Shown: piece by piece, positions 1 through 64,000 of the stretch
Numbering within the stretch: position 1 is the stretch's first letter
How the letters are laid out: each line of letters opens with the position of its first letter
NCBI GenBank assembly: GCA_016790815.1
Contig: JAEUOG010000004.1
Location: 987-64,986 of the forward strand
DNA length: 64,000 nt
From: Dechloromonas sp.
Lineage (GTDB): Bacteria; Pseudomonadota; Gammaproteobacteria; Burkholderiales; Rhodocyclaceae
Direction: 5' to 3'
Position numbers and translations under genes: made by a program
Notes under the pieces: model-generated
What the model was told of the DNA's origin: nothing
Seen by the model: only the letters and a program-made list of their open reading frames with translations
The model's database searches: none

Positions 1-166
1 CCCACAGCTTCTCGGCGCCGCGACGGGCCAGGGTGTGCTCGACCTGGAAAGAACCGCGCAGGCGGACGACGTCAGCAGCGGAGTAGCCGCGCTTGATGCC
101 CTTCCAGCGGGGGTTTTCAGCCCAGTCTTTTTCGAGGGCGGCGATTTGCTGTTCGCGAGTGCTCAT
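1..166 (-). CDS. aceA: Isocitrate lyase, 5' part (runs off window edge)
   Basis: Manual translation from ATG at 166 gives [55 protein letters not shown], the typical AceA N-terminus; GAGG RBS upstream. Not in the ORF track. Confidence 0.95.
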
Positions 167-273
167 GTGAATTCCTCAGGTAAATTGGTTTGGGGGTTTC
201 GGCAAAAAACCGAGTCGCTATGGTGCAGTGGCGATGGAACAAAGTATAGTGATTTTTTTGCGGGGCAGCAACA

Positions 274-294
274 GTCTTATATAAGACATAAGAC
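274..294. promoter_or_regulatory. SdhR-type (GntR/HutC family) operator upstream of aceA
   Basis: GTCTTATATAAGAC perfect palindrome plus an extra ATAAGAC. Matches my recollection of the betaproteobacterial TCA-regulon motif TCTTATGTCTTATATAAGACATAAGA. Confidence 0.7.
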
Positions 295-305
295 ATTTTT
301 ATTTT

Positions 306-357
306 TAATAAAAACAGCGAGTTGCATCCAGTGTTTCACGATGCAAAACGCTGTTTG
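306..357 (-). terminator. Imperfect inverted repeat after rraA (terminator or operator)
   Basis: AAACAGCG..TTGCATC / GATGCAA..CGCTGTTT; followed by a T-rich run on the minus strand. Confidence 0.4.
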
Positions 358-383
358 TTTTTGTGAAATGGAGTTGCGCTGCG

Positions 384-875
384 TCAGCACAAAATTTTGC
401 TGCTGACCAGAACGCCATCCTCGTCGGCGTAGAGATATTCGCCTGGGTGGAAGGTGACGCCACCGAAGGTGACCGCGATATCCCTGTCGCCAACCCCTTT
501 TTTGATGCTCTTCTGCGGATGCGTATTGAGTGCCCGGACACCGATGTCGATGCCGTTGATGTCACCCGAATCCCGAATGCACCCGTACACGACAACACCG
601 GCCCACCCGTTCTTGGCTGCCAGAATGGCGAGTTGGTCGCCGACCAAGGCGCAGCGAAGCGAGCCGCCACCGTCGATCACGAGAACCTTTCCCTTGCCAT
701 CTTCGGCAAAAGCCTCTCGGACCAGCGAGTTGTCCTCGAAAATCTTCAGGGTAACGATCTCGCCGGAAAAGCTTGCACGGCCGCCGAAACGCTGGAACAT
801 CGGGGCGACGACACGTACGGTTTTGCCCAGTTCGGCTTCAAATTGATCGCAAAGGTCAGGGGTCTTGAAGGTCAT
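384..875 (-). CDS. rraA: RraA family protein (RNase E regulator / HMG aldolase-like)
   Basis: [10 protein letters not shown]..., [27 protein letters not shown] motifs; start trimmed to ATG 875. Confidence 0.9.
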
Positions 876-892
876 GCGGGAATCCTCGAAAT

Positions 893-921
893 AAAAAAGC
901 CGTGCAATCTTGCACGGCTTT
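893..921 (-). terminator. Intrinsic terminator after clpA
   Basis: AAAGCCGTGCAA-TC-TTGCACGGCTTT hairpin with a T6 tail on the minus strand. Confidence 0.85.
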
Positions 922-939
922 CGGGGTGGATGGCAATCG

Positions 940-3201
940 TCAGACGGTGGCTTCTGCTTTTTCTTCCTCGAAATCGAGTTTGATTTTGCCGTCCTTGTCG
1001 AGGTCGACCGTAACACGCCCACCGCTGGACAGCTTGCCAAACAACAACTCGTCGGCCAGCGCTGAGCGGATGGTGTCCTGAATCAAGCGAGCCATCGGAC
1101 GGGCGCCCATGAGCGGATCGAAGCCTTTCTCGGCGAGCAGTTCCTTGACCGCATCGGTGAAATGGGCTTCCACCTTTTTCTCGTGGAGCTGTTCCTCGAG
1201 TTGCATCAGGAACTTGTCGACGACCCGCAAGATGACCTCGTGGTCGAGGGGGGCGAAGGAAATTGTCGAATCGAGTCGATTCCGGAACTCCGGGGTAAAC
1301 AGACGCTTGATTTCAACCATCTCGTCGCCGGTCTGACGCGAATTGGTGAATCCCATGTTCGACTTCTGCAGATCGGCAGCGCCAGCGTTCGTGGTCATGA
1401 TGATCACCACGTTGCGGAAATCCGACTTGCGCCCGTTGTTGTCGGTCAGCGTGCCGTGGTCCATGACCTGCAGCAGGATGTTGAAGATATCCGGATGAGC
1501 CTTCTCGATTTCGTCGAGAAGCAGCACGCAATACGGCTTCTTGGTTACCGCCTCGGTGAGCAGGCCGCCCTGTTCGAAGCCGACATAACCCGGTGGCGCG
1601 CCGATAAGGCGGGACACCGCGTGGCGTTCCATGTACTCGCTCATGTCGAAGCGGAGCAATTCAACGCCCAGGCAGTAGGCCAGTTGCTTGGCTACTTCCG
1701 TCTTGCCGACGCCAGTCGGGCCACTGAACAGGAATGAGCCGATCGGCTTGCCGGGGTTGCCTAGCCCCGAACGGGCCATCTTGATGGCCTTGGCCAATGC
1801 ATCGATGGCTTTGTCCTGGCCGAAGACGACAGCCTTGAGGTCGCGATCGAGATTTTTCAGTGCGCCGCGGTCGTCAAGCGTGACATGCTGCGACGGAATG
1901 CGGGCGATCTTGGCAACGATCTCCTCGATATCCGTTTTGTTGATGACTTTTTTCTGCTTCGATTTCGGCAGGATACGCTGCGCTGCACCAGCCTCATCGA
2001 TAACATCAATGGCCTTGTCAGGCAGGTGGCGATCAGTGATGTAGCGTGCCGAGAGTTCGGCAGCCGACGAAATCGCCGTGGCGGAATATTTGATGCCGTG
2101 ATGGGCCTCGAAACGCGCTTTCAGGCCCTTGAGGATTTCTACCGTTTCGGCGACGGAAGGCTCGGTGACATCGATTTTTTGGAAGCGGCGGGAAAGCGCG
2201 CTGTCCTTCTCAAAAATGCCGCGGAATTCGGTGTAGGTCGTCGCCCCGATGCACTTGAGCTGCCCGGACGACAATGCAGGCTTGAGCAGGTTGGAGGCAT
2301 CGAGCGTTCCGCCGGACGCCGAGCCGGCACCAATCAGGGTGTGGATTTCGTCAATGAACAGGATGGCGTGCGGGTTATCCTGCAACGCCTTGAGGACGCC
2401 TTTCAGGCGCTGCTCGAAGTCGCCACGATACTTGGTGCCGGCCAGCAGGGAACCCATGTCCAGCGAATAGACATTGGCCTTGGCCAGGATTTCCGGTACC
2501 TCGCCTTCGACAACCTTGCGCGCCAGACCTTCGGCGATAGCCGTCTTGCCGACACCGGCTTCGCCAACCAGCAGCGGATTGTTCTTGCGGCGGCGGCAGA
2601 GCGTCTGGATTACGCGTTCCAGTTCCTTGTCGCGACCAATCAGCGGGTCGATCTTGCCCTGCAATGCCAGTGCATTGAGGTTGATCGTGTATTGCTCCAG
2701 CGGCCCGGCTTCGCCCTTTTCGCCGTCGGTTTCAACTTCACCCTCGGGAGCCGCCTTGGCTTGTTGTGGCACCTTGCTGATGCCGTGCGAGATGTAATTC
2801 ACCACGTCCAGGCGTGTCACTCCCTGCTTTTGCAGGAAATAGACGGCATGCGAATCCTTTTCACCGTAGATGGCAACCAGAACGTTGGCACCGTTGACTT
2901 CCTTCTTGCCCGAAGACTGGACGTGCAGGATTGCCCGCTGGATGACGCGCTGAAAACCGAGCGTCGGTTGCGTGTCGATGTCGTCGTCTCCGGACACCGT
3001 TGGTGTGTGCTCGTCGATGAAATTGGTCAGATCCTTGCGCAGGGTGTCGGTCTTGGCGCCACAGGAGCGCAGCGCCTCGGCTGCCGAGGGGTTGTCGATC
3101 AGCGCCAGCAGCAGATGTTCGACAGTAATGAACTCGTGGCGTTTTTGACGCGCCTCGACAAAGGCCATGTGCAGGCTGACTTCGAGTTCCTGGGCAATCA
3201 T
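940..3201 (-). CDS. clpA: ATP-dependent Clp protease ATP-binding subunit ClpA
   Basis: Two Walker A motifs ([16 protein letters not shown]), [11 protein letters not shown], 753 aa; directly downstream of clpS. Confidence 0.98.
980..1013 (+). repeat. Dispersed motif copy inside the clpA 3' end
   Basis: TTGATTTT-GCCGTCC-TTGTC-GAG-GTCGAC-CGTAA. Confidence 0.5.
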
Positions 3202-3509
3202 CAGTTTTCCTCCATGATGCAGGCAAGCGGGTGTTGGTGCTGGCGTGCGAATGCAATGACCTGTTCAACCTTGGTTGCAGCAATGTCCCGCGGAAAAATC
3301 CCGCAGACGCCACGACCCTCGTTGTGAACTTTGAGCATGATTTGCGTTGCTTGTTCAGTATCCAGAGAAAAAAACCGCTGCAGAACGGTAATCACGAATT
3401 CCATTGGCGTGTAATCGTCGTTCAGCAGCAGAACCTTGAACATCTTCGGCGGGCCCAGCTTGCTGCGCTGTGTCGCTAGTTGCCCGCCTTCGTGTGCCTT
3501 TGTAGCCAT
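3201..3509 (-). CDS. clpS: Clp protease adaptor ClpS
   Basis: [12 protein letters not shown] motif; TGATG coupling to clpA. Confidence 0.97.
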
Positions 3510-3633
3510 GCGTTCGATTTTATACAGTCCGTCTTAATCTGCAATATAAAACATTGGGACGATTTGGCCGAATTCCAGATCAGGTAAGGGATTTGATCAG
3601 TCCGGAAATGCTGCGCTGCCGCATCGAAACTTG

Positions 3634-3662
3634 TTGACGACAAAATTCGAATGGCGTAGAAA
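3634..3662 (+). promoter_or_regulatory. Putative sigma70 promoter of the csp gene, implying a ~110-nt 5'UTR
   Basis: TTGACG-17nt-TAGAAA. Confidence 0.55.
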
Positions 3663-3781
3663 GCAATCGTGTTTGGCTTCAAGCTGTATCGAGGTTGCTG
3701 TAATGCACCGGGTCACTGAGTTCAAACAGGGAGTCGGGGAGACCCGTAAATTTGTTCGTTTTTTGTAAGAAAGTTGCAAAC

Positions 3782-3985
3782 ATGGCAATCGGTACAGTCA
3801 AGTGGTTCAATGATTCCAAGGGTTTTGGCTTTATCACTCCTGATGATGGCAGCGAAGATCTCTTCGCACATTTTTCCGCCATCAACATGAATGGTTTCAA
3901 GACTCTGAAGGAAGGCCAGAAAGTTTCCTTCGACGTCGTGCAAGGCCCCAAGGGCAAGCAGGCTTCCAATATCCAGAGCACCTAA
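3782..3985 (+). CDS. Cold-shock domain protein (cspD position, divergent from clpS)
   Basis: [12 protein letters not shown] (RNP1), LFAHFSAI (RNP2). Confidence 0.95.
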
Positions 3986-4004
3986 GCTTCGGATAGCAGC
4001 ACGT

Positions 4005-4041
4005 AAAAAAGCCCGTCTGAATTCAGACGGGCTTTTTCTTT
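4005..4041. terminator. Bidirectional intrinsic terminator (csp / soxZ)
   Basis: AAAAAAGCCCGTCTGAATTCAGACGGGCTTTTT between convergent genes. Confidence 0.9.
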
Positions 4042-4057
4042 GGTGTGCGAAAAGGTC

Positions 4058-4369
4058 TCAAGCGACGGTGATTTCATCCTGACGTCGGTCACCACCGTTG
4101 TCTACCCAGGCCACCGTCAGCTTGTCACCGGATTTGATGCCACGTGCTTTGAAGGTGAACAACGGATTTTTCGAAATAGACGTGTTCAGTTGCCCGTCGA
4201 TGATCGGCTTTCCATTCAGACTGACTGCGAAGGTCTGGATGAAGTGCATCGGCAGGCTTTGACCCTTGTCGTCCTTGTGCTGGCCAGTTTCCATAGGGTG
4301 TTGCATGAGGATGCGAATGTCGGTGATTTCGCCCTGGTTCTGCGCGCGAATCTTGATCTGGTCAGCCAC
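4058..4369 (-). CDS. soxZ: Sulfur carrier SoxZ
   Basis: HPMETG, ISKNP, WVDN motifs; GTG start after a GGAGG RBS. Confidence 0.9.
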   Translation of the reverse strand: MADQIKIRAQNQGEITDIRILMQHPMETGQHKDDKGQSLPMHFIQTFAVSLNGKPIIDGQLNTSISKNPLFTFKARGIKSGDKLTVAWVDNGGDRRQDEITVA

Positions 4370-4371
4370 GC

Positions 4372-4845
4372 TCAACCTCCACATCCGCCAAGCGTTACCT
4401 TGATTTCGCGGAAGGCAACGTAGGATTTTCCATCCAATGATTTGGCTACTGCCCTAATGCGCATGCTCTCGGCCATCTTGAGTTGGGCCTTTACATATGG
4501 CAGCACTGAGCCGGAGAACTCGAACGCAGCGCTCAGCGGCATCGGATTTTTGTCGGCGAAGATGGCGAGGCTGCGCGTGTTGGCGATATTGCTCGTTACC
4601 TCGATCTCTACCTTGGCGCCGTTTTCGGCGATCTCCGGCGCGTTGATCACGATATCGCGTGACTCAGGTGCATTGGTGCTGCCATAGGCTTTCAGGGCGT
4701 CGTTGGCGTTACGGGCGGTGAAGGCGTTCTTGTTCCACTCGGCGGCCAGGAGGCTTGTAGGCAGGAGTAGCCCGCTACCGAGCAGAGGCGACAACAGCGT
4801 GGCGGAAACGCCGCCTTTCAGGAGTTTTCTGCGTAGTTCTGACAT
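4372..4845 (-). CDS. soxY: Sulfur carrier SoxY
   Basis: Tat-like RRKLLK leader, APEIAENG, C-terminal KVTLGGCGG swinging arm. Confidence 0.93.
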   Translation of the reverse strand: MSELRRKLLKGGVSATLLSPLLGSGLLLPTSLLAAEWNKNAFTARNANDALKAYGSTNAPESRDIVINAPEIAENGAKVEIEVTSNIANTRSLAIFADKNPMPLSAAFEFSGSVLPYVKAQLKMAESMRIRAVAKSLDGKSYVAFREIKVTLGGCGG

Positions 4846-4862
4846 GTTCGATTGCGGAAAAG

Positions 4863-5345
4863 TTATTCGGAGACCCAATGGCCAGACTTGCCACCGGATT
4901 TCTCCAGCAGGCGAAGGTTTTCGATACGCATGCCGCGGTCGACGGCCTTGCACATGTCGTAAATGGTGAGAAGGCCTATCGATGTTGCGGTCAGCGCTTC
5001 CATTTCGACACCGGTTCGACCAAAACATTCCGCGACGACTTCGCAATGAACCGCATTTTGGGCCTCGTCGATCAAAAAATCGGCGGTAACGCGGGTCAGG
5101 GCAATCGGATGGCACAGGGGAATCAGGTCGCCAGTGCGTTTTGAGCTCTGGATCGCAGCGATGCGTGCTATGCCCAGCACATCGCCTTTTTTCGCCGTGC
5201 CTGAGCAAATTAGCGAAAGTGTTTCCGGTTTCATGAAAATGCTGCCGGCTGCACGGGCAATGCGAGCTGTTTCGGTTTTGGCGCCAACGTCGACCATGTG
5301 GGCTTGGCCGGCGCTGTCAAAATGAGTCAGGTTCTGGGTGGTCAC
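4863..5345 (-). CDS. moaC: Cyclic pyranopterin monophosphate synthase MoaC
   Basis: [36 protein letters not shown]. Confidence 0.97.
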
Positions 5346-5409
5346 GGGATTTACGTTTGGTTATCGTCCGCCGGAATGGCGGGATTCTGGGCTGCGGTAT
5401 CATAGCACC

Positions 5410-6858
5410 ATGCACCTGAGCCAACGCTTCATCGCTGCCTTTCTCGCCTGCACGCTTGCCCTGCAGCCGGTTGCCGCCGATGATCTGCCGGAACTGGGTG
5501 ATGTCGCCAGCAACGATTTGTCGTTGAGTACCGAGAAAAAAATCGGGCAGCAGATCATGCATGAAATTCGTTGGCGTGAACCGACGTATCTCGACGATGC
5601 CGATATCGAGGCGTATTTGAACCAGTTGGGCGGACGCCTCGCTGCCGTGAGCAGTGATCCGGGATTCGGCTTTTATTTTTTTCCGATCGATGATCGGAAC
5701 ATTAATGCGTTTGCCATGCCTGGGGGCTACATCGGGGTCCATACCGGGCTGATCGTGTCGGCGCAGACTGAGTCTGAACTGGCTGGTGTGCTGGCGCATG
5801 AAATATCGCACGTCACCCAGCGCCATATCGCGCGGCAGGTTTTTCAGTCCAAGCAGATCGGCATGGCGTCGATGGTCGCTATGGCACTTGCCTTGCTGGC
5901 GGCACGTTCCAGTGGGCAGATGGCTGGTGCTGCGATTGCGACGACGCAGGCTGGGGCTATCTCGGCCCGACTGGCGTTTTCCCGGGATTTCGAGCGCGAG
6001 GCGGACCGGCAGGGCTTCGAGATACTGGGCAAGGCGGGTTTTGATGTCCGTGGCATGGGGGTGTTTTTCGATCGTCTCCAAAAGGCAGTCCGGTTGTACG
6101 AAAACAACGCGACAGCTTATCTGCGTACCCACCCGCTGTCGGGTGAGCGTCTCACCGACATGCAGAATCGCGAGCAGGCGGTGCCCTATCGGCAGGTGCC
6201 GGATAGCGTCGACTTCCAGCTGGTCCGTGCCAAGGTGAGGGCCATGCAGGGGACGCCTGGCGACGCGATCAAGGACATGGGTAACTTGCTGCGCGAACGG
6301 AAATTCGCCTCGGAGGCCGCCATTCGCTACGGTCTGGCGTATGCCCATTACCGCAATCGCGATTGGGACGGGGCTGAACGGGAGTTCGAGATCATTCGTC
6401 GCCTCAAAGCATCCGCCCCGATGCTGGAGCATTTGCGGGCGGATGTTCTGATTGCCAAGGGTAATGAAGTGGAGGGGCTGGCAATCTATCGTGACTCGAT
6501 GGTGCGTTACCCGCTCAACCTGGGTTTGCTTTACGGCTATGCTGCTGCCTTGATTGGTACGCGTCGCCATGACGAGGCGCTTCGTTTCACCGAGGCGAAA
6601 CTGGGAAGTTATCCGGACGACGTCCGTTTGCATCGCATGCGCGCGGAGAGTTACGCCGGACTAGGCAGAAAGGCCATGCAGCATCGTGCGCTGGCCGAGG
6701 CTTTCGCCTTGCAGGGCCAGACTGCAGGCGCGATTGAGCAATTGCACCAGGCCCAGAAAGCCGGCGACGCGAATTTCTTTGAGATGTCGTCCATCGATGC
6801 GCGTTTGCGCGAACTGAAGCAGCGCCTGTTCGACGAACAGAAGGAAAAGCGCAATTAA
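5410..6858 (+). CDS. bepA: M48 metalloprotease with TPRs, BepA/YfgC-like
   Basis: Signal peptide, INAFAMPGG, HEISH zinc motif, EREAD, YLRTHP. Confidence 0.88.
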   Translation: MHLSQRFIAAFLACTLALQPVAADDLPELGDVASNDLSLSTEKKIGQQIMHEIRWREPTYLDDADIEAYLNQLGGRLAAVSSDPGFGFYFFPIDDRNINAFAMPGGYIGVHTGLIVSAQTESELAGVLAHEISHVTQRHIARQVFQSKQIGMASMVAMALALLAARSSGQMAGAAIATTQAGAISARLAFSRDFEREADRQGFEILGKAGFDVRGMGVFFDRLQKAVRLYENNATAYLRTHPLSGERLTDMQNREQAVPYRQVPDSVDFQLVRAKVRAMQGTPGDAIKDMGNLLRERKFASEAAIRYGLAYAHYRNRDWDGAEREFEIIRRLKASAPMLEHLRADVLIAKGNEVEGLAIYRDSMVRYPLNLGLLYGYAAALIGTRRHDEALRFTEAKLGSYPDDVRLHRMRAESYAGLGRKAMQHRALAEAFALQGQTAGAIEQLHQAQKAGDANFFEMSSIDARLRELKQRLFDEQKEKRN

Positions 6859-6900
6859 TCGAGGTAAAATCGTGCCTCTAATCCATTTGGCCGAATGAAC

Positions 6901-7128
6901 ATGGAATTTAATCGCGACCTTGACGTAAAGGGGCTGAATTGCCCGTTGCCCATCCTGCGTACCAAGAAGACGCTTGCCGAGATGGAGTCTGGCCAGATTC
7001 TGCGCGTGCTGGCGACTGATCCCGGCTCCCTGAAGGATTTTCCGGCGTTTGCCAAGCAAACCGGAAATGAGCTGGTTTCGCAGAAAGAAGAAAATCGCGT
7101 CTTTGAGTACTACCTGAAGCGCAAATAA
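6901..7128 (+). CDS. tusA: TusA/SirA family sulfur carrier
   Basis: LDVKGLNCPLP motif, DPGS. Confidence 0.88.
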   Translation: MEFNRDLDVKGLNCPLPILRTKKTLAEMESGQILRVLATDPGSLKDFPAFAKQTGNELVSQKEENRVFEYYLKRK

Positions 7129-8861
7129 GCTCTGAATTCTCCGCATTTTTTGAGGACAGGCGGGCGCCGGAAGGCGAACCCGCTGCTTGGCGTTTTGATG
7201 GGCTGATCGATTGCCTCGATGTCTGCGATTCGGCCTCCTTGCAGCAGGTGTTGCAGACGCTGCTGAATGATCCGCAGTGGACAGTCGTTGCGCTGGACTA
7301 CGAACTGGGCTATCTGCTCGAGCCCAAGTCCGCGCCACCGGGTTGGTTGCCCGGCAGGCAACCATTGGCCAGATTCTGGCGGTTTGCGAACCGTGTTTCG
7401 CTGACCAAAGACGAGGCATCGCTCTGTCTGACGCGCTGGGGCAGCGGCAGTGCCGGTGTCGGGGCACTGCAGCCTGCCATTGACATGGAAACCTATACTT
7501 CTGCGGTCAACCGGATAAAACGACTGATTTTTGAAGGCGACTGCTATCAGGTCAATTTCACCTTTCCGCTCGAATTCGACTGGTTCGGCTCGCCCTTTGC
7601 ACTCTACGCACGCTTGCGCGAGCATCAGCCGGTTCGCTATGGCGGGTTTGTTGGCGATGATCGGCATGGCCTCGTTTCGCTTTCGCCGGAACTGTTTCTG
7701 GAGCGCCGCGCAGACCGCCTGCTGACCAAGCCGATGAAGGGCACGGCGCCGCGTAGCGAAACGCCGGAACAGTTGCGCAATTCCGAAAAGGACTGCGCGG
7801 AAAACCTGATGATTGTGGACTTGCTGCGCAATGATCTGGGCCGCGTTGCGAAGAAGGGGAGCGTTGTGGTCGAGCGGCTGTTCGATATCGAGGAATACCC
7901 GACGCTATGGCAGATGGTGTCGGAGATTTCGGCCGATGTCGCTGGCCGCAGTTTCGGCGAGATCCTGTGTGCCATTTTCCCCTGCGGTTCGATCACCGGG
8001 GCGCCGAAGATTCGCGCCATGCAAATTGCGGCTGGGCTGGAGAAGGCCGAACGCGGCATTTATACCGGTGCCCTGGGCTGGCTGGCGCCGGATGGCGATT
8101 TTCGGCTCAACGTGGCGATTCGCACACTGGAGTTAGGTGCGGACGGCCGCGGCAAGCTCGGCTTGGGCAGCGGCATCGTCGCTGATTCGCAGCCGGACGC
8201 TGAATGGCATGAGTGTCAGCTCAAGTCGAAATTCCTGCGTGATTGCGATCCGGGCTTGCAGCTGATCGAAACCCTGCGCCGGGATGATGGCGTCTATCCG
8301 ATGTGGGCGGGGCATTTCGCCCGTCTGAAGCGATCGGCAGCGTATTTCGGCTTTCCAGTCGACGAGCAATTGTTGTTCAAGGAGCTGGGGCGGCAGCCGA
8401 CGAAGGGAACCTGGCGTGTTCGCCTGACGCTCGACAAGGCTGGCGCCATGGATGTGCAGGCGGTGGCCTTCGATGGTGCGGCGCCGGAAGTGCGTGTCGC
8501 AGCATTGGCCGAACGGCGTATCGATTCTCGCGATGTGCTGCGTCGCCACAAGACAACGGTCCGGCCGCTTTACGATGCGGCATTGCGCAGCCTGCCGGCT
8601 GACTCGCCGGTTTTCGATCTGGTGTTTCTCAATGAGCGCGGCGAGGTCGCCGAGGGGGCGCGCAGCAATGTCTTTGTCGAGCGCGATGGCGTGTTGCTGA
8701 CGCCGCCACTGGATAGTGGTGCCTTGCCCGGCGTGTTGCGTGCCAGTTTCCTGGCTTCCGGTAAAGCGCGGGAAGCGGTTTTGTGGCCAGATGATCTGGC
8801 CGACGGTTTCTGGCTTGGCAATGCGCTACGGGGCCTGGTGCGCGTTACATTGCAGCGCTGA
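7125..8861 (+). CDS. pabB: Fused aminodeoxychorismate synthase component I / class IV aminotransferase (PabB-PabC); start uncertain (ATA 7125 or TTG 7239)
   Basis: YQVNFT, SPELFL, PMKGT, ENLMIVDLLRND, FPCGSITGAPK, then HKTT, EGARSN, LPGVLR (ADC lyase). Confidence 0.9.
   Translation: MSSEFSAFFEDRRAPEGEPAAWRFDGLIDCLDVCDSASLQQVLQTLLNDPQWTVVALDYELGYLLEPKSAPPGWLPGRQPLARFWRFANRVSLTKDEASLCLTRWGSGSAGVGALQPAIDMETYTSAVNRIKRLIFEGDCYQVNFTFPLEFDWFGSPFALYARLREHQPVRYGGFVGDDRHGLVSLSPELFLERRADRLLTKPMKGTAPRSETPEQLRNSEKDCAENLMIVDLLRNDLGRVAKKGSVVVERLFDIEEYPTLWQMVSEISADVAGRSFGEILCAIFPCGSITGAPKIRAMQIAAGLEKAERGIYTGALGWLAPDGDFRLNVAIRTLELGADGRGKLGLGSGIVADSQPDAEWHECQLKSKFLRDCDPGLQLIETLRRDDGVYPMWAGHFARLKRSAAYFGFPVDEQLLFKELGRQPTKGTWRVRLTLDKAGAMDVQAVAFDGAAPEVRVAALAERRIDSRDVLRRHKTTVRPLYDAALRSLPADSPVFDLVFLNERGEVAEGARSNVFVERDGVLLTPPLDSGALPGVLRASFLASGKAREAVLWPDDLADGFWLGNALRGLVRVTLQR
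7501..7535 (-). repeat. Dispersed motif copy inside pabB
   Basis: Reverse complement TTCAAAAAT-CAGTCGT-TTTAT-CCG-GTTGAC-CGCAG. Confidence 0.7.
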
Positions 8862-8862
8862 C

Positions 8863-8896
8863 TTCAATTTAGGCTGGTTTTTCCGGTTGACCGCAG
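8863..8896 (+). repeat. Dispersed 34-bp motif, strong copy (intergenic, convergent genes)
   Basis: TTCAATTT-AGGCTGG-TTTTT-CCG-GTTGAC-CGCAG. Confidence 0.85.
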
Positions 8897-8927
8897 CATT
8901 CGTCTGCCGCGGCCATCGGGAGAACAA

Positions 8928-9407
8928 TCAGCCGCGCAGCTTGCGCAAATAGATGCCGAGCATCGAGAAAAGCGCGGCGGCAATGCCATAGAAGAAGGAC
9001 CTGGTGACATCGACATCCTGATAATCGAGCAGGATCGGCACTTCGTTTTCGACCGTGTAGCGGATCGTGGTTTGGAAGTGCCAGGAAGACGCCTTGACCT
9101 CGAAAATCCCGTTTTCAATTTTCCACTTGAGCCAGTTGTGTTCTTCCTGAACGTCACCAGCCGGTTCCGCAGGCGTCAGCGAGGTGTAGAGGCCTTGTGC
9201 CTTTGCGTCAGCGAGATCCTTGTAGGCAAAGCCGCAGGTTTCCTTGTTGGCGCAGTTAGCGACCAAGCGGAATTCCGGCTTCCAGACATCGGTTTTCTCT
9301 TTCGGCCACGAGATCATGAAAGCGATGCTCCACACGCCAACCAGCGCTGAAAAAATCATCAGTGCTATGAAAATCTTTGCGAGAAGCCCGCGTTTGTCCT
9401 GAACCAT
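8928..9407 (-). CDS. Hypothetical membrane protein (2 TM, periplasmic loop with CxxxxxC)
   Basis: Clean 159-aa ORF directly after valS, AAGGA RBS, hydrophobic N- and C-terminal helices. Confidence 0.75.
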   Translation of the reverse strand: MVQDKRGLLAKIFIALMIFSALVGVWSIAFMISWPKEKTDVWKPEFRLVANCANKETCGFAYKDLADAKAQGLYTSLTPAEPAGDVQEEHNWLKWKIENGIFEVKASSWHFQTTIRYTVENEVPILLDYQDVDVTRSFFYGIAAALFSMLGIYLRKLRG

Positions 9408-9415
9408 GTAAATCC

Positions 9416-12331
9416 TTATTGGTTACCCAGCTTGGCCAACTGGGGCTTGAGTTGTTCCAGCGTCGCCGTGAAACCGGCTACCCGCTGCTTTTCCTGATCG
9501 ATCACGGCGGCCGGGGCGCGGGCGACGAAGCCTTCGTTGGCGAGCTTGCCCTGGGCAATCGAAATCTGCTTTTCGAGCTTCTCGATTTCCTTGGCGAGGC
9601 GTACGCGTTCGGCGGCAACGTCAATCTCCACCTTGAGCATCAGGCGGGTTTCACCGACCACGGCCACCGGTGCCATGGCATCGGCCGGCATGTCGGAAAC
9701 GATTTGTACCTCGGAGAGCTTACCCAGAGCTTGCAGGATCGCTGCGAACTCGGAAATCTCGGCGCCACCACCGGCCACCAGCAGCGGCATGCGCAGGGCC
9801 GGGGAGACATTCATCTCGCCACGCAGGTTGCGCGTCGCGTAGGCCAGGGCCTTGAGGCGCTCGACCTTGGCTTCAGAAGCCGGGTCGATCTTGTACTCCT
9901 CGGCGCGCGGGTAGGCGGCGAGCATGATCGACTCGTGCGTCTTGCGCCCGGCGATCGGCGCGACGGTCTGCCACAGCTCTTCGGTGATGAACGGAATGAG
10001 CGGGTGGGCCAGGCGCAGCACGGCTTCCAGCGTGCGCACCAAGGTCCGGCGGGCACCGCGCTGCTGGGCATCGTTGCCGGTCTGAATCTCGACCTTGGCA
10101 ATTTCCAGGTACCAGTCACAGAACTCGTCCCAGATGAATTTGTAGATGGCCTGGGCAACGAGGTCGAAACGGTAGTCGGTGAAATGCTGTTCGACTTCCT
10201 TCTCGACGCGCTGCAACTGGCTGACGATCCAGCGGTCGGCGAAGCTGAACTCGAGCGGGGCGGAACCGCCGCAGGCCGGGCCGTTTTGCTGGTGTTCTAG
10301 GGCCAGATCGTGGCCTTCGACGTTCATCAGCACGAAGCGCGTGGCGTTCCACAGCTTGTTGCAGAAATTGCGGTAGCCGTCGCAGCGATTCAGGTCGAAC
10401 TTGATGTCGCGGCCGGGCGAGGCAAGGCTGGCGAAAGTGAAGCGCAGGGCGTCGGTGCCGAAGGAGGCGATGCCTTCCGGGAACTCTCTCTTCGTTTTCT
10501 TGGCGATGCTCTCGGCCTGCTTCGGGTTCATCAGGCCGGTGGTGCGCTTTTCGATCAGCGCGTCGAGGCCGATGCCGTCGATCAGGTCAATCGGGTCGAG
10601 CACGTTGCCTTTGGACTTCGACATCTTCTGGCCTTCGCCGTCGCGGATCAGGCCGTGAACATAAACGTGCTTGAATGGAATCTGGCCGGTGATCTGCTTG
10701 GTCATCATGACCATGCGGGCGACCCAGAAGAAGATGATGTCGAAGCCGGTGACCAGCACGGTCGACGGCAAATATTGCTGCAAAATCGGGTTGGCGGCGT
10801 CAATGGCCTCGTCGCCCGTCCAGTCCAGCGTCGAGAACGGCCACAGGGCGGACGAGAACCATGTGTCGAGGACATCTTCGTCGCGGCTCAGCGGTGAGAT
10901 GCCAAATTGAGTGCAGGCCTCATTAAAATTGCCACTCAAAATCCCCGTAGTTAGAGCCAGTGTCTTGTTTTCTGAAACAGGGGCTGCAGAAAGATACTGG
11001 CGATAGGCCTCTTCTTCGTTGTGAGCGACAAAAATCTGGCCGATATCGCCGTACCAGGCCGGAATCTGGTGGCCCCACCACAGCTGGCGGGAAATACACC
11101 AGTCCTGGATGTTGTTGAGCCACTGGTTGTAGGTATTGACCCAGTTTTCCGGGTAGAACTTGATTTCGCCGGAATGGACGACGTCGAGCGCCTTCTCGGT
11201 GATCGACTTGCCGTCGTCGCCAGGCTTCGACATGGCGACGAACCATTGATCGGTGAGCATCGGTTCGATGAGCACATTGGTCCGGTCGCCGCGCGGCACC
11301 TTGAGCTTGTGCTTGTCGGTCTTTTCGAGGATGCCGAGGGCTTCGAGGTCGGCGACAACGGCCTTGCGGGCGTCGAAGCGGTCGAGGCCACGGTATTTCT
11401 CGGGCGCGTTCTCGTTGATCTTGGCATCCAGCGTCAGGATCGAAATCATCGGCAGGCCGTGGCGCTGGCCAACCGCATAGTCGTTGAAGTCATGGGCCGG
11501 CGTCACCTTGACGCAGCCAGTGCCGAATTCGAGATCGACGTAGGAATCGGCAATGATCGGGATTTCGCGATCGGTCAACGGCAGCTTCACCATCTTGCCG
11601 ATCATGTGCTTGTAGCGCTCGTCTTCCGGATGAACCATCACGGCGGTGTCGCCGAGCATGGTTTCCGGACGGGTCGTCGCCACCACCAGGCTATCCGAGC
11701 CATCGGCCAGCGGATAGCGGATGTGCCACATGAAGCCGTCTTCTTCCTCCTGCACGACTTCGAGGTCGGACACAGCGGTATGCAGCTTCGGGTCCCAGTT
11801 CACCAGGCGCTTGCCGCGGTAGATCAGGCCCTCGTTGAACAGGCGGACGAAGGTTTCGGTGACGACCTTGTTGAGGCCGGCATCCATCGTGAAGCGCTCG
11901 CGCTTCCAGTCCGGGCTGGTGCCCATGCGGCGCATCTGCTTGGTGATGGTGTTGCCGGAGTATTCCTTCCATTCCCAGACCTTTTCCAGGAACTTCTCGC
12001 GGCCGAGGTCGTGGCGGCTGATGCCTTGTGCGTCGAGCTGGCGTTCGACGACGATCTGCGTCGCGATGCCGGCGTGGTCGGTGCCCGGTTGCCACAGCGT
12101 GTTGTGGCCGCGCATCCGGTAGTAGCGGGTCAGGGCGTCCATCAGGGTCTGGTTGAAGCCATGGCCCATGTGCAGCGTGCCGGTCACGTTCGGCGGCGGC
12201 AGCAGGATGCAGAAGTTCTCGTCAGGCGCCTTGCTGCGGTCAACGCCAGCAGCGAAGTAATTCTGGGCTTCCCACTCGGGATACCAGCGGCGTTCAATGT
12301 CGGCGGGTTCGAAGGCTTTGGCGAGTTCCAT
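9416..12331 (-). CDS. valS: Valine--tRNA ligase
   Basis: [31 protein letters not shown]-terminal coiled coil. Confidence 0.99.
10756..10789 (-). repeat. Dispersed motif copy inside valS
   Basis: Reverse complement CCGATTTT-GCAGCAA-TATTT-GCC-GTCGAC-CGTGC. Confidence 0.65.
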
Positions 12332-12393
12332 GGGCTTGTCGGAAAAGGGGAAAACCCATGATTATACCCGCGATTGTTGGCGCACCCAGCCTG

Positions 12394-13935
12394 CTAGTTC
12401 GGTGTCTCCATGATCGCCGTGCCCCAAGTAGAGGTCCGGTAACCAAGCGGCTTCCAGAGATGCTTCCAGGGCAGCTCGACGATTCCCGGCGGCGTCACGA
12501 CGTGCGCGGCAGCGGTGGCGTTGCGCAGGTCGGCTGGCATATCAGGATTCTTGTCCGATACGGGCCAGACGACGGCGATTTTTCTGGCATCGCCGGCCGA
12601 AACGGGCAGGCCGGGCATCACAATGCGGGAATCGGGGAAGAAGCGGCGGAGGTTCCCGCCGACATGGGGGTCATTGACGATGATCGTTCCCTGGTCGAAG
12701 CCCTGCTCACGGAGCTTGTCGGCGAGTTCTGGGAAGGGGACGGCCCAGCGGCAACGCGAGCAGAAGGGCTCGTAGACAAACAGGTTGCCACTGCGCACGG
12801 CGTAGGCGGTGATGGTGAAACCGAGCAGGACGGCCATGAAAACTTGCACCCGGCGCGGCGTGGGGTTGGTCTCGCGGGCCTTCTCGGTCAGCCAGGGAAT
12901 GGCGATGACCACCATTGGCAGGATGACGTGTACCGCGTAGTTGGAGCGCGAATAGAGCAGGCCGTTGAAGATGACGAGTCCGATCAGTTCGATGAGCAGA
13001 ATGTGGAACAGGAACAGCTTCGGGTCGAAAACGAGTGGATTGCCTGACCGCAGGCGGGTCTGCCGGAAAATACTCCGGAAAATGGCCGGAAAGACCATCG
13101 GCAGGATGACGATGTAGGGCGCGAGCACCAGCAAGGGGAAGGTTAAAGCATCGCGCAGGCTGCCAGCCAAGCCTTTCGCCGAGTATGCCGGAAGCGGTGG
13201 AAACAGATCTGAGGCCAAGGCTGCAAAACGCTGTGGATCGGCGCTCAGCCAATGCGCGTAGGGGCTCACGATGAGCAATGTGACCGGCAAAGCCGCCAGC
13301 ATCGGCAGCGAGAAGACTGTTTTTCGCATGGATGGCTGCAGCCATGCGGCGAGGAACGTGGCGAACAAGGCAAAGGCGTAGATGTGCTCCGTGAGAAGGC
13401 CGAGGCCGATCAGCGCAGCGCACAGCAGGTAATTGCCGCGGCTCGGGTGATCTAGCAGTCGGATGATCGCCCAGACGGTAAGCACGGCCAGCACCATGGC
13501 GCCGACGCGATGGGTAAAGCCTTCGTGAAAACGCCAAAAAATCTGGTACACCGTTGCCATCGATTCAACGGCGATGAAAGCCCACAGCGCGCTTTGGGAA
13601 ATCCTTCTCGTGATCTGGAAAATGCATCCGGCCATGACGACCAGCAACGCGTATTTCAGAAACAGGAAGCCTGAAAGGCCGGTGCCGAATAGATGCTGCA
13701 ACGCCCAAATAGCCCAGTCGTAGAGCGGACCGTGCTGAACGTTGTATCCCGGTGCAAGCGTCTGCGCGAGCAGGTTGTCGAGCGGGTCGTCCTCGCCGAG
13801 ATTGCCTGACGAGAGCAAACGGGTCAGCGCGTGAACAGAGGCGTAAAGGGCGACAAGGACTAGGACGGCGGGCAGCGTGAAAGGAAAGCGGGGAGCTGCC
13901 GATGCGGCGGTGGACAACGAGGTGCTCTGATTCAT
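12394..13935 (-). CDS. GT-C fold membrane glycosyltransferase (ArnT/PMT-like, GT39/GT83)
   Basis: Multiple TM helices, acidic EDD motif after TM1, GY..QHGPLYDW motif. Confidence 0.7.
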   Translation of the reverse strand: MNQSTSLSTAASAAPRFPFTLPAVLVLVALYASVHALTRLLSSGNLGEDDPLDNLLAQTLAPGYNVQHGPLYDWAIWALQHLFGTGLSGFLFLKYALLVVMAGCIFQITRRISQSALWAFIAVESMATVYQIFWRFHEGFTHRVGAMVLAVLTVWAIIRLLDHPSRGNYLLCAALIGLGLLTEHIYAFALFATFLAAWLQPSMRKTVFSLPMLAALPVTLLIVSPYAHWLSADPQRFAALASDLFPPLPAYSAKGLAGSLRDALTFPLLVLAPYIVILPMVFPAIFRSIFRQTRLRSGNPLVFDPKLFLFHILLIELIGLVIFNGLLYSRSNYAVHVILPMVVIAIPWLTEKARETNPTPRRVQVFMAVLLGFTITAYAVRSGNLFVYEPFCSRCRWAVPFPELADKLREQGFDQGTIIVNDPHVGGNLRRFFPDSRIVMPGLPVSAGDARKIAVVWPVSDKNPDMPADLRNATAAAHVVTPPGIVELPWKHLWKPLGYRTSTWGTAIMETPN

Positions 13936-13976
13936 GGGATTTGTGAGGGGCCCAGCGGGCCGCGATCGGTATCAGG

Positions 13977-14351
13977 CTAACTGTTTTCGATCATCTTCTG
14001 ATCGGCCAGAAAATCCCTGAGGGTCGAGCTGATAATTTCGGGGAGGGCGGCCTTGATGCGTTCCTCTATTCGGCTGGCGAGTTCTCGAGCGAGTTCATCG
14101 CGCAAAACTGGATCGATTGAGGGGGCGTCAAGGGGTGTGTGCCGGGGTTCTGCAGCTACCGGTTCGATGTCGAGTTCGAGTGGGTCGGGTATGGCTTCCG
14201 CTTCGGGTGTCGGTTCCACTTCAGTGAGCACCGGAATGTCGTCAAACTCATCGACACTGTCCGTCAGGACTGGAATGTCATCGAACTCGTGGTCGCTCTG
14301 GCGCCGACGATGCATGAGGGCGTCTGCTCGGGCAATGATGGGACTTGGCAC
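13977..14351 (-). CDS. Hypothetical acidic Pro-rich protein downstream of holC
   Basis: Duplicated EFDDIPVLT, P/E/D-rich linker, C-terminal helix; AAGGA RBS. Confidence 0.75.
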   Translation of the reverse strand: MPSPIIARADALMHRRRQSDHEFDDIPVLTDSVDEFDDIPVLTEVEPTPEAEAIPDPLELDIEPVAAEPRHTPLDAPSIDPVLRDELARELASRIEERIKAALPEIISSTLRDFLADQKMIENS

Positions 14352-14360
14352 GCGATTTCC

Positions 14361-14783
14361 TTAGCGGTCGCTGAGATCGAAGTAGCGAACTTGGTAACCG
14401 CGATCCTTGTAGAACTTGACGCGATCCCTTGCCTTGTCGCGATCACTCTCTTCCTGGCCGACAACTTCGATCAGACTTTCGAATCGCGAAAAGCCGGGCG
14501 GAATTTCCTGACTCAGATTCATCAGCCGTTCGTCGAGCGCGATGCTGTCGAGCTTGTCGGTGATCAGAATCGGTGTGTCTGCAGCCAGCGGCGAATCGGC
14601 CCGGCAATGCGGCACAAAGCTGAGCGCCGAATGCGTCCAGAGCATTCGGTCGACGCTGCTGGCGACTGCGCTATCGACGGCGTAGACCAGCATCTGCTTC
14701 TTTTTTGCATAGGCCCCGCTAAGCAAGGCGCAGGCAGCGGCGATCTTGTCTGCCGCACCGTGGTAGAAAAAAACCTGCGTCAA
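14361..14783 (-). CDS. holC: DNA polymerase III chi subunit
   Basis: FYH, LW...SFVPH, EVV...ARDR..FYKDRG; follows pepA. Confidence 0.93.
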   Translation of the reverse strand: MTQVFFYHGAADKIAAACALLSGAYAKKKQMLVYAVDSAVASSVDRMLWTHSALSFVPHCRADSPLAADTPILITDKLDSIALDERLMNLSQEIPPGFSRFESLIEVVGQEESDRDKARDRVKFYKDRGYQVRYFDLSDR

Positions 14784-16276
14784 TTGAGCTTGCCTGCGCG
14801 TTGCAGAAGGTAGTGGGTCAAGAGGGGCACAGGCCGGCCGGTGGCTCCTTTGTTGGCGCCTGATTTCCAGGCTGTACCAGCGATGTCCAGATGCGCCCAG
14901 TCAAATTTCTTCGTGAACCGCGAGAGGAAGCAGGCGGCCGAAATGGCACCGCCCCAGCGACCACCGATGTTTGCCATGTCCGCAAACGGGCTTTTCAGGA
15001 GTTCCTGATAGTCGTCCCACAGCGGCATGTGCCAGGCGCGATCGTAGGCTTCGTCGCCAGCATCAAGCAGCTCGCGGGCCAGAGCATCCTTGTTGGCAAA
15101 CAGCCCCGTGGCAACGCCACCCAGCGCGACAACGCAGGCGCCAGTAAGCGTGGCGACATCGATCACGGTATCCGGCTCGAAACGCTCGGCGTAGGTTAAT
15201 GCATCGCAAAGAATCAGGCGACCTTCGGCGTCGGTATTGAGGATTTCGATAGTCTGGCCGGACATTGATGTAACGATGTCGCCAGGCCGTGTCGCCTTGC
15301 CATCAGGCATGTTTTCAGTGGCCGGTACGACAACGGTCAGGTTGATCGGCAGGGCCATCCTGGCCACCGAGTGCATGGTGCCGAGCACGCTGGCGGCGCC
15401 ACACATGTCATATTTCATTTCGTCCATTTCGGCACCGGGTTTCAGCGAAATGCCGCCCGTGTCGAAAGTGACACCTTTGCCAACCAGAACGATGGGTTTG
15501 TCGGCAGTCTTGCCACCCTTGTAGCTCAGAATGATCAGCTTGGGCGGCTGGTGTGAGCCATGGGCAACGGCCAGCAGGGAGTGCATGCCGAGCTTTTCCA
15601 TGTCAGCGCGGTCCAGAACCTCGCATTCGAGCTTGAACTTCTTGGCCATAGCCTGCGCCTGTTCGGCCAAGTAGGTCGGATGGCAGATGTTGGGTGGCAG
15701 ATTGCCGAGATCCTTGGTTTTCGCCACGCCTTCGGCGATGGCCAGTCCCTGGTTCAATGCCTCCTCGGCTGGCGCAAGTTCATTACGCCGCTCGACGCTG
15801 AAGGTCAGCTTGCGGAGGGGCCGGCGAATTTCTTCTTTTTTGCTCTTGAATTGCTCAAATTTGTACGTTGCATCCAGCGCAGACATGGTTGCCTGGCGAA
15901 TCCGCCAGCCAATACTATGTTTCTTGACGGGAAGTTCTGTCAGGAATACGGAGGCATCGAAAGCGCCGGTTTCGTTGAGCACTTTTACGGTCGTGCTGAT
16001 GGCGCTACCGAACTCCTTCTCGCGAAAGTCTTTTTCCTTGCCCAGTCCAACCAGCAGGATGCGGTCGCAGAGTGTGCCCGGCACGTTATGCAGCAGCAAG
16101 GTGCTGCCGGATTTGCCTTCCATGTCGCCACGCCGGACAATGTCGGCAATATGGCCGTTTGACGCCTTGTCGAGCAACTCGGCGGGGAGGGTCAATTTCC
16201 GTGATTCGAAGACGCCGACAACGACGCAGGCACTGCGCTGTTTCTCCGGGCTGCCACTTTTTATGCTAAATTCCAC
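14780..16276 (-). CDS. pepA: Leucyl aminopeptidase PepA
   Basis: GKGVTFDTGG, MKYDMCG, NTDAEGRL, WAHLDIAG. Confidence 0.98.
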   Translation of the reverse strand: MEFSIKSGSPEKQRSACVVVGVFESRKLTLPAELLDKASNGHIADIVRRGDMEGKSGSTLLLHNVPGTLCDRILLVGLGKEKDFREKEFGSAISTTVKVLNETGAFDASVFLTELPVKKHSIGWRIRQATMSALDATYKFEQFKSKKEEIRRPLRKLTFSVERRNELAPAEEALNQGLAIAEGVAKTKDLGNLPPNICHPTYLAEQAQAMAKKFKLECEVLDRADMEKLGMHSLLAVAHGSHQPPKLIILSYKGGKTADKPIVLVGKGVTFDTGGISLKPGAEMDEMKYDMCGAASVLGTMHSVARMALPINLTVVVPATENMPDGKATRPGDIVTSMSGQTIEILNTDAEGRLILCDALTYAERFEPDTVIDVATLTGACVVALGGVATGLFANKDALARELLDAGDEAYDRAWHMPLWDDYQELLKSPFADMANIGGRWGGAISAACFLSRFTKKFDWAHLDIAGTAWKSGANKGATGRPVPLLTHYLLQRAGKLN

Positions 16277-16347
16277 AAGCTGCTCCTGATCAGGGAAATA
16301 TCAGTTTCCGAGGGATTATCCTCGCATTTTTTCGGTTTCGTCAAAGC

Positions 16348-17433
16348 ATGATATTCGAACGTGCCGCCCGGCGCGAATTTGCTCAGGCAGCCGCTGGCAT
16401 AAGTGTTGCCCTGCTGGCGATCCTGGCCTCCATATTGTTGATTCGCCTCCTGAAAGAGGCCGTCGGCGGGCGCATTGTGCCTGAGGCGGTAGCGTCGCTG
16501 CTCGGCTTCGCGTTGTTGAATTTCATGCCGCTCGTCCTGAGTTTGATGCTTTTTGTGTCCATTTTGCTCAGTTTGACGCGCGCATACCGCGATTCGGAGA
16601 TGGTTGTATGGAGCACTTGCGGCCTGCCACTGACAGCCTGGTTGCGGCCAGTGCTCAAGTTTGCGTTGCCGTTCATTCTGGTCATTGCGGTGCTGGCCGG
16701 TTTCCTTTCGCCATGGGCCAACTTGAATACAGCGCAGTATCGCCAGGTTCTGGCGGCGCGCAGCGATGTTTCTCAAGTGTCTCCGGGGGTTTTTCAGGAA
16801 TCCAAGGCGGGGAAACGGGTTTTCTTCGTTGAGGCGCTGGATGAGGGTGAGGCGCTGCTCGGCAATATCTTTGTTGCAAGTTCCCAGGATGGCAAGTTGG
16901 GAGTCGTGGTTTCGAATCAGGGCTATCAGGAATTTGCCGAAAACGGAGACCGCTTCGTCGTTCTGGAAAAAGGGCGTCGCTATGAAGTTGAGCCCGGGTC
17001 ACCCGAGTTTCGGGTGATGGAGTTCGAGCGATATCGGGTCCGCACTGAGGATGCCGAGGCCAAGCCCACGGAGAAGTTGCCAAACAGGTTGTCAATGCCG
17101 GATTTGCTCAACGATGACAGCAACAAGGCGCGCGGTGAATTGCTTTGGCGTATTGGCCTTCCGGTTTCAGCCCTTATCCTGGCGCTGCTGGCCATCCCCC
17201 TTTCTTATGTAAATCCACGCGCCGGGCGCTCGGCGAACATGTTGATAGCCGTACTGATCTACGCAATTTACAGCAACCTGTTGTGGGTTGCCCAAGCATG
17301 GGTGGCGCAGGGCAAGTTGTCCTTCTGGATTGGCGTTTGGGTCATTCACGCCATCATGCTGGTACCGCTGATATTGTTGTTCTATCGGCGCATCGCCGTG
17401 CGCATGCCTTGGCAAGGGAAATCCGGTGTTTAA
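16348..17433 (+). CDS. lptF: LPS export permease LptF
   Basis: YRDSEMVVW motif, divergent from pepA, LptF TM pattern. Confidence 0.93.
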   Translation: MIFERAARREFAQAAAGISVALLAILASILLIRLLKEAVGGRIVPEAVASLLGFALLNFMPLVLSLMLFVSILLSLTRAYRDSEMVVWSTCGLPLTAWLRPVLKFALPFILVIAVLAGFLSPWANLNTAQYRQVLAARSDVSQVSPGVFQESKAGKRVFFVEALDEGEALLGNIFVASSQDGKLGVVVSNQGYQEFAENGDRFVVLEKGRRYEVEPGSPEFRVMEFERYRVRTEDAEAKPTEKLPNRLSMPDLLNDDSNKARGELLWRIGLPVSALILALLAIPLSYVNPRAGRSANMLIAVLIYAIYSNLLWVAQAWVAQGKLSFWIGVWVIHAIMLVPLILLFYRRIAVRMPWQGKSGV

Positions 17434-18511
17434 GCTCAACACGCATCAACGCTACCTGATGCGAGAGGTTCTCGCTGCGGTGCTGTTGGTCTTGTTGGCA
17501 TTTTTGGCCCTGTTCAGCTTTTTCAATTTTGTTGACGAATTGCGGAACGTCGGGCGAGCTGACTACACGGCTGGGCGTGCTGCGTTGTTTGTAGCGCTGG
17601 GTTTGCCAGGGTTGGTCTATGAACTGATTCCGATTGCCGCCTTGATCGGAACGTTGTACGCATTGTCGACGCTGGCCAGGCATTCGGAACTCACGGTACT
17701 GCGTGCCTCCGGCCTGGCTACATCCGATTTGCTCATGACCTTGTTTAGGGCAGCAGCGATCCTCGCTTTGCTTACATTTATCTTCGGTGAGGTGCTGGTG
17801 CCGTTCAGCGAGCGGCTTGCACAGGAAATCAAGGCCAAGGCGCTCAGCAAAGTCATCGCCCGCAGCGGCCTGGAAAGCGGGTTGTGGATCAAGGATGGGC
17901 GCAGCTTCATAAATATTCGCAAGGCCAATGCCGATAACACCCTCGAGGGTCTGCGGATCTATCGATTTGCGTCTGATAATGCCCTGGAGTCGGTAACCGA
18001 TGCCAAGCAAGCCACTTTCGTGTTGCCAGACCGGTGGATTCTGAATGGGGTTGTCAGGACTATCCTTGAAGGGGATACCTCGCGCGTCGAATCGATTGAC
18101 TCCATGGAATGGCGTTCTGCGGTCAACCCGGATTTGTTGGCCATTTTGACCGTCGCACCCGAGCGGATGTCGCTATATGGGCTGTTCAACTACACCCGGC
18201 ATCTGGTCGAGAACAAGCAAAAAGCAGAGCGCTACCAGATCGCACTCTGGAAAAAACTCGTCTATCCGCTCACGGCATTGGTCATGGTTGCGCTGGCGCT
18301 TCCCTTCGGCTACTCCCATGATCGCGTCGGCGGGGTTAGTCTGAAGATATTCTCCGGTGTCATGCTGGGCATACTTTTCTATGCCCTGAATGGCCTCTTT
18401 TCGAATCTCGGAGTGATCAATTCCTGGCCGCCGTTTGCCAGTGCGACCGCGCCCGCTGCGCTGTTTTTGGTGGCTGCGATGGGTATGCTCTGGTGGGTTG
18501 AACGGCGTTAA
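17426..18511 (+). CDS. lptG: LPS export permease LptG
   Basis: SELTVLRASG, GLWIKDG; follows lptF. Confidence 0.93.
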   Translation: MFKLNTHQRYLMREVLAAVLLVLLAFLALFSFFNFVDELRNVGRADYTAGRAALFVALGLPGLVYELIPIAALIGTLYALSTLARHSELTVLRASGLATSDLLMTLFRAAAILALLTFIFGEVLVPFSERLAQEIKAKALSKVIARSGLESGLWIKDGRSFINIRKANADNTLEGLRIYRFASDNALESVTDAKQATFVLPDRWILNGVVRTILEGDTSRVESIDSMEWRSAVNPDLLAILTVAPERMSLYGLFNYTRHLVENKQKAERYQIALWKKLVYPLTALVMVALALPFGYSHDRVGGVSLKIFSGVMLGILFYALNGLFSNLGVINSWPPFASATAPAALFLVAAMGMLWWVERR

Positions 18512-18924
18512 TCGGCCGTGCTGACTATTCGGGTTCCCGCAATCCGGTCATGCAGGAACTGATGGTCCTTGTCGAATAGAGCCCAGAGTATTCCGGCGCC
18601 AAAAAGCAGAACGCTGGGCCATGCAGCCAGGTAGCGAAGCACGGCCTGCAAGGGGCGCAATGCCACGCCCTCCGCGGAGACGATGCGAAGTTTCCATGTC
18701 TTCATCGGTAGTGTTTGCCCACCGTTGAGCCAGCACCAGACGAAATAGACGAGCAGCAACACCAAAACATGGAGCCATAGCATCCGCGGGGATAGCTCCA
18801 AATGAAATCCAGAAAGGACGACTTGCGGTAGCAGAAAGCCGATCAGCAGGATAGAAAAAACGACCAGGCTTTCGTAAAGCATGCAGACCAAGCGGCGCCT
18901 GACGCCAGGAAGTGAGCTAGGCAT
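18508..18924 (-). CDS. RDD family membrane protein
   Basis: RRL..MLYE, GQTLPMKTWKLR, LHDRIAGT. Confidence 0.88.
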   Translation of the reverse strand: MPSSLPGVRRRLVCMLYESLVVFSILLIGFLLPQVVLSGFHLELSPRMLWLHVLVLLLVYFVWCWLNGGQTLPMKTWKLRIVSAEGVALRPLQAVLRYLAAWPSVLLFGAGILWALFDKDHQFLHDRIAGTRIVSTAD

Positions 18925-19490
18925 CAGTTTTTTGTCGATTCTGTTGTGGTTGGTGTTTGCCTGGGTGAGCCGTCCGTGGAGGCCGGTGGAACAATGGTGC
19001 TAAGGCCAGTGACGCTTGTGGCTTCAGTTGCAGGGGCAGGGGCCAGGAGTTTGGACGACTTGCCACCTTCGCGCAGGCGTTGCTGCTGTTCTGGTGGCAG
19101 GTTCGTAAACGCATCCCACTTCTGCTTGACCGCTTGCTTCTGATCGGGTGGCAGTTGGTTGAAATCCTTGTATGAAGTTCGAACCTTGGCTCGTTGATCG
19201 GGGGTCAGGTTTGCCCACTCACGCATCCGTTCATGCATGCGTTGCTGCTCGTCCGGCTTCATGTTGGGGTAGCGCGCAGCAATCCCCAGCCATTTTTTCT
19301 TGTGGATGTTTTCAAAGGTATCCCAGCCCTTGGCCAAAGGGGCCAGAACGTCTTTTTGCTGGGAGTTCAGTTGAGTCCATGCGGGCTGCGGCGGCGTGCC
19401 AATGATGGCCGCGGTTGGCGGTTCTATGGCAGTGGCGGTCGTCAGGTAAAAACAGAGGATCACTCCTCCAAGGAATCGTCTTTTAACCAT
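18924..19490 (-). CDS. DUF3106-type periplasmic repeat protein
   Basis: Repeated W/F..L(T/P)P(D/E)Q units; lies in the ECF cassette. Confidence 0.8.
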   Translation of the reverse strand: MVKRRFLGGVILCFYLTTATAIEPPTAAIIGTPPQPAWTQLNSQQKDVLAPLAKGWDTFENIHKKKWLGIAARYPNMKPDEQQRMHERMREWANLTPDQRAKVRTSYKDFNQLPPDQKQAVKQKWDAFTNLPPEQQQRLREGGKSSKLLAPAPATEATSVTGLSTIVPPASTDGSPRQTPTTTESTKN

Positions 19491-19843
19491 TCGAAAAAGT
19501 CGCTATCCAGAAAGGCGTCAGGCGGAAGGTCATCGGTAAGCAAGGCGCTATCCACGTCCTCCAGTTCGGTAATGTACTGGACGCTATGCCAATAAAACGA
19601 AATCCACATGCCTACGAGCAACGCGACAATCGCTAAAAATTGCTTGGCATGGGGGGCGTAGGCGCTCGTCCGCAATGACAGGATTCCAGCAGTGGCTGCG
19701 GCGAGTTGAGGCTCGGGCTGTTTTTGCCGTGCCAGCGCCAAGTGGCGGGCGGCCTCCAGCCTTCGCGATGCCGCAGGCGGAATGTCCTTCAATCCGAAAT
19801 TCAGTGTTTGCCGAATCCGATGAGCGTAGCGTTCTTCGTTCAT
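19460..19843 (-). CDS. DUF3619-type putative anti-sigma factor
   Basis: RLEAARHLAL, single TM, LLTDDLPPDAFLD..F..WL; ATGA coupling to the sigma gene. Confidence 0.8.
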   Translation of the reverse strand: MNEERYAHRIRQTLNFGLKDIPPAASRRLEAARHLALARQKQPEPQLAAATAGILSLRTSAYAPHAKQFLAIVALLVGMWISFYWHSVQYITELEDVDSALLTDDLPPDAFLDSDFFEWLKDDSLEE

Positions 19844-20403
19844 AGTTTTATGCCTCTTGCCGACAGGGCGGCTGCCAGCGCGTGGGTGGCGCGCGAGCAA
19901 TGGGTTTTTACGCTGCCTTCTGAGCAGCCCATCGCCGCTGCGGTTTCAGCGACGTCCATGTCTTCCCAGTAACGCATGAGGAACGCTTCCCGTTGACGTG
20001 CAGGTAATTTTTTTATTTCTTCGTCGATGAGATTGAGCGTCTGCGCCTGTTGCAACTTGCTCTCCGGCGTTCTTGGGCCGGTATCGTCCTCATCGGCGGC
20101 CAATGTCTCGAGTGGGTCGTAGTCTTCATCGTCGTCCGGGGAAAATGCTGACAACAGGGTTGTCCACATTGAGCGGACCTTGCTGCGACGGTAAAAGTCA
20201 CGAATGGTATTCTGCAGAATGCGCTGGAAGAGCATCGGATACTCTTCATCAGGCCGGTCTCCGTACTTTTCCGCCAGTTTGAGCATGGCGTCCTGAACGA
20301 TGTCCAGCGCAGCATCTTCGTCATGCACGGCGAACATCGCCTGTTTGAAGGCGCGGCGCTCGACTGATTCAAGAAAGCTGGATAGTTGTTGGGGCGATGA
20401 CAG
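19840..20403 (-). CDS. ECF RNA polymerase sigma factor (probable CTG start)
   Basis: ALDIVQDAM, LPARQREAF, GCSEGSVKTHCSRA; conserved-looking N-terminus LSSFLESVERRAFKQA lies upstream of the first ATG (20337). Confidence 0.9.
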   Translation of the reverse strand: MSSPQQLSSFLESVERRAFKQAMFAVHDEDAALDIVQDAMLKLAEKYGDRPDEEYPMLFQRILQNTIRDFYRRSKVRSMWTTLLSAFSPDDDEDYDPLETLAADEDDTGPRTPESKLQQAQTLNLIDEEIKKLPARQREAFLMRYWEDMDVAETAAAMGCSEGSVKTHCSRATHALAAALSARGIKL

Positions 20404-20520
20404 GGTCGTCTCTTCCGAAAGTTCTTGAGCATTATAGGGACTTGCCGGGAAACCTTGACCGAAAATGGTCGGTCGATTAAGGTTACGCCCTTTTACGCGA
20501 TAGCTTTTTTGGGCTCAAGA

Positions 20521-22221
20521 ATGATGATCAGCGGTGCAGAAATTGTAATCAGGTGCCTGCAAGAAGAAAAGGTCGATTGTGTTTTCGGATACCCCGGCGG
20601 TTCCGTTTTGCACATTTACGACGCCCTTTTCAAGCAGGATCAGGTCAAACACATTCTTGTTCGTCACGAACAAGCAGCTGTTCATGCTGCAGATGCCTAC
20701 TCTCGCTCGTCGCAGCGGGTTGGTGTGGCCCTTGTGACCTCCGGGCCTGGCGTGACAAATACCGTGACTGGTATCGCAACGGCCTATATGGATTCTATCC
20801 CCATGGTGGTGTTGACCGGCCAGGTGCCGTCGTTCTACATCGGCCAGGATGCTTTCCAGGAATGTGATACGGTTGGTATTACCCGCCCCTGCGTCAAACA
20901 TAATTTCCTGGTCAAGGATGTCAAGGATCTGGCGGTAACCATCAAGAAGGCATTCCACATTGCCTCGACTGGTCGTCCCGGCCCGGTGGTCGTCGATATC
21001 CCGAAGGATATTACCGCTCAGATGTGCGAGTTCGATTATCCGAAGACGATTCAGATGCGCTCCTACAACCCGGTGGTCAAAGGGCATCTGGGGCAGATCA
21101 AGAAGGCTGTTCAGATTCTTCAGGAAGCAAAGCGCCCGATAATCTACACCGGTGGCGGCGTAATTCTGTCCGATGCAGCTGAGCAACTTACGAAGCTGGC
21201 GCACAAGTTGAATTTTCCCGTGACCAATACCCTGATGGGACTGGGCGGCTATCCTGCAACTGACAAGCAGTTCATTGGCATGCTTGGCATGCATGGCACT
21301 TTCGAGGCCAACAACGCGATGCACTACGCCGATGTGATTCTGGCGATTGGTGCTCGTTTTGATGATCGTGTAATCGGAAACCCGGAACATTTCGCTGAAG
21401 AGAAGCGTCGCGTTATCCATATCGATATCGATCCGTCTTCAATTTCCAAGCGCGTCAAAGTCGATGTCCCTATTGTTGGCAATGTGCAGGATGTGCTTGA
21501 AGAAATCGTGAAGCTCATGGATAGCGGTTTCAAGACTGATCCGGATGTGGCCAACTGGTGGAAGCAGATTGACGCGTGGCGTGGACGTGAGTCGTTGCGC
21601 TACAAGCAGTCTGAACACATCATGCCGCAGTACGTCATGGAAAAGCTGTACGAAGTGACTGGTGGAAATGCCTTCGTCACGTCAGACGTTGGCCAGCATC
21701 AGATGTTTGCAGCCCAGTACTACAAATTCGACAAGCCGCGTCGCTGGATCAATTCCGGTGGTTTGGGCACCATGGGCGTCGGCCTGCCGTATGGCATGGG
21801 CGTGTTGATGGCCAACCCGGATGCACAGGTCGCTTGTGTGACGGGTGAAGGTTCGATCCAGATGTGTATTCAGGAGCTGTCGACCTGCAAGCAATATGGC
21901 TTCCCGATCAAGATCATCAACCTGAACAACGGCATGCTCGGCATGGTGCGACAGTGGCAGGAAATGTTCTATTCCAAGCGCTACTCACAGTCCTACGTTA
22001 CATCTTTGCCCGATTTCGTCAAGCTTGCCGAGGCTTATGGGCACGTCGGCATGAAGATCGAAAAGCCGGAGGATGTTGAGCCAGCGTTGCGCAAGGCCTT
22101 TACGGAGCACAAGGATGATCTCGTCTTCATGGACTTCATCATCGATCCGGTTGCCAACGTCTTTCCGATGGTTGCGGCCGGCAAGGGTCTGACTGAAATG
22201 ATCCTCGCTGAAGATCTGTAA
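20521..22221 (+). CDS. ilvI: Acetolactate synthase large subunit
   Basis: FGYPGG, RHEQ, TSGPG, DVGQHQM, SGGLGTMG, TPP-binding GEGS..MC. Confidence 0.96.
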   Translation: MMISGAEIVIRCLQEEKVDCVFGYPGGSVLHIYDALFKQDQVKHILVRHEQAAVHAADAYSRSSQRVGVALVTSGPGVTNTVTGIATAYMDSIPMVVLTGQVPSFYIGQDAFQECDTVGITRPCVKHNFLVKDVKDLAVTIKKAFHIASTGRPGPVVVDIPKDITAQMCEFDYPKTIQMRSYNPVVKGHLGQIKKAVQILQEAKRPIIYTGGGVILSDAAEQLTKLAHKLNFPVTNTLMGLGGYPATDKQFIGMLGMHGTFEANNAMHYADVILAIGARFDDRVIGNPEHFAEEKRRVIHIDIDPSSISKRVKVDVPIVGNVQDVLEEIVKLMDSGFKTDPDVANWWKQIDAWRGRESLRYKQSEHIMPQYVMEKLYEVTGGNAFVTSDVGQHQMFAAQYYKFDKPRRWINSGGLGTMGVGLPYGMGVLMANPDAQVACVTGEGSIQMCIQELSTCKQYGFPIKIINLNNGMLGMVRQWQEMFYSKRYSQSYVTSLPDFVKLAEAYGHVGMKIEKPEDVEPALRKAFTEHKDDLVFMDFIIDPVANVFPMVAAGKGLTEMILAEDL

Positions 22222-22239
22222 GCGGGGAGAGGAAAAACT

Positions 22240-22734
22240 ATGCAGCGTCACATCATTTCCATCCTGATCGAAAACGAATCAGGTGCGCTTTCCCGCGTGG
22301 CCGGCCTTTTCTCGGCACGTGGCTACAATATCGAATCGCTGACCGTGGCACCGACGGAAGATCCCTCGTTGTCCCGGATGACCATCCTGACCTCTGGCTC
22401 CGACGAGGTGCTTGAACAGATCACGAAACAGCTCAACAAGCTGGTAGACGTGGTCAAGGTGGTCGATCTTTCCGAGGCTGCTCATGTCGAGCGCGAACTG
22501 ATGCTGATCAAGGTTCGTGCTACTGGCAAGGACCGTGAGGAGATGAAGCGCATGGCCGATATTTTCCGTGGCCGTATCATCGACGTCACGGAATCGACCT
22601 TCGTTATCGAGTTGACCGGAGCAAGCGCCAAGCTGGACTCGTTCATTGCCGCGCTGGACGCCGGCCTGATTCTCGAAACCGTCCGTACCGGCGTCTGTGG
22701 CATCGGTCGTGGCGATCGAATTCTTAAAGTTTAA
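22240..22734 (+). CDS. ilvH: Acetolactate synthase small subunit
   Basis: ACT domain LSRVAGLFSARGYNIESL. Confidence 0.96.
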   Translation: MQRHIISILIENESGALSRVAGLFSARGYNIESLTVAPTEDPSLSRMTILTSGSDEVLEQITKQLNKLVDVVKVVDLSEAAHVERELMLIKVRATGKDREEMKRMADIFRGRIIDVTESTFVIELTGASAKLDSFIAALDAGLILETVRTGVCGIGRGDRILKV

Positions 22735-23775
<1,041 letters not shown>

Positions 23776-23793
23776 CTGGATCGTCGATTGCTC

Positions 23794-23860
23794 GACGGAG
23801 CTTTGTTGCTCGGGCTTGCCGTACTAACGTACTGTCTTCGCCCTCGCGCCTAGCTCCGTC
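23794..23860. repeat. REP-like long imperfect hairpin element
   Basis: Terminal IR GACGGAGCT/AGCTCCGTC enclosing GGGC..GTAC-TAAC-GTAC..GCCC. Confidence 0.5.
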
Positions 23861-23869
23861 ATCGCTTTG

Positions 23870-23905
23870 AGGGCGGTGCAGATATCTGCGCCGCCCTTGT
23901 TGTTT
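23870..23905 (+). terminator. Intrinsic terminator after ilvC
   Basis: AGGGCGGTGCAGA-TA-TCTGCGCCGCCCT followed by TGTTGTTT. Confidence 0.65.
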
Positions 23906-23963
23906 GCGGATTTTGATGCTTTCCAGGTGTATCCTTTTCGGATTGCCTGCTGATATGTGACCC

Positions 23964-24716
23964 ATGACCGAACTCAAACCCCGTAAATCGCTGTTCAATC
24001 CGGAAGTGAAGCGGCGTGGAATTTACGTGCTGCCCAACCTGTTCACCACAGCAGCACTGTTTGCCGGTTTTTTTGCCATCGTGCAGGCCATGCAGGGCGA
24101 CTTCGAGCGGGCAGCGATGGCCATTTTCATCGCCATGGTTCTCGATGGACTGGATGGCCGCGTTGCACGCCTGACCAATACCCAATCAGCCTTTGGCGCC
24201 GAATACGATTCTCTGTCCGATATGGTCAGCTTCGGCGCTGCGCCGGCCCTCGTCATGTACGAATGGGCCCTGCGCGACATGGGCCGTCTGGGCTGGATCG
24301 CGGCATTTATCTACTGTGCCTGTGCGGCCTTGCGCCTGGCACGGTTCAATACCACCTTGGAAGTCATGGACAAGCGCTACTTCCAGGGATTGCCATCGCC
24401 AGCGGCTGCGGCGCTGGTTGCCGGGCTGGTCTGGGTGTGCATCGAGTCCGGTGTGGCAGGTAGCGATGTCCGCTGGTTTGCTTGCGTGCTGACGATTTTT
24501 TCCGGCCTGACCATGGTGTCCAATATTCGTTTCTACAGTTTCAAGGACATCAACCTCAAGAAGAGCGTGCCCTTTTTCGTCATTGCCGCCATAGCCCTCG
24601 GTTTTGCCTTGGTGGCTTACAGTCCGGAAATTGCCCTGTTCGGTTTCTTCGTGATTTATGGTCTGTCGGGTTATGTTCAGGCGGCTATCGGCCTGCTCAA
24701 GCGTAAAACCCCGTAG
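23964..24716 (+). CDS. pssA: CDP-diacylglycerol--serine O-phosphatidyltransferase
   Basis: [16 protein letters not shown]...DSLSD CDP-alcohol motif, RLARFN. Confidence 0.95.
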
Positions 24717-24727
24717 TTGGAGTATTT

Positions 24728-26269
24728 ATGAAACAGAATCTGGTTATTTTCGATACGACCCTGCGTGACGGTGAGCAGAGCCCGGGCGCCTCGATGACGC
24801 GGGAAGAGAAAATTCGCGTTGCCCGGCAACTCGAAAAAATGCGTGTCGATGTCATCGAGGCAGGTTTTGCCGCTGCATCGCCGGGGGATTTCGAGTCCAT
24901 CCAGGCCATCGCACACGCGATCAAGGATTCAACAATCTGTTCGCTGGCACGCGCCAACGAAAATGACATTGGGCGGGCTGGCGAAGCAATCAAGCCTGCT
25001 AAGTCGGGTCGCATTCATACATTTATTGCCACTTCGCCCATCCACATGGAAAAGAAGCTGCGCATGTCACCGGATCAGGTCGTTGAGCAGGCGGTCAAGT
25101 CGATTGGGTGGGCTCGGCAATATACCGACGACATCGAATTTTCGGCCGAGGATGCGGGACGCTCGGAAATCGATTTTCTCTGCAGGATATTCGAGGCGGT
25201 CATCAAGGCCGGCGCCAGGACGATCAACGTGCCGGACACGGTGGGCTATGCCATTCCGTTCCAGTATGCCGAAACCATGCGCCAGCTGATTTCGCGCGTG
25301 CCGAACTCGGACAAGGTGGTGTGGTCTGTTCATTGCCACAACGACCTCGGGCTGGCGGTTTCCAATTCGCTGGCGGCCGTGCTGGCCGGAGCACGGCAGG
25401 TCGAATGCACGATCAACGGCCTCGGTGAGCGCGCAGGCAACGCGGCGCTGGAGGAAATCGTTATGGCGGTGCGTACCCGTCCCGACATTTTTGCACTTGA
25501 AACGCGTATCGACACAACACAGATCGTCCCAGCCTCCAAGCTGGTTTCACAGATCACCGGTTATCCGGTGCAGCCGAACAAGGCAGTGGTTGGCGCCAAT
25601 GCCTTTGCGCACGAGTCCGGCATTCACCAGGATGGCGTGCTGAAGCATCGCGAAACCTACGAAATCATGCGTGCTCAGGATGTCGGCTGGGCACAGAACA
25701 AGCTGGTTCTTGGCAAACATTCCGGTCGCAACGCCTTCAAGAGTCGCCTGCAGGAGCTGGGCATCGAGCTGGAGAGTGATGAGGCTGTCAATGCTGCCTT
25801 TGCCCGCTTCAAGGAACTGGCTGACCGCAAACACGAAATTTTTGACGAAGACCTGCATGCGCTGGTTTCCGATGAGGTGGTCACCCCTGAGCAGGAGTAT
25901 TACAAACTGCTCTATTCGCATGTTTGTTCCGAGACAGGCGAGATGCCTCATGCCAAGGTTATCCTGAGTGCCGGCGGCGTCGAGCAGAAGGGGGAGGCGT
26001 GGGGCGGCGGCCCGGTCGATGCAACCTTCAAGGCCATTGAGAGTATCGTCAATAGCAGCGCTCAGTTGATGCTATATTCAGTCAACGCAATCACGACTGG
26101 CACCGACGCACAGGGCGAGGTAACGACACGTTTGACCAAGGCCGACCGGATAGTCAATGGCAATGGTGCCGATACCGACATTGTCATCGCTTCAGCGCGT
26201 TCGTATCTGAATGCCCTGAACAAGCTGCACTCGTCGCTTGATAAGGTAAAGGCGCAAGGCGACGTCTGA
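24728..26269 (+). CDS. leuA: 2-isopropylmalate synthase
   Basis: [33 protein letters not shown]. Confidence 0.98.
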
Positions 26270-26298
26270 TTTGCCGTTGTTCCCCGCACAAAGCCGCT

Positions 26299-26676
26299 TC
26301 AGCTCTGCTGAGCGGCTTTTTCTTCTTTGGGTCCGCGAGTGGCACGGACGAAGAGGATGGTGAATATGAAAAGAGCGGCTGCCAAGATAGTCTCGACCAC
26401 GGCCAGCTGCCAAATGAGCCCCTGGTCGCTTGTGGCGCGTAGGAGGCCTTCCAACAGGTAGAACTGAATGAAAAGCGAAAGCCATTTGTAGGTGTAGCGT
26501 TTGCCGCGCAGTACGCCGAACAGGGGAATAAGCAGGAAAGCCCCTTTTAGCACCATCCACGAGCCGCCTGGTCTGAGCGGCGCAAGCCAGCCTTCCCAAG
26601 CGAGGCAGAGGAAAATGAGCGCGACAAGGCAGGCGCTGGCGGCAATTTGGTAGCGGGTAGCGGATGTCACGGTCAA
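26299..26676 (-). CDS. DUF2069-type membrane protein
   Basis: WE.WLAPLRPGGSW, RYTYKW; coupled to wrbA. Confidence 0.8.
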   Translation of the reverse strand: MTVTSATRYQIAASACLVALIFLCLAWEGWLAPLRPGGSWMVLKGAFLLIPLFGVLRGKRYTYKWLSLFIQFYLLEGLLRATSDQGLIWQLAVVETILAAALFIFTILFVRATRGPKEEKAAQQS

Positions 26677-27263
26677 CTCAGTTTTTGGGCCAATTTTGCA
26701 ATACGTTGCCCCTGGACAAAGGCGAGGCGGCTTTCGGCCTCAGTCAGCATGGGATTGCCAGTCACGCCTGCGACATGGCTTGGGCCATAAGGGGTTCCGC
26801 CACCACTGGTCGAAGAAAGCTCGGGTTCAGTGTAGGGCAGGCCCATGATCAGCATGCCGTGGTGGAGCAGGGGCAGCATCATCGACAGCAAGGTGCTTTC
26901 GTTGCCGCCGTGGTGGCTGCCGCTGGAGGTAAAGACGCATGCGGGCTTGCCGGATAGAGTCCCGTTTTGCCAGCCAGCAATGGTTCCATCCCAAAAGTAT
27001 TTCATTGGTGCCGCCATGTTGCCAAAGCGGACCGGGCTGCCCAGGGCCAGGGCAACGCACTCCTCGAGGTCGCTGAATTCGACGTAAGGCGCTCCTGAGG
27101 CCGGAATGCCGGGTTCGGTCGCTTCGCAAACTGTGGAAACGCGCGGGACGGTGCGCAGGCGAGCCTGTATGCCGGAAACGGATTCAATACCGCAAGCGAT
27201 ACGTTCTGCCAGGGCGCGAACCGAGCCGCGGTGGCTGTAATAGAGAACAAGGATGTCTTTCAT
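26673..27263 (-). CDS. wrbA: NAD(P)H:quinone oxidoreductase WrbA family
   Basis: LYYS..G, GSPVRFGNM, HGGNEST, GGTPYG. Confidence 0.92.
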   Translation of the reverse strand: MKDILVLYYSHRGSVRALAERIACGIESVSGIQARLRTVPRVSTVCEATEPGIPASGAPYVEFSDLEECVALALGSPVRFGNMAAPMKYFWDGTIAGWQNGTLSGKPACVFTSSGSHHGGNESTLLSMMLPLLHHGMLIMGLPYTEPELSSTSGGGTPYGPSHVAGVTGNPMLTEAESRLAFVQGQRIAKLAQKLS

Positions 27264-27284
27264 GGTCGGCTATTATACGGCCCC

Positions 27285-28115
27285 ATGCGGAACCACTCCC
27301 GATCTCGTCGCGGCTTCAAGCAACCCTTGAGCATAGGTATCTTTCGGCGTTTTCTTGGCGAAAACATGATGCAGACCAGCTCAGCGCTGGCCTTCACTAC
27401 GCTGATGGCGCTGGTACCGCTGGTCGCGGTTGTCTTGTCAGTTGCCAGTATCGTTCCATATCTCGATTCGTTGGTGGATCGGCTCGAGTTGCTGATTCGC
27501 GAGGCTTTGTTGCCACCTGGCGCAGCCGGCACCATTGCTGGAAGTATCGGCAAGTTTTCTCACAAGGCTCAACGTTTGACGATGGCGGGTATCGCTGTGC
27601 TTGGTGTTACAGCCTTTTTACTCATGAATACCATCGAAAGGGCATTTAATCAGCTATGGCAGGTCCGTCCACGCCCCGTGCTCGCCCGCCTGCGCCTGTA
27701 TGCCTTCGTAATGGCTGTCTGGCCATTCGTTCTGGGGGCGGTGGCCGGGGCAATGTCATTTGCAGTAACGACCTCGCTGGGCTGGTTTGACGAGCCGGTC
27801 TGGATCCGTCGCGTTGCGTTGAAGGCGGTGGCAATGGTGCTACTCGGCCTGTTTCTTTCTTTTCTTTATTTCGCGGTACCGAATGCCCGGGTGTCGCGTA
27901 GGGCCGCGCTGACTGGCGGAATATTCGCTACGCTAGCCTTCTCGGTGATGCAAAAAGTGTTTGAGTTGTTTCTGGTCAGCTCAGCCATGCTCAAGAGTAT
28001 CTATGGTGCATTTGCCGTCTTTCCGGTGTTTCTGGTCTGGCTACACCTTTCCTGGGCGGTCATTCTTTTTGGCGGCCTGATCGCCGCCAGCGTCAATTGT
28101 CCGGCAAAACGTTGA
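27285..28115 (+). CDS. YihY/BrkB family inner-membrane protein (start uncertain)
   Basis: SALAFTTLMALVP, IERAFNQLW, IYGAFA. Confidence 0.88.
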   Translation: MRNHSRSRRGFKQPLSIGIFRRFLGENMMQTSSALAFTTLMALVPLVAVVLSVASIVPYLDSLVDRLELLIREALLPPGAAGTIAGSIGKFSHKAQRLTMAGIAVLGVTAFLLMNTIERAFNQLWQVRPRPVLARLRLYAFVMAVWPFVLGAVAGAMSFAVTTSLGWFDEPVWIRRVALKAVAMVLLGLFLSFLYFAVPNARVSRRAALTGGIFATLAFSVMQKVFELFLVSSAMLKSIYGAFAVFPVFLVWLHLSWAVILFGGLIAASVNCPAKR

Positions 28116-29601
28116 ATATTTCGATGGCGCTGGTTTGTTCCTCGAGGCTGGTGGCCTGAATTTCACGGATTTCAAGGTTGTCTGCCTCGATCAAGACGGT
28201 GATGCGCCGGGTGTTTTCTCTTAACAGTCCCGCCGGAACAACCAGTGATTGACCAGGGCGTAGCGGAGGTGTTGGTGGAAGGATAAGGGCGGAAACGTTA
28301 CTCGAATCCAGTGCGTGTCTGTGCGTTATATTTACGGCTGTTGCCTTGGGGGCCAGGATCTGCAAACCCAATTCGATATGTTCAGGGTTTTCCGAGACCG
28401 CCCAGCGGATAATGCAAACGTGCCATGTCGGAATGAGCTCGGAGTGGCTCCCTTGGGCCTGAAGCGCAACGATGTCGCCAACTCGCAAGTGCTGGGTTTG
28501 CCCCGACATGTGCATCAGCGCGTATCCATCAGGGCTTTCATTGGTGACCATCCACTCGCTCTGGTTGGTGGGCGCTTGCCGTGACTTCATCAGATGCCAT
28601 AGATCGCTGAGGCCAGAGCAGATGTTGGCACGGTAAGACTGGCGACGCCGCGAAAAGCGCCGCTTGCTTGGGTGTCCCCAAAGTCTGTTCAATCTAAGCA
28701 GCGTGCCTGGTCCGGTGCTGCCATCGGCGAATGGTGGCAGGCCGAGTGCCTTGGCTGGCGTGCCCTGAAGAAGCGCATCACGAAACTTCAAAGCAATTTC
28801 GGCTATGCCTTCGCAGGAAAAATACAGTATCCGGGCATCGGGCGTAGGAATGCGGCGAATGAGCGCGTGGGCCGGGAAATCCTTGTCAATGTCGATCCAG
28901 AAAACGCCGCCGCAGTCAGCGGGCGGACTTTCAAGAAGGTCAATGGCCGGCGCGCAATCGCTGATGAATTTGTTGATAAATTCGAGTTCCTTCGCCGAAA
29001 ACGACGCGGGTTGCGCAACGGCGGCCAGGAGGATGCTGATATATATGCTGCGAATACTAGCTGTGCCCTGTGGTCCGGGGAAGTCCTCCAGGCCAAGGCG
29101 CCGGGCAGTGAAGAATGCCGAATGCAGTAGCTGCCAAATGCCAGAGGAGGGTGGCGCGGCAATCAGATGAGTTATTCGTACTTGCCAGCCTATCGTATGC
29201 ATCGCACGGCGCAGCGAAGTATGCGGCAGTTGGGATGAGCTCGGGCCTTGTGGGTCGAACACGTCGGCCAGGGTGTTGAAGTAGTCCTGCGTCAGTGTTT
29301 CGAGCACATCGAGCAGAATGCGCACTCGCTGACGCTGCTTGCGAGAAATCGGCAGTGACACTTCATGCAGCCGCGGCAATTCGCCGTTGGCAATGCGTTC
29401 AGCCTGACCAAACAGCAGATCGAGTAGTTTCAGGCGCTGGGCGTTGGGAATGGGGGCTTCGCGCAGCAGCATCAGCTGGCGATGCAGTTGATCTGCATCT
29501 TCGGAACCCGTTCTTCCATGCGCCAATGCCAGCCATTCAAGAATGCTCTTGACGTTGGCTTCGGGAGGTATTGGCGAAGGATTGTCCGTTGGGGCGACCA
29601 T
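28093..29601 (-). CDS. Conserved hypothetical protein with a C-terminal PilZ-like module
   Basis: 502-aa ORF; RRFSR (RxxxR) followed by NESPDG (D/NxSxxG). Confidence 0.7.
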   Translation of the reverse strand: MVAPTDNPSPIPPEANVKSILEWLALAHGRTGSEDADQLHRQLMLLREAPIPNAQRLKLLDLLFGQAERIANGELPRLHEVSLPISRKQRQRVRILLDVLETLTQDYFNTLADVFDPQGPSSSQLPHTSLRRAMHTIGWQVRITHLIAAPPSSGIWQLLHSAFFTARRLGLEDFPGPQGTASIRSIYISILLAAVAQPASFSAKELEFINKFISDCAPAIDLLESPPADCGGVFWIDIDKDFPAHALIRRIPTPDARILYFSCEGIAEIALKFRDALLQGTPAKALGLPPFADGSTGPGTLLRLNRLWGHPSKRRFSRRRQSYRANICSGLSDLWHLMKSRQAPTNQSEWMVTNESPDGYALMHMSGQTQHLRVGDIVALQAQGSHSELIPTWHVCIIRWAVSENPEHIELGLQILAPKATAVNITHRHALDSSNVSALILPPTPPLRPGQSLVVPAGLLRENTRRITVLIEADNLEIREIQATSLEEQTSAIEIFNVLPDN

Positions 29602-29702
29602 GGATTCCGCAGAATAACAAATATTAACGTTCTCGCCATTGGTGGCAATAAATCTGTGAGCATGGATCTGAAATCGGGTGATATTTTCGCCTCCTAAGTG
29701 GC

Positions 29703-29730
29703 TTGTTTTTCCTTGAAAAAGCGCTATAAT
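29703..29730 (+). promoter_or_regulatory. sigma70 promoter of the rpsP operon
   Basis: TTGTTT-16nt-TATAAT. Confidence 0.6.
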
Positions 29731-29765
29731 CTTGGGTCTTTTTTCCAGCTAACGAAAGTATTCCC

Positions 29766-30020
29766 ATGGTTGTTATCCGTCTTGCCCGTGGTGGCGCCAA
29801 GAAGCGTCCGTTCTACAACATGGTTGTTACCGATTCCCGCAATCGTCGTGACGGCCGTTTCGTTGAGCGTATCGGCTTCTACAACCCGGTTGCCTCCGGC
29901 AATGCTGAAGCCCTGCGCGTTTCCGTCGATCGTCTGGCCTACTGGCAGAAGAACGGCGCCCAGCTGTCCCCGACCGTTGCCCGTTTGGTCAAGCAGCACG
30001 CCGCTCAGCAAGCAGCCTAA
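29766..30020 (+). CDS. rpsP: 30S ribosomal protein S16
   Basis: [24 protein letters not shown]. Confidence 0.99.
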
Positions 30021-30029
30021 GTATTCGTT

Positions 30030-30542
30030 TTGACCAGCAGCGAAATCGTCGTACTGGGTCGGCTGGCCGACCCCTACGGGATTCAGGGCTGGCTTTGGTT
30101 GCACCCCTTCGGGGATGATCCGCTGGCCTGGGCAGATATGCCGGTCTGGTGGATTGCCAGAGAAGGCGAGCCGTGGCGCGAGCGCAGGTTGAAAAGCCTG
30201 AGAGCCCACAGCAATGGAGTCGTGGTGCTGTTGGATGGCGTCGCGGACCGCACAACCGCCGAATCGATGAAGGGTGTTCTCGTCGGGGCGCCACGCGAAG
30301 CGTTGCCTGCACCTGACAAGGACGAGTTTTACTGGGCCGATCTGATCGGTCTGGATGTCGTCAATACCGCTGATGAACGGATCGGCAAGGTGGTCGGTCT
30401 GATTGAAACGGGAGCCAACGCCGTATTGCGCGTACGCGGTGACGACAAGGCTGAGCGCCTGCTGCCGTTTGTGTCGGCAGTGGTGCTGGCAGTAGAGAAG
30501 GAAGCCGGGCAGATTCGAGTGGAGTGGGGCAGCGACTGGTGA
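30030..30542 (+). CDS. rimM: Ribosome maturation factor RimM
   Basis: [26 protein letters not shown]; operon position. Confidence 0.96.
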
Positions 30543-31303
30543 TCCGGTTTGACTGCATTACCCTCTTTCCGGAGATGTTCGCTGCGGTAACGGAAAGTGG
30601 CATTACCCGTCGGGGGCTGGAAGAGCAGCGCTGGGTGTGGCAAGGCTGGAATCCGCGTGATTTCGCTGAAAATGCCTGGCGACGCGTCGATGATCGTCCT
30701 TTCGGGGGCGGGCCGGGCATGCTGATGCAGCCCGGGCCGCTGGAGAAGGCGATCAGCGCGGCGAAGTTGCAGCAGCATGAGGCAGGGCTGGCGAAGAGCC
30801 GGGTCATCTACCTCTCGCCGCAGGGTGCGCCGCTCACTCATGAGCGGGTGATGCAACTGGCGACGGGCGATGAAGGGCTGATCCTTCTTTGTGGTCGTTA
30901 TGAAGGGATTGACGAGCGGCTGATCGAGCGCTGTGTCGATGAAGAAATTTCGATCGGGGATTTTGTGCTTTCCGGTGGCGAGTTGCCGGCGATGGCCTTG
31001 ATTGACGCCGTTGTCCGCCAGTTGCCGGGAGTGCTCGGAGATGCCGCTTCGGCGGTGGAAGATTCGTTTGTCGGTGGTCTGCTGGATTGTCCGCACTACA
31101 CCCGCCCGGAGGTTTATGAGGGCGAGGCGGTGCCGGAGGTTCTGCTTTCAGGAGACCACAAAAAAATTCGTCGCTGGCGGCTCAAACAGTCGCTGGCCCG
31201 AACCCGGAAGCGCCGGCCGGATTTACTGGCGCACCGCAGCTTGTCTGCGGAAGAAGCGCAACTCCTCACGGAAATCGTCGGAGAGGAGCAATGCGGTGAG
31301 TAA
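30539..31303 (+). CDS. trmD: tRNA (guanine-N1)-methyltransferase
   Basis: [33 protein letters not shown]; GTGA overlap with rimM. Confidence 0.98.
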
Positions 31304-31329
31304 GTGTTTATAAATTTCAAGGATCTCAC

Positions 31330-31710
31330 ATGAACCTGATTCAACAGCTGGAACAAGAAGAAATTGCCCGTCTGGGCAAGACCATTCCTGACTTCGCACC
31401 GGGCGACACCATCGTCGTTCAGGTCAAGGTCAAGGAAGGCAATCGCGAGCGTCTGCAGGCTTACGAAGGCGTTGTTATCGCCAAGCGTAACCGCGGCCTG
31501 AACTCTGCTTTTACCGTGCGCAAGATTTCGTCCGGTGAAGGCGTCGAGCGTACTTTCCAGACCTATTCCCCGCTGGTCGCTTCCATCGAAGTGAAGCGTC
31601 GTGGTGATGTGCGTCGCGCCAAGCTGTACTACCTGCGCGAGCGTTCGGGCAAGTCGGCTCGTATTAAGGAAAAGCTGGTCCGCAAGGAAAAGCCGGTCGC
31701 CGCTGCTTAA
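31330..31710 (+). CDS. rplS: 50S ribosomal protein L19
   Basis: [26 protein letters not shown]. Confidence 0.99.
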
Positions 31711-31727
31711 GCGATTTTTCCGAATTG

Positions 31728-31754
31728 AAAAAGGGCGCCTCGGCGCCCTTTTTT
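31728..31754. terminator. Bidirectional terminator (rplS / folE2)
   Basis: AAAAAGGGCGCC-TC-GGCGCCCTTTTTT. Confidence 0.9.
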
Positions 31755-31760
31755 ATTGCT

Positions 31761-31794
31761 TTCGGTTTTGCTCGATTTTTCTGGTTGACCGCAG
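31761..31794 (+). repeat. Dispersed 34-bp motif, strong copy (intergenic rplS/folE2)
   Basis: TTCGGTTT-TGCTCGA-TTTTT-CTG-GTTGAC-CGCAG. Confidence 0.85.
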
Positions 31795-31835
31795 GAGTCA
31801 GTTTTGTGGCTCCCGCGCCGGATTGTCGGCAGTAA

Positions 31836-32654
31836 TTAAGGCTGGCAGTGGGTGCCGGGGTTCTTTTTGTCGTTCTCAATCAGCGCGTAGGCCGAGTGAT
31901 TGTGGATTGACTCAAAATTTTCCGATTCCACGACATAGGCGTCGACGCGGGTTTCTGCATTGAGGCGTGCCGCTACGTCACGAACCATGTCTTCGACGAA
32001 CTTGGGGTTGTCGTAGGCACGTTCGGTGACATATTTCTCATCCGGGCGCTTGAGCAGGCCGTAGAGCTCGCAGGAGGCTTCCTGCTCGACGAGCTGGACG
32101 ATTTCCTCGATCCACACGAATTCGTTGGTACGGGCCGTGACGGTGACGTGCGAGCGTTGGTTGTGGGCACCGTACTCGGAAATTTTCTTGGAGCAGGGGC
32201 ACAGGCTGGTGACCGGAACGACGACTTTGGTCGCGGTGACGATTTCGCCATTGCAGATGTCGCCGATGAAGGTGACGTCATAGTCCATCAAGCTCTGCAC
32301 GCCGGAAATCGGGGCGGTCTTGTTAATGAAGTACGGGAAATTCATCTCGATGTGACCGGTTTCGGCTTCGAGCTTGACGAGCATTTCGCGCAGCATGATC
32401 GGGAAATTCTCGACCGAAATCTCGCGTTCGTGGCTGTTCAGGATCTCCACGAAGCGCGACATGTGCGTGCCCTTGAAGTTGTGTGGCAGGCCAACGTACA
32501 TATTGAACATGGCGATGGTGTGCTGGACGCCGGTCGATTTGTCCTGCACCTTGATCGGGTGGCGGATGGACTTGATGCCGACCTTGTTGATGGCGATATG
32601 GCGCGTGTCGGCCGAGTTCTGGACGTCGGGGATGGGGGTGTTCGGGGTGTTCAT
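31836..32654 (-). CDS. folE2: GTP cyclohydrolase I type 2 (FolE2)
   Basis: [37 protein letters not shown]. Confidence 0.95.
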
Positions 32655-32672
32655 GGGCTGTTCTTTAAAGAA

Positions 32673-34529
32673 TTATTGTGGGGTGGTCCTGGCTCGTACT
32701 GCACGTACGATGCCGTCCTTGTCGAGGCCAAGTTCGGCCAGCAATTGTCCTTGTTCACCGTGATCGATGAAGCGGTCGGGCAGGCCGAGGCGAAGCACCG
32801 TCACGCTCAGACCGCGTTCGGCCAGCACGCGCTCGATTTCCGAGCCGGCGCCGCCGATCACTGCGTTTTCTTCGACGCTGACGAGCAGCGAATGGTTCCC
32901 GGCCAGTTCGACAATCAGCTCGATATCAAGCGGTTTGACGAAGCGCATGTTGGCGACGGTGGCGTCTAGTTCATCGCCGGCAGCCAATGCAGCCGGCACC
33001 AGGCTGCCGAAGGCGAGCAGTGCAATATCCTTGCCCTGGCGGCGGATTTCGCCCTTACCGACGGGCAGGGTGTCGAGATTTTCGGCCGGAAGCTTGCCGG
33101 TGCCGCCGCCGCGGGGATAGCGCACCATGCTCGGGCAATCCAGCGCGTAGGCGGTGGACAGCATCTGGCGGCATTCGGCCTCGTCGGCCGGGGCCATGAC
33201 GACCATGTTCGGGATGCAGGTGACGAAGGACAGGTCGAAGGTGCCGTGGTGCGTCGGGCCGTCGGCACCGACCAGGCCACCACGGTCAACGGCGAAAACG
33301 ACCGGTAAATTCTGCAGCGCGACGTCGTGCACGAGCTGGTCGTAGCCGCGTTGCAGGAAGGTCGAGTAGATGGCGACGACCGGCTTGAGGCCCTCGCAGG
33401 CGAGGCCGGCGGCGAAGGTGACTGCGTGCTGTTCGGCGATGCCGACATCGAAATAACGGTCGGCATGTTCGGCCGAGAAACGCACCATGCCCGAGCCTTC
33501 ACGCATGGCCGGAGTGACGGCGACGAGGCGCGAATCCGCCTTGGCCATGTCGCACAGCCAGTCGCCGAAAACCTGGGTGTAGGTCAGTTTGGCCGGCCCC
33601 TTGGCGGACTGGATGCCATCGCAGGCGGCGAATTTACCGACGCCGTGGTAGAGGATCGGGTCGTTCTCGGCCAGCTTGTAGCCCTGGCCCTTCTTGGTGA
33701 TGACGTGCAGGAACTTCGGGCCCTTGAGTTTCTTGAGGTTTTCCAGCGTCGGGATCAGGGCGTCGAGGTCGTGGCCGTCGATCGGGCCGTAGTAATGGAA
33801 GCCGAATTCCTCGAACAGCGTGCCCGGGGCGATCATGCCCTTGACGTGCTCTTCGGCGCGGCGCGCCAGTTCGAGCAGCGGCGGCGCGAAGCCGAGCATG
33901 TGGCGGCCGGCCTCGCGGGCGACGTTGTAGGTCTTGCTGGAAGTCAGGCGGGTCAGGATGTTGTTCAGCGCGCCGACCGGCGGCGAAATCGACATCTCGT
34001 TGTCGTTGAGGATGACCAGCATGTCGGCATCGGCGACGCCGGCATTGTTCAGCGCCTCGAAGGCCATGCCGGCTGACATCGCGCCGTCGCCGATAATGGC
34101 GATTGACTTGCGGTCCTCGCCCTTGTGTTTGGCGGCCAGTGCCATGCCCAGCGCCGCCGAAATCGAGGTCGACGAATGGCCGACGCCGAAGGTGTCGTAG
34201 GGGCTTTCGCAGCGTTTCGGAAAGCCGGAGACGCCGCCGTGCATGCGCAGGCCGCTCATGCCTTCGCGGCGGCCGGTGAGCACCTTGTGGGCGTAGCACT
34301 GGTGGCCGACGTCCCAGACCAGCCGGTCGTCCGGCGTCTTGAAGACGGCGTGCAGGGCGATGGTCAGCTCGACGGTGCCGAGGTTGGACGACAGATGGCC
34401 GCCGGTTTTCGAGACGGAGTCGATGAGGAAGGCGCGCAGTTCGGTCGCCAGTTGCGGCAACTGCTTGCGGTCCAGTCGGCGCAGATCGGCCGGGCTGTTG
34501 ATGTTTTCGAGCAGGCGGTAGGCGGTCAT
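32673..34529 (-). CDS. dxs: 1-deoxy-D-xylulose-5-phosphate synthase
   Basis: [36 protein letters not shown]. Confidence 0.98.
33280..33313 (-). repeat. Dispersed motif copy inside dxs
   Basis: Reverse complement AGAATTTA-CCGGTCG-TTTTC-GCC-GTTGAC-CGTGG. Confidence 0.65.
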
Positions 34530-35422
34530 CAGAATTGCCGGTGGCAGATGAAATCGGCCAACTGGGTCAGGCGCGTGGCCCGTTCGCCGAAAATGGAGAG
34601 GGCGTCGAGGGCGTCGGTACGCAGTTCGTCGGCGTAGGCGCGGGCGGCTTCGAGGCCGAGCAGGCTGACGTAGGTCGGTTTGTCGGCCGCTTCGTCTTTG
34701 CCGGCCGTCTTGCCCAGCGTGGCGGTACTCGCCGTGCAGTCGAGGATGTCGTCGACGACCTGGAAGAGCAGGCCAGCGCGTTTGGCGAAGCGGTCGAGGT
34801 TGCTGCGCTCATCGGCCGACAGCGGCTGGCCGGCCAGGGCGCCGAGCAGCACGGCTGCGCGGATCAGCGCGCCGGTCTTGAGCGCGTGCATCAGTTCGAG
34901 TTCAGGCTGGTTGAGCGGCTTGCCGACCGAGGCGAGGTCGATGGCCTGGCCACCGGCCATGCCGCGCGAACCGCTGGCGTGGGCGAGCAGGGCAATCATT
35001 TCGAGTTGCTGTTTCGGTTCGCCGATAGGCTGGCTGGCGAGCAGCTCGAAGGCCAGCGTCTGCAGGCTGTCGCCAACGAGCAGCGCGGTTGGTTCGTCGA
35101 ACTCGACGTGGCAGGTCGGCCGGCCGCGGCGCAGAACGTCGTCGTCCATGCACGGCAGATCGTCGTGGACCAGCGAGTAGGCGTGGATCATTTCGACGGC
35201 GCTGGCGACGATGTCCAGCTTGTCCGGCGCGGCGCCAGTCAACTGGCCGGCGGCGTGGGCGAGCAGCGGACGGACGCGCTTCCCGCCACCGAGCGTAGCG
35301 TAGCGCATGGCATCGTGCAGGCGCGCCGGGATGCCGTCGCTAGCGGGCAGGAAGCGGGCGAGGGCGGATTCGGCGCGGTCCTGCGTGACGGCCATCCATT
35401 CGGCGAACGGGGTGGCGCTCAC
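34529..35422 (-). CDS. ispA: Farnesyl diphosphate synthase
   Basis: [25 protein letters not shown]. Confidence 0.96.
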
Positions 35423-35658
35423 TGAGCCTCCAGTGTGCTTCGGTCGACGTCCTTGAACTGGCCGTTTTCGAGGATCCGAATCTGTTCTTCGGCGTTGGCG
35501 AGCTGGCCCTGGCAGTGCTTCATCAGTTCCATGCCGCGCTTGTAGGCGGCGATGGAGGCTTCAAGTTCGAGTTTGCCGCCTTCCATGCTGGAGACGATGT
35601 TTTCAAGCTCGGCGAGAGCCGTCTCGAATTTCATGTCGGCGATGGGCTTTGTGGCCAT
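35419..35658 (-). CDS. xseB: Exonuclease VII small subunit
   Basis: FETALAELENIV..ME.G.L.LE; xseB-ispA-dxs order. Confidence 0.95.
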   Translation of the reverse strand: MATKPIADMKFETALAELENIVSSMEGGKLELEASIAAYKRGMELMKHCQGQLANAEEQIRILENGQFKDVDRSTLEAQ

Positions 35659-35764
35659 GTTTGAGGCGATCAAGGAAACACGCGAAAATACTCCATCAAG
35701 GGGCGCTTGGTCAAATATCGGGGTAAAATATCCACCCCTTTTTAACCCCCGCTGAAGGCTTGGC

Positions 35765-36898
35765 ATGACCGACATGGCGACTCTGTCCCGGTTGGCCCCC
35801 GCAGTTTCCCAACTGCCGGTGGACTGGTATTTCGACGAGAAGATTTTTGAGCTGGAGAAAAAGCTGATCTTCGATGCCGGGTCGGGCTACGTTGGTCACC
35901 AGCTCATGGTGCCGAATGCTGGGGATTATCGTTCGCTGGAGTGGAAGGATCACGGCCAGATTCTGCTCAACGGCGGCGATGTGGGGCCGAATGCCGGCAA
36001 CTGGCAGATGTCGAACGTTTGCCGCCATCGTCAGGCGATCATGTTGCAGGGGTCGGGCACCTTGAACGGGCCGATTGTCTGCCCGATTCACCGCTGGACG
36101 TACAACCAAGGCGGGGAACTGATCGGCGCGCCGCATTTTCCGCAGAATCCCTGTCTGAACCTGAATAAGGCCAAGTTGGAAAGCTGGAACGGCCTGCTTT
36201 TCAAGGGACCGCGTTCGGCCAATGCCGACCTGGCCGGCATGAAGGTCGCGCCGGAACTCGATTTCACCGGTTATAAACTCGACCACGTCGAGATGCACGA
36301 GTGCAATTACAACTGGAAGACCTTCATCGAGGTCTATCTCGAGGATTACCACGTTGCGCCTTATCACCCCGGTTTGGGCAATTTCGTCACCTGCGACGAC
36401 CTGACCTGGCAGTTCGGCGACTGGTATTCGGTGCAGCGCGTTGGTGTTACCTCGCTGCAGAAATCTGGCTCCAAGGCCTATGAGCGCTGGCAGAAGGCTG
36501 TTCTCGACATTTATGGCGCTGAAGGCAAAACGCCCGAGCATGGCGCCATCTGGCTGACCTACTTCCCGAACATCATGGTCGAGTGGTATCCGCACGTGCT
36601 GGTCGTATCGACGCTGATTCCGCAGGGTGTAAACAAGACGCTCAATGTCGTCGAGTTTTACTATCCGGAGGATATCGTCGATTTCGAGCGTGATTTCATC
36701 GAAGCCGAACGCGCCGCCTACATGGAAACGGCGATCGAGGACGACGATATCGGCGAGCGCATGGACCGTGGCCGCTACGCGCTGATGAAGGAAGGGCGCA
36801 ACGAGGTCGGGCCGTATCAAAGCCCGATGGAAGACGGCATGCAGCACTTCCACGAGTTCTATCGGCGGATCATGCAGTCCGCCATCGAGACGCGCTGA
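35765..36898 (+). CDS. Rieske oxygenase alpha subunit; probable putrescine 2-hydroxylase
   Basis: CRH..CPIH Rieske motif, EDYHV..YH iron motif; divergent from xseB. Function inferred from recalled betaproteobacterial homologues. Confidence 0.75.
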   Translation: MTDMATLSRLAPAVSQLPVDWYFDEKIFELEKKLIFDAGSGYVGHQLMVPNAGDYRSLEWKDHGQILLNGGDVGPNAGNWQMSNVCRHRQAIMLQGSGTLNGPIVCPIHRWTYNQGGELIGAPHFPQNPCLNLNKAKLESWNGLLFKGPRSANADLAGMKVAPELDFTGYKLDHVEMHECNYNWKTFIEVYLEDYHVAPYHPGLGNFVTCDDLTWQFGDWYSVQRVGVTSLQKSGSKAYERWQKAVLDIYGAEGKTPEHGAIWLTYFPNIMVEWYPHVLVVSTLIPQGVNKTLNVVEFYYPEDIVDFERDFIEAERAAYMETAIEDDDIGERMDRGRYALMKEGRNEVGPYQSPMEDGMQHFHEFYRRIMQSAIETR

Positions 36899-36902
36899 GC
36901 AT

Positions 36903-36936
36903 TTCAATTTCGGGCTATTTTTGCGGTTGACCGTGG
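36903..36936 (+). repeat. Dispersed 34-bp motif, strong copy (after the Rieske gene)
   Basis: TTCAATTT-CGGGCTA-TTTTT-GCG-GTTGAC-CGTGG. Confidence 0.85.
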
Positions 36937-36951
36937 AAGGCTCGTTTTCAG

Positions 36952-36987
36952 GGCGGCGGGGTAAAATCCGCCGCCTTTGTCATTTTT
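36952..36987 (+). terminator. Hairpin after the Rieske gene
   Basis: GGCGGCGG-8nt-CCGCCGCC followed by TTTGTCATTTTT. Confidence 0.5.
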
Positions 36988-37003
36988 CGAGCCCTACCGC
37001 CTG

Positions 37004-37855
37004 ATGCAATCCCTGTGGATGATCGCCGCCAGTTTTCTCTTCGCCTGCATGGGCGTCTGCGTCAAGTTTGCCGCGCAGAGCCATTCGGCCGTGGAGATCA
37101 CCTTTTACCGCAGCTTCATCTCGCTGATCCTGATGTTCGGGCTGGTTCGCCTTAACAGCGTATCGCTGGCGACGGTCCATTGGCGCTGGCAGATTACGCG
37201 CGGCACGGTTGGCTTCATTGCGCTGTTTTCGTATTTTTACGCCATCACGCTGCTGCCGCTGGCCACTGCCGTGACGCTCAATTACACCTCAGCCATCTTC
37301 TTGGCCCTCTACCTCGGTTTCGCCGGCATGCAGCTGCGTAAGGGCATTATGGGCGCCCTTGTTCTCGGCCTCGTCGGTGTCGTGCTGCTGCTCAAGCCGA
37401 CCATGAACGCCGATCAGCTGGTCGGCGGTCTGATCGGTCTCGGTTCAGGCATCATGGCCGGCATGGCCTATTTCAGCGTGCGCGAACTCGGCGCGCGCGG
37501 CGAGCCGGAAATGCGCACCGTATTCTATTTCTCGCTGGTCTCGTCGGTCGGCGCCGGTGCCTGGCTGCTGTTCAGCGACATTCATGCGGTCGACCTGAAA
37601 AGTGGCCTGCTTCTGCTCGGCGTCGCCTGCTTCGCCACGGTTGCCCAGCTGGCCATGACCCGCGCCTACACGCGCGGCAAAACGCTGATGTCCGCGGCGC
37701 TGGCCTACAGCACGGTGATCTTTTCCAGCCTGTTCGGCATGGCCTTCTGGGGCGAGGTGCTTGATGCTTCGGCGTGGGCAGCGATTGGCCTGATTATCCT
37801 GTCAGGCATCGCAGCCACGCACTTTTCCCGCGCCAGCCCGGTGGAACAGGATTAA
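37004..37855 (+). CDS. DMT/EamA family transporter
   Basis: About 10 TM helices in two EamA repeats, QLAMTRAY. Confidence 0.88.
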   Translation: MQSLWMIAASFLFACMGVCVKFAAQSHSAVEITFYRSFISLILMFGLVRLNSVSLATVHWRWQITRGTVGFIALFSYFYAITLLPLATAVTLNYTSAIFLALYLGFAGMQLRKGIMGALVLGLVGVVLLLKPTMNADQLVGGLIGLGSGIMAGMAYFSVRELGARGEPEMRTVFYFSLVSSVGAGAWLLFSDIHAVDLKSGLLLLGVACFATVAQLAMTRAYTRGKTLMSAALAYSTVIFSSLFGMAFWGEVLDASAWAAIGLIILSGIAATHFSRASPVEQD

Positions 37856-37891
37856 ACTTTCTCCAGACAAAACCAACAACGGAGCAAAACC

Positions 37892-38233
37892 ATGATCGTC
37901 ATCGACCACCAACCGAGCCGTGTCAACGTGGCTGTGTTCGGCGAATTCACTTTGGCCGATTACAAGGAGTTTGAGGAAGTCGTCAATTTCAAGGTCAAGT
38001 TTGAGGGGCCGGTCGATCTTTGCTTCGATCTGAGCCAGATGGCCGGCCTGACGCTCGATGTGGCCTGGGAGGAGGTCAAGTTCTCGCGGGCGCATGCCAA
38101 CGACTTCAAGCGCGTCGCCGTCGTTACCGACAGCCAGTGGGTTACGTGGAGTGCCTGGATCTCGCAGACCTTCGTCAATGCCGACGTCGAAGTTTTCGAC
38201 AATGTCGACGAAGCCAAGGCCTGGCTGGGCTGA
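37892..38233 (+). CDS. SpoIIAA-like (STAS/SEC14) protein
   Basis: F.RVAVV.D..W, F....EAKAWL; GGAG RBS. Confidence 0.8.
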   Translation: MIVIDHQPSRVNVAVFGEFTLADYKEFEEVVNFKVKFEGPVDLCFDLSQMAGLTLDVAWEEVKFSRAHANDFKRVAVVTDSQWVTWSAWISQTFVNADVEVFDNVDEAKAWLG

Positions 38234-38239
38234 TCGGGC

Positions 38240-39079
38240 ATGAGCTTCACGACGCTGGTTGATGTCGCGACGCTGCAGGCGCATCTCGACGACCCTGACT
38301 GGCTGGTCGTTGACGTTCGCCACCAGTTGGCCGATACCGGCTATGGCGAGCGTGTCTATGCGGCGAGCCATATTCCCGGCGCCGTCTTCCTGCACTGCGA
38401 CCGCGACCTGTCCGGGCCGATGACCGGCTGCAATGGCCGCCATCCCTTGCCTGACGTCACCGCGCTGGCAGAAAAACTTGGCGCCATCGGAATTGGCGCA
38501 ACGACACAGGTCGTTGTTTATGACGACGCGCAGGGCATGATCGCGGGGCGTCTTTGGTGGCTCTTGCGCTGGCTCGGCCATAACCGCGTGGCCTTGCTCG
38601 ACGGCGGGCTGCAGGCCTGGCAGGCGGCCGGCGGGGCAATGACTGACATCCTGCCCACGCCGTTGCCGCGGGTGTTCGTTCCGCTCAAGCAAGATCAGCT
38701 GGTTGAAGCAGACTACGTCATGGCGTGCATCGACACGCCGCACTTGCATCTGATTGACGCACGCGGCCCTGACCGCTTCCGTGGCGAAAACGAAACCATC
38801 GACCCGGTCGGCGGCCACATCCCCGGCGCGGTCAATCGCTTTTTCAAGGACAACCTGTTGCCCGACGGTCGCTTCAAACCGGCGGCCGAACTGCGCGCCG
38901 AATGGCTGGCCATCCTGGCCGGGTCGCCGCCCGATCTGGTTGTGCACCAGTGCGGCTCAGGCGTTTCCGCCTGCCTCAACGTGCTCGCCATGGAAATCGC
39001 CGGCCTCCCCGGTTCACGTCTTTATGCCGGCTCGTGGAGCGAGTGGTGTGCTGATCCGGGGCGCCCGGTGGCGCGCTGA
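38240..39079 (+). CDS. Two-domain rhodanese / SseA-like sulfurtransferase
   Basis: HIPGA x2, GRHPLP, CGSGVSA, YAGSWSEW. Confidence 0.92.
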   Translation: MSFTTLVDVATLQAHLDDPDWLVVDVRHQLADTGYGERVYAASHIPGAVFLHCDRDLSGPMTGCNGRHPLPDVTALAEKLGAIGIGATTQVVVYDDAQGMIAGRLWWLLRWLGHNRVALLDGGLQAWQAAGGAMTDILPTPLPRVFVPLKQDQLVEADYVMACIDTPHLHLIDARGPDRFRGENETIDPVGGHIPGAVNRFFKDNLLPDGRFKPAAELRAEWLAILAGSPPDLVVHQCGSGVSACLNVLAMEIAGLPGSRLYAGSWSEWCADPGRPVAR

Positions 39080-39094
39080 TCGGGCGATCTCGAC

Positions 39095-39310
39095 ATGGAA
39101 AGTCCGAAAGCCGGCATCGCCCTGCTGGTGCTGGTCGCCATCACCACGGCGTCCGGTGCATTGCTCGGCTGGACCATGCGGCCGCAGGCAGTTTCTGTCG
39201 TCGTGCTGCAGCCCACCAGGGAAATACCTGTCGCCGCTGCGGGTACCCCTGGCGAAACTCGGGTGCCAGCTGAAACAGTCGTCGAAAAGCAGCCTTCAAC
39301 CAGCCAGTAG
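39095..39310 (+). CDS. Small hypothetical membrane-anchored protein
   Basis: 71 aa, N-terminal TM; fills the gap between the rhodanese gene and queG. Confidence 0.55.
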   Translation: MESPKAGIALLVLVAITTASGALLGWTMRPQAVSVVVLQPTREIPVAAAGTPGETRVPAETVVEKQPSTSQ

Positions 39311-39332
39311 GCTACCGAATTCGAGCCTTGGG

Positions 39333-40379
39333 CTAGGATTCCAGGCGGGCCAGCGCCCATGCCACATGCTCGCGCACCAGTGCGGACGGGTGATCCAGCT
39401 TCATTTTCAGCGTATTTTTCCCGTCGACCGTGGAAGGCCCGTTACCCAGTGCTACGGCAATATTCCGTAGCCATCGTTCATGCCCGATGCGCCGGATCGG
39501 GTTGCCGGCGAGTCGTTGGTCAAACTCTCTTTCTGTCCAGGCAAAGAGCTCGATCAGCGTCGCTGTATCCAGCCCGTGGCGCGGCGAAAATTCGGGGTCG
39601 CCGATCTGCGCGAAGCGGTTCCATGGGCAACACAACTGGCAGTCGTCGCAACCGTAAATCCGGTTGCCGATCAGCGGGCGGAATTCCTCGGGAATCGGGC
39701 CGGCCAGTTCGATGGTCAAGTAGGAAATGCAGCGCCGGGCATCGACTTTGTAGGGGGCGACAATGGCGCCGGTTGGGCAGGCCTCAAGGCAGGCGGTGCA
39801 GGTGCCGCAGTGCTCCTCGATGGGTTCGTCGGGCGGCAACGGCAGGTCGGTGTAGATGTCGCCGATAAAGCGCCAGGAACCTTCTTTGGAAAGCAGCAGC
39901 GTATGCTTGCCACGCCAGCCGAGGCCAGCCTGACGGGCGAATTCGACCTCCATGACCGGTGCAGAATCGGAAAAAACCCGGTAGCCAAACGGGCCGGTGA
40001 ATTCGCTTATGGCGTCAGCCAGTTTTTGCAGTCGGGTACGGATCAGCTTGTGGTAGTCGCGCCCTTGGGCGTAGCGTGAAATCGCCGCTTGCTCGGGCTG
40101 TTCGGCTGTTCTGGTGTGCGGCAGGTAGTCGATCGCAACGCTGATGACGGTGATCGTTCCCGGATGCAGTTGCTGCGGGTCGGCACGCAATTCGGCGTGA
40201 CGGGCCATATAATCCATCTCGCCGTGGCAGCCCGCCGCCAGCCATTCCCGCATTTTTTCAACAGCGGGGCCGGGTTCGGCGCGCGCCACACCTACGGCAG
40301 CAAAGCCGAGTTTCTTGCCAGCCTCGCGGATTTTTTCCTTGAGCGCCGCGTAATCCACCGTGGAGTCCTGATCGTGCAT
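39333..40379 (-). CDS. queG: Epoxyqueuosine reductase
   Basis: GRDYH, DSAPVME, CGTCTACLEACPTGA, CISYLTIE, GCDDCQLCCPWN. Confidence 0.96.
   Translation of the reverse strand: MHDQDSTVDYAALKEKIREAGKKLGFAAVGVARAEPGPAVEKMREWLAAGCHGEMDYMARHAELRADPQQLHPGTITVISVAIDYLPHTRTAEQPEQAAISRYAQGRDYHKLIRTRLQKLADAISEFTGPFGYRVFSDSAPVMEVEFARQAGLGWRGKHTLLLSKEGSWRFIGDIYTDLPLPPDEPIEEHCGTCTACLEACPTGAIVAPYKVDARRCISYLTIELAGPIPEEFRPLIGNRIYGCDDCQLCCPWNRFAQIGDPEFSPRHGLDTATLIELFAWTEREFDQRLAGNPIRRIGHERWLRNIAVALGNGPSTVDGKNTLKMKLDHPSALVREHVAWALARLES
39400..39433 (+). repeat. Dispersed 34-bp motif, strong copy inside the queG 3' end
   Basis: TTCATTTT-CAGCGTA-TTTTT-CCC-GTCGAC-CGTGG. Confidence 0.85.
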
Positions 40380-40889
40380 AGCCCCGATGTTACCGCCGTT
40401 TTCGAATTGCCCGATGAGGCGGCGACTCAGCACTTTGGCGAAATGCTGGCGCCGCTGCTGCAGCCGGGGCTGGTCATTTTCCTCGAAGGCGACCTCGGGG
40501 CGGGCAAAACCACACTTTCCCGAGCCATGATTCGCGCCCTTGGCCACACCGGCCCGGTCAAGAGTCCGACCTATTCACTGGTTGAAGTTTACGTAATTTC
40601 GAGCTTATACTTATATCACTTTGATTTTTATCGTTTCGAGTACCCTGAGGAGTTTCTCGATGCGGGCTTTGATGAATACTTTAATGACACTGCGATCTGT
40701 CTGGTCGAATGGCCGGAAAGGGCTGCTGGCTGCGTTCCGGCGCCAGACCTGCGGTTGCGTATTCATCATGCAGGTGTCGGGCGTGTCCTCGAAGCCGTGG
40801 CAGATTCACCGAAAGGGCAGGCATGTCTAAACACGCTCATCCCAGCCATGGCCGCCGCCAACTCCTCCGCTACGCCGGCGCCTCGCTGA
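40374..40889 (+). CDS. tsaE: tRNA t6A biosynthesis ATPase TsaE
   Basis: LEGDLGAGKTT, VKSPTYSLVE, HFDFYR, VEWPE; GTG start inferred. Confidence 0.95.
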   Translation: MHSPDVTAVFELPDEAATQHFGEMLAPLLQPGLVIFLEGDLGAGKTTLSRAMIRALGHTGPVKSPTYSLVEVYVISSLYLYHFDFYRFEYPEEFLDAGFDEYFNDTAICLVEWPERAAGCVPAPDLRLRIHHAGVGRVLEAVADSPKGQACLNTLIPAMAAANSSATPAPR

Positions 40890-42169
40890 TCCTATCCGTG
40901 ACGCCCTTGGCCGGCGCTGCGGCCAAGCTGCCGTCTGTCCTCGCCGTGCGCATCTGGCCGGCCGCCGACTACACACGCGTCACGCTCGAACACGATGCGC
41001 CGCTCAAATTCACGCATTTCACGGTTGAAAATCCTGACCGTCTCGTCGTTGATATCGAAGGCGTCGAATTCAACAGCGTTCTCGATAGTCTGGCCCGCAA
41101 GCTGACGACGGATGATCCGAACATCAAGCTGCTGCGTGCAGGCCGCTTCAAGCCGGGCGTCGTACGTCTGGTGATGGAGCTCAAGGGCAAGGTCAATCCG
41201 CAGGTGTTTACGCTGGAGCCGGCTGGTGAATACGGCCGCCGTCTGGTGCTTGATGTCTACCCGGTCAACCCGCCCGACCCGATGATGGCCTTGATTGAAG
41301 GTCGCAAGGATGCCGTCGAGCCGCTGAAGAACGAGCAGGATTTCCAGATTGCCGAAAAGCGGCCGGATGACGCCGTTGCGAAAAAACCTGAAAAGCAGGT
41401 CGAAGCGCCGGAAGTGCATACCAGCAAAAAATCCGGCAAGCCGATTGTGGACCGTCTGGTCACCATCACGCTGGACCCCGGTCATGGTGGCGAAGATCCC
41501 GGGGCCGTTGGCAAGGCTGGAACCTACGAAAAGAACGTGACGCTCCAAGTTGCCCGCCGCCTCAAGGCGCGCATCGACGCCGAGCCGAACATGCGTGCCG
41601 TGCTGACCCGCGATTCGGATTTTTTCGTGCCGCTGCAGATGCGTGTCCAGAAAGCCCGGCGCGTCCAGTCCGACCTCTTCCTGTCGATTCACGCCGATGC
41701 CTGGATCAGGCCCGACGCGCGCGGTTCATCCGTTTTCGTTCTGTCCGAAAAGGGTGCGTCGAGTACGCAGGCCCGCCTGCTGGCCCAGAAGGAAAATCAG
41801 GCCGACCTGATCGGCGGCGTCAACATCGGCAGCAAGGATCTGTTCCTTGCCCGTACGCTGCTCGACCTGTCGCAGACCGGCACGATCAACGACAGCCTGA
41901 AATTGGGAAAATACCTGCTTGGCGAACTGGGTTCGATCAATACCCTGCACAAGGCCCATGTCGAGCAAGCCGGCTTTGCCGTGCTCAAGGCACCGGATAT
42001 TCCATCCGCACTGATCGAGACTGCCTTCATCTCCAATCCGGAGGAGGAGGCCCGCCTGAACGACGACGCGTATCAGGAAAAACTGGCCGGGGCGATCGTG
42101 CGCGGCATCCGGCAATACTTCATCAAGCACCCGCCCGGACCGAAGGCCAAGCTGGCCTTGCTCGGTTAA
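40823..42169 (+). CDS. amiC: N-acetylmuramoyl-L-alanine amidase AmiC
   Basis: Tat leader RRQLL, AMIN domain, LDPGHGGEDPGA, SIHAD, ETAFISN. Confidence 0.93.
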   Translation: MSKHAHPSHGRRQLLRYAGASLILSVTPLAGAAAKLPSVLAVRIWPAADYTRVTLEHDAPLKFTHFTVENPDRLVVDIEGVEFNSVLDSLARKLTTDDPNIKLLRAGRFKPGVVRLVMELKGKVNPQVFTLEPAGEYGRRLVLDVYPVNPPDPMMALIEGRKDAVEPLKNEQDFQIAEKRPDDAVAKKPEKQVEAPEVHTSKKSGKPIVDRLVTITLDPGHGGEDPGAVGKAGTYEKNVTLQVARRLKARIDAEPNMRAVLTRDSDFFVPLQMRVQKARRVQSDLFLSIHADAWIRPDARGSSVFVLSEKGASSTQARLLAQKENQADLIGGVNIGSKDLFLARTLLDLSQTGTINDSLKLGKYLLGELGSINTLHKAHVEQAGFAVLKAPDIPSALIETAFISNPEEEARLNDDAYQEKLAGAIVRGIRQYFIKHPPGPKAKLALLG

Positions 42170-43203
42170 AACAGCTCGACTTCGCCCTTGGCGATTTCCT
42201 TGGCGGCTACCTTGCCTGACGCAACCAGCCTTTCGTAGCAGTCGACCCTGTTTCGGCCATGGCGCTTGGCAAAATAGAGCGCCTCATCGGCACGATCAAT
42301 GGCATCGGTTGGCGTGTCGTTGGGCATCAGTGCGCTGAACCCGATGCTCACGGTGATGTGACCAACGCGGCTGAATAATTGCTTTTCGACATTGGTGCGG
42401 AAGCGCTCCAGGGTCGCGACAGCGAATTGCTCTTCAGTTGGCTGCAGCAGGGCGATGAATTCCTCGCCGCCAAAACGGAACAACTGATCATCGAAGCGGA
42501 AGGATTGGCGCATTTCTTGTGCCAGCATGATCAGCACTTCATCGCCGATCAGATGGCCATGCGTGTCATTGACCTGTTTGAAATGATCGATGTCGCAGAC
42601 AGCCAGCCAGTGAGTGCTGCCGGGCGTACCGCGTCTCCGGCTTTCCGGGCCGCTGAGCATTTCGTCGCTCGCCGCCTTGCCGAGCAATTCAAAAAGGTGC
42701 TTGTCAAAAGTCTTGCGGCTGGCCAGCCCAGTCAGGGTGTCAGCTTCGCCGTAGTCAAGCAGCGAGATGTGGTTGCCGAAGTACTCAACCAGCCCCATCA
42801 GTGTCACGCGGTGGTCGGCGGAAAAGTCGTCGGCGAGAATCAGTTCGATGAGGTAGATGGGCTCATCGAGACGGATAACCGGAAAAACGATCCGATGCGT
42901 GCCGTTGTCGAGAAATTCTATGACAGCCGAGCGCTCTTTCCGGCAACGGTTGAGCAGCGGATTGCGCTCGATCGGGTGGCAGTAGCGGTGATCCGGAAGG
43001 TAGGCGTTGCGAAGGAACTGGCCGTTCGGGCCATATCCCGCACAGGCAAAGACCATCGCCTTCTTGTTCCCCGCGTAACAACGGTAGATGGTCAGGCTTT
43101 GTGGCGAGAACAAACCGATCAACGTATCTATCATGGCCGAATTTATCTCGGTGCGATCTCGTCGCGCCGAAATCCGGACTACATGGCTGATTAGTTCGAG
43201 CAT
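42166..43203 (-). CDS. Diguanylate cyclase (GGEEF) with N-terminal GAF-like region
   Basis: DTLTGL, DIDHFKQVND, RFDD I-site, RFGGEEF. Confidence 0.92.
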   Translation of the reverse strand: MLELISHVVRISARRDRTEINSAMIDTLIGLFSPQSLTIYRCYAGNKKAMVFACAGYGPNGQFLRNAYLPDHRYCHPIERNPLLNRCRKERSAVIEFLDNGTHRIVFPVIRLDEPIYLIELILADDFSADHRVTLMGLVEYFGNHISLLDYGEADTLTGLASRKTFDKHLFELLGKAASDEMLSGPESRRRGTPGSTHWLAVCDIDHFKQVNDTHGHLIGDEVLIMLAQEMRQSFRFDDQLFRFGGEEFIALLQPTEEQFAVATLERFRTNVEKQLFSRVGHITVSIGFSALMPNDTPTDAIDRADEALYFAKRHGRNRVDCYERLVASGKVAAKEIAKGEVELF

Positions 43204-43366
43204 GAAATTGCTGGCGGTTTGATTTAGGTTAACCCGCTAATTATAACGACAAGGTGCGTCGGGTGTTTCTTGCTTGGATCGGCCCGTAGTCAGAGGAAGG
43301 AATCTTCAGGTATCCGCGGGCTGCCTTAAATCGTTATAATTCAACGTTTTTCCTGCCAATTTGCTT

Positions 43367-44287
43367 ATGCGCGTTTTCCGCGGTCATTCGCGTCCTGTTC
43401 CTGCTCCGGTTGTGCTCGCCATCGGCAATTTCGATGGCGTTCACCTTGGGCATGCGGCGTTAATAAAGCGCCTTGCTCAAGTTGCCGAAGAGGGTGAGTT
43501 GGTGCCGATGGTGCTGACCTTCGAACCGCACCCCCGTGAGTTTTTTGCACCGGACTCGGCGCCAGCCCGATTGACGACCTTGCGTGAGAAGTTGGAGCTC
43601 CTGGCCGAGTGCGGCGCGCGCCAGGCGATGATTTGTCCATTCAATGCGACTTTTGCCGCACTTTCTGCCGAAGAGTTCATCGAGCAGGTGCTGGTTCGCG
43701 GTTGCCAACTGCGGCATTTGATCATCGGCGATGATTTTCGCTTTGGTCGCGGCCGCACCGGTGATTTTTCCCTGCTTCAGGACGCCGGCCAGCGATTTGG
43801 CTTTGTCGTCGAGGCGATGGGCAGCGTGATGGCTGACGGCGAGCGTGTGTCCAGTTCCGCAGTCCGCCGGGCGTTGGTGGCGGGCAACATGGAACACGCA
43901 GCGCGGTTGTTGGGTCGCCCTTACATCATCGATGGACAGGTGTCGCACGGACAAAAACTCGGGCGACAGATCGGTTTTGCGACGGCCAATTTGCGCATCA
44001 AGCACAACCCTTTGCCGATGACGGGCGTTTTTGCCGTCGAGGTCAGCGGTCTCGGCGAAAAGCCGCTTCCCGGTGTTGCCAATCTTGGCGTCCGGCCAAC
44101 GGTCGGCGGGACTCGGCCCTTGCTGGAAGTCCATCTCTTCGATTTCGATCGCGATATTTATGGTGCGCACATCTCGGTGCGTTTCGTCCATAAATTGCGC
44201 GACGAACAACGTTTTCCCAATATTGATGCCCTCAAGGCGCAGATAGCGGCAGATGCCGCGGCTGCAAGGGCTTTCTTCGAGCTGTGA
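43367..44287 (+). CDS. ribF: Riboflavin kinase / FAD synthetase
   Basis: GNFDGVHLGH, VSSSAVR, GFATAN, LEVHLFDF. Confidence 0.97.
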   Translation: MRVFRGHSRPVPAPVVLAIGNFDGVHLGHAALIKRLAQVAEEGELVPMVLTFEPHPREFFAPDSAPARLTTLREKLELLAECGARQAMICPFNATFAALSAEEFIEQVLVRGCQLRHLIIGDDFRFGRGRTGDFSLLQDAGQRFGFVVEAMGSVMADGERVSSSAVRRALVAGNMEHAARLLGRPYIIDGQVSHGQKLGRQIGFATANLRIKHNPLPMTGVFAVEVSGLGEKPLPGVANLGVRPTVGGTRPLLEVHLFDFDRDIYGAHISVRFVHKLRDEQRFPNIDALKAQIAADAAAARAFFEL

Positions 44288-44296
44288 GCACGCAAA

Positions 44297-47095
44297 ATGG
44301 CTGATTACAAAGACACCCTGAACCTGCCGGATACGGCTTTCCCGATGCGCGGCGACCTGCCCATGCGCGAGCCGCAGTGGGTCGCCCAATGGCAGGAGAA
44401 AAAACTCTACCAGCGCATCCGCGAGGTTTGTGCCGGACGTCCGCGTTTCGTCCTGCACGATGGCCCTCCCTACGCGAATGGCGATATTCATATCGGCCAT
44501 GCGGTCAACAAGGTGTTGAAGGACATCATCGTCCGCACGAAAACGCTGAGCGGTTTTGATGCCCCTTACGTGCCGGGATGGGACTGCCATGGCCTGCCCA
44601 TCGAGCACCAGATCGAGAAGCAGCATGGCAAGAACATTCCCGCCGACAAGGTGCGTGAATTGTCGCGCGCCTATGCGGCCGAGCAGGTCGAGCGTCAGAA
44701 GAAGGACTTCATCCGTCTTGGCGTGCTGGGCGACTGGGGCAATCCTTACCTGACCATGAATTTTGCTGCCGAGGCCGGCGAAATCCGTGCGCTGGGCAAG
44801 ATTCTGGAGCAAGGCTACCTCTATCAGGGCTTGAAGCCGGTCAATTGGTGTCTGGACTGCGGTTCGGCGCTGGCCGAAGCCGAGGTCGAGTACGAAGACA
44901 AGAACTCGCCGGCGATCGATGTGGCTTTCGAAGTGCATGAGAATCACGCTGAAAAGCTGGCCCACGCCTTTGGTCTGACCCATCTGCGTAGCCCCGCTTT
45001 CGCGGTGATCTGGACAACGACCCCGTGGACGCTGCCGGCCAACGAGGCAGTCAGCGTGCATCCCGAGTTGTATTACGACCTTTACGAAACCGCCAAGGGC
45101 TCGCTGATCCTGGTGCATGAACTGGCCGAGGCTTGCCTGCAGCGTTACGGCCTGGAAGCCGAAATCGTCGCTTCCTGCAAAGGTGAGAAGCTTGATCAGA
45201 TCCTGTTGAAACACCCGTTCCAGCAGCGTGACGTGGCGATCATCTGCGGCACGCACGTAACGACCGAGGCCGGTACCGGCCTGGTGCACACCGCGCCGGC
45301 GCATGGCGTGGACGACTACAACATCGGCAAAAAATACGGCCTGCCGGTAAACAACCCGGTTGGCAACGATGGGCGTTTCATCAGCACGACGCCGGCGCTG
45401 TCGGTGGGCGAACTGGCCGGCAAGACGGTCTGGGAAGCCAATCCGCTGGTGCTGCAGGAACTGGAATCCTGCGGTCGACTGCTCAAAAACGAGAAAATCA
45501 AACACAGCTACCCGCACTGCTGGCGCCACAAGACACCGATCATCTTCCGCGCCACGACGCAATGGTTCATCGGCATGGACAACAAGACCAGCGAAGATGC
45601 CTCGACCCTGCGCTGGATCGCCGAACGTGCTGTCGATGAAACGCAGTTTTTTCCGGCCTGGGGGCGCGCCCGCTTGGAAGGCATGATGAAGACCCGCCCC
45701 GACTGGTGCGTTTCGCGCCAGCGCAACTGGGGCGTGCCGATCCCGTTCTTCCTGCACAAGGAAACCGGCAAGCCGCATCCGCGTACCGCCGAGTTGATCG
45801 AGCAGGTGGCTTTGCGCGTCGAGAAGGCCGGCATCGAAGCCTGGTTCAGCCTTGACGCAGCCGAGTTGCTCGGCGCCGAAGCCGAGCAGTACGTCAAGAT
45901 GAAGGATACGCTGGACGTCTGGTTCGATTCCGGGACGACGCATTGGCACGTTATGCGCGGTTCGCATGCCGCCGAGCACACCTATCCCGCTGACCTCTAC
46001 CTCGAAGGCTCCGATCAGCATCGCGGCTGGTTCCAGTCCTCGCTGCTTTCCGGCTGCGCCATCGACGGCCGTGCGCCTTACAAGGCGTTGCTGACCCACG
46101 GTTTCGTGGTTGACGGCAAGGGCCACAAGATGTCGAAGTCCAAAGGCAACGTCATCGCGCCGCAGACGGTTTCCGACAAGATGGGCGCCGACATCCTGCG
46201 CCTATGGACGGCCTCGACCGACTACTCGGGTGAGCTGACCATTTCCGACGAAATTCTCAAGCGCGTGGTCGAAGGCTACCGCCGCATCCGCAACACGCTG
46301 CGCTTCCTGCTCGCCAACGTCTCCGATTTCGATGCCAAGGCCGACATGCTGCCGGTCGGGCAATGGCTGGAAATCGACCGTTACGCGCTGGCCCTGACCC
46401 GCGAGTTGCAGGGCGGTTGCTGCGCCGACTACGACAAATACGAATTTCACCGCGTCGTTCAGGCCCTGCAGACCTTTTGCTCCGAAGATCTTGGCGGCTT
46501 CTACCTCGATATCCTCAAGGATCGTCTATACACGACGGCACCCAAGTCAGTCGCTCGCCGTTCGGCGCAGTCCGCGCTGTGGCACATCACGCAAGCATTC
46601 GTTCGCCTGCTCGCACCCATTACTGCCTTCACTGCTGAAGAGGTCTGGCAGGTGCTGACCGGCAAGGCCGAGGACTCGGTGATGTTCCAGCAATGGCACG
46701 ATCTGCCGGCGCAGGCCGGAGAGGGCGATCTGCTCGCCAAGTGGGCGTTGATCCGTACGGTACGTGCAGACGTGACCAAGGCGCTCGAAGCCCAGCGCGA
46801 AGCCGGCAAGATCGGTTCCGCATTGCAGGCCGCAGTCGAAATCCACTGCGCTGGCGAAAAGTTCGACGCGCTGGCCTCGCTCGGCGACGATTTGAAATTC
46901 GTGCTTATTTGCTCGTCGACCGTAGCAATCAGAGACGAGAACGAGCAAGTCATCGCGACGCCGCTCGAGCACGCCAAATGCGAACGCTGCTGGCACGTCC
47001 GCGACGATGTCGGTGCCCATGCCGAGCATCCCGGGCTGTGCGGTCGTTGTGTGAGCAACCTGCACGGCGCAGGCGAGGCGCGCGCGCATGCCTAA
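44297..47095 (+). CDS. ileS: Isoleucine--tRNA ligase
   Basis: [19 protein letters not shown]-terminal CERCW..CGRC. Confidence 0.99.
45469..45502 (-). repeat. Dispersed motif copy inside ileS
   Basis: Reverse complement TTTGATTT-TCTCGTT-TTTGA-GCA-GTCGAC-CGCAG. Confidence 0.7.
46892..46925 (+). repeat. Dispersed motif copy inside the ileS 3' end
   Basis: TTGAAATT-CGTGCTT-ATTTG-CTC-GTCGAC-CGTAG. Confidence 0.65.
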
Positions 47096-47567
47096 TGTCG
47101 GGCGCTGGTACGCGCTGGCCGGGCTGGTTGTTGTACTCGACCAGCTCAGCAAGTGGCTGGTGCTTGAGAACATCCGCTACGGCGAAACGATCTACGTCGC
47201 ACCGTTCTGGAACTGGGTGCTGGCCTTCAACCCCGGCGCTGCGTTCAGCCTTCTGGCTGACCAGCCAGGTTGGCAGCGCTGGTTTTTTACCGTGCTGGCG
47301 CTCGGCGTTTCCGGCTGGATCGCCTTCATGCTCCGCCAGCATCCCCAGCAAAAGCTGCTCTCGCTGGCCTTGACGCTGATCATGGGTGGTGCGCTGGGCA
47401 ACGTCATCGACCGCGTTCGTTTTGGCGCCGTGGTTGATTTTGTCCAATGGCACGTCGCCGGCTACTACTGGCCGGCTTTCAACGTCGCCGATGCTGCCAT
47501 CACGATCGGCGCCGTTTTGCTCGTTATTGAGCAGTTGACCGCAACCAACAAAAAAGAGAATTCCTGA
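47088..47567 (+). CDS. lspA: Lipoprotein signal peptidase
   Basis: [25 protein letters not shown]. Confidence 0.97.
47511..47544 (+). repeat. Dispersed motif copy inside the lspA 3' end
   Basis: GCCGTTTT-GCTCGTT-ATTGA-GCA-GTTGAC-CGCAA. Confidence 0.55.
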
Positions 47568-47998
47568 TGACCGCTACCGTCCGCTCCGACAGCTTTTTGA
47601 CCCTGCACTACCGAATCACGACGGTGGATGGCGAAGAGTTTCTCTCCACCTTCGACATGAGCCCGGCCACCCTGCAAATGGGCAGCGGCCAACTGGCCGA
47701 GAACCTTGAATCGGTGCTGATCGGCCTGCCGGCGCATGAGCGATTCGTCTTTGAACTGGAGCCGGCGCAGGGTTTTGGCATGCACAATGATCGCCTCGTC
47801 GAACGCATCGCCCGCGCCGGTTTGCCGGCCGATATGGAACTCAAGGAAAATTCCGTCGTCGAATTCACCGCCCCCAACGGCGGCACCTTCGCCGGCTTCC
47901 TGCGCGAGCTTGATGCCACGCACGCCCTGTTCGACTTCAACCACCCGATGGCCGGAAAAACGATCCGCTTCGAGGTGGAAATTATCGGAATCATGTAA
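47567..47998 (+). CDS. fkpB: FKBP-type PPIase (FkpB/SlpA)
   Basis: TLHY, DFNHPMAG; lspA-fkpB-ispH synteny. Confidence 0.9.
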   Translation: MTATVRSDSFLTLHYRITTVDGEEFLSTFDMSPATLQMGSGQLAENLESVLIGLPAHERFVFELEPAQGFGMHNDRLVERIARAGLPADMELKENSVVEFTAPNGGTFAGFLRELDATHALFDFNHPMAGKTIRFEVEIIGIM

Positions 47999-48928
47999 AT
48001 GCAAGTCATCCTCGCCAATCCCCGCGGCTTTTGTGCCGGTGTCGAACGCGCCATCGCCATTGTCGAGCGTGCCCTCGAAAAATTCGGCGCGCCGATCTAT
48101 GTCCGCCATGAAGTCGTGCACAACAAATTCGTCTGCGACGACCTGCGTTCCAAGGGGGCAGTTTTCATTGAGGAATTGAGCGAGGTTCCCTCCGGCAGCA
48201 CCGTGATTTTCAGCGCCCACGGTGTTTCCCAGGCTGTTCGCAGCGAAGCCGAACAGCGCGGCCTGAAGGTGTTCGATGCCACCTGCCCGCTGGTCACCAA
48301 AGTGCACGTCGAGGTCGGCAAGATGCGCAACCAGACCCGCGAAGTCGTCATGATTGGCCACAAGGGCCACCCGGAGGTCGAAGGAACGATGGGCCAGAGC
48401 AACGGGGGAATGTATCTGGTCGAAACGCTGGAGGATGTGGCTGGTTTGCAGGTCACCAATCCGGAAAACCTCTCCTTTGTCACCCAGACGACGCTGTCGG
48501 TAGATGACGCGACAATGGTTATTGATGCCCTCAGGGCCCGATTTCCCGATATACAGGGCCCCAAAAAGGATGACATCTGCTACGCCACGCAGAACCGTCA
48601 GGACGCTGTAAAAGCGTTAGCTGAACAGTGTGATCTGGTTATCGTGGTGGGGAGCCAAAATAGTTCGAATTCACGGCGATTGAGGGAGGTCGCGTTGGCG
48701 AGAGGTATCGATGGTTATCTCGTTGACGGGCCCGACGAAATAGATGTTGAGTGGCTGGTAGGCAAACAATGCATCGGCATCAGCGCGGGAGCATCGGCGC
48801 CGGAAATACTGGTCAACGAAGTAGTTGAGCGCCTTCGTCGTCTTAGTGGAGCCAGCGTGACCCAGCTCCTGGGCAGCGAAGAAAACGTATCGTTTCCTCT
48901 GCCCAGGGAACTCGCTGGAAAAGACTGA
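47999..48928 (+). CDS. ispH: HMBPP reductase
   Basis: [40 protein letters not shown]. Confidence 0.98.
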
Positions 48929-48943
48929 CTCAGGGCTACTTGG

Positions 48944-49327
48944 CTATTTCCAGCATCCCGTTCCAGAGGATGAGGTTTTCGCTCCCAAGTGAGTGATGCT
49001 GAGCGTGCCGCACTTATCGTTTAACTGGTCGCCCTTGGGGGTGGCCTGGATGGTATAGGTTGTGGCTGTTTGGGCACTGAATGCCAATGTATAGAAACCG
49101 GCGATAGATCCGTCGCAAGCTGTGAGCGCAGCATTGGCATAACTCATGTTTGCCGTGTAGTAACGTTCCATGAATTGGCTGCGTTCGATCATGCAACCCT
49201 CGACGCTCGAGCGCCGTGACTGGCGAGTGTGCTCAAGATAGCTGGGATAGGCAATGCTGGTGATGATTCCAATGATGGCGACGACAATCATCAGTTCAAT
49301 AAGCGTGAAACCCTTGGTTTTGTTCAT
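48944..49327 (-). CDS. pilE: Type IV minor pilin PilE (ComP-like fold)
   Basis: GFTLIELMIVV, YPSY, FMERYY, DKCGTLSI...CW. Confidence 0.92.
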   Translation of the reverse strand: MNKTKGFTLIELMIVVAIIGIITSIAYPSYLEHTRQSRRSSVEGCMIERSQFMERYYTANMSYANAALTACDGSIAGFYTLAFSAQTATTYTIQATPKGDQLNDKCGTLSITHLGAKTSSSGTGCWK

Positions 49328-49330
49328 GGC

Positions 49331-52300
49331 TTAGTTCCTTATGATTTCCCGCCAGGAGATGCGTCCTTGTGGAGGAATACCTGTATTGATCTTGCTGCTC
49401 GCGATGGTTTTTCCATCTTTGCTGCCACTGCCGCTAGCGACGATCTGTCCGCTACCGTCGTTGGACGCCAGTACCCCTGCCTGGCTGGTCAGGCCGATGC
49501 CCAGGTTCAGCGAGCCCGCAACACCCGAATAACCGTTGTTGAATACGAAGAACTGCCCGGTCAAACTGGCCCCTGTGAAGGCGTTCAGGGCGTTCAAATA
49601 GCCGCTACCCAGTTCGCAGGGGTCGTTCGCAACAGGAACGATTGAGCTGGCGATCAGTGTCGGTTCGGTAAAACGGTGCAGGGTCGATCCGGTAATGATG
49701 CGTTCGCCCTGCTGGGTACCTGATATTGGAAGTAAATCAAGATACCAGCCTTGTAGATCCTTCATGTCGTTTGCGGTCGACGTGGAGAAGGTCCGAATTT
49801 CCAGGTTGTCAGCGGTCGTTTCTAGCGCAATCGTCCGCTGCTTGAGTGTGCTTCGGTCGCTGGCGATCGATTCATTCGTGCTTGTTGGCGTGGTGATCAG
49901 GCCGTACCAGGTCTGAGTGCTCTTGTCGGTCAGGTCTCCACTGCGGAAGAACGAGCCCGTGCCGAAGAACAGGAAAACCTTTTGATAATTCGGATCAGTG
50001 CTGAGATAGTTTTTGTAAAGTGTGATTGGTGCGGTGATTGGCTGCAAAACAGTACCGCTTTTTGCAATGAACAGGGGTTTTGGGGTAGTTCCCTGTTTTA
50101 TGGCTGATCCCCAGCCGCTGACGGAACCTCCGGTCAGGTCGAACTTCCAGACATTGCCCTTGAGGTCACCTGCATAGACGTAATCAACGAATCCATCGCC
50201 ATTCTCATCCCAGAGGCCAGGAGTGGAGAGTCCGTTATCGGAGCCTACACCGGTGTCGATTTTCTTGATCAACGCTCCGGTCTTCAAATTGAAGATCATG
50301 AGCACGGCTTTCCCGTTGGTGCTGTTGTAACCGTTGCCGACGATAGCAGCCAGGAGGCCATCGGTGCTGCCGTCGTCAAGACGGGCAACCATCGGTTTTC
50401 CGAGCATGTAGCCAAGATCGGCATCAGAGGTCCCGGTATATTCCCAGAGAACATGGCCGGTTCCAAAGGAGGCTGGCGTGGTTATATCGAGGCCAAACAA
50501 GCCACGCGCGCCGCGCCCGAAAGTGGCGACGAGATAGGTCTCATCGAGAAAGGTGGTCGTCTTGCCGGCAATTGCGATGTCGCCATCGACGAAAAATTTG
50601 TGCTCGTAGTTTGCCAGTGTCAGCTGCTTTAGTCCGCCGAGAACAGCACCGGGAATATAGGCGAATGTTTCTACGCCGGTCTCACCGCTGAATGCATGCA
50701 GCATGCCATCGTTGGAGCCAACGTAAACAGTGTCGGTGACCGGATCGTAATTGGGGGACGAGTGCACCAGGTCGCCGAGCAGGCTGCTTCGGTTGCGCAG
50801 GGTGCCGCCGTTTTTCAGCTCATTGCTCTGGTCACCGCGCAGATAGTTGATCTCGTTGGCGCTTAGGCCGATCGCTCCGGCATTGGTGGCAATAAACGAG
50901 GCGCCGGCACCGCTGAGTCTCGTGAATATCTTTCGTGACCCATGCTCCGGAAGTTTCTTCGATGCCTCCCAGGCTGAAGTGGAACTAAGACCACTGCTGC
51001 TAACGCTATATGATTGCAAATCGCCGGACCAGTTGTCCGTGTTGAAGGTGGCGCTGAATACCTTGGACTGTGTGGTCAGACGGGTGCTGTTGGCGACGAC
51101 TGAGGCAGCGGAACTGATCCGTTTGGCAATGTTGTCGAGCACCTTCTTCAGGGAGTCGGCAAACTCCGTAGGGTTCTGGGCGTTGAAAAAGTCGCCGCGG
51201 CTGTTGACTGAGGCATGCAACAAGTCATCTATTTTGCCGGGATTGCTACCCACTGGGTCAGGCCAGGTTACCGTCGCTCCGCTGTCGATAGCCGCGAAGG
51301 CATCGGTAGAATTGACCGAGCCGCTGACCCCGAAGCCGACGCCGAAGGTTGTCATGTGTTGCCAGAATGCCGGATCCCGCAAGGTGAAGGGAACCTTGTT
51401 CTCGATGTCTGTGTTGAGGTCGTTCTTCCAGTAGTGCATCGCGACGTCGGCAAGTGTAGCGCTGTGCCCGTCTGTGAATGGCGACTTGGCCTCATACGTG
51501 TAACTCTTGCTATCGGGGCCGGTAACGGTAGGGCCGCCATTGCCGTCACTGTTCAGAGCGGCATTGCCTGTCGCACCCCACGCGTCGCCTTCCGTCCAGT
51601 AGCCATCTGTCATCAGGATCGTGTAGCTCTGGCGGCAGGCAGGGTAGGTGCCGCCGGTAGCGCCCGGTGTGGTGCTCCAGGGGCCGCGGACATCAGTGCG
51701 GCTATAGTACATGCCAACATCATGGAGCGCGCGACGCAGAGGGGTTCCTGCTGTCGGGATGGGGTGCTCATACAAGTCGGTGAAGAAGTTGCCGCGAGAG
51801 GTGCCGCTGAACAGGCGCACACCGCGTACAACCGTCCGTGTATCCACTTCGTCTATGGTGGTGCTTCCCTTGTTGATGGCACCAAAACCGACGCGAATAC
51901 GGGTTCCCTGAGCCGCGAAGGCGCGGCCGATACCGGCGCGGGCGGTCAGGATGCGGGAACGATAATAAGTGTACCAGTTGGCAAAATTCTGGATTTCCTG
52001 GTCGTAAGTGCAAACTCCATTTGTGCAGTCCGTCCGCGCTGCCCGGCCATGCCCGGAGTAGGTGTTTCCTGTCGTTATCTCGACTCTCAAGTAATTGCCG
52101 AGAACAAACTGCTCTCCGCCGTTATGCCAGAAATAAGTGGCTGGCCAATAAGTCTTGGAGGAGAGAGCGGGGGATATGCAGCCCGTGTTCGAGCCAGTCG
52201 TGCACTCTTCCCAGCGTGCGGTTTCGGTATTTGCAATCGTCAGGTTACGCGAACCGGCAGTTGTTTTTGCGGGATTGTGAAACGCGGCGGTTGGGTTGGC

Positions 52301-52687
52301 TGGCGGCCAAGGTGTTCCATCCTCAGTCGACCAGGGAATATAGGTGACGGCTGGATTGTAGTACTGTGGATTGGTTTGTGGTGAGCGTGCAAATGCGTTG
52401 TAGACATGATTGTCTACCGTTGCAACGTATTGAGGGTAATTGGAATCGCTGTAAACATTGTCTGGTCGCGGAAAGACAAAGTATGAATAGGAGTCTGGCG
52501 TGATTTCCCAATGCATCGACCCCGAGTCATCCAGCACCATCATCACGTTAGGTTCGGCCGTAGTCATCGTATGCAGCGGGACATCCGGGATCGTCGCTGC
52601 CTGCGATAGCGTGCTGAGGCAGGCCAGAGCTATGAATTGGCGCAGGCGGCTCGGTGTTGCCGGGAAATGGCGAGAGGTGGCTTTCAT
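49331..52687 (-). CDS. pilY1: Type IV pilus tip adhesin PilY1
   Basis: vWA MIDAS DDSGS and TDG, LGDLVHS, NDGMLHAF, Ca loop DENGDGFVD, YAGDLKGNVWKFD, GRISWRE; AGGAG RBS. Confidence 0.93.
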   Translation of the reverse strand: MKATSRHFPATPSRLRQFIALACLSTLSQAATIPDVPLHTMTTAEPNVMMVLDDSGSMHWEITPDSYSYFVFPRPDNVYSDSNYPQYVATVDNHVYNAFARSPQTNPQYYNPAVTYIPWSTEDGTPWPPANPTAAFHNPAKTTAGSRNLTIANTETARWEECTTGSNTGCISPALSSKTYWPATYFWHNGGEQFVLGNYLRVEITTGNTYSGHGRAARTDCTNGVCTYDQEIQNFANWYTYYRSRILTARAGIGRAFAAQGTRIRVGFGAINKGSTTIDEVDTRTVVRGVRLFSGTSRGNFFTDLYEHPIPTAGTPLRRALHDVGMYYSRTDVRGPWSTTPGATGGTYPACRQSYTILMTDGYWTEGDAWGATGNAALNSDGNGGPTVTGPDSKSYTYEAKSPFTDGHSATLADVAMHYWKNDLNTDIENKVPFTLRDPAFWQHMTTFGVGFGVSGSVNSTDAFAAIDSGATVTWPDPVGSNPGKIDDLLHASVNSRGDFFNAQNPTEFADSLKKVLDNIAKRISSAASVVANSTRLTTQSKVFSATFNTDNWSGDLQSYSVSSSGLSSTSAWEASKKLPEHGSRKIFTRLSGAGASFIATNAGAIGLSANEINYLRGDQSNELKNGGTLRNRSSLLGDLVHSSPNYDPVTDTVYVGSNDGMLHAFSGETGVETFAYIPGAVLGGLKQLTLANYEHKFFVDGDIAIAGKTTTFLDETYLVATFGRGARGLFGLDITTPASFGTGHVLWEYTGTSDADLGYMLGKPMVARLDDGSTDGLLAAIVGNGYNSTNGKAVLMIFNLKTGALIKKIDTGVGSDNGLSTPGLWDENGDGFVDYVYAGDLKGNVWKFDLTGGSVSGWGSAIKQGTTPKPLFIAKSGTVLQPITAPITLYKNYLSTDPNYQKVFLFFGTGSFFRSGDLTDKSTQTWYGLITTPTSTNESIASDRSTLKQRTIALETTADNLEIRTFSTSTANDMKDLQGWYLDLLPISGTQQGERIITGSTLHRFTEPTLIASSIVPVANDPCELGSGYLNALNAFTGASLTGQFFVFNNGYSGVAGSLNLGIGLTSQAGVLASNDGSGQIVASGSGSKDGKTIASSKINTGIPPQGRISWREIIRN

Positions 52688-52741
52688 GACGGAACTCCTG
52701 CTGGATGGCCGTATAGTTTGCTGGCGATACATGGTTGGGGT

Positions 52742-53308
52742 TTATCGGGAGTAGTAAATCGATTGCAGCATGACATCGGCGCGGCCGGCCCCTGGATTGG
52801 CGCGGGCGGTGACTCGATAGCGGCTGCAATAGTTGTTGGCTTCGCTTGGGTTTGAAGGTTCGCAGGAAAAATCGTTGCCAAGGAACTCAATGATGTAACT
52901 GGCGCTTCCGGCGAGCGAACTGATGCTCACCGTTTTTGCATGGGCCTTCCAGACGCTATCGGTGACATCTTTCGGCCAGTCTGGAGGGCAATCGACATCA
53001 GTCCGGCTGATGTAGCCCGTGGAGGCTTTGGCGATCAGCGTGCTGGAGTTGCATTTCACGCCGTCTGATTTGGCGGGGGCAAGACCGATTGGGCGACCAA
53101 GGGCATCTTCCTCACCGGCACGCAATGCGGTTTCCGCAGCCTGGAAGGCGAGACTGCGGTCCACTGCGCTGGCAGTCATTTTTTCCTCCAGCACGACGGT
53201 GCGGATGCCCGAGAGGCCGAGCAGAGTCATGACAACCAGCATGATCAGGGCGACAACCAGAACAACGCCTGTTTGCCGGTTACGAAAATTATTGAGATGG
53301 ACGGTCAT
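52742..53308 (-). CDS. pilX: Minor pilin PilX
   Basis: GVVLVVAL (no E5), AFQAAE.ALR.GE, YRVTARA, LQS.Y. Confidence 0.9.
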   Translation of the reverse strand: MTVHLNNFRNRQTGVVLVVALIMLVVMTLLGLSGIRTVVLEEKMTASAVDRSLAFQAAETALRAGEEDALGRPIGLAPAKSDGVKCNSSTLIAKASTGYISRTDVDCPPDWPKDVTDSVWKAHAKTVSISSLAGSASYIIEFLGNDFSCEPSNPSEANNYCSRYRVTARANPGAGRADVMLQSIYYSR

Positions 53309-54342
53309 AGACTTTCCCTGGCACGGACCTGGACAGTACTGAACATGTTGCGCTTGACAGTGGCTGCTGTAGATTGAGTCGTATCGATCTTGTCACGGGT
53401 TTCGAGCGTCAGATTGAGATTGGCGACTACCGCAACAGTGGTCGAAGATGTGCTCCAGTCGGTAATACTTGAGGCATCTACATAATTGGCCGCCATGGTT
53501 TTTGCGGCAGGATTCTTGGTCAGGTACTGGATTTGCATGTCCGTCACGTTGTCCACCATTTCTTCGGTGGTATTGTCGGATGGTGTGTAACGGAAGAGCG
53601 AGCGGCCGCCGCGGCTGTTGATGCCGATGTACCAGAATCCACCTTTGAAAGCCACAAAGCTGCCGCCGGTGAAGTCTTCGAGGTAGGCTAGCGGCTTGGT
53701 GCAGCTCAGCGCGGCCATGTCACGCATGCCTAGTCCCTTGGTGCAGTTGCCAGGTGTGCCGGTACCGCTGTTGTGCACAATGGTTTGACTGCTTGAACTG
53801 GCATTGGTGACCTGAAAAATCGACGCGACCTTGTTGTTGCATGCCATCACGATATCTCCCGCTTTCAGTCCGTGATCAGTTGAGCTGACTTTGAATTGGG
53901 CCGAGGTGACTTGATGCTCGACAATCGTCGCGTTGTTGTTGGCCGAACCACTTACCAGCATGATGGCATCAGTATTTGCAACCCGGTTGCCGGTGGCCGA
54001 GCCAAAGGGAACCGGGGTATAGGCTTGGGCGTTGTCGTAGCCGCGAACCGGCGTAGCCCAGCTGTCGGCAATGGTCGGGGTGGCCGATGGGTTGAGCGCA
54101 TTGACGATGACTTGGGCGCCACAGGGATTGGAGCCTGCTTCGCGCAACTCGCGAGACAGTAGTTCGAAGGCGATGCGAGCGTTATCCTGGACACCGGCGA
54201 GATTTTCCGAGGCCCGGAAGGCGTGCTGGTTAGACAGGAATATGTTGCCAACACCAATGATCAAGAGTAACCCGATTACCATCGCGATCATCAGTTCGAT
54301 CAGCGCCAGGCCGCGTTGGGCCAAAAAATGGGCAGGTTTCAT
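53305..54342 (-). CDS. pilW: Minor pilin PilW
   Basis: GLALIELMIA, QDNARIA..L.RELREAG, MQIQY. Confidence 0.9.
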   Translation of the reverse strand: MKPAHFLAQRGLALIELMIAMVIGLLLIIGVGNIFLSNQHAFRASENLAGVQDNARIAFELLSRELREAGSNPCGAQVIVNALNPSATPTIADSWATPVRGYDNAQAYTPVPFGSATGNRVANTDAIMLVSGSANNNATIVEHQVTSAQFKVSSTDHGLKAGDIVMACNNKVASIFQVTNASSSSQTIVHNSGTGTPGNCTKGLGMRDMAALSCTKPLAYLEDFTGGSFVAFKGGFWYIGINSRGGRSLFRYTPSDNTTEEMVDNVTDMQIQYLTKNPAAKTMAANYVDASSITDWSTSSTTVAVVANLNLTLETRDKIDTTQSTAATVKRNMFSTVQVRARESL

Positions 54343-54785
54343 ATGCGGCCTTCCGTGACCAGGGTTTCGGTGCTGGAGCCACCGCCCCGGGAATCGTCCC
54401 ATGTAATGGTGATGGTGCAGGTTCCGGCATTGCAAGCGATGCTTCCGCATGTCGATGCATTGTTGCCGAGCGCTGTTTTCAGATTGGCAATCCAGATGTT
54501 CTGGGTTGATTTGACGAGGGAGGAGCCGCTTGGCACAGAGCAGGTTGCAGACATGGCGTAGCTGTTGGCATTGGCGCGGTCGGCCCTGATGGCGTCAAGA
54601 ATGGAGTAACTCAACATGATGGCCTGAGAGCGTTGCAGGCTGCTCTGATTGTTCTTGAGTGCGTTGGCCTGAAGGCCCGCCAAGCCCAGCAGCCCGACAG
54701 CAAGGATAATGAAGGCGACAAGCACTTCCAACATGCTCGTGCCTCGTTGGCGGTGTGGCGTCTGGAGGGTTATGGTGCGGGGCAT
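54339..54785 (-). CDS. pilV: Minor pilin PilV
   Basis: GTSMLEVLVA..GLLGLAGLQ, RSQA, ITW.D. Confidence 0.9.
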   Translation of the reverse strand: MPRTITLQTPHRQRGTSMLEVLVAFIILAVGLLGLAGLQANALKNNQSSLQRSQAIMLSYSILDAIRADRANANSYAMSATCSVPSGSSLVKSTQNIWIANLKTALGNNASTCGSIACNAGTCTITITWDDSRGGGSSTETLVTEGRI

Positions 54786-55354
54786 GAACTGCTGACTCCG
54801 GTTTTAGGTTCCATGGTGATTTTTCCCGATGCGGTGAGAATAAGGTCGCGAGCGCGACTGTCATTGCTCAGGTAAGACGAGGTGGAGCAGACGCGGATGG
54901 TGCCGGTTTGCGCTGCGTCGCCCATCGTCCAGCTGCGGCCATCGGGACCGAAGGAGATGTATTGTGTGGTGTTTCCGCTGCCTGATATGGATATGCCCGC
55001 TGGTTTGGCGCCAGCGACCGACTGGATGGATTCTCCCCCATCCACGTTCGCAGTGGCGCCGCTACGGGTGATGTCGGTGAAGCTGATCCAGCCTTGCTGC
55101 CAGGTGCTTGAGGTTGCACATTGAGTCCCGCTGCTGCTCATGCAAACCGTGACTCGCTTCCCTTGGCGCAAGGCTTCCATTCGGGCCTGTGCGAGCGAAG
55201 CGACGAGGTCGTTGGTGGCAGCGCTCAGCCGATTGATCGCGATGGTGCTCTGAAAGCTGGGTACGGCAATAGACAGCAATATGGCCAGAATTACGATGGT
55301 GACCATGAGTTCAACAAGGGTAAAGCCCGAGTTGCGAATAGGAGGCTTGAGCAT
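54770..55354 (-). CDS. fimU: Minor pilin FimT/FimU (GspH fold)
   Basis: GFTLVELMVT, AVPSF, ARMEA....VTVC, WQQGW. Confidence 0.85.
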   Translation of the reverse strand: MLKPPIRNSGFTLVELMVTIVILAILLSIAVPSFQSTIAINRLSAATNDLVASLAQARMEALRQGKRVTVCMSSSGTQCATSSTWQQGWISFTDITRSGATANVDGGESIQSVAGAKPAGISISGSGNTTQYISFGPDGRSWTMGDAAQTGTIRVCSTSSYLSNDSRARDLILTASGKITMEPKTGVSSSCPAP

Positions 55355-55570
55355 GTGCGTTTTCCAGAGGGTGCTACTCTTACTTACTGCTGTTTGATTC
55401 GTAGTGTATTCATGATCCAGTGATCCAGGGCGAGTGCTGGAATCAACGGTTGCGTTGTGGCGACAGATGGTATTTTTGCCGTGTGGCATCATCGCAGCTT
55501 GAGGATTTGTTTTGATTTTATGTGTGTGCGTGCTAAACTTGTCGTTTTGGATTTTCTCTGGATTTAATTC

Positions 55571-55840
55571 ATGGCCAATAGCGCACAAGCCCGCAAGCGC
55601 GCCCGTCAAGCTGACGGGCAGCGTTCCCATAACGCCAGCCTGCGTTCGACCCTGCGTACCGCTATCAAGCGCGTTCGTCAGGCGATCGAAGCCGGTGACA
55701 AAGCCGCCGCACAGGGCGTCTTCCAGCAATCCGTTGCGGTTCTTGACCGCATTGCTGACAAGAAGATTGTTCATAAGAACAAGGCTTCACGCACCAAGAG
55801 CCGTCTGTCTGCCCAGATCAAGGCGCTTGCTGCTGCCTGA
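55571..55840 (+). CDS. rpsT: 30S ribosomal protein S20
   Basis: [24 protein letters not shown]. Confidence 0.99.
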
Positions 55841-55859
55841 TCGAGCCGGACGCTCTAGT

Positions 55860-55887
55860 AAAAATGGCGCCTTCGGGCGCCTTTTTT
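55860..55887. terminator. Intrinsic terminator after rpsT
   Basis: GGCGCC-TTCG-GGCGCC-TTTTTT. Confidence 0.9.
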
Positions 55888-55909
55888 ATTTCCTGCTTTC
55901 CGTTGAATG

Positions 55910-56206
55910 CTACTTTTTTTCCAGTGAGCAGACGCCGTCGATGATTTGAAGATCGTTGTCTTGGGCGAAGTTGAGCATGAACCGATAGGCCATCGGTTCT
56001 ACTTCGCCGAGGCGGCCGTCGACGAAAACAGCTTTTTCGCCGTTGTAATCACCTGGTCCGACATACGGAGAGTACTTCATCTTGCGCTCGGCGCCGAAGG
56101 CGGACATGACGCCGCACAGGCGTTCAGCCCAGTCACTGGGGCGAAATTTCTTGCCTTGCTTGGTGAGGCCGACAATGATGAATGTGGTCGAGTCTGTAGT
56201 TGTCAT
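55910..56206 (-). CDS. DUF3579-type conserved hypothetical protein
   Basis: GLT..GK.FRPSDWAERL, FAQDNDL. Confidence 0.8.
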   Translation of the reverse strand: MTTTDSTTFIIVGLTKQGKKFRPSDWAERLCGVMSAFGAERKMKYSPYVGPGDYNGEKAVFVDGRLGEVEPMAYRFMLNFAQDNDLQIIDGVCSLEKK

Positions 56207-56410
56207 TGTTCTAGTCTGCGTTGGGCGATGCGACCTTGCGTTTGCGAATTCTAGCAGAAGCCAGAAGCCTTTCCACTATTGTGGCGTGGGGGGCTGAGTC
56301 TTGGCATGCTCAGGTCGCTTGGGCGTTCTATACAATGGGTTGCTTTTCACCTAAAATCCAGACTGCTGTTGCTCTTGCGGGGTGTATTGCCCCCGGGGTG
56401 GCGATTGTTC

Positions 56411-56440
56411 CGGCGGCGATGGCCGCCGTTTTCGTTTTTT
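56411..56440 (+). promoter_or_regulatory. Terminator-like hairpin in the argD 5' leader
   Basis: CGGCGGC-GATG-GCCGCCG followed by TTTTCGTTTTTT, directly before the GAGG RBS. Confidence 0.55.
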
Positions 56441-56451
56441 GAGGTTGCCTC

Positions 56452-57624
56452 ATGTCGCATGTCATGAATACCTACGCCCGGTTGCCGGTGGCTTTCAGCC
56501 ATGGCCAGGGCAGCCGGATTACCGATGCCGAAGGTAAGGAGTATCTGGATGCGTTGTCCGGGATCGCTGTTTCAACGCTCGGTCATGCTCATCCCAAGCT
56601 GGTGGCTGCAATAGCTGCTCAGGCTGGACGTGTGTTGCATACCTCAAATCTTTACGGCATTCCGACGCAAGACAAGTTGTCCGACAAGTTGGCCGCGCTT
56701 TCCGGCATGCAGGAGATTTTTTTCTGTAATTCTGGTTGCGAGGCGAACGAAGCTGCGATCAAGTTGGCCCGTTTCTACGGGCACAAAAAGGGTATCGAGA
56801 CGCCAACCATCATCGTGATGGAAAAGGCTTTCCATGGCAGGACGATGGCAACGCTCTCGGCAACGGGAAATCGTAAGGCGCAGGCGGGTTTTGAGCCCCT
56901 GGTGTCGGGTTTTGTCCGTGTTCCGTATGACGATCTGGATGCGATCAAGGCGGTTGCCGAGCATAACCAGAATATTGTCGCTGTCATGCTGGAAATTATT
57001 CAGGGTGAGGGCGGTATTCATCTTGCGTCCGCTGAATTCCAGATGGGTGTTCGTCAGTTGTGCGACGAGCATGGCTGGCTTCTGATCTGCGATGAGGTTC
57101 AGTGCGGCATGGCGCGTACTGGCAAGTGGTTCGGGTACCAGCATGCCGGCATTCAGCCCGATATTGCGACCTTGGCCAAGGGGCTGGGTTCGGGGGTGCC
57201 GATCGGCGCCTGCATGGCAGGGGGCAGGGCCGCTGGTTTGTTTGGTCCGGGCAACCATGGTTCGACTTTTGGTGGCAATCCGTTGGCCTGCACGGCTGCA
57301 TTGACGACGATTGAAACCATCGAGCAGGACGGCTTGATGGCGAACGCGGAAAAGGTCGGGGTGCTGATCCGCAAACTCTATGCGGAGGCTTTGGCTGGGG
57401 TTGCAGGCGTTGTCGAGATTCGCGGCCATGGCTTGATGATCGGTATCGAGCTTGATCGCCCATGCGGCGAACTGGTTGGCAAGGCGCTGGCGGCTGGGTT
57501 GTTGATCAACGTGACGGCTGACAAGGTCGTTCGCCTGTTGCCACCGCTGACATTTAGCGAAATTGAGGCAAAAGAGCTGGTCGACCGCAGCGTGCCGTTG
57601 ATCAAGGCTTTTTTGGCGGGGTAA
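56452..57624 (+). CDS. argD: Acetylornithine aminotransferase
   Basis: NSGCEANEAAIK, FHGRT, QGEGG, DEVQ.G, AKGLG, HGSTFGGNP. Confidence 0.95.
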   Translation: MSHVMNTYARLPVAFSHGQGSRITDAEGKEYLDALSGIAVSTLGHAHPKLVAAIAAQAGRVLHTSNLYGIPTQDKLSDKLAALSGMQEIFFCNSGCEANEAAIKLARFYGHKKGIETPTIIVMEKAFHGRTMATLSATGNRKAQAGFEPLVSGFVRVPYDDLDAIKAVAEHNQNIVAVMLEIIQGEGGIHLASAEFQMGVRQLCDEHGWLLICDEVQCGMARTGKWFGYQHAGIQPDIATLAKGLGSGVPIGACMAGGRAAGLFGPGNHGSTFGGNPLACTAALTTIETIEQDGLMANAEKVGVLIRKLYAEALAGVAGVVEIRGHGLMIGIELDRPCGELVGKALAAGLLINVTADKVVRLLPPLTFSEIEAKELVDRSVPLIKAFLAG

Positions 57625-57627
57625 ATC

Positions 57628-58548
57628 ATGGCCGTCAAACACTTTTTGCAGTTCAAGGACTTCACCCGCGAGGAACTCGAGTATGTGTTCGAGCGGACGC
57701 GCTGGATCAAGAACCAGTTCAAGTCCTACCAGAAGTACTGGCCTCTCTCTGACCGGACGCTGGTGATGATTTTCGAGAAGGCGAGCACGCGGACGCGTCT
57801 TTCTTTCGAGGCAGGCATGCAGCAGTTGGGTGGTTCAGCGATCTATCTGAATACACGCGACTCACAACTGGGCCGAGGCGAGCCGGTTGAGGATGCAGCG
57901 CAGGTTATTTCGCGCATGAGCGATATCGTGATGATCCGCACTTTCGAGCAGGAGATCATCGAGCGTTTTGCGGCCAACTCGCGTGTGCCGGTGATCAACG
58001 GGCTGACCAACGAATATCATCCCTGCCAGATACTGGCCGACATTTATACCTTCATCGAGCATCGTGGTTGCATCCAGGGCAAGACGGTGGCTTGGGTGGG
58101 CGATGCGAACAATATGTGCAATACCTGGCTGCAGGCAGCCGAGGTGCTTGATTTCAAGGTGCACGTGTCGACGCCGCCAGGTTACGAGATCAACGCCGAC
58201 CTGGTTGGCAAGATCGATCCGGCTCGTTTCAAGGTCTTTGCCGATCCGATGGATGCCTGCCGGGGGGCGGATCTGGTCACGACCGATGTCTGGACGTCGA
58301 TGGGCTTCGAGGCTGAGAACGAAGCACGGATAAAGGCTTTTGCCGACTGGTGTGTGGATGGCGACATGATGCGCGTGGCCGGCAAGGACGCGCTTTTCAT
58401 GCATTGCCTGCCAGCGCATCGTGGCGAGGAAGTGACGACCGAAGTGATCGACGGGCCGCAATCGGTGGTCTGGGAAGAGGCGGAGAACCGCCTGCACGTC
58501 CAGAAGGCGTTGATGGAATATTTGCTGCTGGGCCGGATTCAGGGCTGA
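57628..58548 (+). CDS. argF: Ornithine carbamoyltransferase
   Basis: STRTRLSF, HPCQ, SMG, HCLPAHRG. Confidence 0.97.
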   Translation: MAVKHFLQFKDFTREELEYVFERTRWIKNQFKSYQKYWPLSDRTLVMIFEKASTRTRLSFEAGMQQLGGSAIYLNTRDSQLGRGEPVEDAAQVISRMSDIVMIRTFEQEIIERFAANSRVPVINGLTNEYHPCQILADIYTFIEHRGCIQGKTVAWVGDANNMCNTWLQAAEVLDFKVHVSTPPGYEINADLVGKIDPARFKVFADPMDACRGADLVTTDVWTSMGFEAENEARIKAFADWCVDGDMMRVAGKDALFMHCLPAHRGEEVTTEVIDGPQSVVWEEAENRLHVQKALMEYLLLGRIQG

Positions 58549-58580
58549 GCTGCAGGGTTAATCGAAACTAGGGAACTGAA

Positions 58581-60026
58581 ATGAGCGACATCAAGAAGGT
58601 TGTGCTGGCCTATTCGGGCGGTCTGGATACCTCGGTCATCCTCAAGTGGCTGCAGGATGTTTACAAGTGTGAAGTCGTTACCTTCACGGCTGATCTGGGC
58701 CAAGGTGAAGAGTTGGAGCCGGCTCGCGTCAAAGCGCTGAAGGCTGGTATCAAGCCGAAGAACATCTATATTGATGACGTGCGCGAGGAGTTTGTCCGCG
58801 ATTTCGTTTTCCCAATGTTCCGTGCAAATACTGTTTACGAAGGCGAATACCTGCTGGGTACTTCTATCGCCCGGCCGCTGATCGCCAAGCGCCTGATCGA
58901 GATCGTCAATGAAACCGGTGCCGACGCCATCTGTCACGGTGCAACTGGCAAGGGCAACGACCAGGTGCGTTTCGAGCTCGGCGCCTATGCACTGAAGCCA
59001 GGCATCAAGGTCATCGCCCCGTGGCGCGAGTGGGATCTGATGTCGCGCGAAAAGCTGATGGCCTATGCCGAGAAGCATGGCATCGAAATCGACATGAAGC
59101 ACAAGAAGGGCGGCTCCCCGTATTCGATGGACGCCAACCTGCTGCATATTTCGTATGAAGGTCGTCACCTCGAGGATCCGGCGGCTGAGGCCGAGGAGTC
59201 GATGTGGCGCTGGACGGTGTCGCCGGAAAAGGCACCGAACAAGGCCGAATACCTTGATCTCGAGTTCGCCAAGGGTGACGTCGTCGCCATCAATGGCAAG
59301 AAGATGAAGGCGCACGAAGTGCTGGCGATGCTGAACGAAATCGGCGGCAAGCATGGCATCGGCCGCCTCGATCTGGTTGAAAACCGTTACGTCGGCATGA
59401 AGTCGCGCGGCTGCTACGAAACCCCTGGCGGCACGATTCTGCTGCGCGCCCACCGTGCCATTGAATCAGTCACGCTCGACCGCGAAGTCGCCCACCTCAA
59501 GGACGACCTGATGCCGCGTTACGCCAGCCTGGTGTACAACGGCTACTGGTGGAGCCCGGAGCGCAAGGCATTGCAGGTCTTGATTGATCACACCCAAGGC
59601 ACGGTCAATGGAACCGTGCGTCTCAAACTCTACAAGGGCAACGTGATCGTTGTTGGCCGCGACTCGAAGACCGATTCGCTGTTCGATTCCACCATTGCTA
59701 CGTTCGAGGATGATGCCGGTGCTTACGACCAGCGCGATGCCGGTGGCTTCATCAAGCTGAATGCCCTGCGCATGCGCATCGCCGCCAATCTGGCTGCCAG
59801 GAAGGCAGGCAAGCCCGCAGCGAAAAAGGCTGTTGCCAAGCCAGCAGACAAGGCGGTAGCGAAGGTTGTGGCGAAAGCTGTGTCCAAGCCTGCCGCCAAG
59901 GGCGTCGCCAAGGCGGTTGTCAAAGCAGCGGTAAAACCGGTTGCCAAGCCGGTCGCCAAGAAGGCTGCCAAGCCTGTAGCCGCCAAGGTTGCTGTCAAGA
60001 AGCCGGCTGCAAAGAAAAAGGGCTAA
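58581..60026 (+). CDS. argG: Argininosuccinate synthase with a Lys/Ala/Pro/Val-rich C-terminal extension
   Basis: [29 protein letters not shown]; ~74-aa K(P/A/V)(A/V)A-type repeat tail. Confidence 0.97.
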
Positions 60027-60029
60027 CAG

Positions 60030-60254
60030 ATGGATGGCGGTACCATTTTCGGGATGAATGAAGAACAGATCGCGGATTTCTTCTCGACCTGGGGTGTTGG
60101 TGCCTTCATCCTTTTCATGCTGTTCATCATTGGTGAGATTGCTTGGAAGTCGAAGGCCGGAAAGACGGGTACTTTCGTGCTTTTCTTTGTGCTCGCTTTC
60201 GGGATGGTGGGCTTCATCGCCAAATCAGTCATTCAACAAATCTGGGGTATGTAA
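60030..60254 (+). CDS. DUF2788-type small membrane protein
   Basis: FII..IAWKSKAGK.G.F.LF.VL..G..GFIAK. Confidence 0.8.
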   Translation: MDGGTIFGMNEEQIADFFSTWGVGAFILFMLFIIGEIAWKSKAGKTGTFVLFFVLAFGMVGFIAKSVIQQIWGM

Positions 60255-60572
60255 ATGTCGCAATACGACAATGTTTCCGTGGTCAAAAAGGCCAATGTTT
60301 ATTTCGACGGCAAATGCGTCAGCCACACAGTGGTGCTGGCCGATGGCACCAAGAAGACGGTTGGCGTCATCCTGCCGTCCAGCCTGACATTCAATACCGG
60401 CGCACCGGAAGTCATGGAAGGCGTCGGCGGTTCATGCCGTGTCAAACTCAAGGGTGAGAGCGAGTGGAAGACCTGGGGCGAAGGCCAGTCTTTCAACGTG
60501 CCGGGCAATTCCAGCTTCGAGATTTCAGTTGCTGACGGCGAGTCCTATCACTACGTCTGCCATTTCGGGTAA
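60255..60572 (+). CDS. ppnP: Pyrimidine/purine nucleoside phosphorylase (YaiE/PpnP)
   Basis: NVYFDGK, TVGVI, F.T..PE.M, F.VPGNS.F. Confidence 0.88.
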
Positions 60573-60577
60573 GCGTC

Positions 60578-61072
60578 ATGCCGAGCTTTGACTTCACCTC
60601 CGAAGCTGACATGGTGGCGTTGAAGAACGCCATTGATGTGACCTCCCGTCAGATCGACAACCGCTATGACTTCAAGGGCACCAGCGCCAAGGTTGAGTTG
60701 AACGAGAAAGACAAGGTCATCACCCTGTGGGGCGATTCTGATTTTCAGCTCGACCAGATCAAGGACCTTCTTTTCCCTGCCATGGAAAAGAAGGAGAAGG
60801 AAAGCGTCAAGCGTCTTGATCACCAGAAGATCGTCAGCGTTTCCGGCAACAAGGTGAAGCAGGAAATGAAGATCAAGGACGGGATCGACAGCGATCTGGC
60901 CAAGAAGATCGTCAAGCTGGTCAAGGACGGCAAGCTCAAGGTCCAGGCTGCCATCCAGGGTGAAACTGTGCGTGTCACGGGCGCCAAGCGGGATGACCTG
61001 CAGGCTTGTATCGCGCTGATTACAAAATCAATCACCGATTTTCCCATCAAGTATGGGAATTTCCGCGACTAA
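60578..61072 (+). CDS. yajQ: YajQ family nucleotide / c-di-GMP-binding protein
   Basis: MPSFD, RYDFKG, KRDDLQ, NFRD. Confidence 0.95.
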   Translation: MPSFDFTSEADMVALKNAIDVTSRQIDNRYDFKGTSAKVELNEKDKVITLWGDSDFQLDQIKDLLFPAMEKKEKESVKRLDHQKIVSVSGNKVKQEMKIKDGIDSDLAKKIVKLVKDGKLKVQAAIQGETVRVTGAKRDDLQACIALITKSITDFPIKYGNFRD

Positions 61073-61080
61073 GCTGACTG

Positions 61081-61114
61081 CTGCGGTCTACCCTAAAAAC
61101 CGGGTCAAAATGAA
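61081..61114 (-). repeat. Dispersed 34-bp motif, strong copy (intergenic yajQ/GATase)
   Basis: Reverse complement TTCATTTT-GACCCGG-TTTTT-AGG-GTAGAC-CGCAG. Confidence 0.85.
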
Positions 61115-61140
61115 AACGGGCTGTTTGTGCAGCCCGCTTT
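61113..61140. terminator. Terminator between convergent yajQ and GATase genes
   Basis: AAAA-CGGGCTG-6nt-CAGCCCG-CTTT. Confidence 0.6.
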
Positions 61141-61148
61141 CTATTGCG

Positions 61149-61871
61149 TCATAGGATTTTTCGGTCGAGTCCCTTGATCCACACCGAGTAAAGCTGTTCC
61201 GAAAGCTGTCGCATGGCAGGAAGTCTGTCTGAAATTTCCGCCTGCATCGCTTCCGGCGTTTGGGCGCTGGGCAGATCGGCAACGGCAACTGCCTCGTTGG
61301 CCCATTGCTCGCACCACGTGGCAATCATTTCCGGCGTCATCTCGACGTGGCATTGCATGGCGAGGTGAGGGCCCATTGCGAACATCTGGTTGGCGCAGTA
61401 GCCATTGGCCAGCAGGCGGGTAGCGCCCGTCGGGATACTGAACGTTTCGCCATGCCACTGGAAAACCGTACCGTTCTTGCCAGCGAAGTCGCCAAGCCAG
61501 TGGCGGGCGATGTCATTGTCTTCGCCGTGGGCTCCGCTCCAGCCGATTTCCTTGACTGGATTGCGCGTGACCTGCCCGCCCAGCGCCTTGCTCATCAACT
61601 GTCCGCCAAGGCAATGGCCGATGACCGGCACGTCCTTCGCCACCGCTTCGCGAATCAGCTCGCATACGCATTCTATCCACGGCAGCGGATCATTGACGCT
61701 CATGGGGCCGCCCATGAAACAGAGGCCGGAGAAACCGTCGATACTTGCCGGTACTTCAGCACCCTCGTCAACGGCAATCAATGTCCATGGAATCCCTTGC
61801 TGCTCAAGGAATATGGCAAAATAGCCCGGACCTTCAGTGGGGGAGTGGCGAAAGATGGCAACAGGGTGCAT
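61149..61871 (-). CDS. Type 1 glutamine amidotransferase
   Basis: MGGPMS, GHCLGGQ (catalytic Cys), QWHGETF, QCHVE. Confidence 0.9.
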   Translation of the reverse strand: MHPVAIFRHSPTEGPGYFAIFLEQQGIPWTLIAVDEGAEVPASIDGFSGLCFMGGPMSVNDPLPWIECVCELIREAVAKDVPVIGHCLGGQLMSKALGGQVTRNPVKEIGWSGAHGEDNDIARHWLGDFAGKNGTVFQWHGETFSIPTGATRLLANGYCANQMFAMGPHLAMQCHVEMTPEMIATWCEQWANEAVAVADLPSAQTPEAMQAEISDRLPAMRQLSEQLYSVWIKGLDRKIL

Positions 61872-61890
61872 GACGGCGTTGGTGTTCAGA

Positions 61891-62532
61891 GTGGCGAAGC
61901 GTCATTTTACGCTGCTTGGCCTGTTGGCGTTGATGCTGCCTGCGGCCGGAATGGCACAGGATGTCGGGCTGGCCGGGATCATGGGCTCCAAGGCAATGCT
62001 CATGATCAACGGCGGGGAGCCGCAGGCTGTGCCGCTTGGCAAAACGGTGGATGGCGTCAAGCTCGTTTCGATTCAGGATGATCAAGTTACTATCGAGATT
62101 GGCGGGCGAAAGCGTCCCTTGCGTGTTGGCCAACATGCCGTTGGCGTTTCCGGCGGTGACGGCTCGGACAAGATCGTGATGACGGCCGATATTCAGGGGC
62201 ATTTCTATACCACCGGAACAGTGAATGGTACGTCGGTTCGCTTCGTCGTCGATACCGGCGCAACCACCATTGCACTGGGACCGAGTGATGCCCGCCGGAT
62301 CGGTTTGGATCTGCGTCAAGGTCAGCGCGGGTTGACGAACACCGCCAATGGAACCGTGGTTGTCACGCGCGTTCCGCTCGATACCGTCAGAATAGGCGGC
62401 GTTACATTGCACAATGTCGAAGCGGTTGTCCTGCCATCTGAAATGCCGATTGCCCTGCTGGGCATGAGTTTTTTGAACCGTATGGAAATGCAACGTGACG
62501 GCAGTACCATGATACTGAAAAAAAGATTTTAG
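61891..62532 (+). CDS. Clan AA (retropepsin-like) aspartic protease, TIGR02281-type; start uncertain
   Basis: Signal peptide, GHF, VDTGAT, TANG, LLGMSFL. Confidence 0.88.
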   Translation: MAKRHFTLLGLLALMLPAAGMAQDVGLAGIMGSKAMLMINGGEPQAVPLGKTVDGVKLVSIQDDQVTIEIGGRKRPLRVGQHAVGVSGGDGSDKIVMTADIQGHFYTTGTVNGTSVRFVVDTGATTIALGPSDARRIGLDLRQGQRGLTNTANGTVVVTRVPLDTVRIGGVTLHNVEAVVLPSEMPIALLGMSFLNRMEMQRDGSTMILKKRF

Positions 62533-62541
62533 GAGAGAGAG

Positions 62542-62799
62542 ATGCCGCAGAAAGATCAGGAAATTGCCCTGTTGCGTGATGAGTTGGAAATGCTGATGGG
62601 GGAGCGGCAATCGCTGCTGCGCGTTGCAGGTGCTGCGGCAGTCATGATCGCCAGTATGGACAGCAAGCGTTTGCCGGTAGGTGCCATTGAGTCGGCCGAT
62701 CTGGTGGCCACGACGATCAACGATCTCGCCGAAGAAACGCTTCAGGATGCATTGGCTGCGGTCAACGCCGAAATTGAGGAAGATTCCGGCGCCGCATGA
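62542..62799 (+). CDS. Hypothetical acidic helical / coiled-coil protein
   Basis: AGGAG RBS; ATGA coupling to the Nudix gene. Confidence 0.75.
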   Translation: MPQKDQEIALLRDELEMLMGERQSLLRVAGAAAVMIASMDSKRLPVGAIESADLVATTINDLAEETLQDALAAVNAEIEEDSGAA

Positions 62800-63392
62800 T
62801 GCTGGACTTGGAGCACCTGCGGGCGAGTCTGCTGTCAGAACCGCTGACCGGGCATTTCGTTCAAGAGGATGGTGCAGAGGAACAGTCGTTGACGCCTGCG
62901 GCGGTACTCTTTCCAATCGTATTACGCGAGGGGGAACAGACGGTCCTGCTCACCCAGCGCACGGCGCACCTCCGCGACCATGCAGGGCAGATCAGCTTCC
63001 CTGGCGGACGGGTCGAGGCTGACGACCTTTCGCCATCGCACACGGCGCTGCGCGAAACCGAAGAAGAGATCGGGCTTTCGCGCGAACGCATCGAGATTCT
63101 TGGTTTTCTACCTGAATACAGGACTGGAACAGGGTTTCGCGTAACCCCCGTCGTGGGGCTCGTCCAGCCCCCATTCAACCTGATGCCCGATCCCTTCGAG
63201 GTCGCCGAGGTCTTTGAGGTGCCGCTCGCCTTTCTGCTGGATCCGGCCAATCACCAGCAGCATTCGCTGCATTATCGCGGCGCACTTCGCAACTACTTCG
63301 CCATGCCCTACGGAGACTATTTCATATGGGGGGCTACTGCCGGCATGATCCGTTCGCTGAGTGAGCGTCTTGGCCTTCTCCACGTGGCTTGA
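62796..63392 (+). CDS. nudL: CoA pyrophosphatase (NudL/Pcd1 Nudix)
   Basis: LLTQR..HL..HAGQISFPGG, ALRETEEEIG, IWGATAG. Confidence 0.88.
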   Translation: MMLDLEHLRASLLSEPLTGHFVQEDGAEEQSLTPAAVLFPIVLREGEQTVLLTQRTAHLRDHAGQISFPGGRVEADDLSPSHTALRETEEEIGLSRERIEILGFLPEYRTGTGFRVTPVVGLVQPPFNLMPDPFEVAEVFEVPLAFLLDPANHQQHSLHYRGALRNYFAMPYGDYFIWGATAGMIRSLSERLGLLHVA

Positions 63393-63455
63393 GCTTGTGG
63401 TATGGTTTTACTTTACACATGAAAATATGCCGATAACGGCAATCATCGGCACCCC

Positions 63456-64000
63456 ATGAGTCTTCTCTCGCTCATCGCAGTTTTTCTCCTCGAGCAACTG
63501 CAACCTCTCGATTATCGTCGCATTGTCGCTGAGCCACTCGGTGCCTGGGCGGATTTCATCGAGTCGCGCTTCAACGCAGGCGAGTACCGGCACGGCGTGC
63601 TGGCCTGGTGTCTGGCGGTTCTCCTGCCTGTGGTGGTTGTCGCCGTTGCCTACGGCCTGCTTTATTCCCTGAATCCACTCTTCGGCTGGGTATTCAACGT
63701 CGGCGTGCTCTATCTGACCATGGGCTTCAGGCAATTCAGTCACCATTACACCGAAATTCAGCTGGCTTTGCGCCTCGGCGATCTGGAGCGTGCTCGCCAA
63801 CTGCTGGCAGAGTGGCAGGGTATTTCCACCTACGGTCTGGGTTCCGAAGACATCGCCCGCTTGTCCATTGAAGGCGCGCTGGCCGCTTCGCATCGTCACG
63901 TCTTTGCCGTCGTACTCTGGTTTGTCCTGTTGCCGGGACCATGCGGTGCCTTGCTCTACCGCCTGTCCGCTATTGTTCGTGACCGCTGGAATACCGACAA
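63456..64000 (+). CDS. CobD/CbiB/AmpE-family membrane protein (3' truncated)
   Basis: Manual translation MSLLSLIAVFLLEQ...LYLTMGFRQFSH...HRHVFAV..WF..LPGP.GALLYR; open to the window end. Confidence 0.8.
   Translation, partial: MSLLSLIAVFLLEQLQPLDYRRIVAEPLGAWADFIESRFNAGEYRHGVLAWCLAVLLPVVVVAVAYGLLYSLNPLFGWVFNVGVLYLTMGFRQFSHHYTEIQLALRLGDLERARQLLAEWQGISTYGLGSEDIARLSIEGALAASHRHVFAVVLWFVLLPGPCGALLYRLSAIVRDRWNTD

Follow-up and report, generated by a model that had tools for sequence, protein, structure and literature searches.

The 64,000-nucleotide stretch of a Dechloromonas sp. draft genome analysed here (the window) raises the question of why one long word recurs throughout it. An earlier note, made from the letters of the window alone, had listed 18 copies and proposed either a DNA uptake sequence resembling the uptake signal sequence (USS) of Pasteurellaceae or sites for a nucleoid-organising protein, in a Rhodocyclales-like host. 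The host assignment agrees with the flanking genes, which are 80-97% identical to metagenome-assembled genomes (MAGs) named Azonexus, Dechloromonas and Betaproteobacteria HGW-6. The recurrence is also real, as evident by the fact that the originally proposed IUPAC pattern, with up to three mismatches, has 8 matches in the window versus 0 in 100 shuffles, while the core GTYGACCGCAG with at most one mismatch has 19 matches versus 3.9 +/- 2.0 expected. A weight matrix recovers all 18 listed copies, with positions and strands as given earlier, and three more (Table 1). The neighbourhood reported for the five copies then ranked best was likewise reproduced: three (8862, 31760 and 61076) lie between convergent ORFs, one (36902) in a tandem gap and one (39399) near a gene 3′ end. 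The hairpins beside three of these copies are strong and terminator-like, and they adjoin the motif rather than lying inside it.

Table 1. Motif copies in the window, with bit scores from the weight-matrix (PWM) scan
Feature	Coordinates	Strand	Bits	Context
Motif copy	979..1018	+	29.4	listed earlier at 980 (+)
Motif copy	7496..7535	-	37.0	listed earlier at 7501 (-)
Motif copy	8862..8901	+	45.3	convergent gap, ORFs 7239-8861 (+) and 8928-9407 (-)
Motif copy	10751..10790	-	21.2	intragenic
Motif copy	12229..12268	-	19.3	new; core perfect, T-tracts weak
Motif copy	18112..18151	-	31.2	A-tract variant
Motif copy	22587..22626	+	20.5	new
Motif copy	26662..26701	-	30.4	
Motif copy	31760..31799	+	40.4	convergent gap, directly 3′ of terminator-like hairpin 31726-31755
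Motif copy	33275..33314	-	19.1	intragenic
Weak motif copy	35433..35472	-	15.2	new
Motif copy	36902..36941	+	44.8	tandem gap, directly followed by terminator-like hairpin 36950-36977
Weak motif copy	37579..37618	-	16.7	
Motif copy	39399..39438	+	39.7	close to 3′ end of ORF 39333-40547 (-)
Motif copy	45464..45503	-	30.1	in ileS
Motif copy	46891..46930	+	40.9	in ileS
Motif copy	47510..47549	+	22.1	intragenic
Motif copy	49766..49805	-	21.2	in PilY1-like gene
Motif copy	57556..57595	+	22.8	intragenic
Motif copy	61076..61115	-	37.4	convergent gap, abuts hairpin 61117-61136
Motif copy	62751..62790	-	26.0	intragenic

Architecture and abundance of the motif

The tag is a word of approximately 37 bases, in which two T-rich tracts, separated by one helical turn, come before a core of the form GTYGACCG-YRG-CA (reading GTYGACCGYRGCA). 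These tracts occupy positions -9 to -5 and -20 to -16 from the core, on one side of it and 11 bp apart. Viewed in the reverse (USS) orientation, the layout becomes TGCTGCGGTCRAC, 4 bp, AAAAW, 6 bp and AWWTT. The inner core, CGGTYGACCG, is nearly palindromic, and palindromic GTCGAC and non-palindromic GTTGAC are used about equally.

The matrix, which has 40 columns and was built from the whole genome, identifies 896 sites of at least 14 bits in the 2.54-Mb, 76%-complete draft, or one per 2.8 kb, and 639 of these reach at least 25 bits. The signal is therefore far stronger across the genome than it is within the window. Simulated genomes of Markov order 1, 3 and 5 contain 1-5 such sites (4-5 for order 5), and the excess over Markov nulls is about 200-fold or more in this genome-wide comparison of the kind the earlier note had proposed. 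The most over-represented 11-mer genome-wide is GTYGACCGCAG, and a logo of its 378 copies reproduces the layout of fixed spacing with variable spacers that had been described from the window. The core is sharply defined, as evident by 451 perfect 8-bp cores in T-tract context compared to 46 for all single-mismatch cores summed.

Placement, origin and species distribution

Sites are divided almost equally between the strands (451 plus, 445 minus), as the window had suggested, and their orientation is independent of GC skew (208/206 and 190/181). Sites are spread evenly across all contigs longer than 4 kb, with no replichore polarity. Spacing is more even than expected by chance, because its coefficient of variation is 0.71 versus 0.97 +/- 0.035 for random placement, with none of 500 random trials below 0.877. 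True inverted pairs are few in the source genome, and most close pairs are a palindromic core scored on both strands.

Approximately 69% of sites are intragenic and 31% intergenic, figures that are not exact because the gene calls were home-made. Copies of the core occur in all six reading frames and give differing peptides, in agreement with the earlier conclusion that this is not a protein motif. Among intergenic regions, convergent gaps are the richest (1.37 sites per kb), followed by tandem (0.76) and divergent (0.48) gaps. The clustering of intragenic copies near gene 3′ ends that was perceived in the window fails genome-wide, where successive gene deciles hold 73, 81, 73, 57, 58, 59, 55, 50, 55 and 54 sites. 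Site density climbs with local GC content from 0.18 to 0.46 per kb, and a polysaccharide biosynthesis cluster of 20.7 kb and 51% GC forms the longest stretch that lacks the motif. The island depletion anticipated for an uptake signal is seen both in this low-GC island and in low-GC bins generally, and such motif-poor DNA is probably foreign.

Motif copies arise in place by point substitution, not by insertion. When the ileS codons of 41 species are aligned, the motif occupies fixed columns with zero indels at motif sites, changes between species are mostly synonymous, and carrier species use motif codons where non-carriers specify the identical peptide with GC-rich codons. The ileS copy at 45464 is present at the same codon-aligned position, with at least 20 bits, in 22 other sampled species, and motif-less species carry GC-rich codons there instead, again without indels. 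For the copy at 46891, the same 14-residue peptide uses motif codons here and non-motif codons in species G073. Existing copies are also conserved: in comparison with the relative G053 (87.6% DNA identity over 304 kb aligned), 96 of 115 sites (83%) keep at least 14 bits, and core positions are 90-99% identical versus 85.8% in the flanks.

In a genus sample of 60 species, the motif is found in 40, is at background level in 18 and is intermediate in two, with non-carriers interleaved with carriers on the IleS tree. For three of the 18 (G016, G073 and G024), unbiased k-mer counts confirmed that the motif is absent and revealed no over-represented dispersed word at all. Elsewhere in the family, 147 of 148 genomes (88 other genera) are at background level, and the single exception represents a second genus with related spellings. 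We distinguish at least five spellings (dialects) within the first genus and two more in the second. The 3′ extension, for example, is CAGCA in the source genome, TGGCAA in G003, TAGCA in G001 and TAA in G076, while G066 and G043 use GACCGTAGCATT and GTGCACCGCAGCAGT, respectively. The part that stays constant is ACCG (CGGT on the opposite strand). In genus g87, 21 pairs of copies lie 41 bp apart, accounting for about one quarter of the 169 copies examined.

Comparison with known uptake sequences and candidate receptors

To our knowledge, uptake sequences have for decades been known from two families only, as the USS of Pasteurellaceae and the DUS of Neisseriaceae, and we are aware of no proven USS receptor. 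The USS comprises a 9-bp core and two AT-rich segments at about helical-turn spacing (Redfield 2006, PMC1626085). Its Hin type reads AAGTGCGGT and its Apl type ACAAGCGGT(C) (PMC1626085), with a global core consensus of ANNNGCGGT, and for both USS and DUS equal orientation and more-regular-than-random spacing have been described (PMC1626085). The present motif likewise has a short invariant core followed by a one-sided pair of A/T-rich segments about one helical turn apart, and occurs in hundreds to a thousand copies with equal orientations and spacing more regular than chance. As with the USS, copies are mostly within genes, are of mutational rather than insertional origin, and have clade-specific spellings. 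The overlap of TGCTGCGGTCRAC with the Hin type is TGCGGT, and that with the Apl 10-mer is GCGGTC.

There are also differences from the USS. The host is a betaproteobacterial genus rather than a member of the Pasteurellaceae (the closest matches of its flanking genes are in Azonexus, Dechloromonas and Betaproteobacteria MAGs), the motif has a longer core whose inner part is nearly palindromic, the density is lower, and the A/T tracts lie about 5 bp farther from GCGGT by our reading of the layout in PMC1626085. The earlier note had emphasized a GCGGT core shared with the USS. This holds only for the dialect of the source genome, whose main spelling, TGCTGCGGT, includes GCGGT but has T at the first A of the USS. 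Other dialects read CACGGT or TACGGT at this place, and the match may be due to chance because only CGGT/ACCG is constant across dialects.

The DUS (AT-GCCGTCTGAA and its dialects) is recognized by the minor pilin ComP (PMC3630211, PMC3868556). It resembles the present motif in being a lineage-specific, hyper-abundant word with dialects among related species, in the preference of intergenic copies for 3′ gene ends near terminators, and in that a Pfam ComP_DUS pilin is encoded in the genome, inside the window. However, there is no sequence similarity, as the core is neither GCCGTCTGAA nor a dialect keeping CTG, and CCGTCTGAA occurs only 20 times in the source genome, approximately the number calculated from base composition. 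The DUS has no flanking A/T tracts (PMC1626085), whereas the present motif has two. Inverted DUS pairs are frequent and act as terminators, but only a handful of inverted pairs exist in the source genome. The near-palindromic inner core sets the motif apart from both USS and DUS, and a dimeric DNA-binding protein would also be compatible with it.

The source genome encodes ComEC, DprA, ComM, three PilT-family ATPases and a minor-pilin operon. ComEC, DprA and ComM are among those that the earlier note had proposed to check. No small ComEA was detected in this 76%-complete genome, nor was PilQ above the family cut-off or TfoX. The pilin in the window belongs to PF16732 (ComP_DUS family, 82 bits) but proved to be the ordinary PilE of a fimU-pilVWXY1E cassette. 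This pilin family is present in 54 of 60 species, motif carriers or not. This hypervariable cassette has 25-56% identity even at 98% IleS identity, and nine motif-carrying species lack it at this locus. ComEA-like genes and a second pilin-like gene occur in carriers and non-carriers alike. Among the candidates compared across the sampled species, none, including the ComP-family pilin of the window, co-varies with the motif. Our literature searches yielded no report of natural transformation in Dechloromonas or Azonexus, and none describing this motif.

Interpretation and significance

The motif is sharp, abundant, strand-neutral, evenly spaced, formed in place, conserved, divided into dialects and patchy among lineages, and, as judged from sequence, it appears to match self-DNA signals of the USS/DUS type in every test run. 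We therefore favor, with a probability of roughly 0.55, the interpretation that it acts in DNA uptake as a signal like the USS of Pasteurellaceae. Each computational test put forward with the earlier proposal favoured a USS-like tag; the proposal is partly supported, as the motif could not be linked to a receptor. We infer that the uptake machinery reads the motif and that the T-tracts act in bending. Specifically, a competence or type IV pilus component may prefer DNA bearing GTYGACCG-YRG-CA, and the two phased T-tracts might make it easier for the bound DNA to bend or kink as it crosses the outer membrane. Preferential binding would cause conspecific fragments to be taken up and recombined more often. 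The resulting bias could act as a molecular drive, in which point substitutions write the motif where coding or regulatory constraints permit and then maintain it.

A chromosome-organising or other abundant DNA-binding protein, whose sites are kept by selection on chromosome function, could also account for the even spacing, the strand neutrality and the strong conservation of sites. A near-palindromic inner core with phased A/T tracts is typical of bent protein-DNA complexes, and the lack of a co-varying uptake receptor is compatible with this explanation, which we nonetheless consider unlikely and less probable than uptake. The chromosome-organising systems known to us have tens of sites, or degenerate ones, compared to about 900 sites of 25-45 bits here. 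For the sites of a housekeeping architecture protein, neither the background level in 18 of 60 congeners interleaved with carriers nor a change of spelling between close species would be expected. Uptake drive predicts the depletion from low-GC islands, whereas chromosome structuring does not obviously do so.

It is improbable that the motif reflects a methyltransferase or restriction-modification system, or a bias in DNA repair or gene conversion as proposed for HIP1. The HIP1 word of cyanobacteria (GCGATCGC) is similarly hyper-abundant, conserved and quasi-periodic, with an uncertain function (PMC13756078). Patchy species distribution would suit a mobile restriction-modification system, and GTYGAC is a subset of the GTYRAC palindrome class. 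However, methylases recognise HIP1 as a perfect palindrome of 8 bp, whereas an asymmetric unit of about 37 bp that includes a 3′ extension and a pair of phased T-tracts far exceeds a methylase target, and the roughly equal use of GTCGAC and GTTGAC also argues against such a target.

A family of small MITE- or REP-like elements that move or are copied might be suspected from dispersed copies that are often intergenic beside terminators, but such elements, or a by-product of protein sequence or codon usage, are very improbable given the variable spacers at fixed spacing, the largely intragenic locations, the absence of indels relative to motif-less orthologues in the ileS alignment, the six reading frames with differing peptides and the order-5 Markov result. 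An over-represented oligomer could also be a polar signal such as Chi, KOPS or matS, but this is contradicted by the independence of GC skew and the even spread over all contigs longer than 4 kb, and can be dismissed.

Returning to the uptake interpretation, we give even odds to the broader proposal that the motif represents a third, independent family of uptake signals in free-living Rhodocyclaceae. This family would span at least one small-genome genus in addition to Azonexus/Dechloromonas, and would have USS-like architecture, several dialects, repeated gain or loss between close species, and a receptor other than a ComP-type pilin. If true, self-DNA recognition in transformation would be confined neither to two host-associated families nor to one receptor type. 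A USS-like signal in an environmental genus with some cultured members would be useful: about 40 carriers can be compared with 18 close non-carriers and across several dialects, a natural comparative design for a receptor search, and models of uptake sequences based on drive versus benefit would become testable outside pathogens. Bacteria of the Azonexus/Dechloromonas group are relevant to wastewater treatment, and practical tags for transforming them might follow.

A dispersed core with two phased T-rich tracts

The fixed-spacing pattern described in the earlier note matches the window 8 times with at most three mismatches, as opposed to 0 times in 100 dinucleotide shuffles, and the core GTYGACCGCAG with at most one mismatch occurs 19 times compared to 3.9 expected. 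GTYGACCGCAG is also the most over-represented 11-mer of the whole draft genome (2.545 Mb, 81 contigs, 76% complete, ~60% G+C), in which the window occupies C40:987-64986, with 378 copies divided 186 / 192 between the strands. In a logo of the aligned copies, the core runs on to GTYGACCGCAGCA and is preceded by a T-rich tract at -9 to -5 and, 11 bp further, by a second tract (AWWTT) at -20 to -16, while the spacers between tracts and core are almost or entirely uninformative. An iterated 40-column matrix, with its 3′ part relaxed to GTYGACCG-Y-R-G-n-A, yields 896 sites at or above the cut-off of 14 bits and 639 at or above 25 bits, whereas genomes simulated with Markov models of order 1, 3 or 5 yield 1 to 5 sites. 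All 18 window copies listed originally were recovered by this matrix, along with three others (21 in total). Among cores in T-tract context, the perfect 8-bp form accounts for 451 copies, versus 46 for all single-mismatch forms together.

The abundance, placement, in-place origin and dialects of the motif, among other traits, together correspond to the published signature of uptake sequences (properties, PMC1626085; dialects, PMC3630211). On this basis we favor the reading that the motif is a DNA uptake signal, with a probability slightly better than even (about 0.55). Specifically, the motif is laid out like the Pasteurellaceae uptake signal sequence (USS), as a core with two phased A/T tracts, and the dialect of this genome shares TGCGGT with the Hin type and GCGGTC with the Apl type. 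We do not claim homology to the USS, because these shared letters are confined to the one dialect and only ACCG/CGGT is constant across dialects. Nor do we rate the uptake reading any higher, since no part of the uptake machinery could be tied to the motif and since the near-palindromic inner core would also suit a dimeric binding protein of the cytoplasm.

A resemblance to the Neisseriaceae DNA uptake sequence (DUS) was noted elsewhere in the window, where a strong bidirectional terminator-like hairpin carries nine DUS bases as an inverted pair in its arms (CCGTCTGAA / TTCAGACGG). This 9-mer has 20 copies in the genome, approximately the number that base composition predicts, and therefore the resemblance is probably coincidental.

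Origin in place and distribution along the genome

The origin of the motif was examined by using ileS, which carries two copies of it in the window. This gene and 20 kb downstream of it were collected from 40 congeneric species, and a codon alignment was built. Both copies occupy fixed alignment columns, there are no indels at either site, and in species lacking the motif these columns hold GC-rich codons. For the second copy, the encoded peptide is identical in two carriers (G001 and G048) and one non-carrier (G073), with only synonymous differences among them. Because the sites differ without indels while encoding the same peptide, mobile-element insertion is ruled out, and the alignment shows that the force acts on the DNA itself.

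Conservation was quantified against G053, the nearest sampled relative, over 304 kb of aligned sequence (IleS 98% identical, nucleotide identity 87.6% overall). Aligned counterparts exist for 115 sites, and 96 of them still reach at least 14 bits; core positions 0-7 are 90-99% identical compared to 85.8% for the 60-bp flanks. By our own calculation from the flank identity, ~29% of the 8-bp cores would be expected to remain intact if they diverged like their flanks.

The 896 sites comprise 451 on the plus and 445 on the minus strand. Local GC skew has no bearing on their orientation (208/206 at negative and 190/181 at positive skew), which excludes a role like that of Chi, KOPS or matS. Every contig longer than 4 kb carries the motif, most at 0.15-0.6 per kb. 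With overlapping matches merged beforehand, the gaps between sites have a coefficient of variation of 0.71, versus 0.97 +/- 0.035 for random placement, and none of 500 trials fell below 0.877. Site density climbs from 0.18 to 0.46 per kb with increasing local G+C content (Spearman 0.46), a trend that holds despite the partly A/T-rich motif.

Gene context was assigned from rough home-made gene calls (85% coding), by which 69% of sites are genic and 31% intergenic, with densities per kb of 1.37 in convergent, 0.76 in tandem and 0.48 in divergent gaps. Genic cores occur in all six frames (AAVD/N, L/STAA, VDRS, CCGQ/R, LRS, RPQ), with strong frame preferences. The proposal in the earlier note that this is not a protein motif is thus borne out, and the genome-wide spread, independence from replichore and depletion in low-GC islands agree with what it would expect of a USS-like role. 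Its suggestion that intragenic copies tend toward 3′ ends does not extend to the genome, where position along genes is nearly flat. The longest motif-free stretch is a polysaccharide biosynthesis cluster, probably acquired horizontally, that encodes a glycosyltransferase, a DegT-type aminotransferase, Polysacc_synt_2 and an ATP-grasp ligase. The three window copies that adjoin terminator-like hairpins lie outside the hairpins themselves.

Locations of the features discussed (window coordinates unless a contig of this genome is named)
Feature	Location	Strand	Remarks
Terminator-like hairpin with DUS-like arms	4006-4037		bidirectional
Terminator-like hairpin	31726-31755		strong; directly beside one of the best intergenic copies
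Terminator-like hairpin	36950-36977		strong; directly beside one of the best intergenic copies
Terminator-like hairpin	61117-61136		strong; directly beside one of the best intergenic copies
First ileS motif copy	45464-45503		at least 20 bits in 22 other species
Second ileS motif copy	46891-46930		at least 20 bits in 20 other species
ispH	47999-48928		neighbor of the minor-pilin operon
fimU-pilV-pilW-pilX-pilY1-pilE minor-pilin operon	48944-55774	minus	
DUF3579 gene	55910-56206		neighbor of the minor-pilin operon
Motif-free polysaccharide biosynthesis cluster	C35:7511-28184		20.7 kb, 51% G+C, zero motif copies
Pilus- or secretion-like cluster	C28:27297-42123		
Pilin-like gene of this cluster	C28:41464-42123		

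Dialects within the genus and a second genus

Metagenome-assembled genomes named Betaproteobacteria HGW-6, Azonexus sp. and Dechloromonas sp. have flanking genes (lspA, fkpB, ispH) that are 80-97% identical to those of this genome, which places it in GTDB's Azonexus/Dechloromonas genus. Within this genus, roughly half of 24 sampled species have the exact 13-mer in abundance. Outside it, 148 genomes representing 88 other genera of the family have 0-3 copies, and 16 other families of the order have 0-2.

Our first classification, by WWWW-N7-WWWW-N4-GTYGACCG, wrongly placed three species (G066, G043 and G074) among the non-carriers. Unbiased k-mer counts had shown altered cores in G066 and G043 (GACCGTAGCATT and GTGCACCGCAGCAGT), and a looser pattern corrected all three. 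With a pattern that tolerates dialects (two W4 tracts, 8 free bases, ACCGYRR) and its reversed form as control, 40 of 60 sampled species are carriers, with 78-745 matches versus 0-27 for the control; two are intermediate (28 and 37 matches) and 18 are at background level (1-14). The 3′ extension also differs by species: CAGCA here, TGGCAA in G003, TAGCA in G001 and TAA in G076. Carriers and non-carriers are interleaved on an IleS tree, with at least six changes of state under the first classification (G066 and G043 there being non-carriers), although this is the tree of one gene, which may itself recombine.

Unbiased k-mer counts in G016 (400 kb) and in G073 and G024 (120 kb each) revealed no over-represented dispersed word. 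The examined part of G016 (G016:C1:100001-500000), a motif-free genome, holds the 12-mers CACCATCACCGA and ACCCTGACCGAC 27-28 times. Their source is probably a large gene with tandem repeats and not a dispersed signal.

Among the 148 genomes of other genera, the tolerant pattern gave one outlier, G147 (1.8 Mb, 44% G+C), with 966 matches versus 112 for the control. It belongs to g87, a second genus of the family, whose low-GC genomes of 1.8 Mb contain related hyper-abundant words. The G147 motif consists of TTTTT-S-AAAAAAA (also given as TTTTTSAAAAAAA), ~6 bases and then GTTKACCGTGGAAAA (G147:C1:1-200000). It occurs about once per 1.2 kb, with about a quarter of the copies in inverted pairs 41 bp apart. 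A congener, G216 (33% G+C), carries TCTCGTGGAAAA instead, about once per kb (contigs C1-C6). The same 200 kb of G147 also contains the 14-mer CCAGAGCACATATC and overlapping words 27 times; these represent a second repeated element that has no relation to the uptake-like motif.

Competence genes and the receptor question

Among the competence genes named in the earlier note, ComEC, DprA and ComM are encoded, as are three PilT-family ATPases; a small ComEA, PilQ above the family cut-off and TfoX were not found in this incomplete (76%) genome. Contig C60 was annotated with a T2SS-like cluster, and C28 and C44 with pilin-like genes.

The PilE encoded by the minor-pilin operon of the window matches Pfam ComP_DUS (82 bits), the family of the DUS receptor pilin. 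We do not count this match in favor of a DUS-type receptor, because the family occurs in 54 of 60 species irrespective of the motif, because it is the ordinary PilE of many Pseudomonadota (among the closest homologues are pilins in the PilE position from Pseudomonas, Xanthomonadaceae and Chromatiaceae), and because the cassette as a whole is hypervariable. Across the genus, fimU-pilVWXY1E is 25-56% identical even where flanking genes are 85-98% identical. In G053, PilE is 45% and PilY1 32% identical to the window proteins, though IleS is 98% identical, and nine motif-bearing species lack the cassette at this locus. The cassette looks as though it was replaced by recombination in the conserved flanks. 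Given a motif core that has been conserved across 40 species, its reader should be conserved too.

ComEA-like genes and a second pilin-like gene on contig C28 were likewise rejected as receptor candidates, as they are common to carriers and non-carriers and do not discriminate between them. The C28 cluster includes a secretin, a PilT-like ATPase and two pilin-like genes with an adenylate/guanylate cyclase gene between them, and is a candidate for a second pilus or secretion system. One of its pilin-like proteins is 93-94% identical in G066 and G010 and ~58% identical in G053 (IleS 98%), and pilin genes seem to move between species.

In 2006, uptake sequences were not known outside Pasteurellaceae and Neisseriaceae (PMC1626085), and a 2025 preprint describes them only in these two families. 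Our full-text searches returned no paper linking them with Rhodocyclaceae or Dechloromonas, and nothing relevant on natural transformation in either. New here are a quantitative measure of conservation relative to G053, the recognition that seemingly empty species carry dialects, related motifs from a second genus, and a ComP-type pilin cassette that does not co-vary with the motif.

Follow-up and report, generated by a model that had tools for sequence, protein, structure and literature searches.

Genes in this Rhodocyclaceae genome host copies of an abundant 38-bp DNA motif through unusual synonymous codons. Synonymous third positions take the bases of the motif, especially A or T in two tracts lying 12 nt apart, and comparison of motif-bearing genomes directly shows that a force acts on the DNA motif itself. 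This force keeps about 1000 copies of an asymmetric sequence in the genome, and it is fairly likely, from the analysis below, that the sequence is an uptake signal of the Pasteurellaceae USS type, spread by molecular drive. The original prediction concerned motif sites in dxs, valS and ileS within a window of 64,000 nucleotides (the whole stretch of DNA analysed, C40:987-64986), and held that coding sequences there are bent at synonymous positions.

The genome comprises 2.54 Mb in 81 contigs (76% complete, 59.8% GC), and its dxs is 96% identical to that of an Azonexus sp. metagenome-assembled genome (Rhodocyclaceae, Betaproteobacteria), the nearest named record. Whole-genome k-mer counts are dominated by a single word family around GTYGACCG, with 1288 copies of the core. 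A weight matrix, iterated over positions -24 to +13, gives a 38-bp consensus consisting of an A/T tract (A-W-W-T-T) at -20 to -16, six weakly specified nucleotides, a T tract at -8 to -4, ccg, GTYGACCG, YRG and cA; the opposite strand carries TGCYRCGGTCRAC, ccg, an A tract, 6 nt and a further A/T tract. The centres of the AT tracts, at -6 and -18, lie 12 nt from each other. At a cut-off of at least 12 bits, the matrix finds 972 sites in the 2.54 Mb, compared with 8 in a reversed-genome control. The perfect 11-mer GTYGACCGYRG occurs 670 times genome-wide (334 forward, 336 reverse), compared with 20 occurrences of its backward-read control and with 23-88 copies of single-mismatch forms per strong position. 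Beyond the 38 bp, the sequence around motif copies is not conserved. When the variable base is C, the core together with the preceding ccg forms a perfect palindrome, CGGTCGACCG; such cores register on each strand with an offset of 16, which accounts for 47 double hits (e.g. C7:32633-32687). Inverted pairs of separate copies are rare in the genome.

The copies in the window are listed below, with scores at orthologous positions in a motif-bearing relative (G001) or in motif-free species of the same genus (G004, G016, G024) for some of them.

979..1016, plus strand: copy in gene 940-3201, 29.8 bits
7498..7535, minus strand: copy in gene 7239-8861, 37.0 bits
8862..8899, plus strand: intergenic copy between convergent genes, 42.8 bits
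10753..10790, minus strand: valS copy, 19.9 bits; orthologous positions score -8.9 (G004) and -24.6 (G024)
12231..12268, minus strand: second valS copy, 21.0 bits
18114..18151, minus strand: copy in gene 17426-18511, 30.9 bits
22587..22624, plus strand: copy in gene 22240-22734, 22.0 bits
26664..26701, minus strand: copy at a gene edge, 29.5 bits
31760..31797, plus strand: intergenic copy between convergent genes, 37.9 bits
33277..33314, minus strand: dxs copy, 19.1 bits, over an invariant 12-residue peptide; uses AAT, TTA and GTT
35435..35472, minus strand: copy in gene 35419-35775, 15.8 bits
36902..36939, plus strand: intergenic copy, 44.1 bits, the highest score in the window
37581..37618, minus strand: copy in gene 36977-37855, 16.7 bits
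39399..39436, plus strand: copy in gene 39333-40547, 39.1 bits; about -50 in motif-free orthologues, which differ in their amino acids
45466..45503, minus strand: ileS copy antisense to the gene, 27.9 bits, peptide LLKNEKIK; G016 has KQERIQ in G/C-ending codons and scores -27.9
46891..46928, plus strand: ileS copy in sense orientation, 38.4 bits; retained in G001 (38.2), with -22.9 in G016 and -43.4 in G024
47510..47547, plus strand: copy in gene 47088-47567, 22.2 bits
49768..49805, minus strand: copy in the pilY1-like gene, 21.9 bits
57556..57593, plus strand: copy in gene 56452-57624, 23.2 bits
61078..61115, minus strand: intergenic copy between convergent genes, 35.0 bits
62753..62790, minus strand: copy in gene 62542-62799, 27.6 bits

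The identities of dxs, valS and ileS were confirmed by NCBIfam, and the codons originally quoted at the dxs, valS and two ileS sites are all present exactly as given. Taken one by one, these four sites are only moderately unusual. The dxs segment has a GC3 of 0.50, compared with 0.84 for the whole gene, placing it in the lowest 2.5% of 11-codon windows, and the two ileS segments have 0.58 and 0.64, compared with 0.77. The valS segment (0.75, compared with 0.82) owes its oddity to TTG, ATT, CAA and TAT, not to a low GC3.

Genome-wide, the departure from background is sharp. Our own gene calls comprise 2080 genes (85% coding, GC3 0.73), and sites were picked by the 8-bp core GTYGACCG alone (959 in genes), with the flanks examined only afterwards, thus avoiding circularity. 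At these sites, third-position GC falls to 0.16-0.46 at -19 to -16 and at -9 to -5, where the amino acids predict 0.66-0.73. Pooled GC3 is 0.32 at -20 to -16, against 0.69 expected from the amino acids (z = -28.9), and 0.42 at -9 to -5, against 0.71 (z = -27.1), and it matches the expectation outside -25 to +14. Three control 8-mers of similar composition give no GC3 dip (z from -0.4 to +2.0). A CAI-like score of the flank codons is also lowered (0.588, with 0.668 expected). The main switches at motif sites are to AAA, ATT, TTT, AAT and CAA, which are A/T-ending minor codons, and to TTG; AAA makes up 83% of Lys codons at motif codons, compared with 31% genome-wide, a purely descriptive figure given that these sites were ascertained by the matrix. 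The predicted switch to A/T-rich or rare codons is thus upheld for A/T-ending minor codons, but the word rare was too strong, since strictly rare codons show only a modest rise in the flank (14.0%, with 11.1% expected).

The contribution of synonymous choice can be separated from that of the peptides. Shuffling synonymous codons within genes, with proteins and per-gene usage kept, reduces the 11-mer from 434 to 38 +/- 6 copies, and shuffling codon order reduces it to 18 +/- 4, indicating a roughly tenfold excess from synonymous choice and about twofold more from peptides. At motif codons, N, K and F are enriched 1.4-1.7 fold; copies lie mostly in tolerant frames and protein segments, with some amino acids shifted to K, N and F. 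Bending at synonymous sites therefore describes the main effect, as GC3 and shuffling show, but not the whole of it, since amino acids are affected too. The codon typicality of a gene has no relation to its motif density, so that avoidance of highly expressed genes could not be shown.

The amino acid enrichment, together with a strong frame bias, is what would be expected if selection acted at the protein or RNA level, on a favoured peptide or an mRNA element, or if local composition, and not a DNA signal, were responsible. This is very improbable, because the motif uses all six reading frames (the frame yielding TGA is almost unused) and both orientations to transcription, 270 genic copies having the orientation of the gene and 373 the opposite one, and because the best copies lie between genes. 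The signal is, moreover, strongest at synonymous positions given the amino acids, and is destroyed by synonymous shuffling.

The genus contains both motif-bearing and motif-free species, so that the same codons can be compared directly between them. Of 24 species sampled, 13 have the 11-mer in abundance (300-1000 copies), 8 have it at background and 3 slightly above; genome-wide counts of the motif served to define the motif-rich and motif-free groups, whose related genomes are non-independent observations. The peptide at the dxs site hardly varies across 21 relatives, and there AAT TTA is found in this genome and in 8 of the 13 motif-rich relatives, but in none of the 7 motif-free ones, TTA being only 1% of Leu codons in the genome. 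The seven motif-free species encode the same residues by AAC, CTG and GAC CGC/CGT at the N, L and D-R positions and use mostly G/C-ending codons elsewhere, with V or F varying at one conservative position. The expectation that motif-free relatives would use other codons is thereby confirmed, these being ordinary G/C-ending ones.

The contrast extends to the whole syntenic region, in which 58-72 kb of motif-free G016, G004 and G024 contain 1-2 sites, compared with 21-27 in G001, G017 and this genome, and positions orthologous to the genic sites of the window score -13 to -25 bits in motif-free genomes. A larger sample of G016 (872 kb, 14 sites) provided 311 orthologue pairs, including 106 genic sites of this genome. 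Of these, 103 have collinear codon alignments to the motif-free orthologues, differing by substitutions and without insertions; the mean score is -16.5 bits in G016 and +26.6 here, with 4 of the 103 orthologous positions reaching 12 bits and 99 lacking the motif. These alignments bear on the idea that the copies are small mobile or inserted elements of the MITE or REP kind that landed in genes, which would suit a dispersed, multi-copy sequence with high-scoring intergenic copies. Since genic copies lie in collinear codon alignments, often within conserved peptides (as in dxs across 21 relatives), since nothing is conserved past 38 bp, and since point substitutions separate copies from motif-free orthologues, an origin by insertion has very little probability.

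Where the amino acid is the same, 55% of codons at motif sites differ synonymously from those of G016, compared with a background of 41%, and GC3 at motif sites is 0.63 here and 0.76 in G016 (backgrounds 0.73 and 0.77). Amino acid identity to the G016 orthologue is 0.66 at motif codons and 0.84 elsewhere. Identity at these positions is also lowered when two motif-free genomes are compared with each other (0.57-0.78, compared with 0.78-0.88, from only 76-128 codons), so that much of the identity deficit reflects placement in variable protein segments; an additional loss of amino acids on the motif-bearing lineage is suggestive.

Two motif bearers, this genome (G000) and G001, were compared over 165 gene pairs, and both retain the motif at 49 of 57 genic sites. 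On informative motif columns, 14.4% of synonymous third positions have changed, against a background of 31.3% (z = -6.8), and on uninformative motif columns 24.1%. Such constraint on synonymous positions shows the force on the DNA motif to be still at work. The original prediction had attributed the codon pattern to selection or molecular drive on the motif itself, by comparison with USS/DUS; a DNA-level force is substantiated by this constraint, and the identity of the motif as an uptake signal is drawn by analogy. Under this reading, competent cells would preferentially take up motif-bearing fragments and recombine them in, mutations improving a motif copy would spread by molecular drive, and selection on protein and translation would limit where and how well copies form, with the coding sequence yielding where a copy lies in a gene.

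A tree built from dxs alone intermingles motif-rich and motif-poor species of the genus, which suggests repeated loss or gain of the motif, within the limits set by the use of one gene, possible recombination and metagenome-assembled genome quality. In G016, G004 and G024, a search of 58-72 kb per genome for another over-represented word gave no obvious dialect. Words such as CCATACCGGACAT occur 5-6 times in 72 kb of motif-free G016 (syntenic region, L103-L106), and may be a local repeat.

The motif is denser between genes (0.85 per kb) than within them (0.30 per kb), and its median score is higher there (38 bits, compared with 27). Density is highest between convergent genes (1.51 per kb), and gene 3' ends are enriched in the motif. 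Counts in the two orientations to local GC skew are 455 and 447, giving no strand bias, and copies are spaced more evenly than chance would give (CV 0.78). At C35:7491-28166 lies the longest interval without the motif (20.7 kb, 51% GC), which has atypical codon usage and only four called genes and was probably acquired recently. Frames, orientation, intergenic density, skew, spacing and the excess of perfect cores fit USS/DUS, and on this evidence three candidates were rejected: a signal in peptide or RNA, a polar word of the Chi or KOPS type, and an inserted element.

The GC3, shuffling, orthologue and constraint results prove a DNA-level force only, and not its nature. The motif could instead have no part in uptake, being read genome-wide by something other than an uptake receptor and kept by ordinary selection, by gene conversion or by biased repair. 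Candidates include a nucleoid- or chromosome-organising protein, a recombination or repair signal and a HIP1-like word, any of which would bend codons alike, and the partly palindromic core (CGGTCGACCG in the C variant) would suit a dimeric DNA-binding protein. We regard such a reader as rather unlikely. The motif shows no replication-strand polarity, unlike Chi or KOPS, and its roughly 1000 evenly spread copies far exceed the number of organiser sites; parS and matS sites are far fewer. Furthermore, its three-part layout, 12-nt phased AT tracts and GCGGTC core match USS specifically, and its lineage-specific dialects and enrichment at gene 3' ends also speak against a reader of this kind.

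Distortion of codons and peptides by uptake sequences is established in Haemophilus, Actinobacillus and Neisseria. In the Pasteurellaceae USS, a core containing GCGGT precedes two AT-rich segments that are separated by 12 positions (Redfield et al. 2006, PMC1626085). The effects of USS and DUS on coding sequence are known, USS being placed where the protein is poorly conserved (Findlay and Redfield 2009, PMC2817400). Like the USS, the present motif has a core of about 9-13 bp with two AT-rich segments on one side, centred 12 nt apart. It likewise occurs in hundreds to thousands of copies, without orientation bias and over-represented between genes, and shares with the USS an origin by point mutation, a frame bias, placement in poorly conserved protein segments and dialects of subclades (PMC1626085, PMC2817400). 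Read on the USS-style strand, its core is TGCYRCGGTCRAC, in which the leading-A position is not conserved as A; the Hin-type AAGTGCGGT, Apl-type ACAAGCGGT(C) and ancestral ANNNGCGGT USS share only the letters GCGGT(C) with it. Unlike the USS, the motif resides in a betaproteobacterial host (Rhodocyclaceae) of 60% GC, at a lower density of about 1 per 2.6 kb. At this GC content, its AT tracts oppose codon preference, in contrast to H. influenzae, where the favoured USS frames use preferred codons.

With the DUS of Neisseriaceae, the motif shares a betaproteobacterial host, hyper-abundance, a form that is non-palindromic as a whole, genic as well as intergenic copies, lineage dialects and effects on coding sequence. 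The DUS, however, has a core of the GCCGTCTGAA type, 10-12 bp long and without AT flanks, which the minor pilin ComP recognises, and the core of the motif is unrelated to it; inverted pairs forming terminators are rare in this genome, unlike with the DUS. The cyanobacterial HIP1 is short and palindromic and lacks phased AT tracts. The motif resembles it in massive over-representation maintained inside genes, and differs in being long, asymmetric and three-part. Since hyper-abundant words such as HIP1 exist, abundance and constraint are no proof of uptake.

Among 200 genomes from 87 genera of the family, the motif is enriched only in this genus and one other, a Rhodocyclaceae genus with genomes of about 1.8 Mb and 32-42% GC, one member of which is a human-gut (Hadza) assembly. 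In two members of this gut-derived genus (G228, G109; L170-L181), the form is GTTGACCGTGGAWW behind long A/T tracts. In a third member (G175; L182-L183), of 32% GC, it is TCTCGTGGAAA with the same flank type, at about 1 copy per kb and sometimes in inverted pairs. GTTGACCGTGGAWW and TCTCGTGGAAA are lineage-specific dialects of the motif. No paper on the motif emerged from a literature search, nor any on uptake sequences of Rhodocyclaceae, Azonexus or Dechloromonas, and it is quite possible, if tentative, that Azonexus and the gut-derived genus use a previously undescribed family of uptake signals with USS-like architecture and a GCGGTC core. The three-part architecture and core shared with the USS suggest a shared or convergent mechanism of recognition and kinking.

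Components of a competence system were found in the genome, including ComEC, DprA, two secretins and 13 pilin-like genes, type IV pilins among them. ComEA was not found in this 76%-complete genome and is present in relatives, and the competence regulator TfoX/Sxy is absent from all 25 genomes searched. Those competence genes that were found occur almost universally, and motif-free species of the genus have them to the same extent; the presence of ComEC does not separate motif-rich from motif-free genomes. A receptor search by one pilin profile gave no candidate and no ComP-like receptor. A 162-aa pilin on C44 matches through its conserved N-terminus only, in motif-rich and motif-free genomes, and is thus uninformative. 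That competence genes fail to distinguish the two groups, and that the pilin-profile search gave no receptor, favours a DNA reader other than an uptake receptor. A literature search found no report of competence in Azonexus or Dechloromonas. For a USS-type receptor, the interleaving of motif-rich and motif-free species in one genus means that phylogenetic profiling could find it.

What is new is a clear case of such bending in an environmental betaproteobacterium of 60% GC, in which AT tracts oppose the codon bias and the coding cost is directly visible. Also new is the natural experiment provided by species of one genus with and without the motif, which can be compared site by site. If the motif is an uptake signal, sequence-specific DNA uptake would extend past the two classical families to abundant wastewater and gut bacteria, and a route to the receptor would be opened. 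The genus Azonexus includes wastewater polyphosphate accumulators. Such motifs bias analyses of codon usage, dN/dS and horizontal transfer in these genomes.

Positions 48944-55840 of the window contain a minor-pilin cassette (fimU-like, pilV/W/X, pilY1-like and pilE) with a single weak motif copy. The cassette is about 30-31% identical or unmatched in all five compared genomes, including motif-bearing G001, where the flanking genes are 85-100% identical, so that the cassette looks swapped. Since G001 shares the motif and yet has no closer counterpart of the fimU-pilVWX-pilY1-pilE cassette, the cassette is unlikely to be the reader of the motif. A gene encoding 513 aa (12394-13935) is located between valS and the holC-side genes; of the five syntenic regions compared, only that of G001 contains an orthologue.
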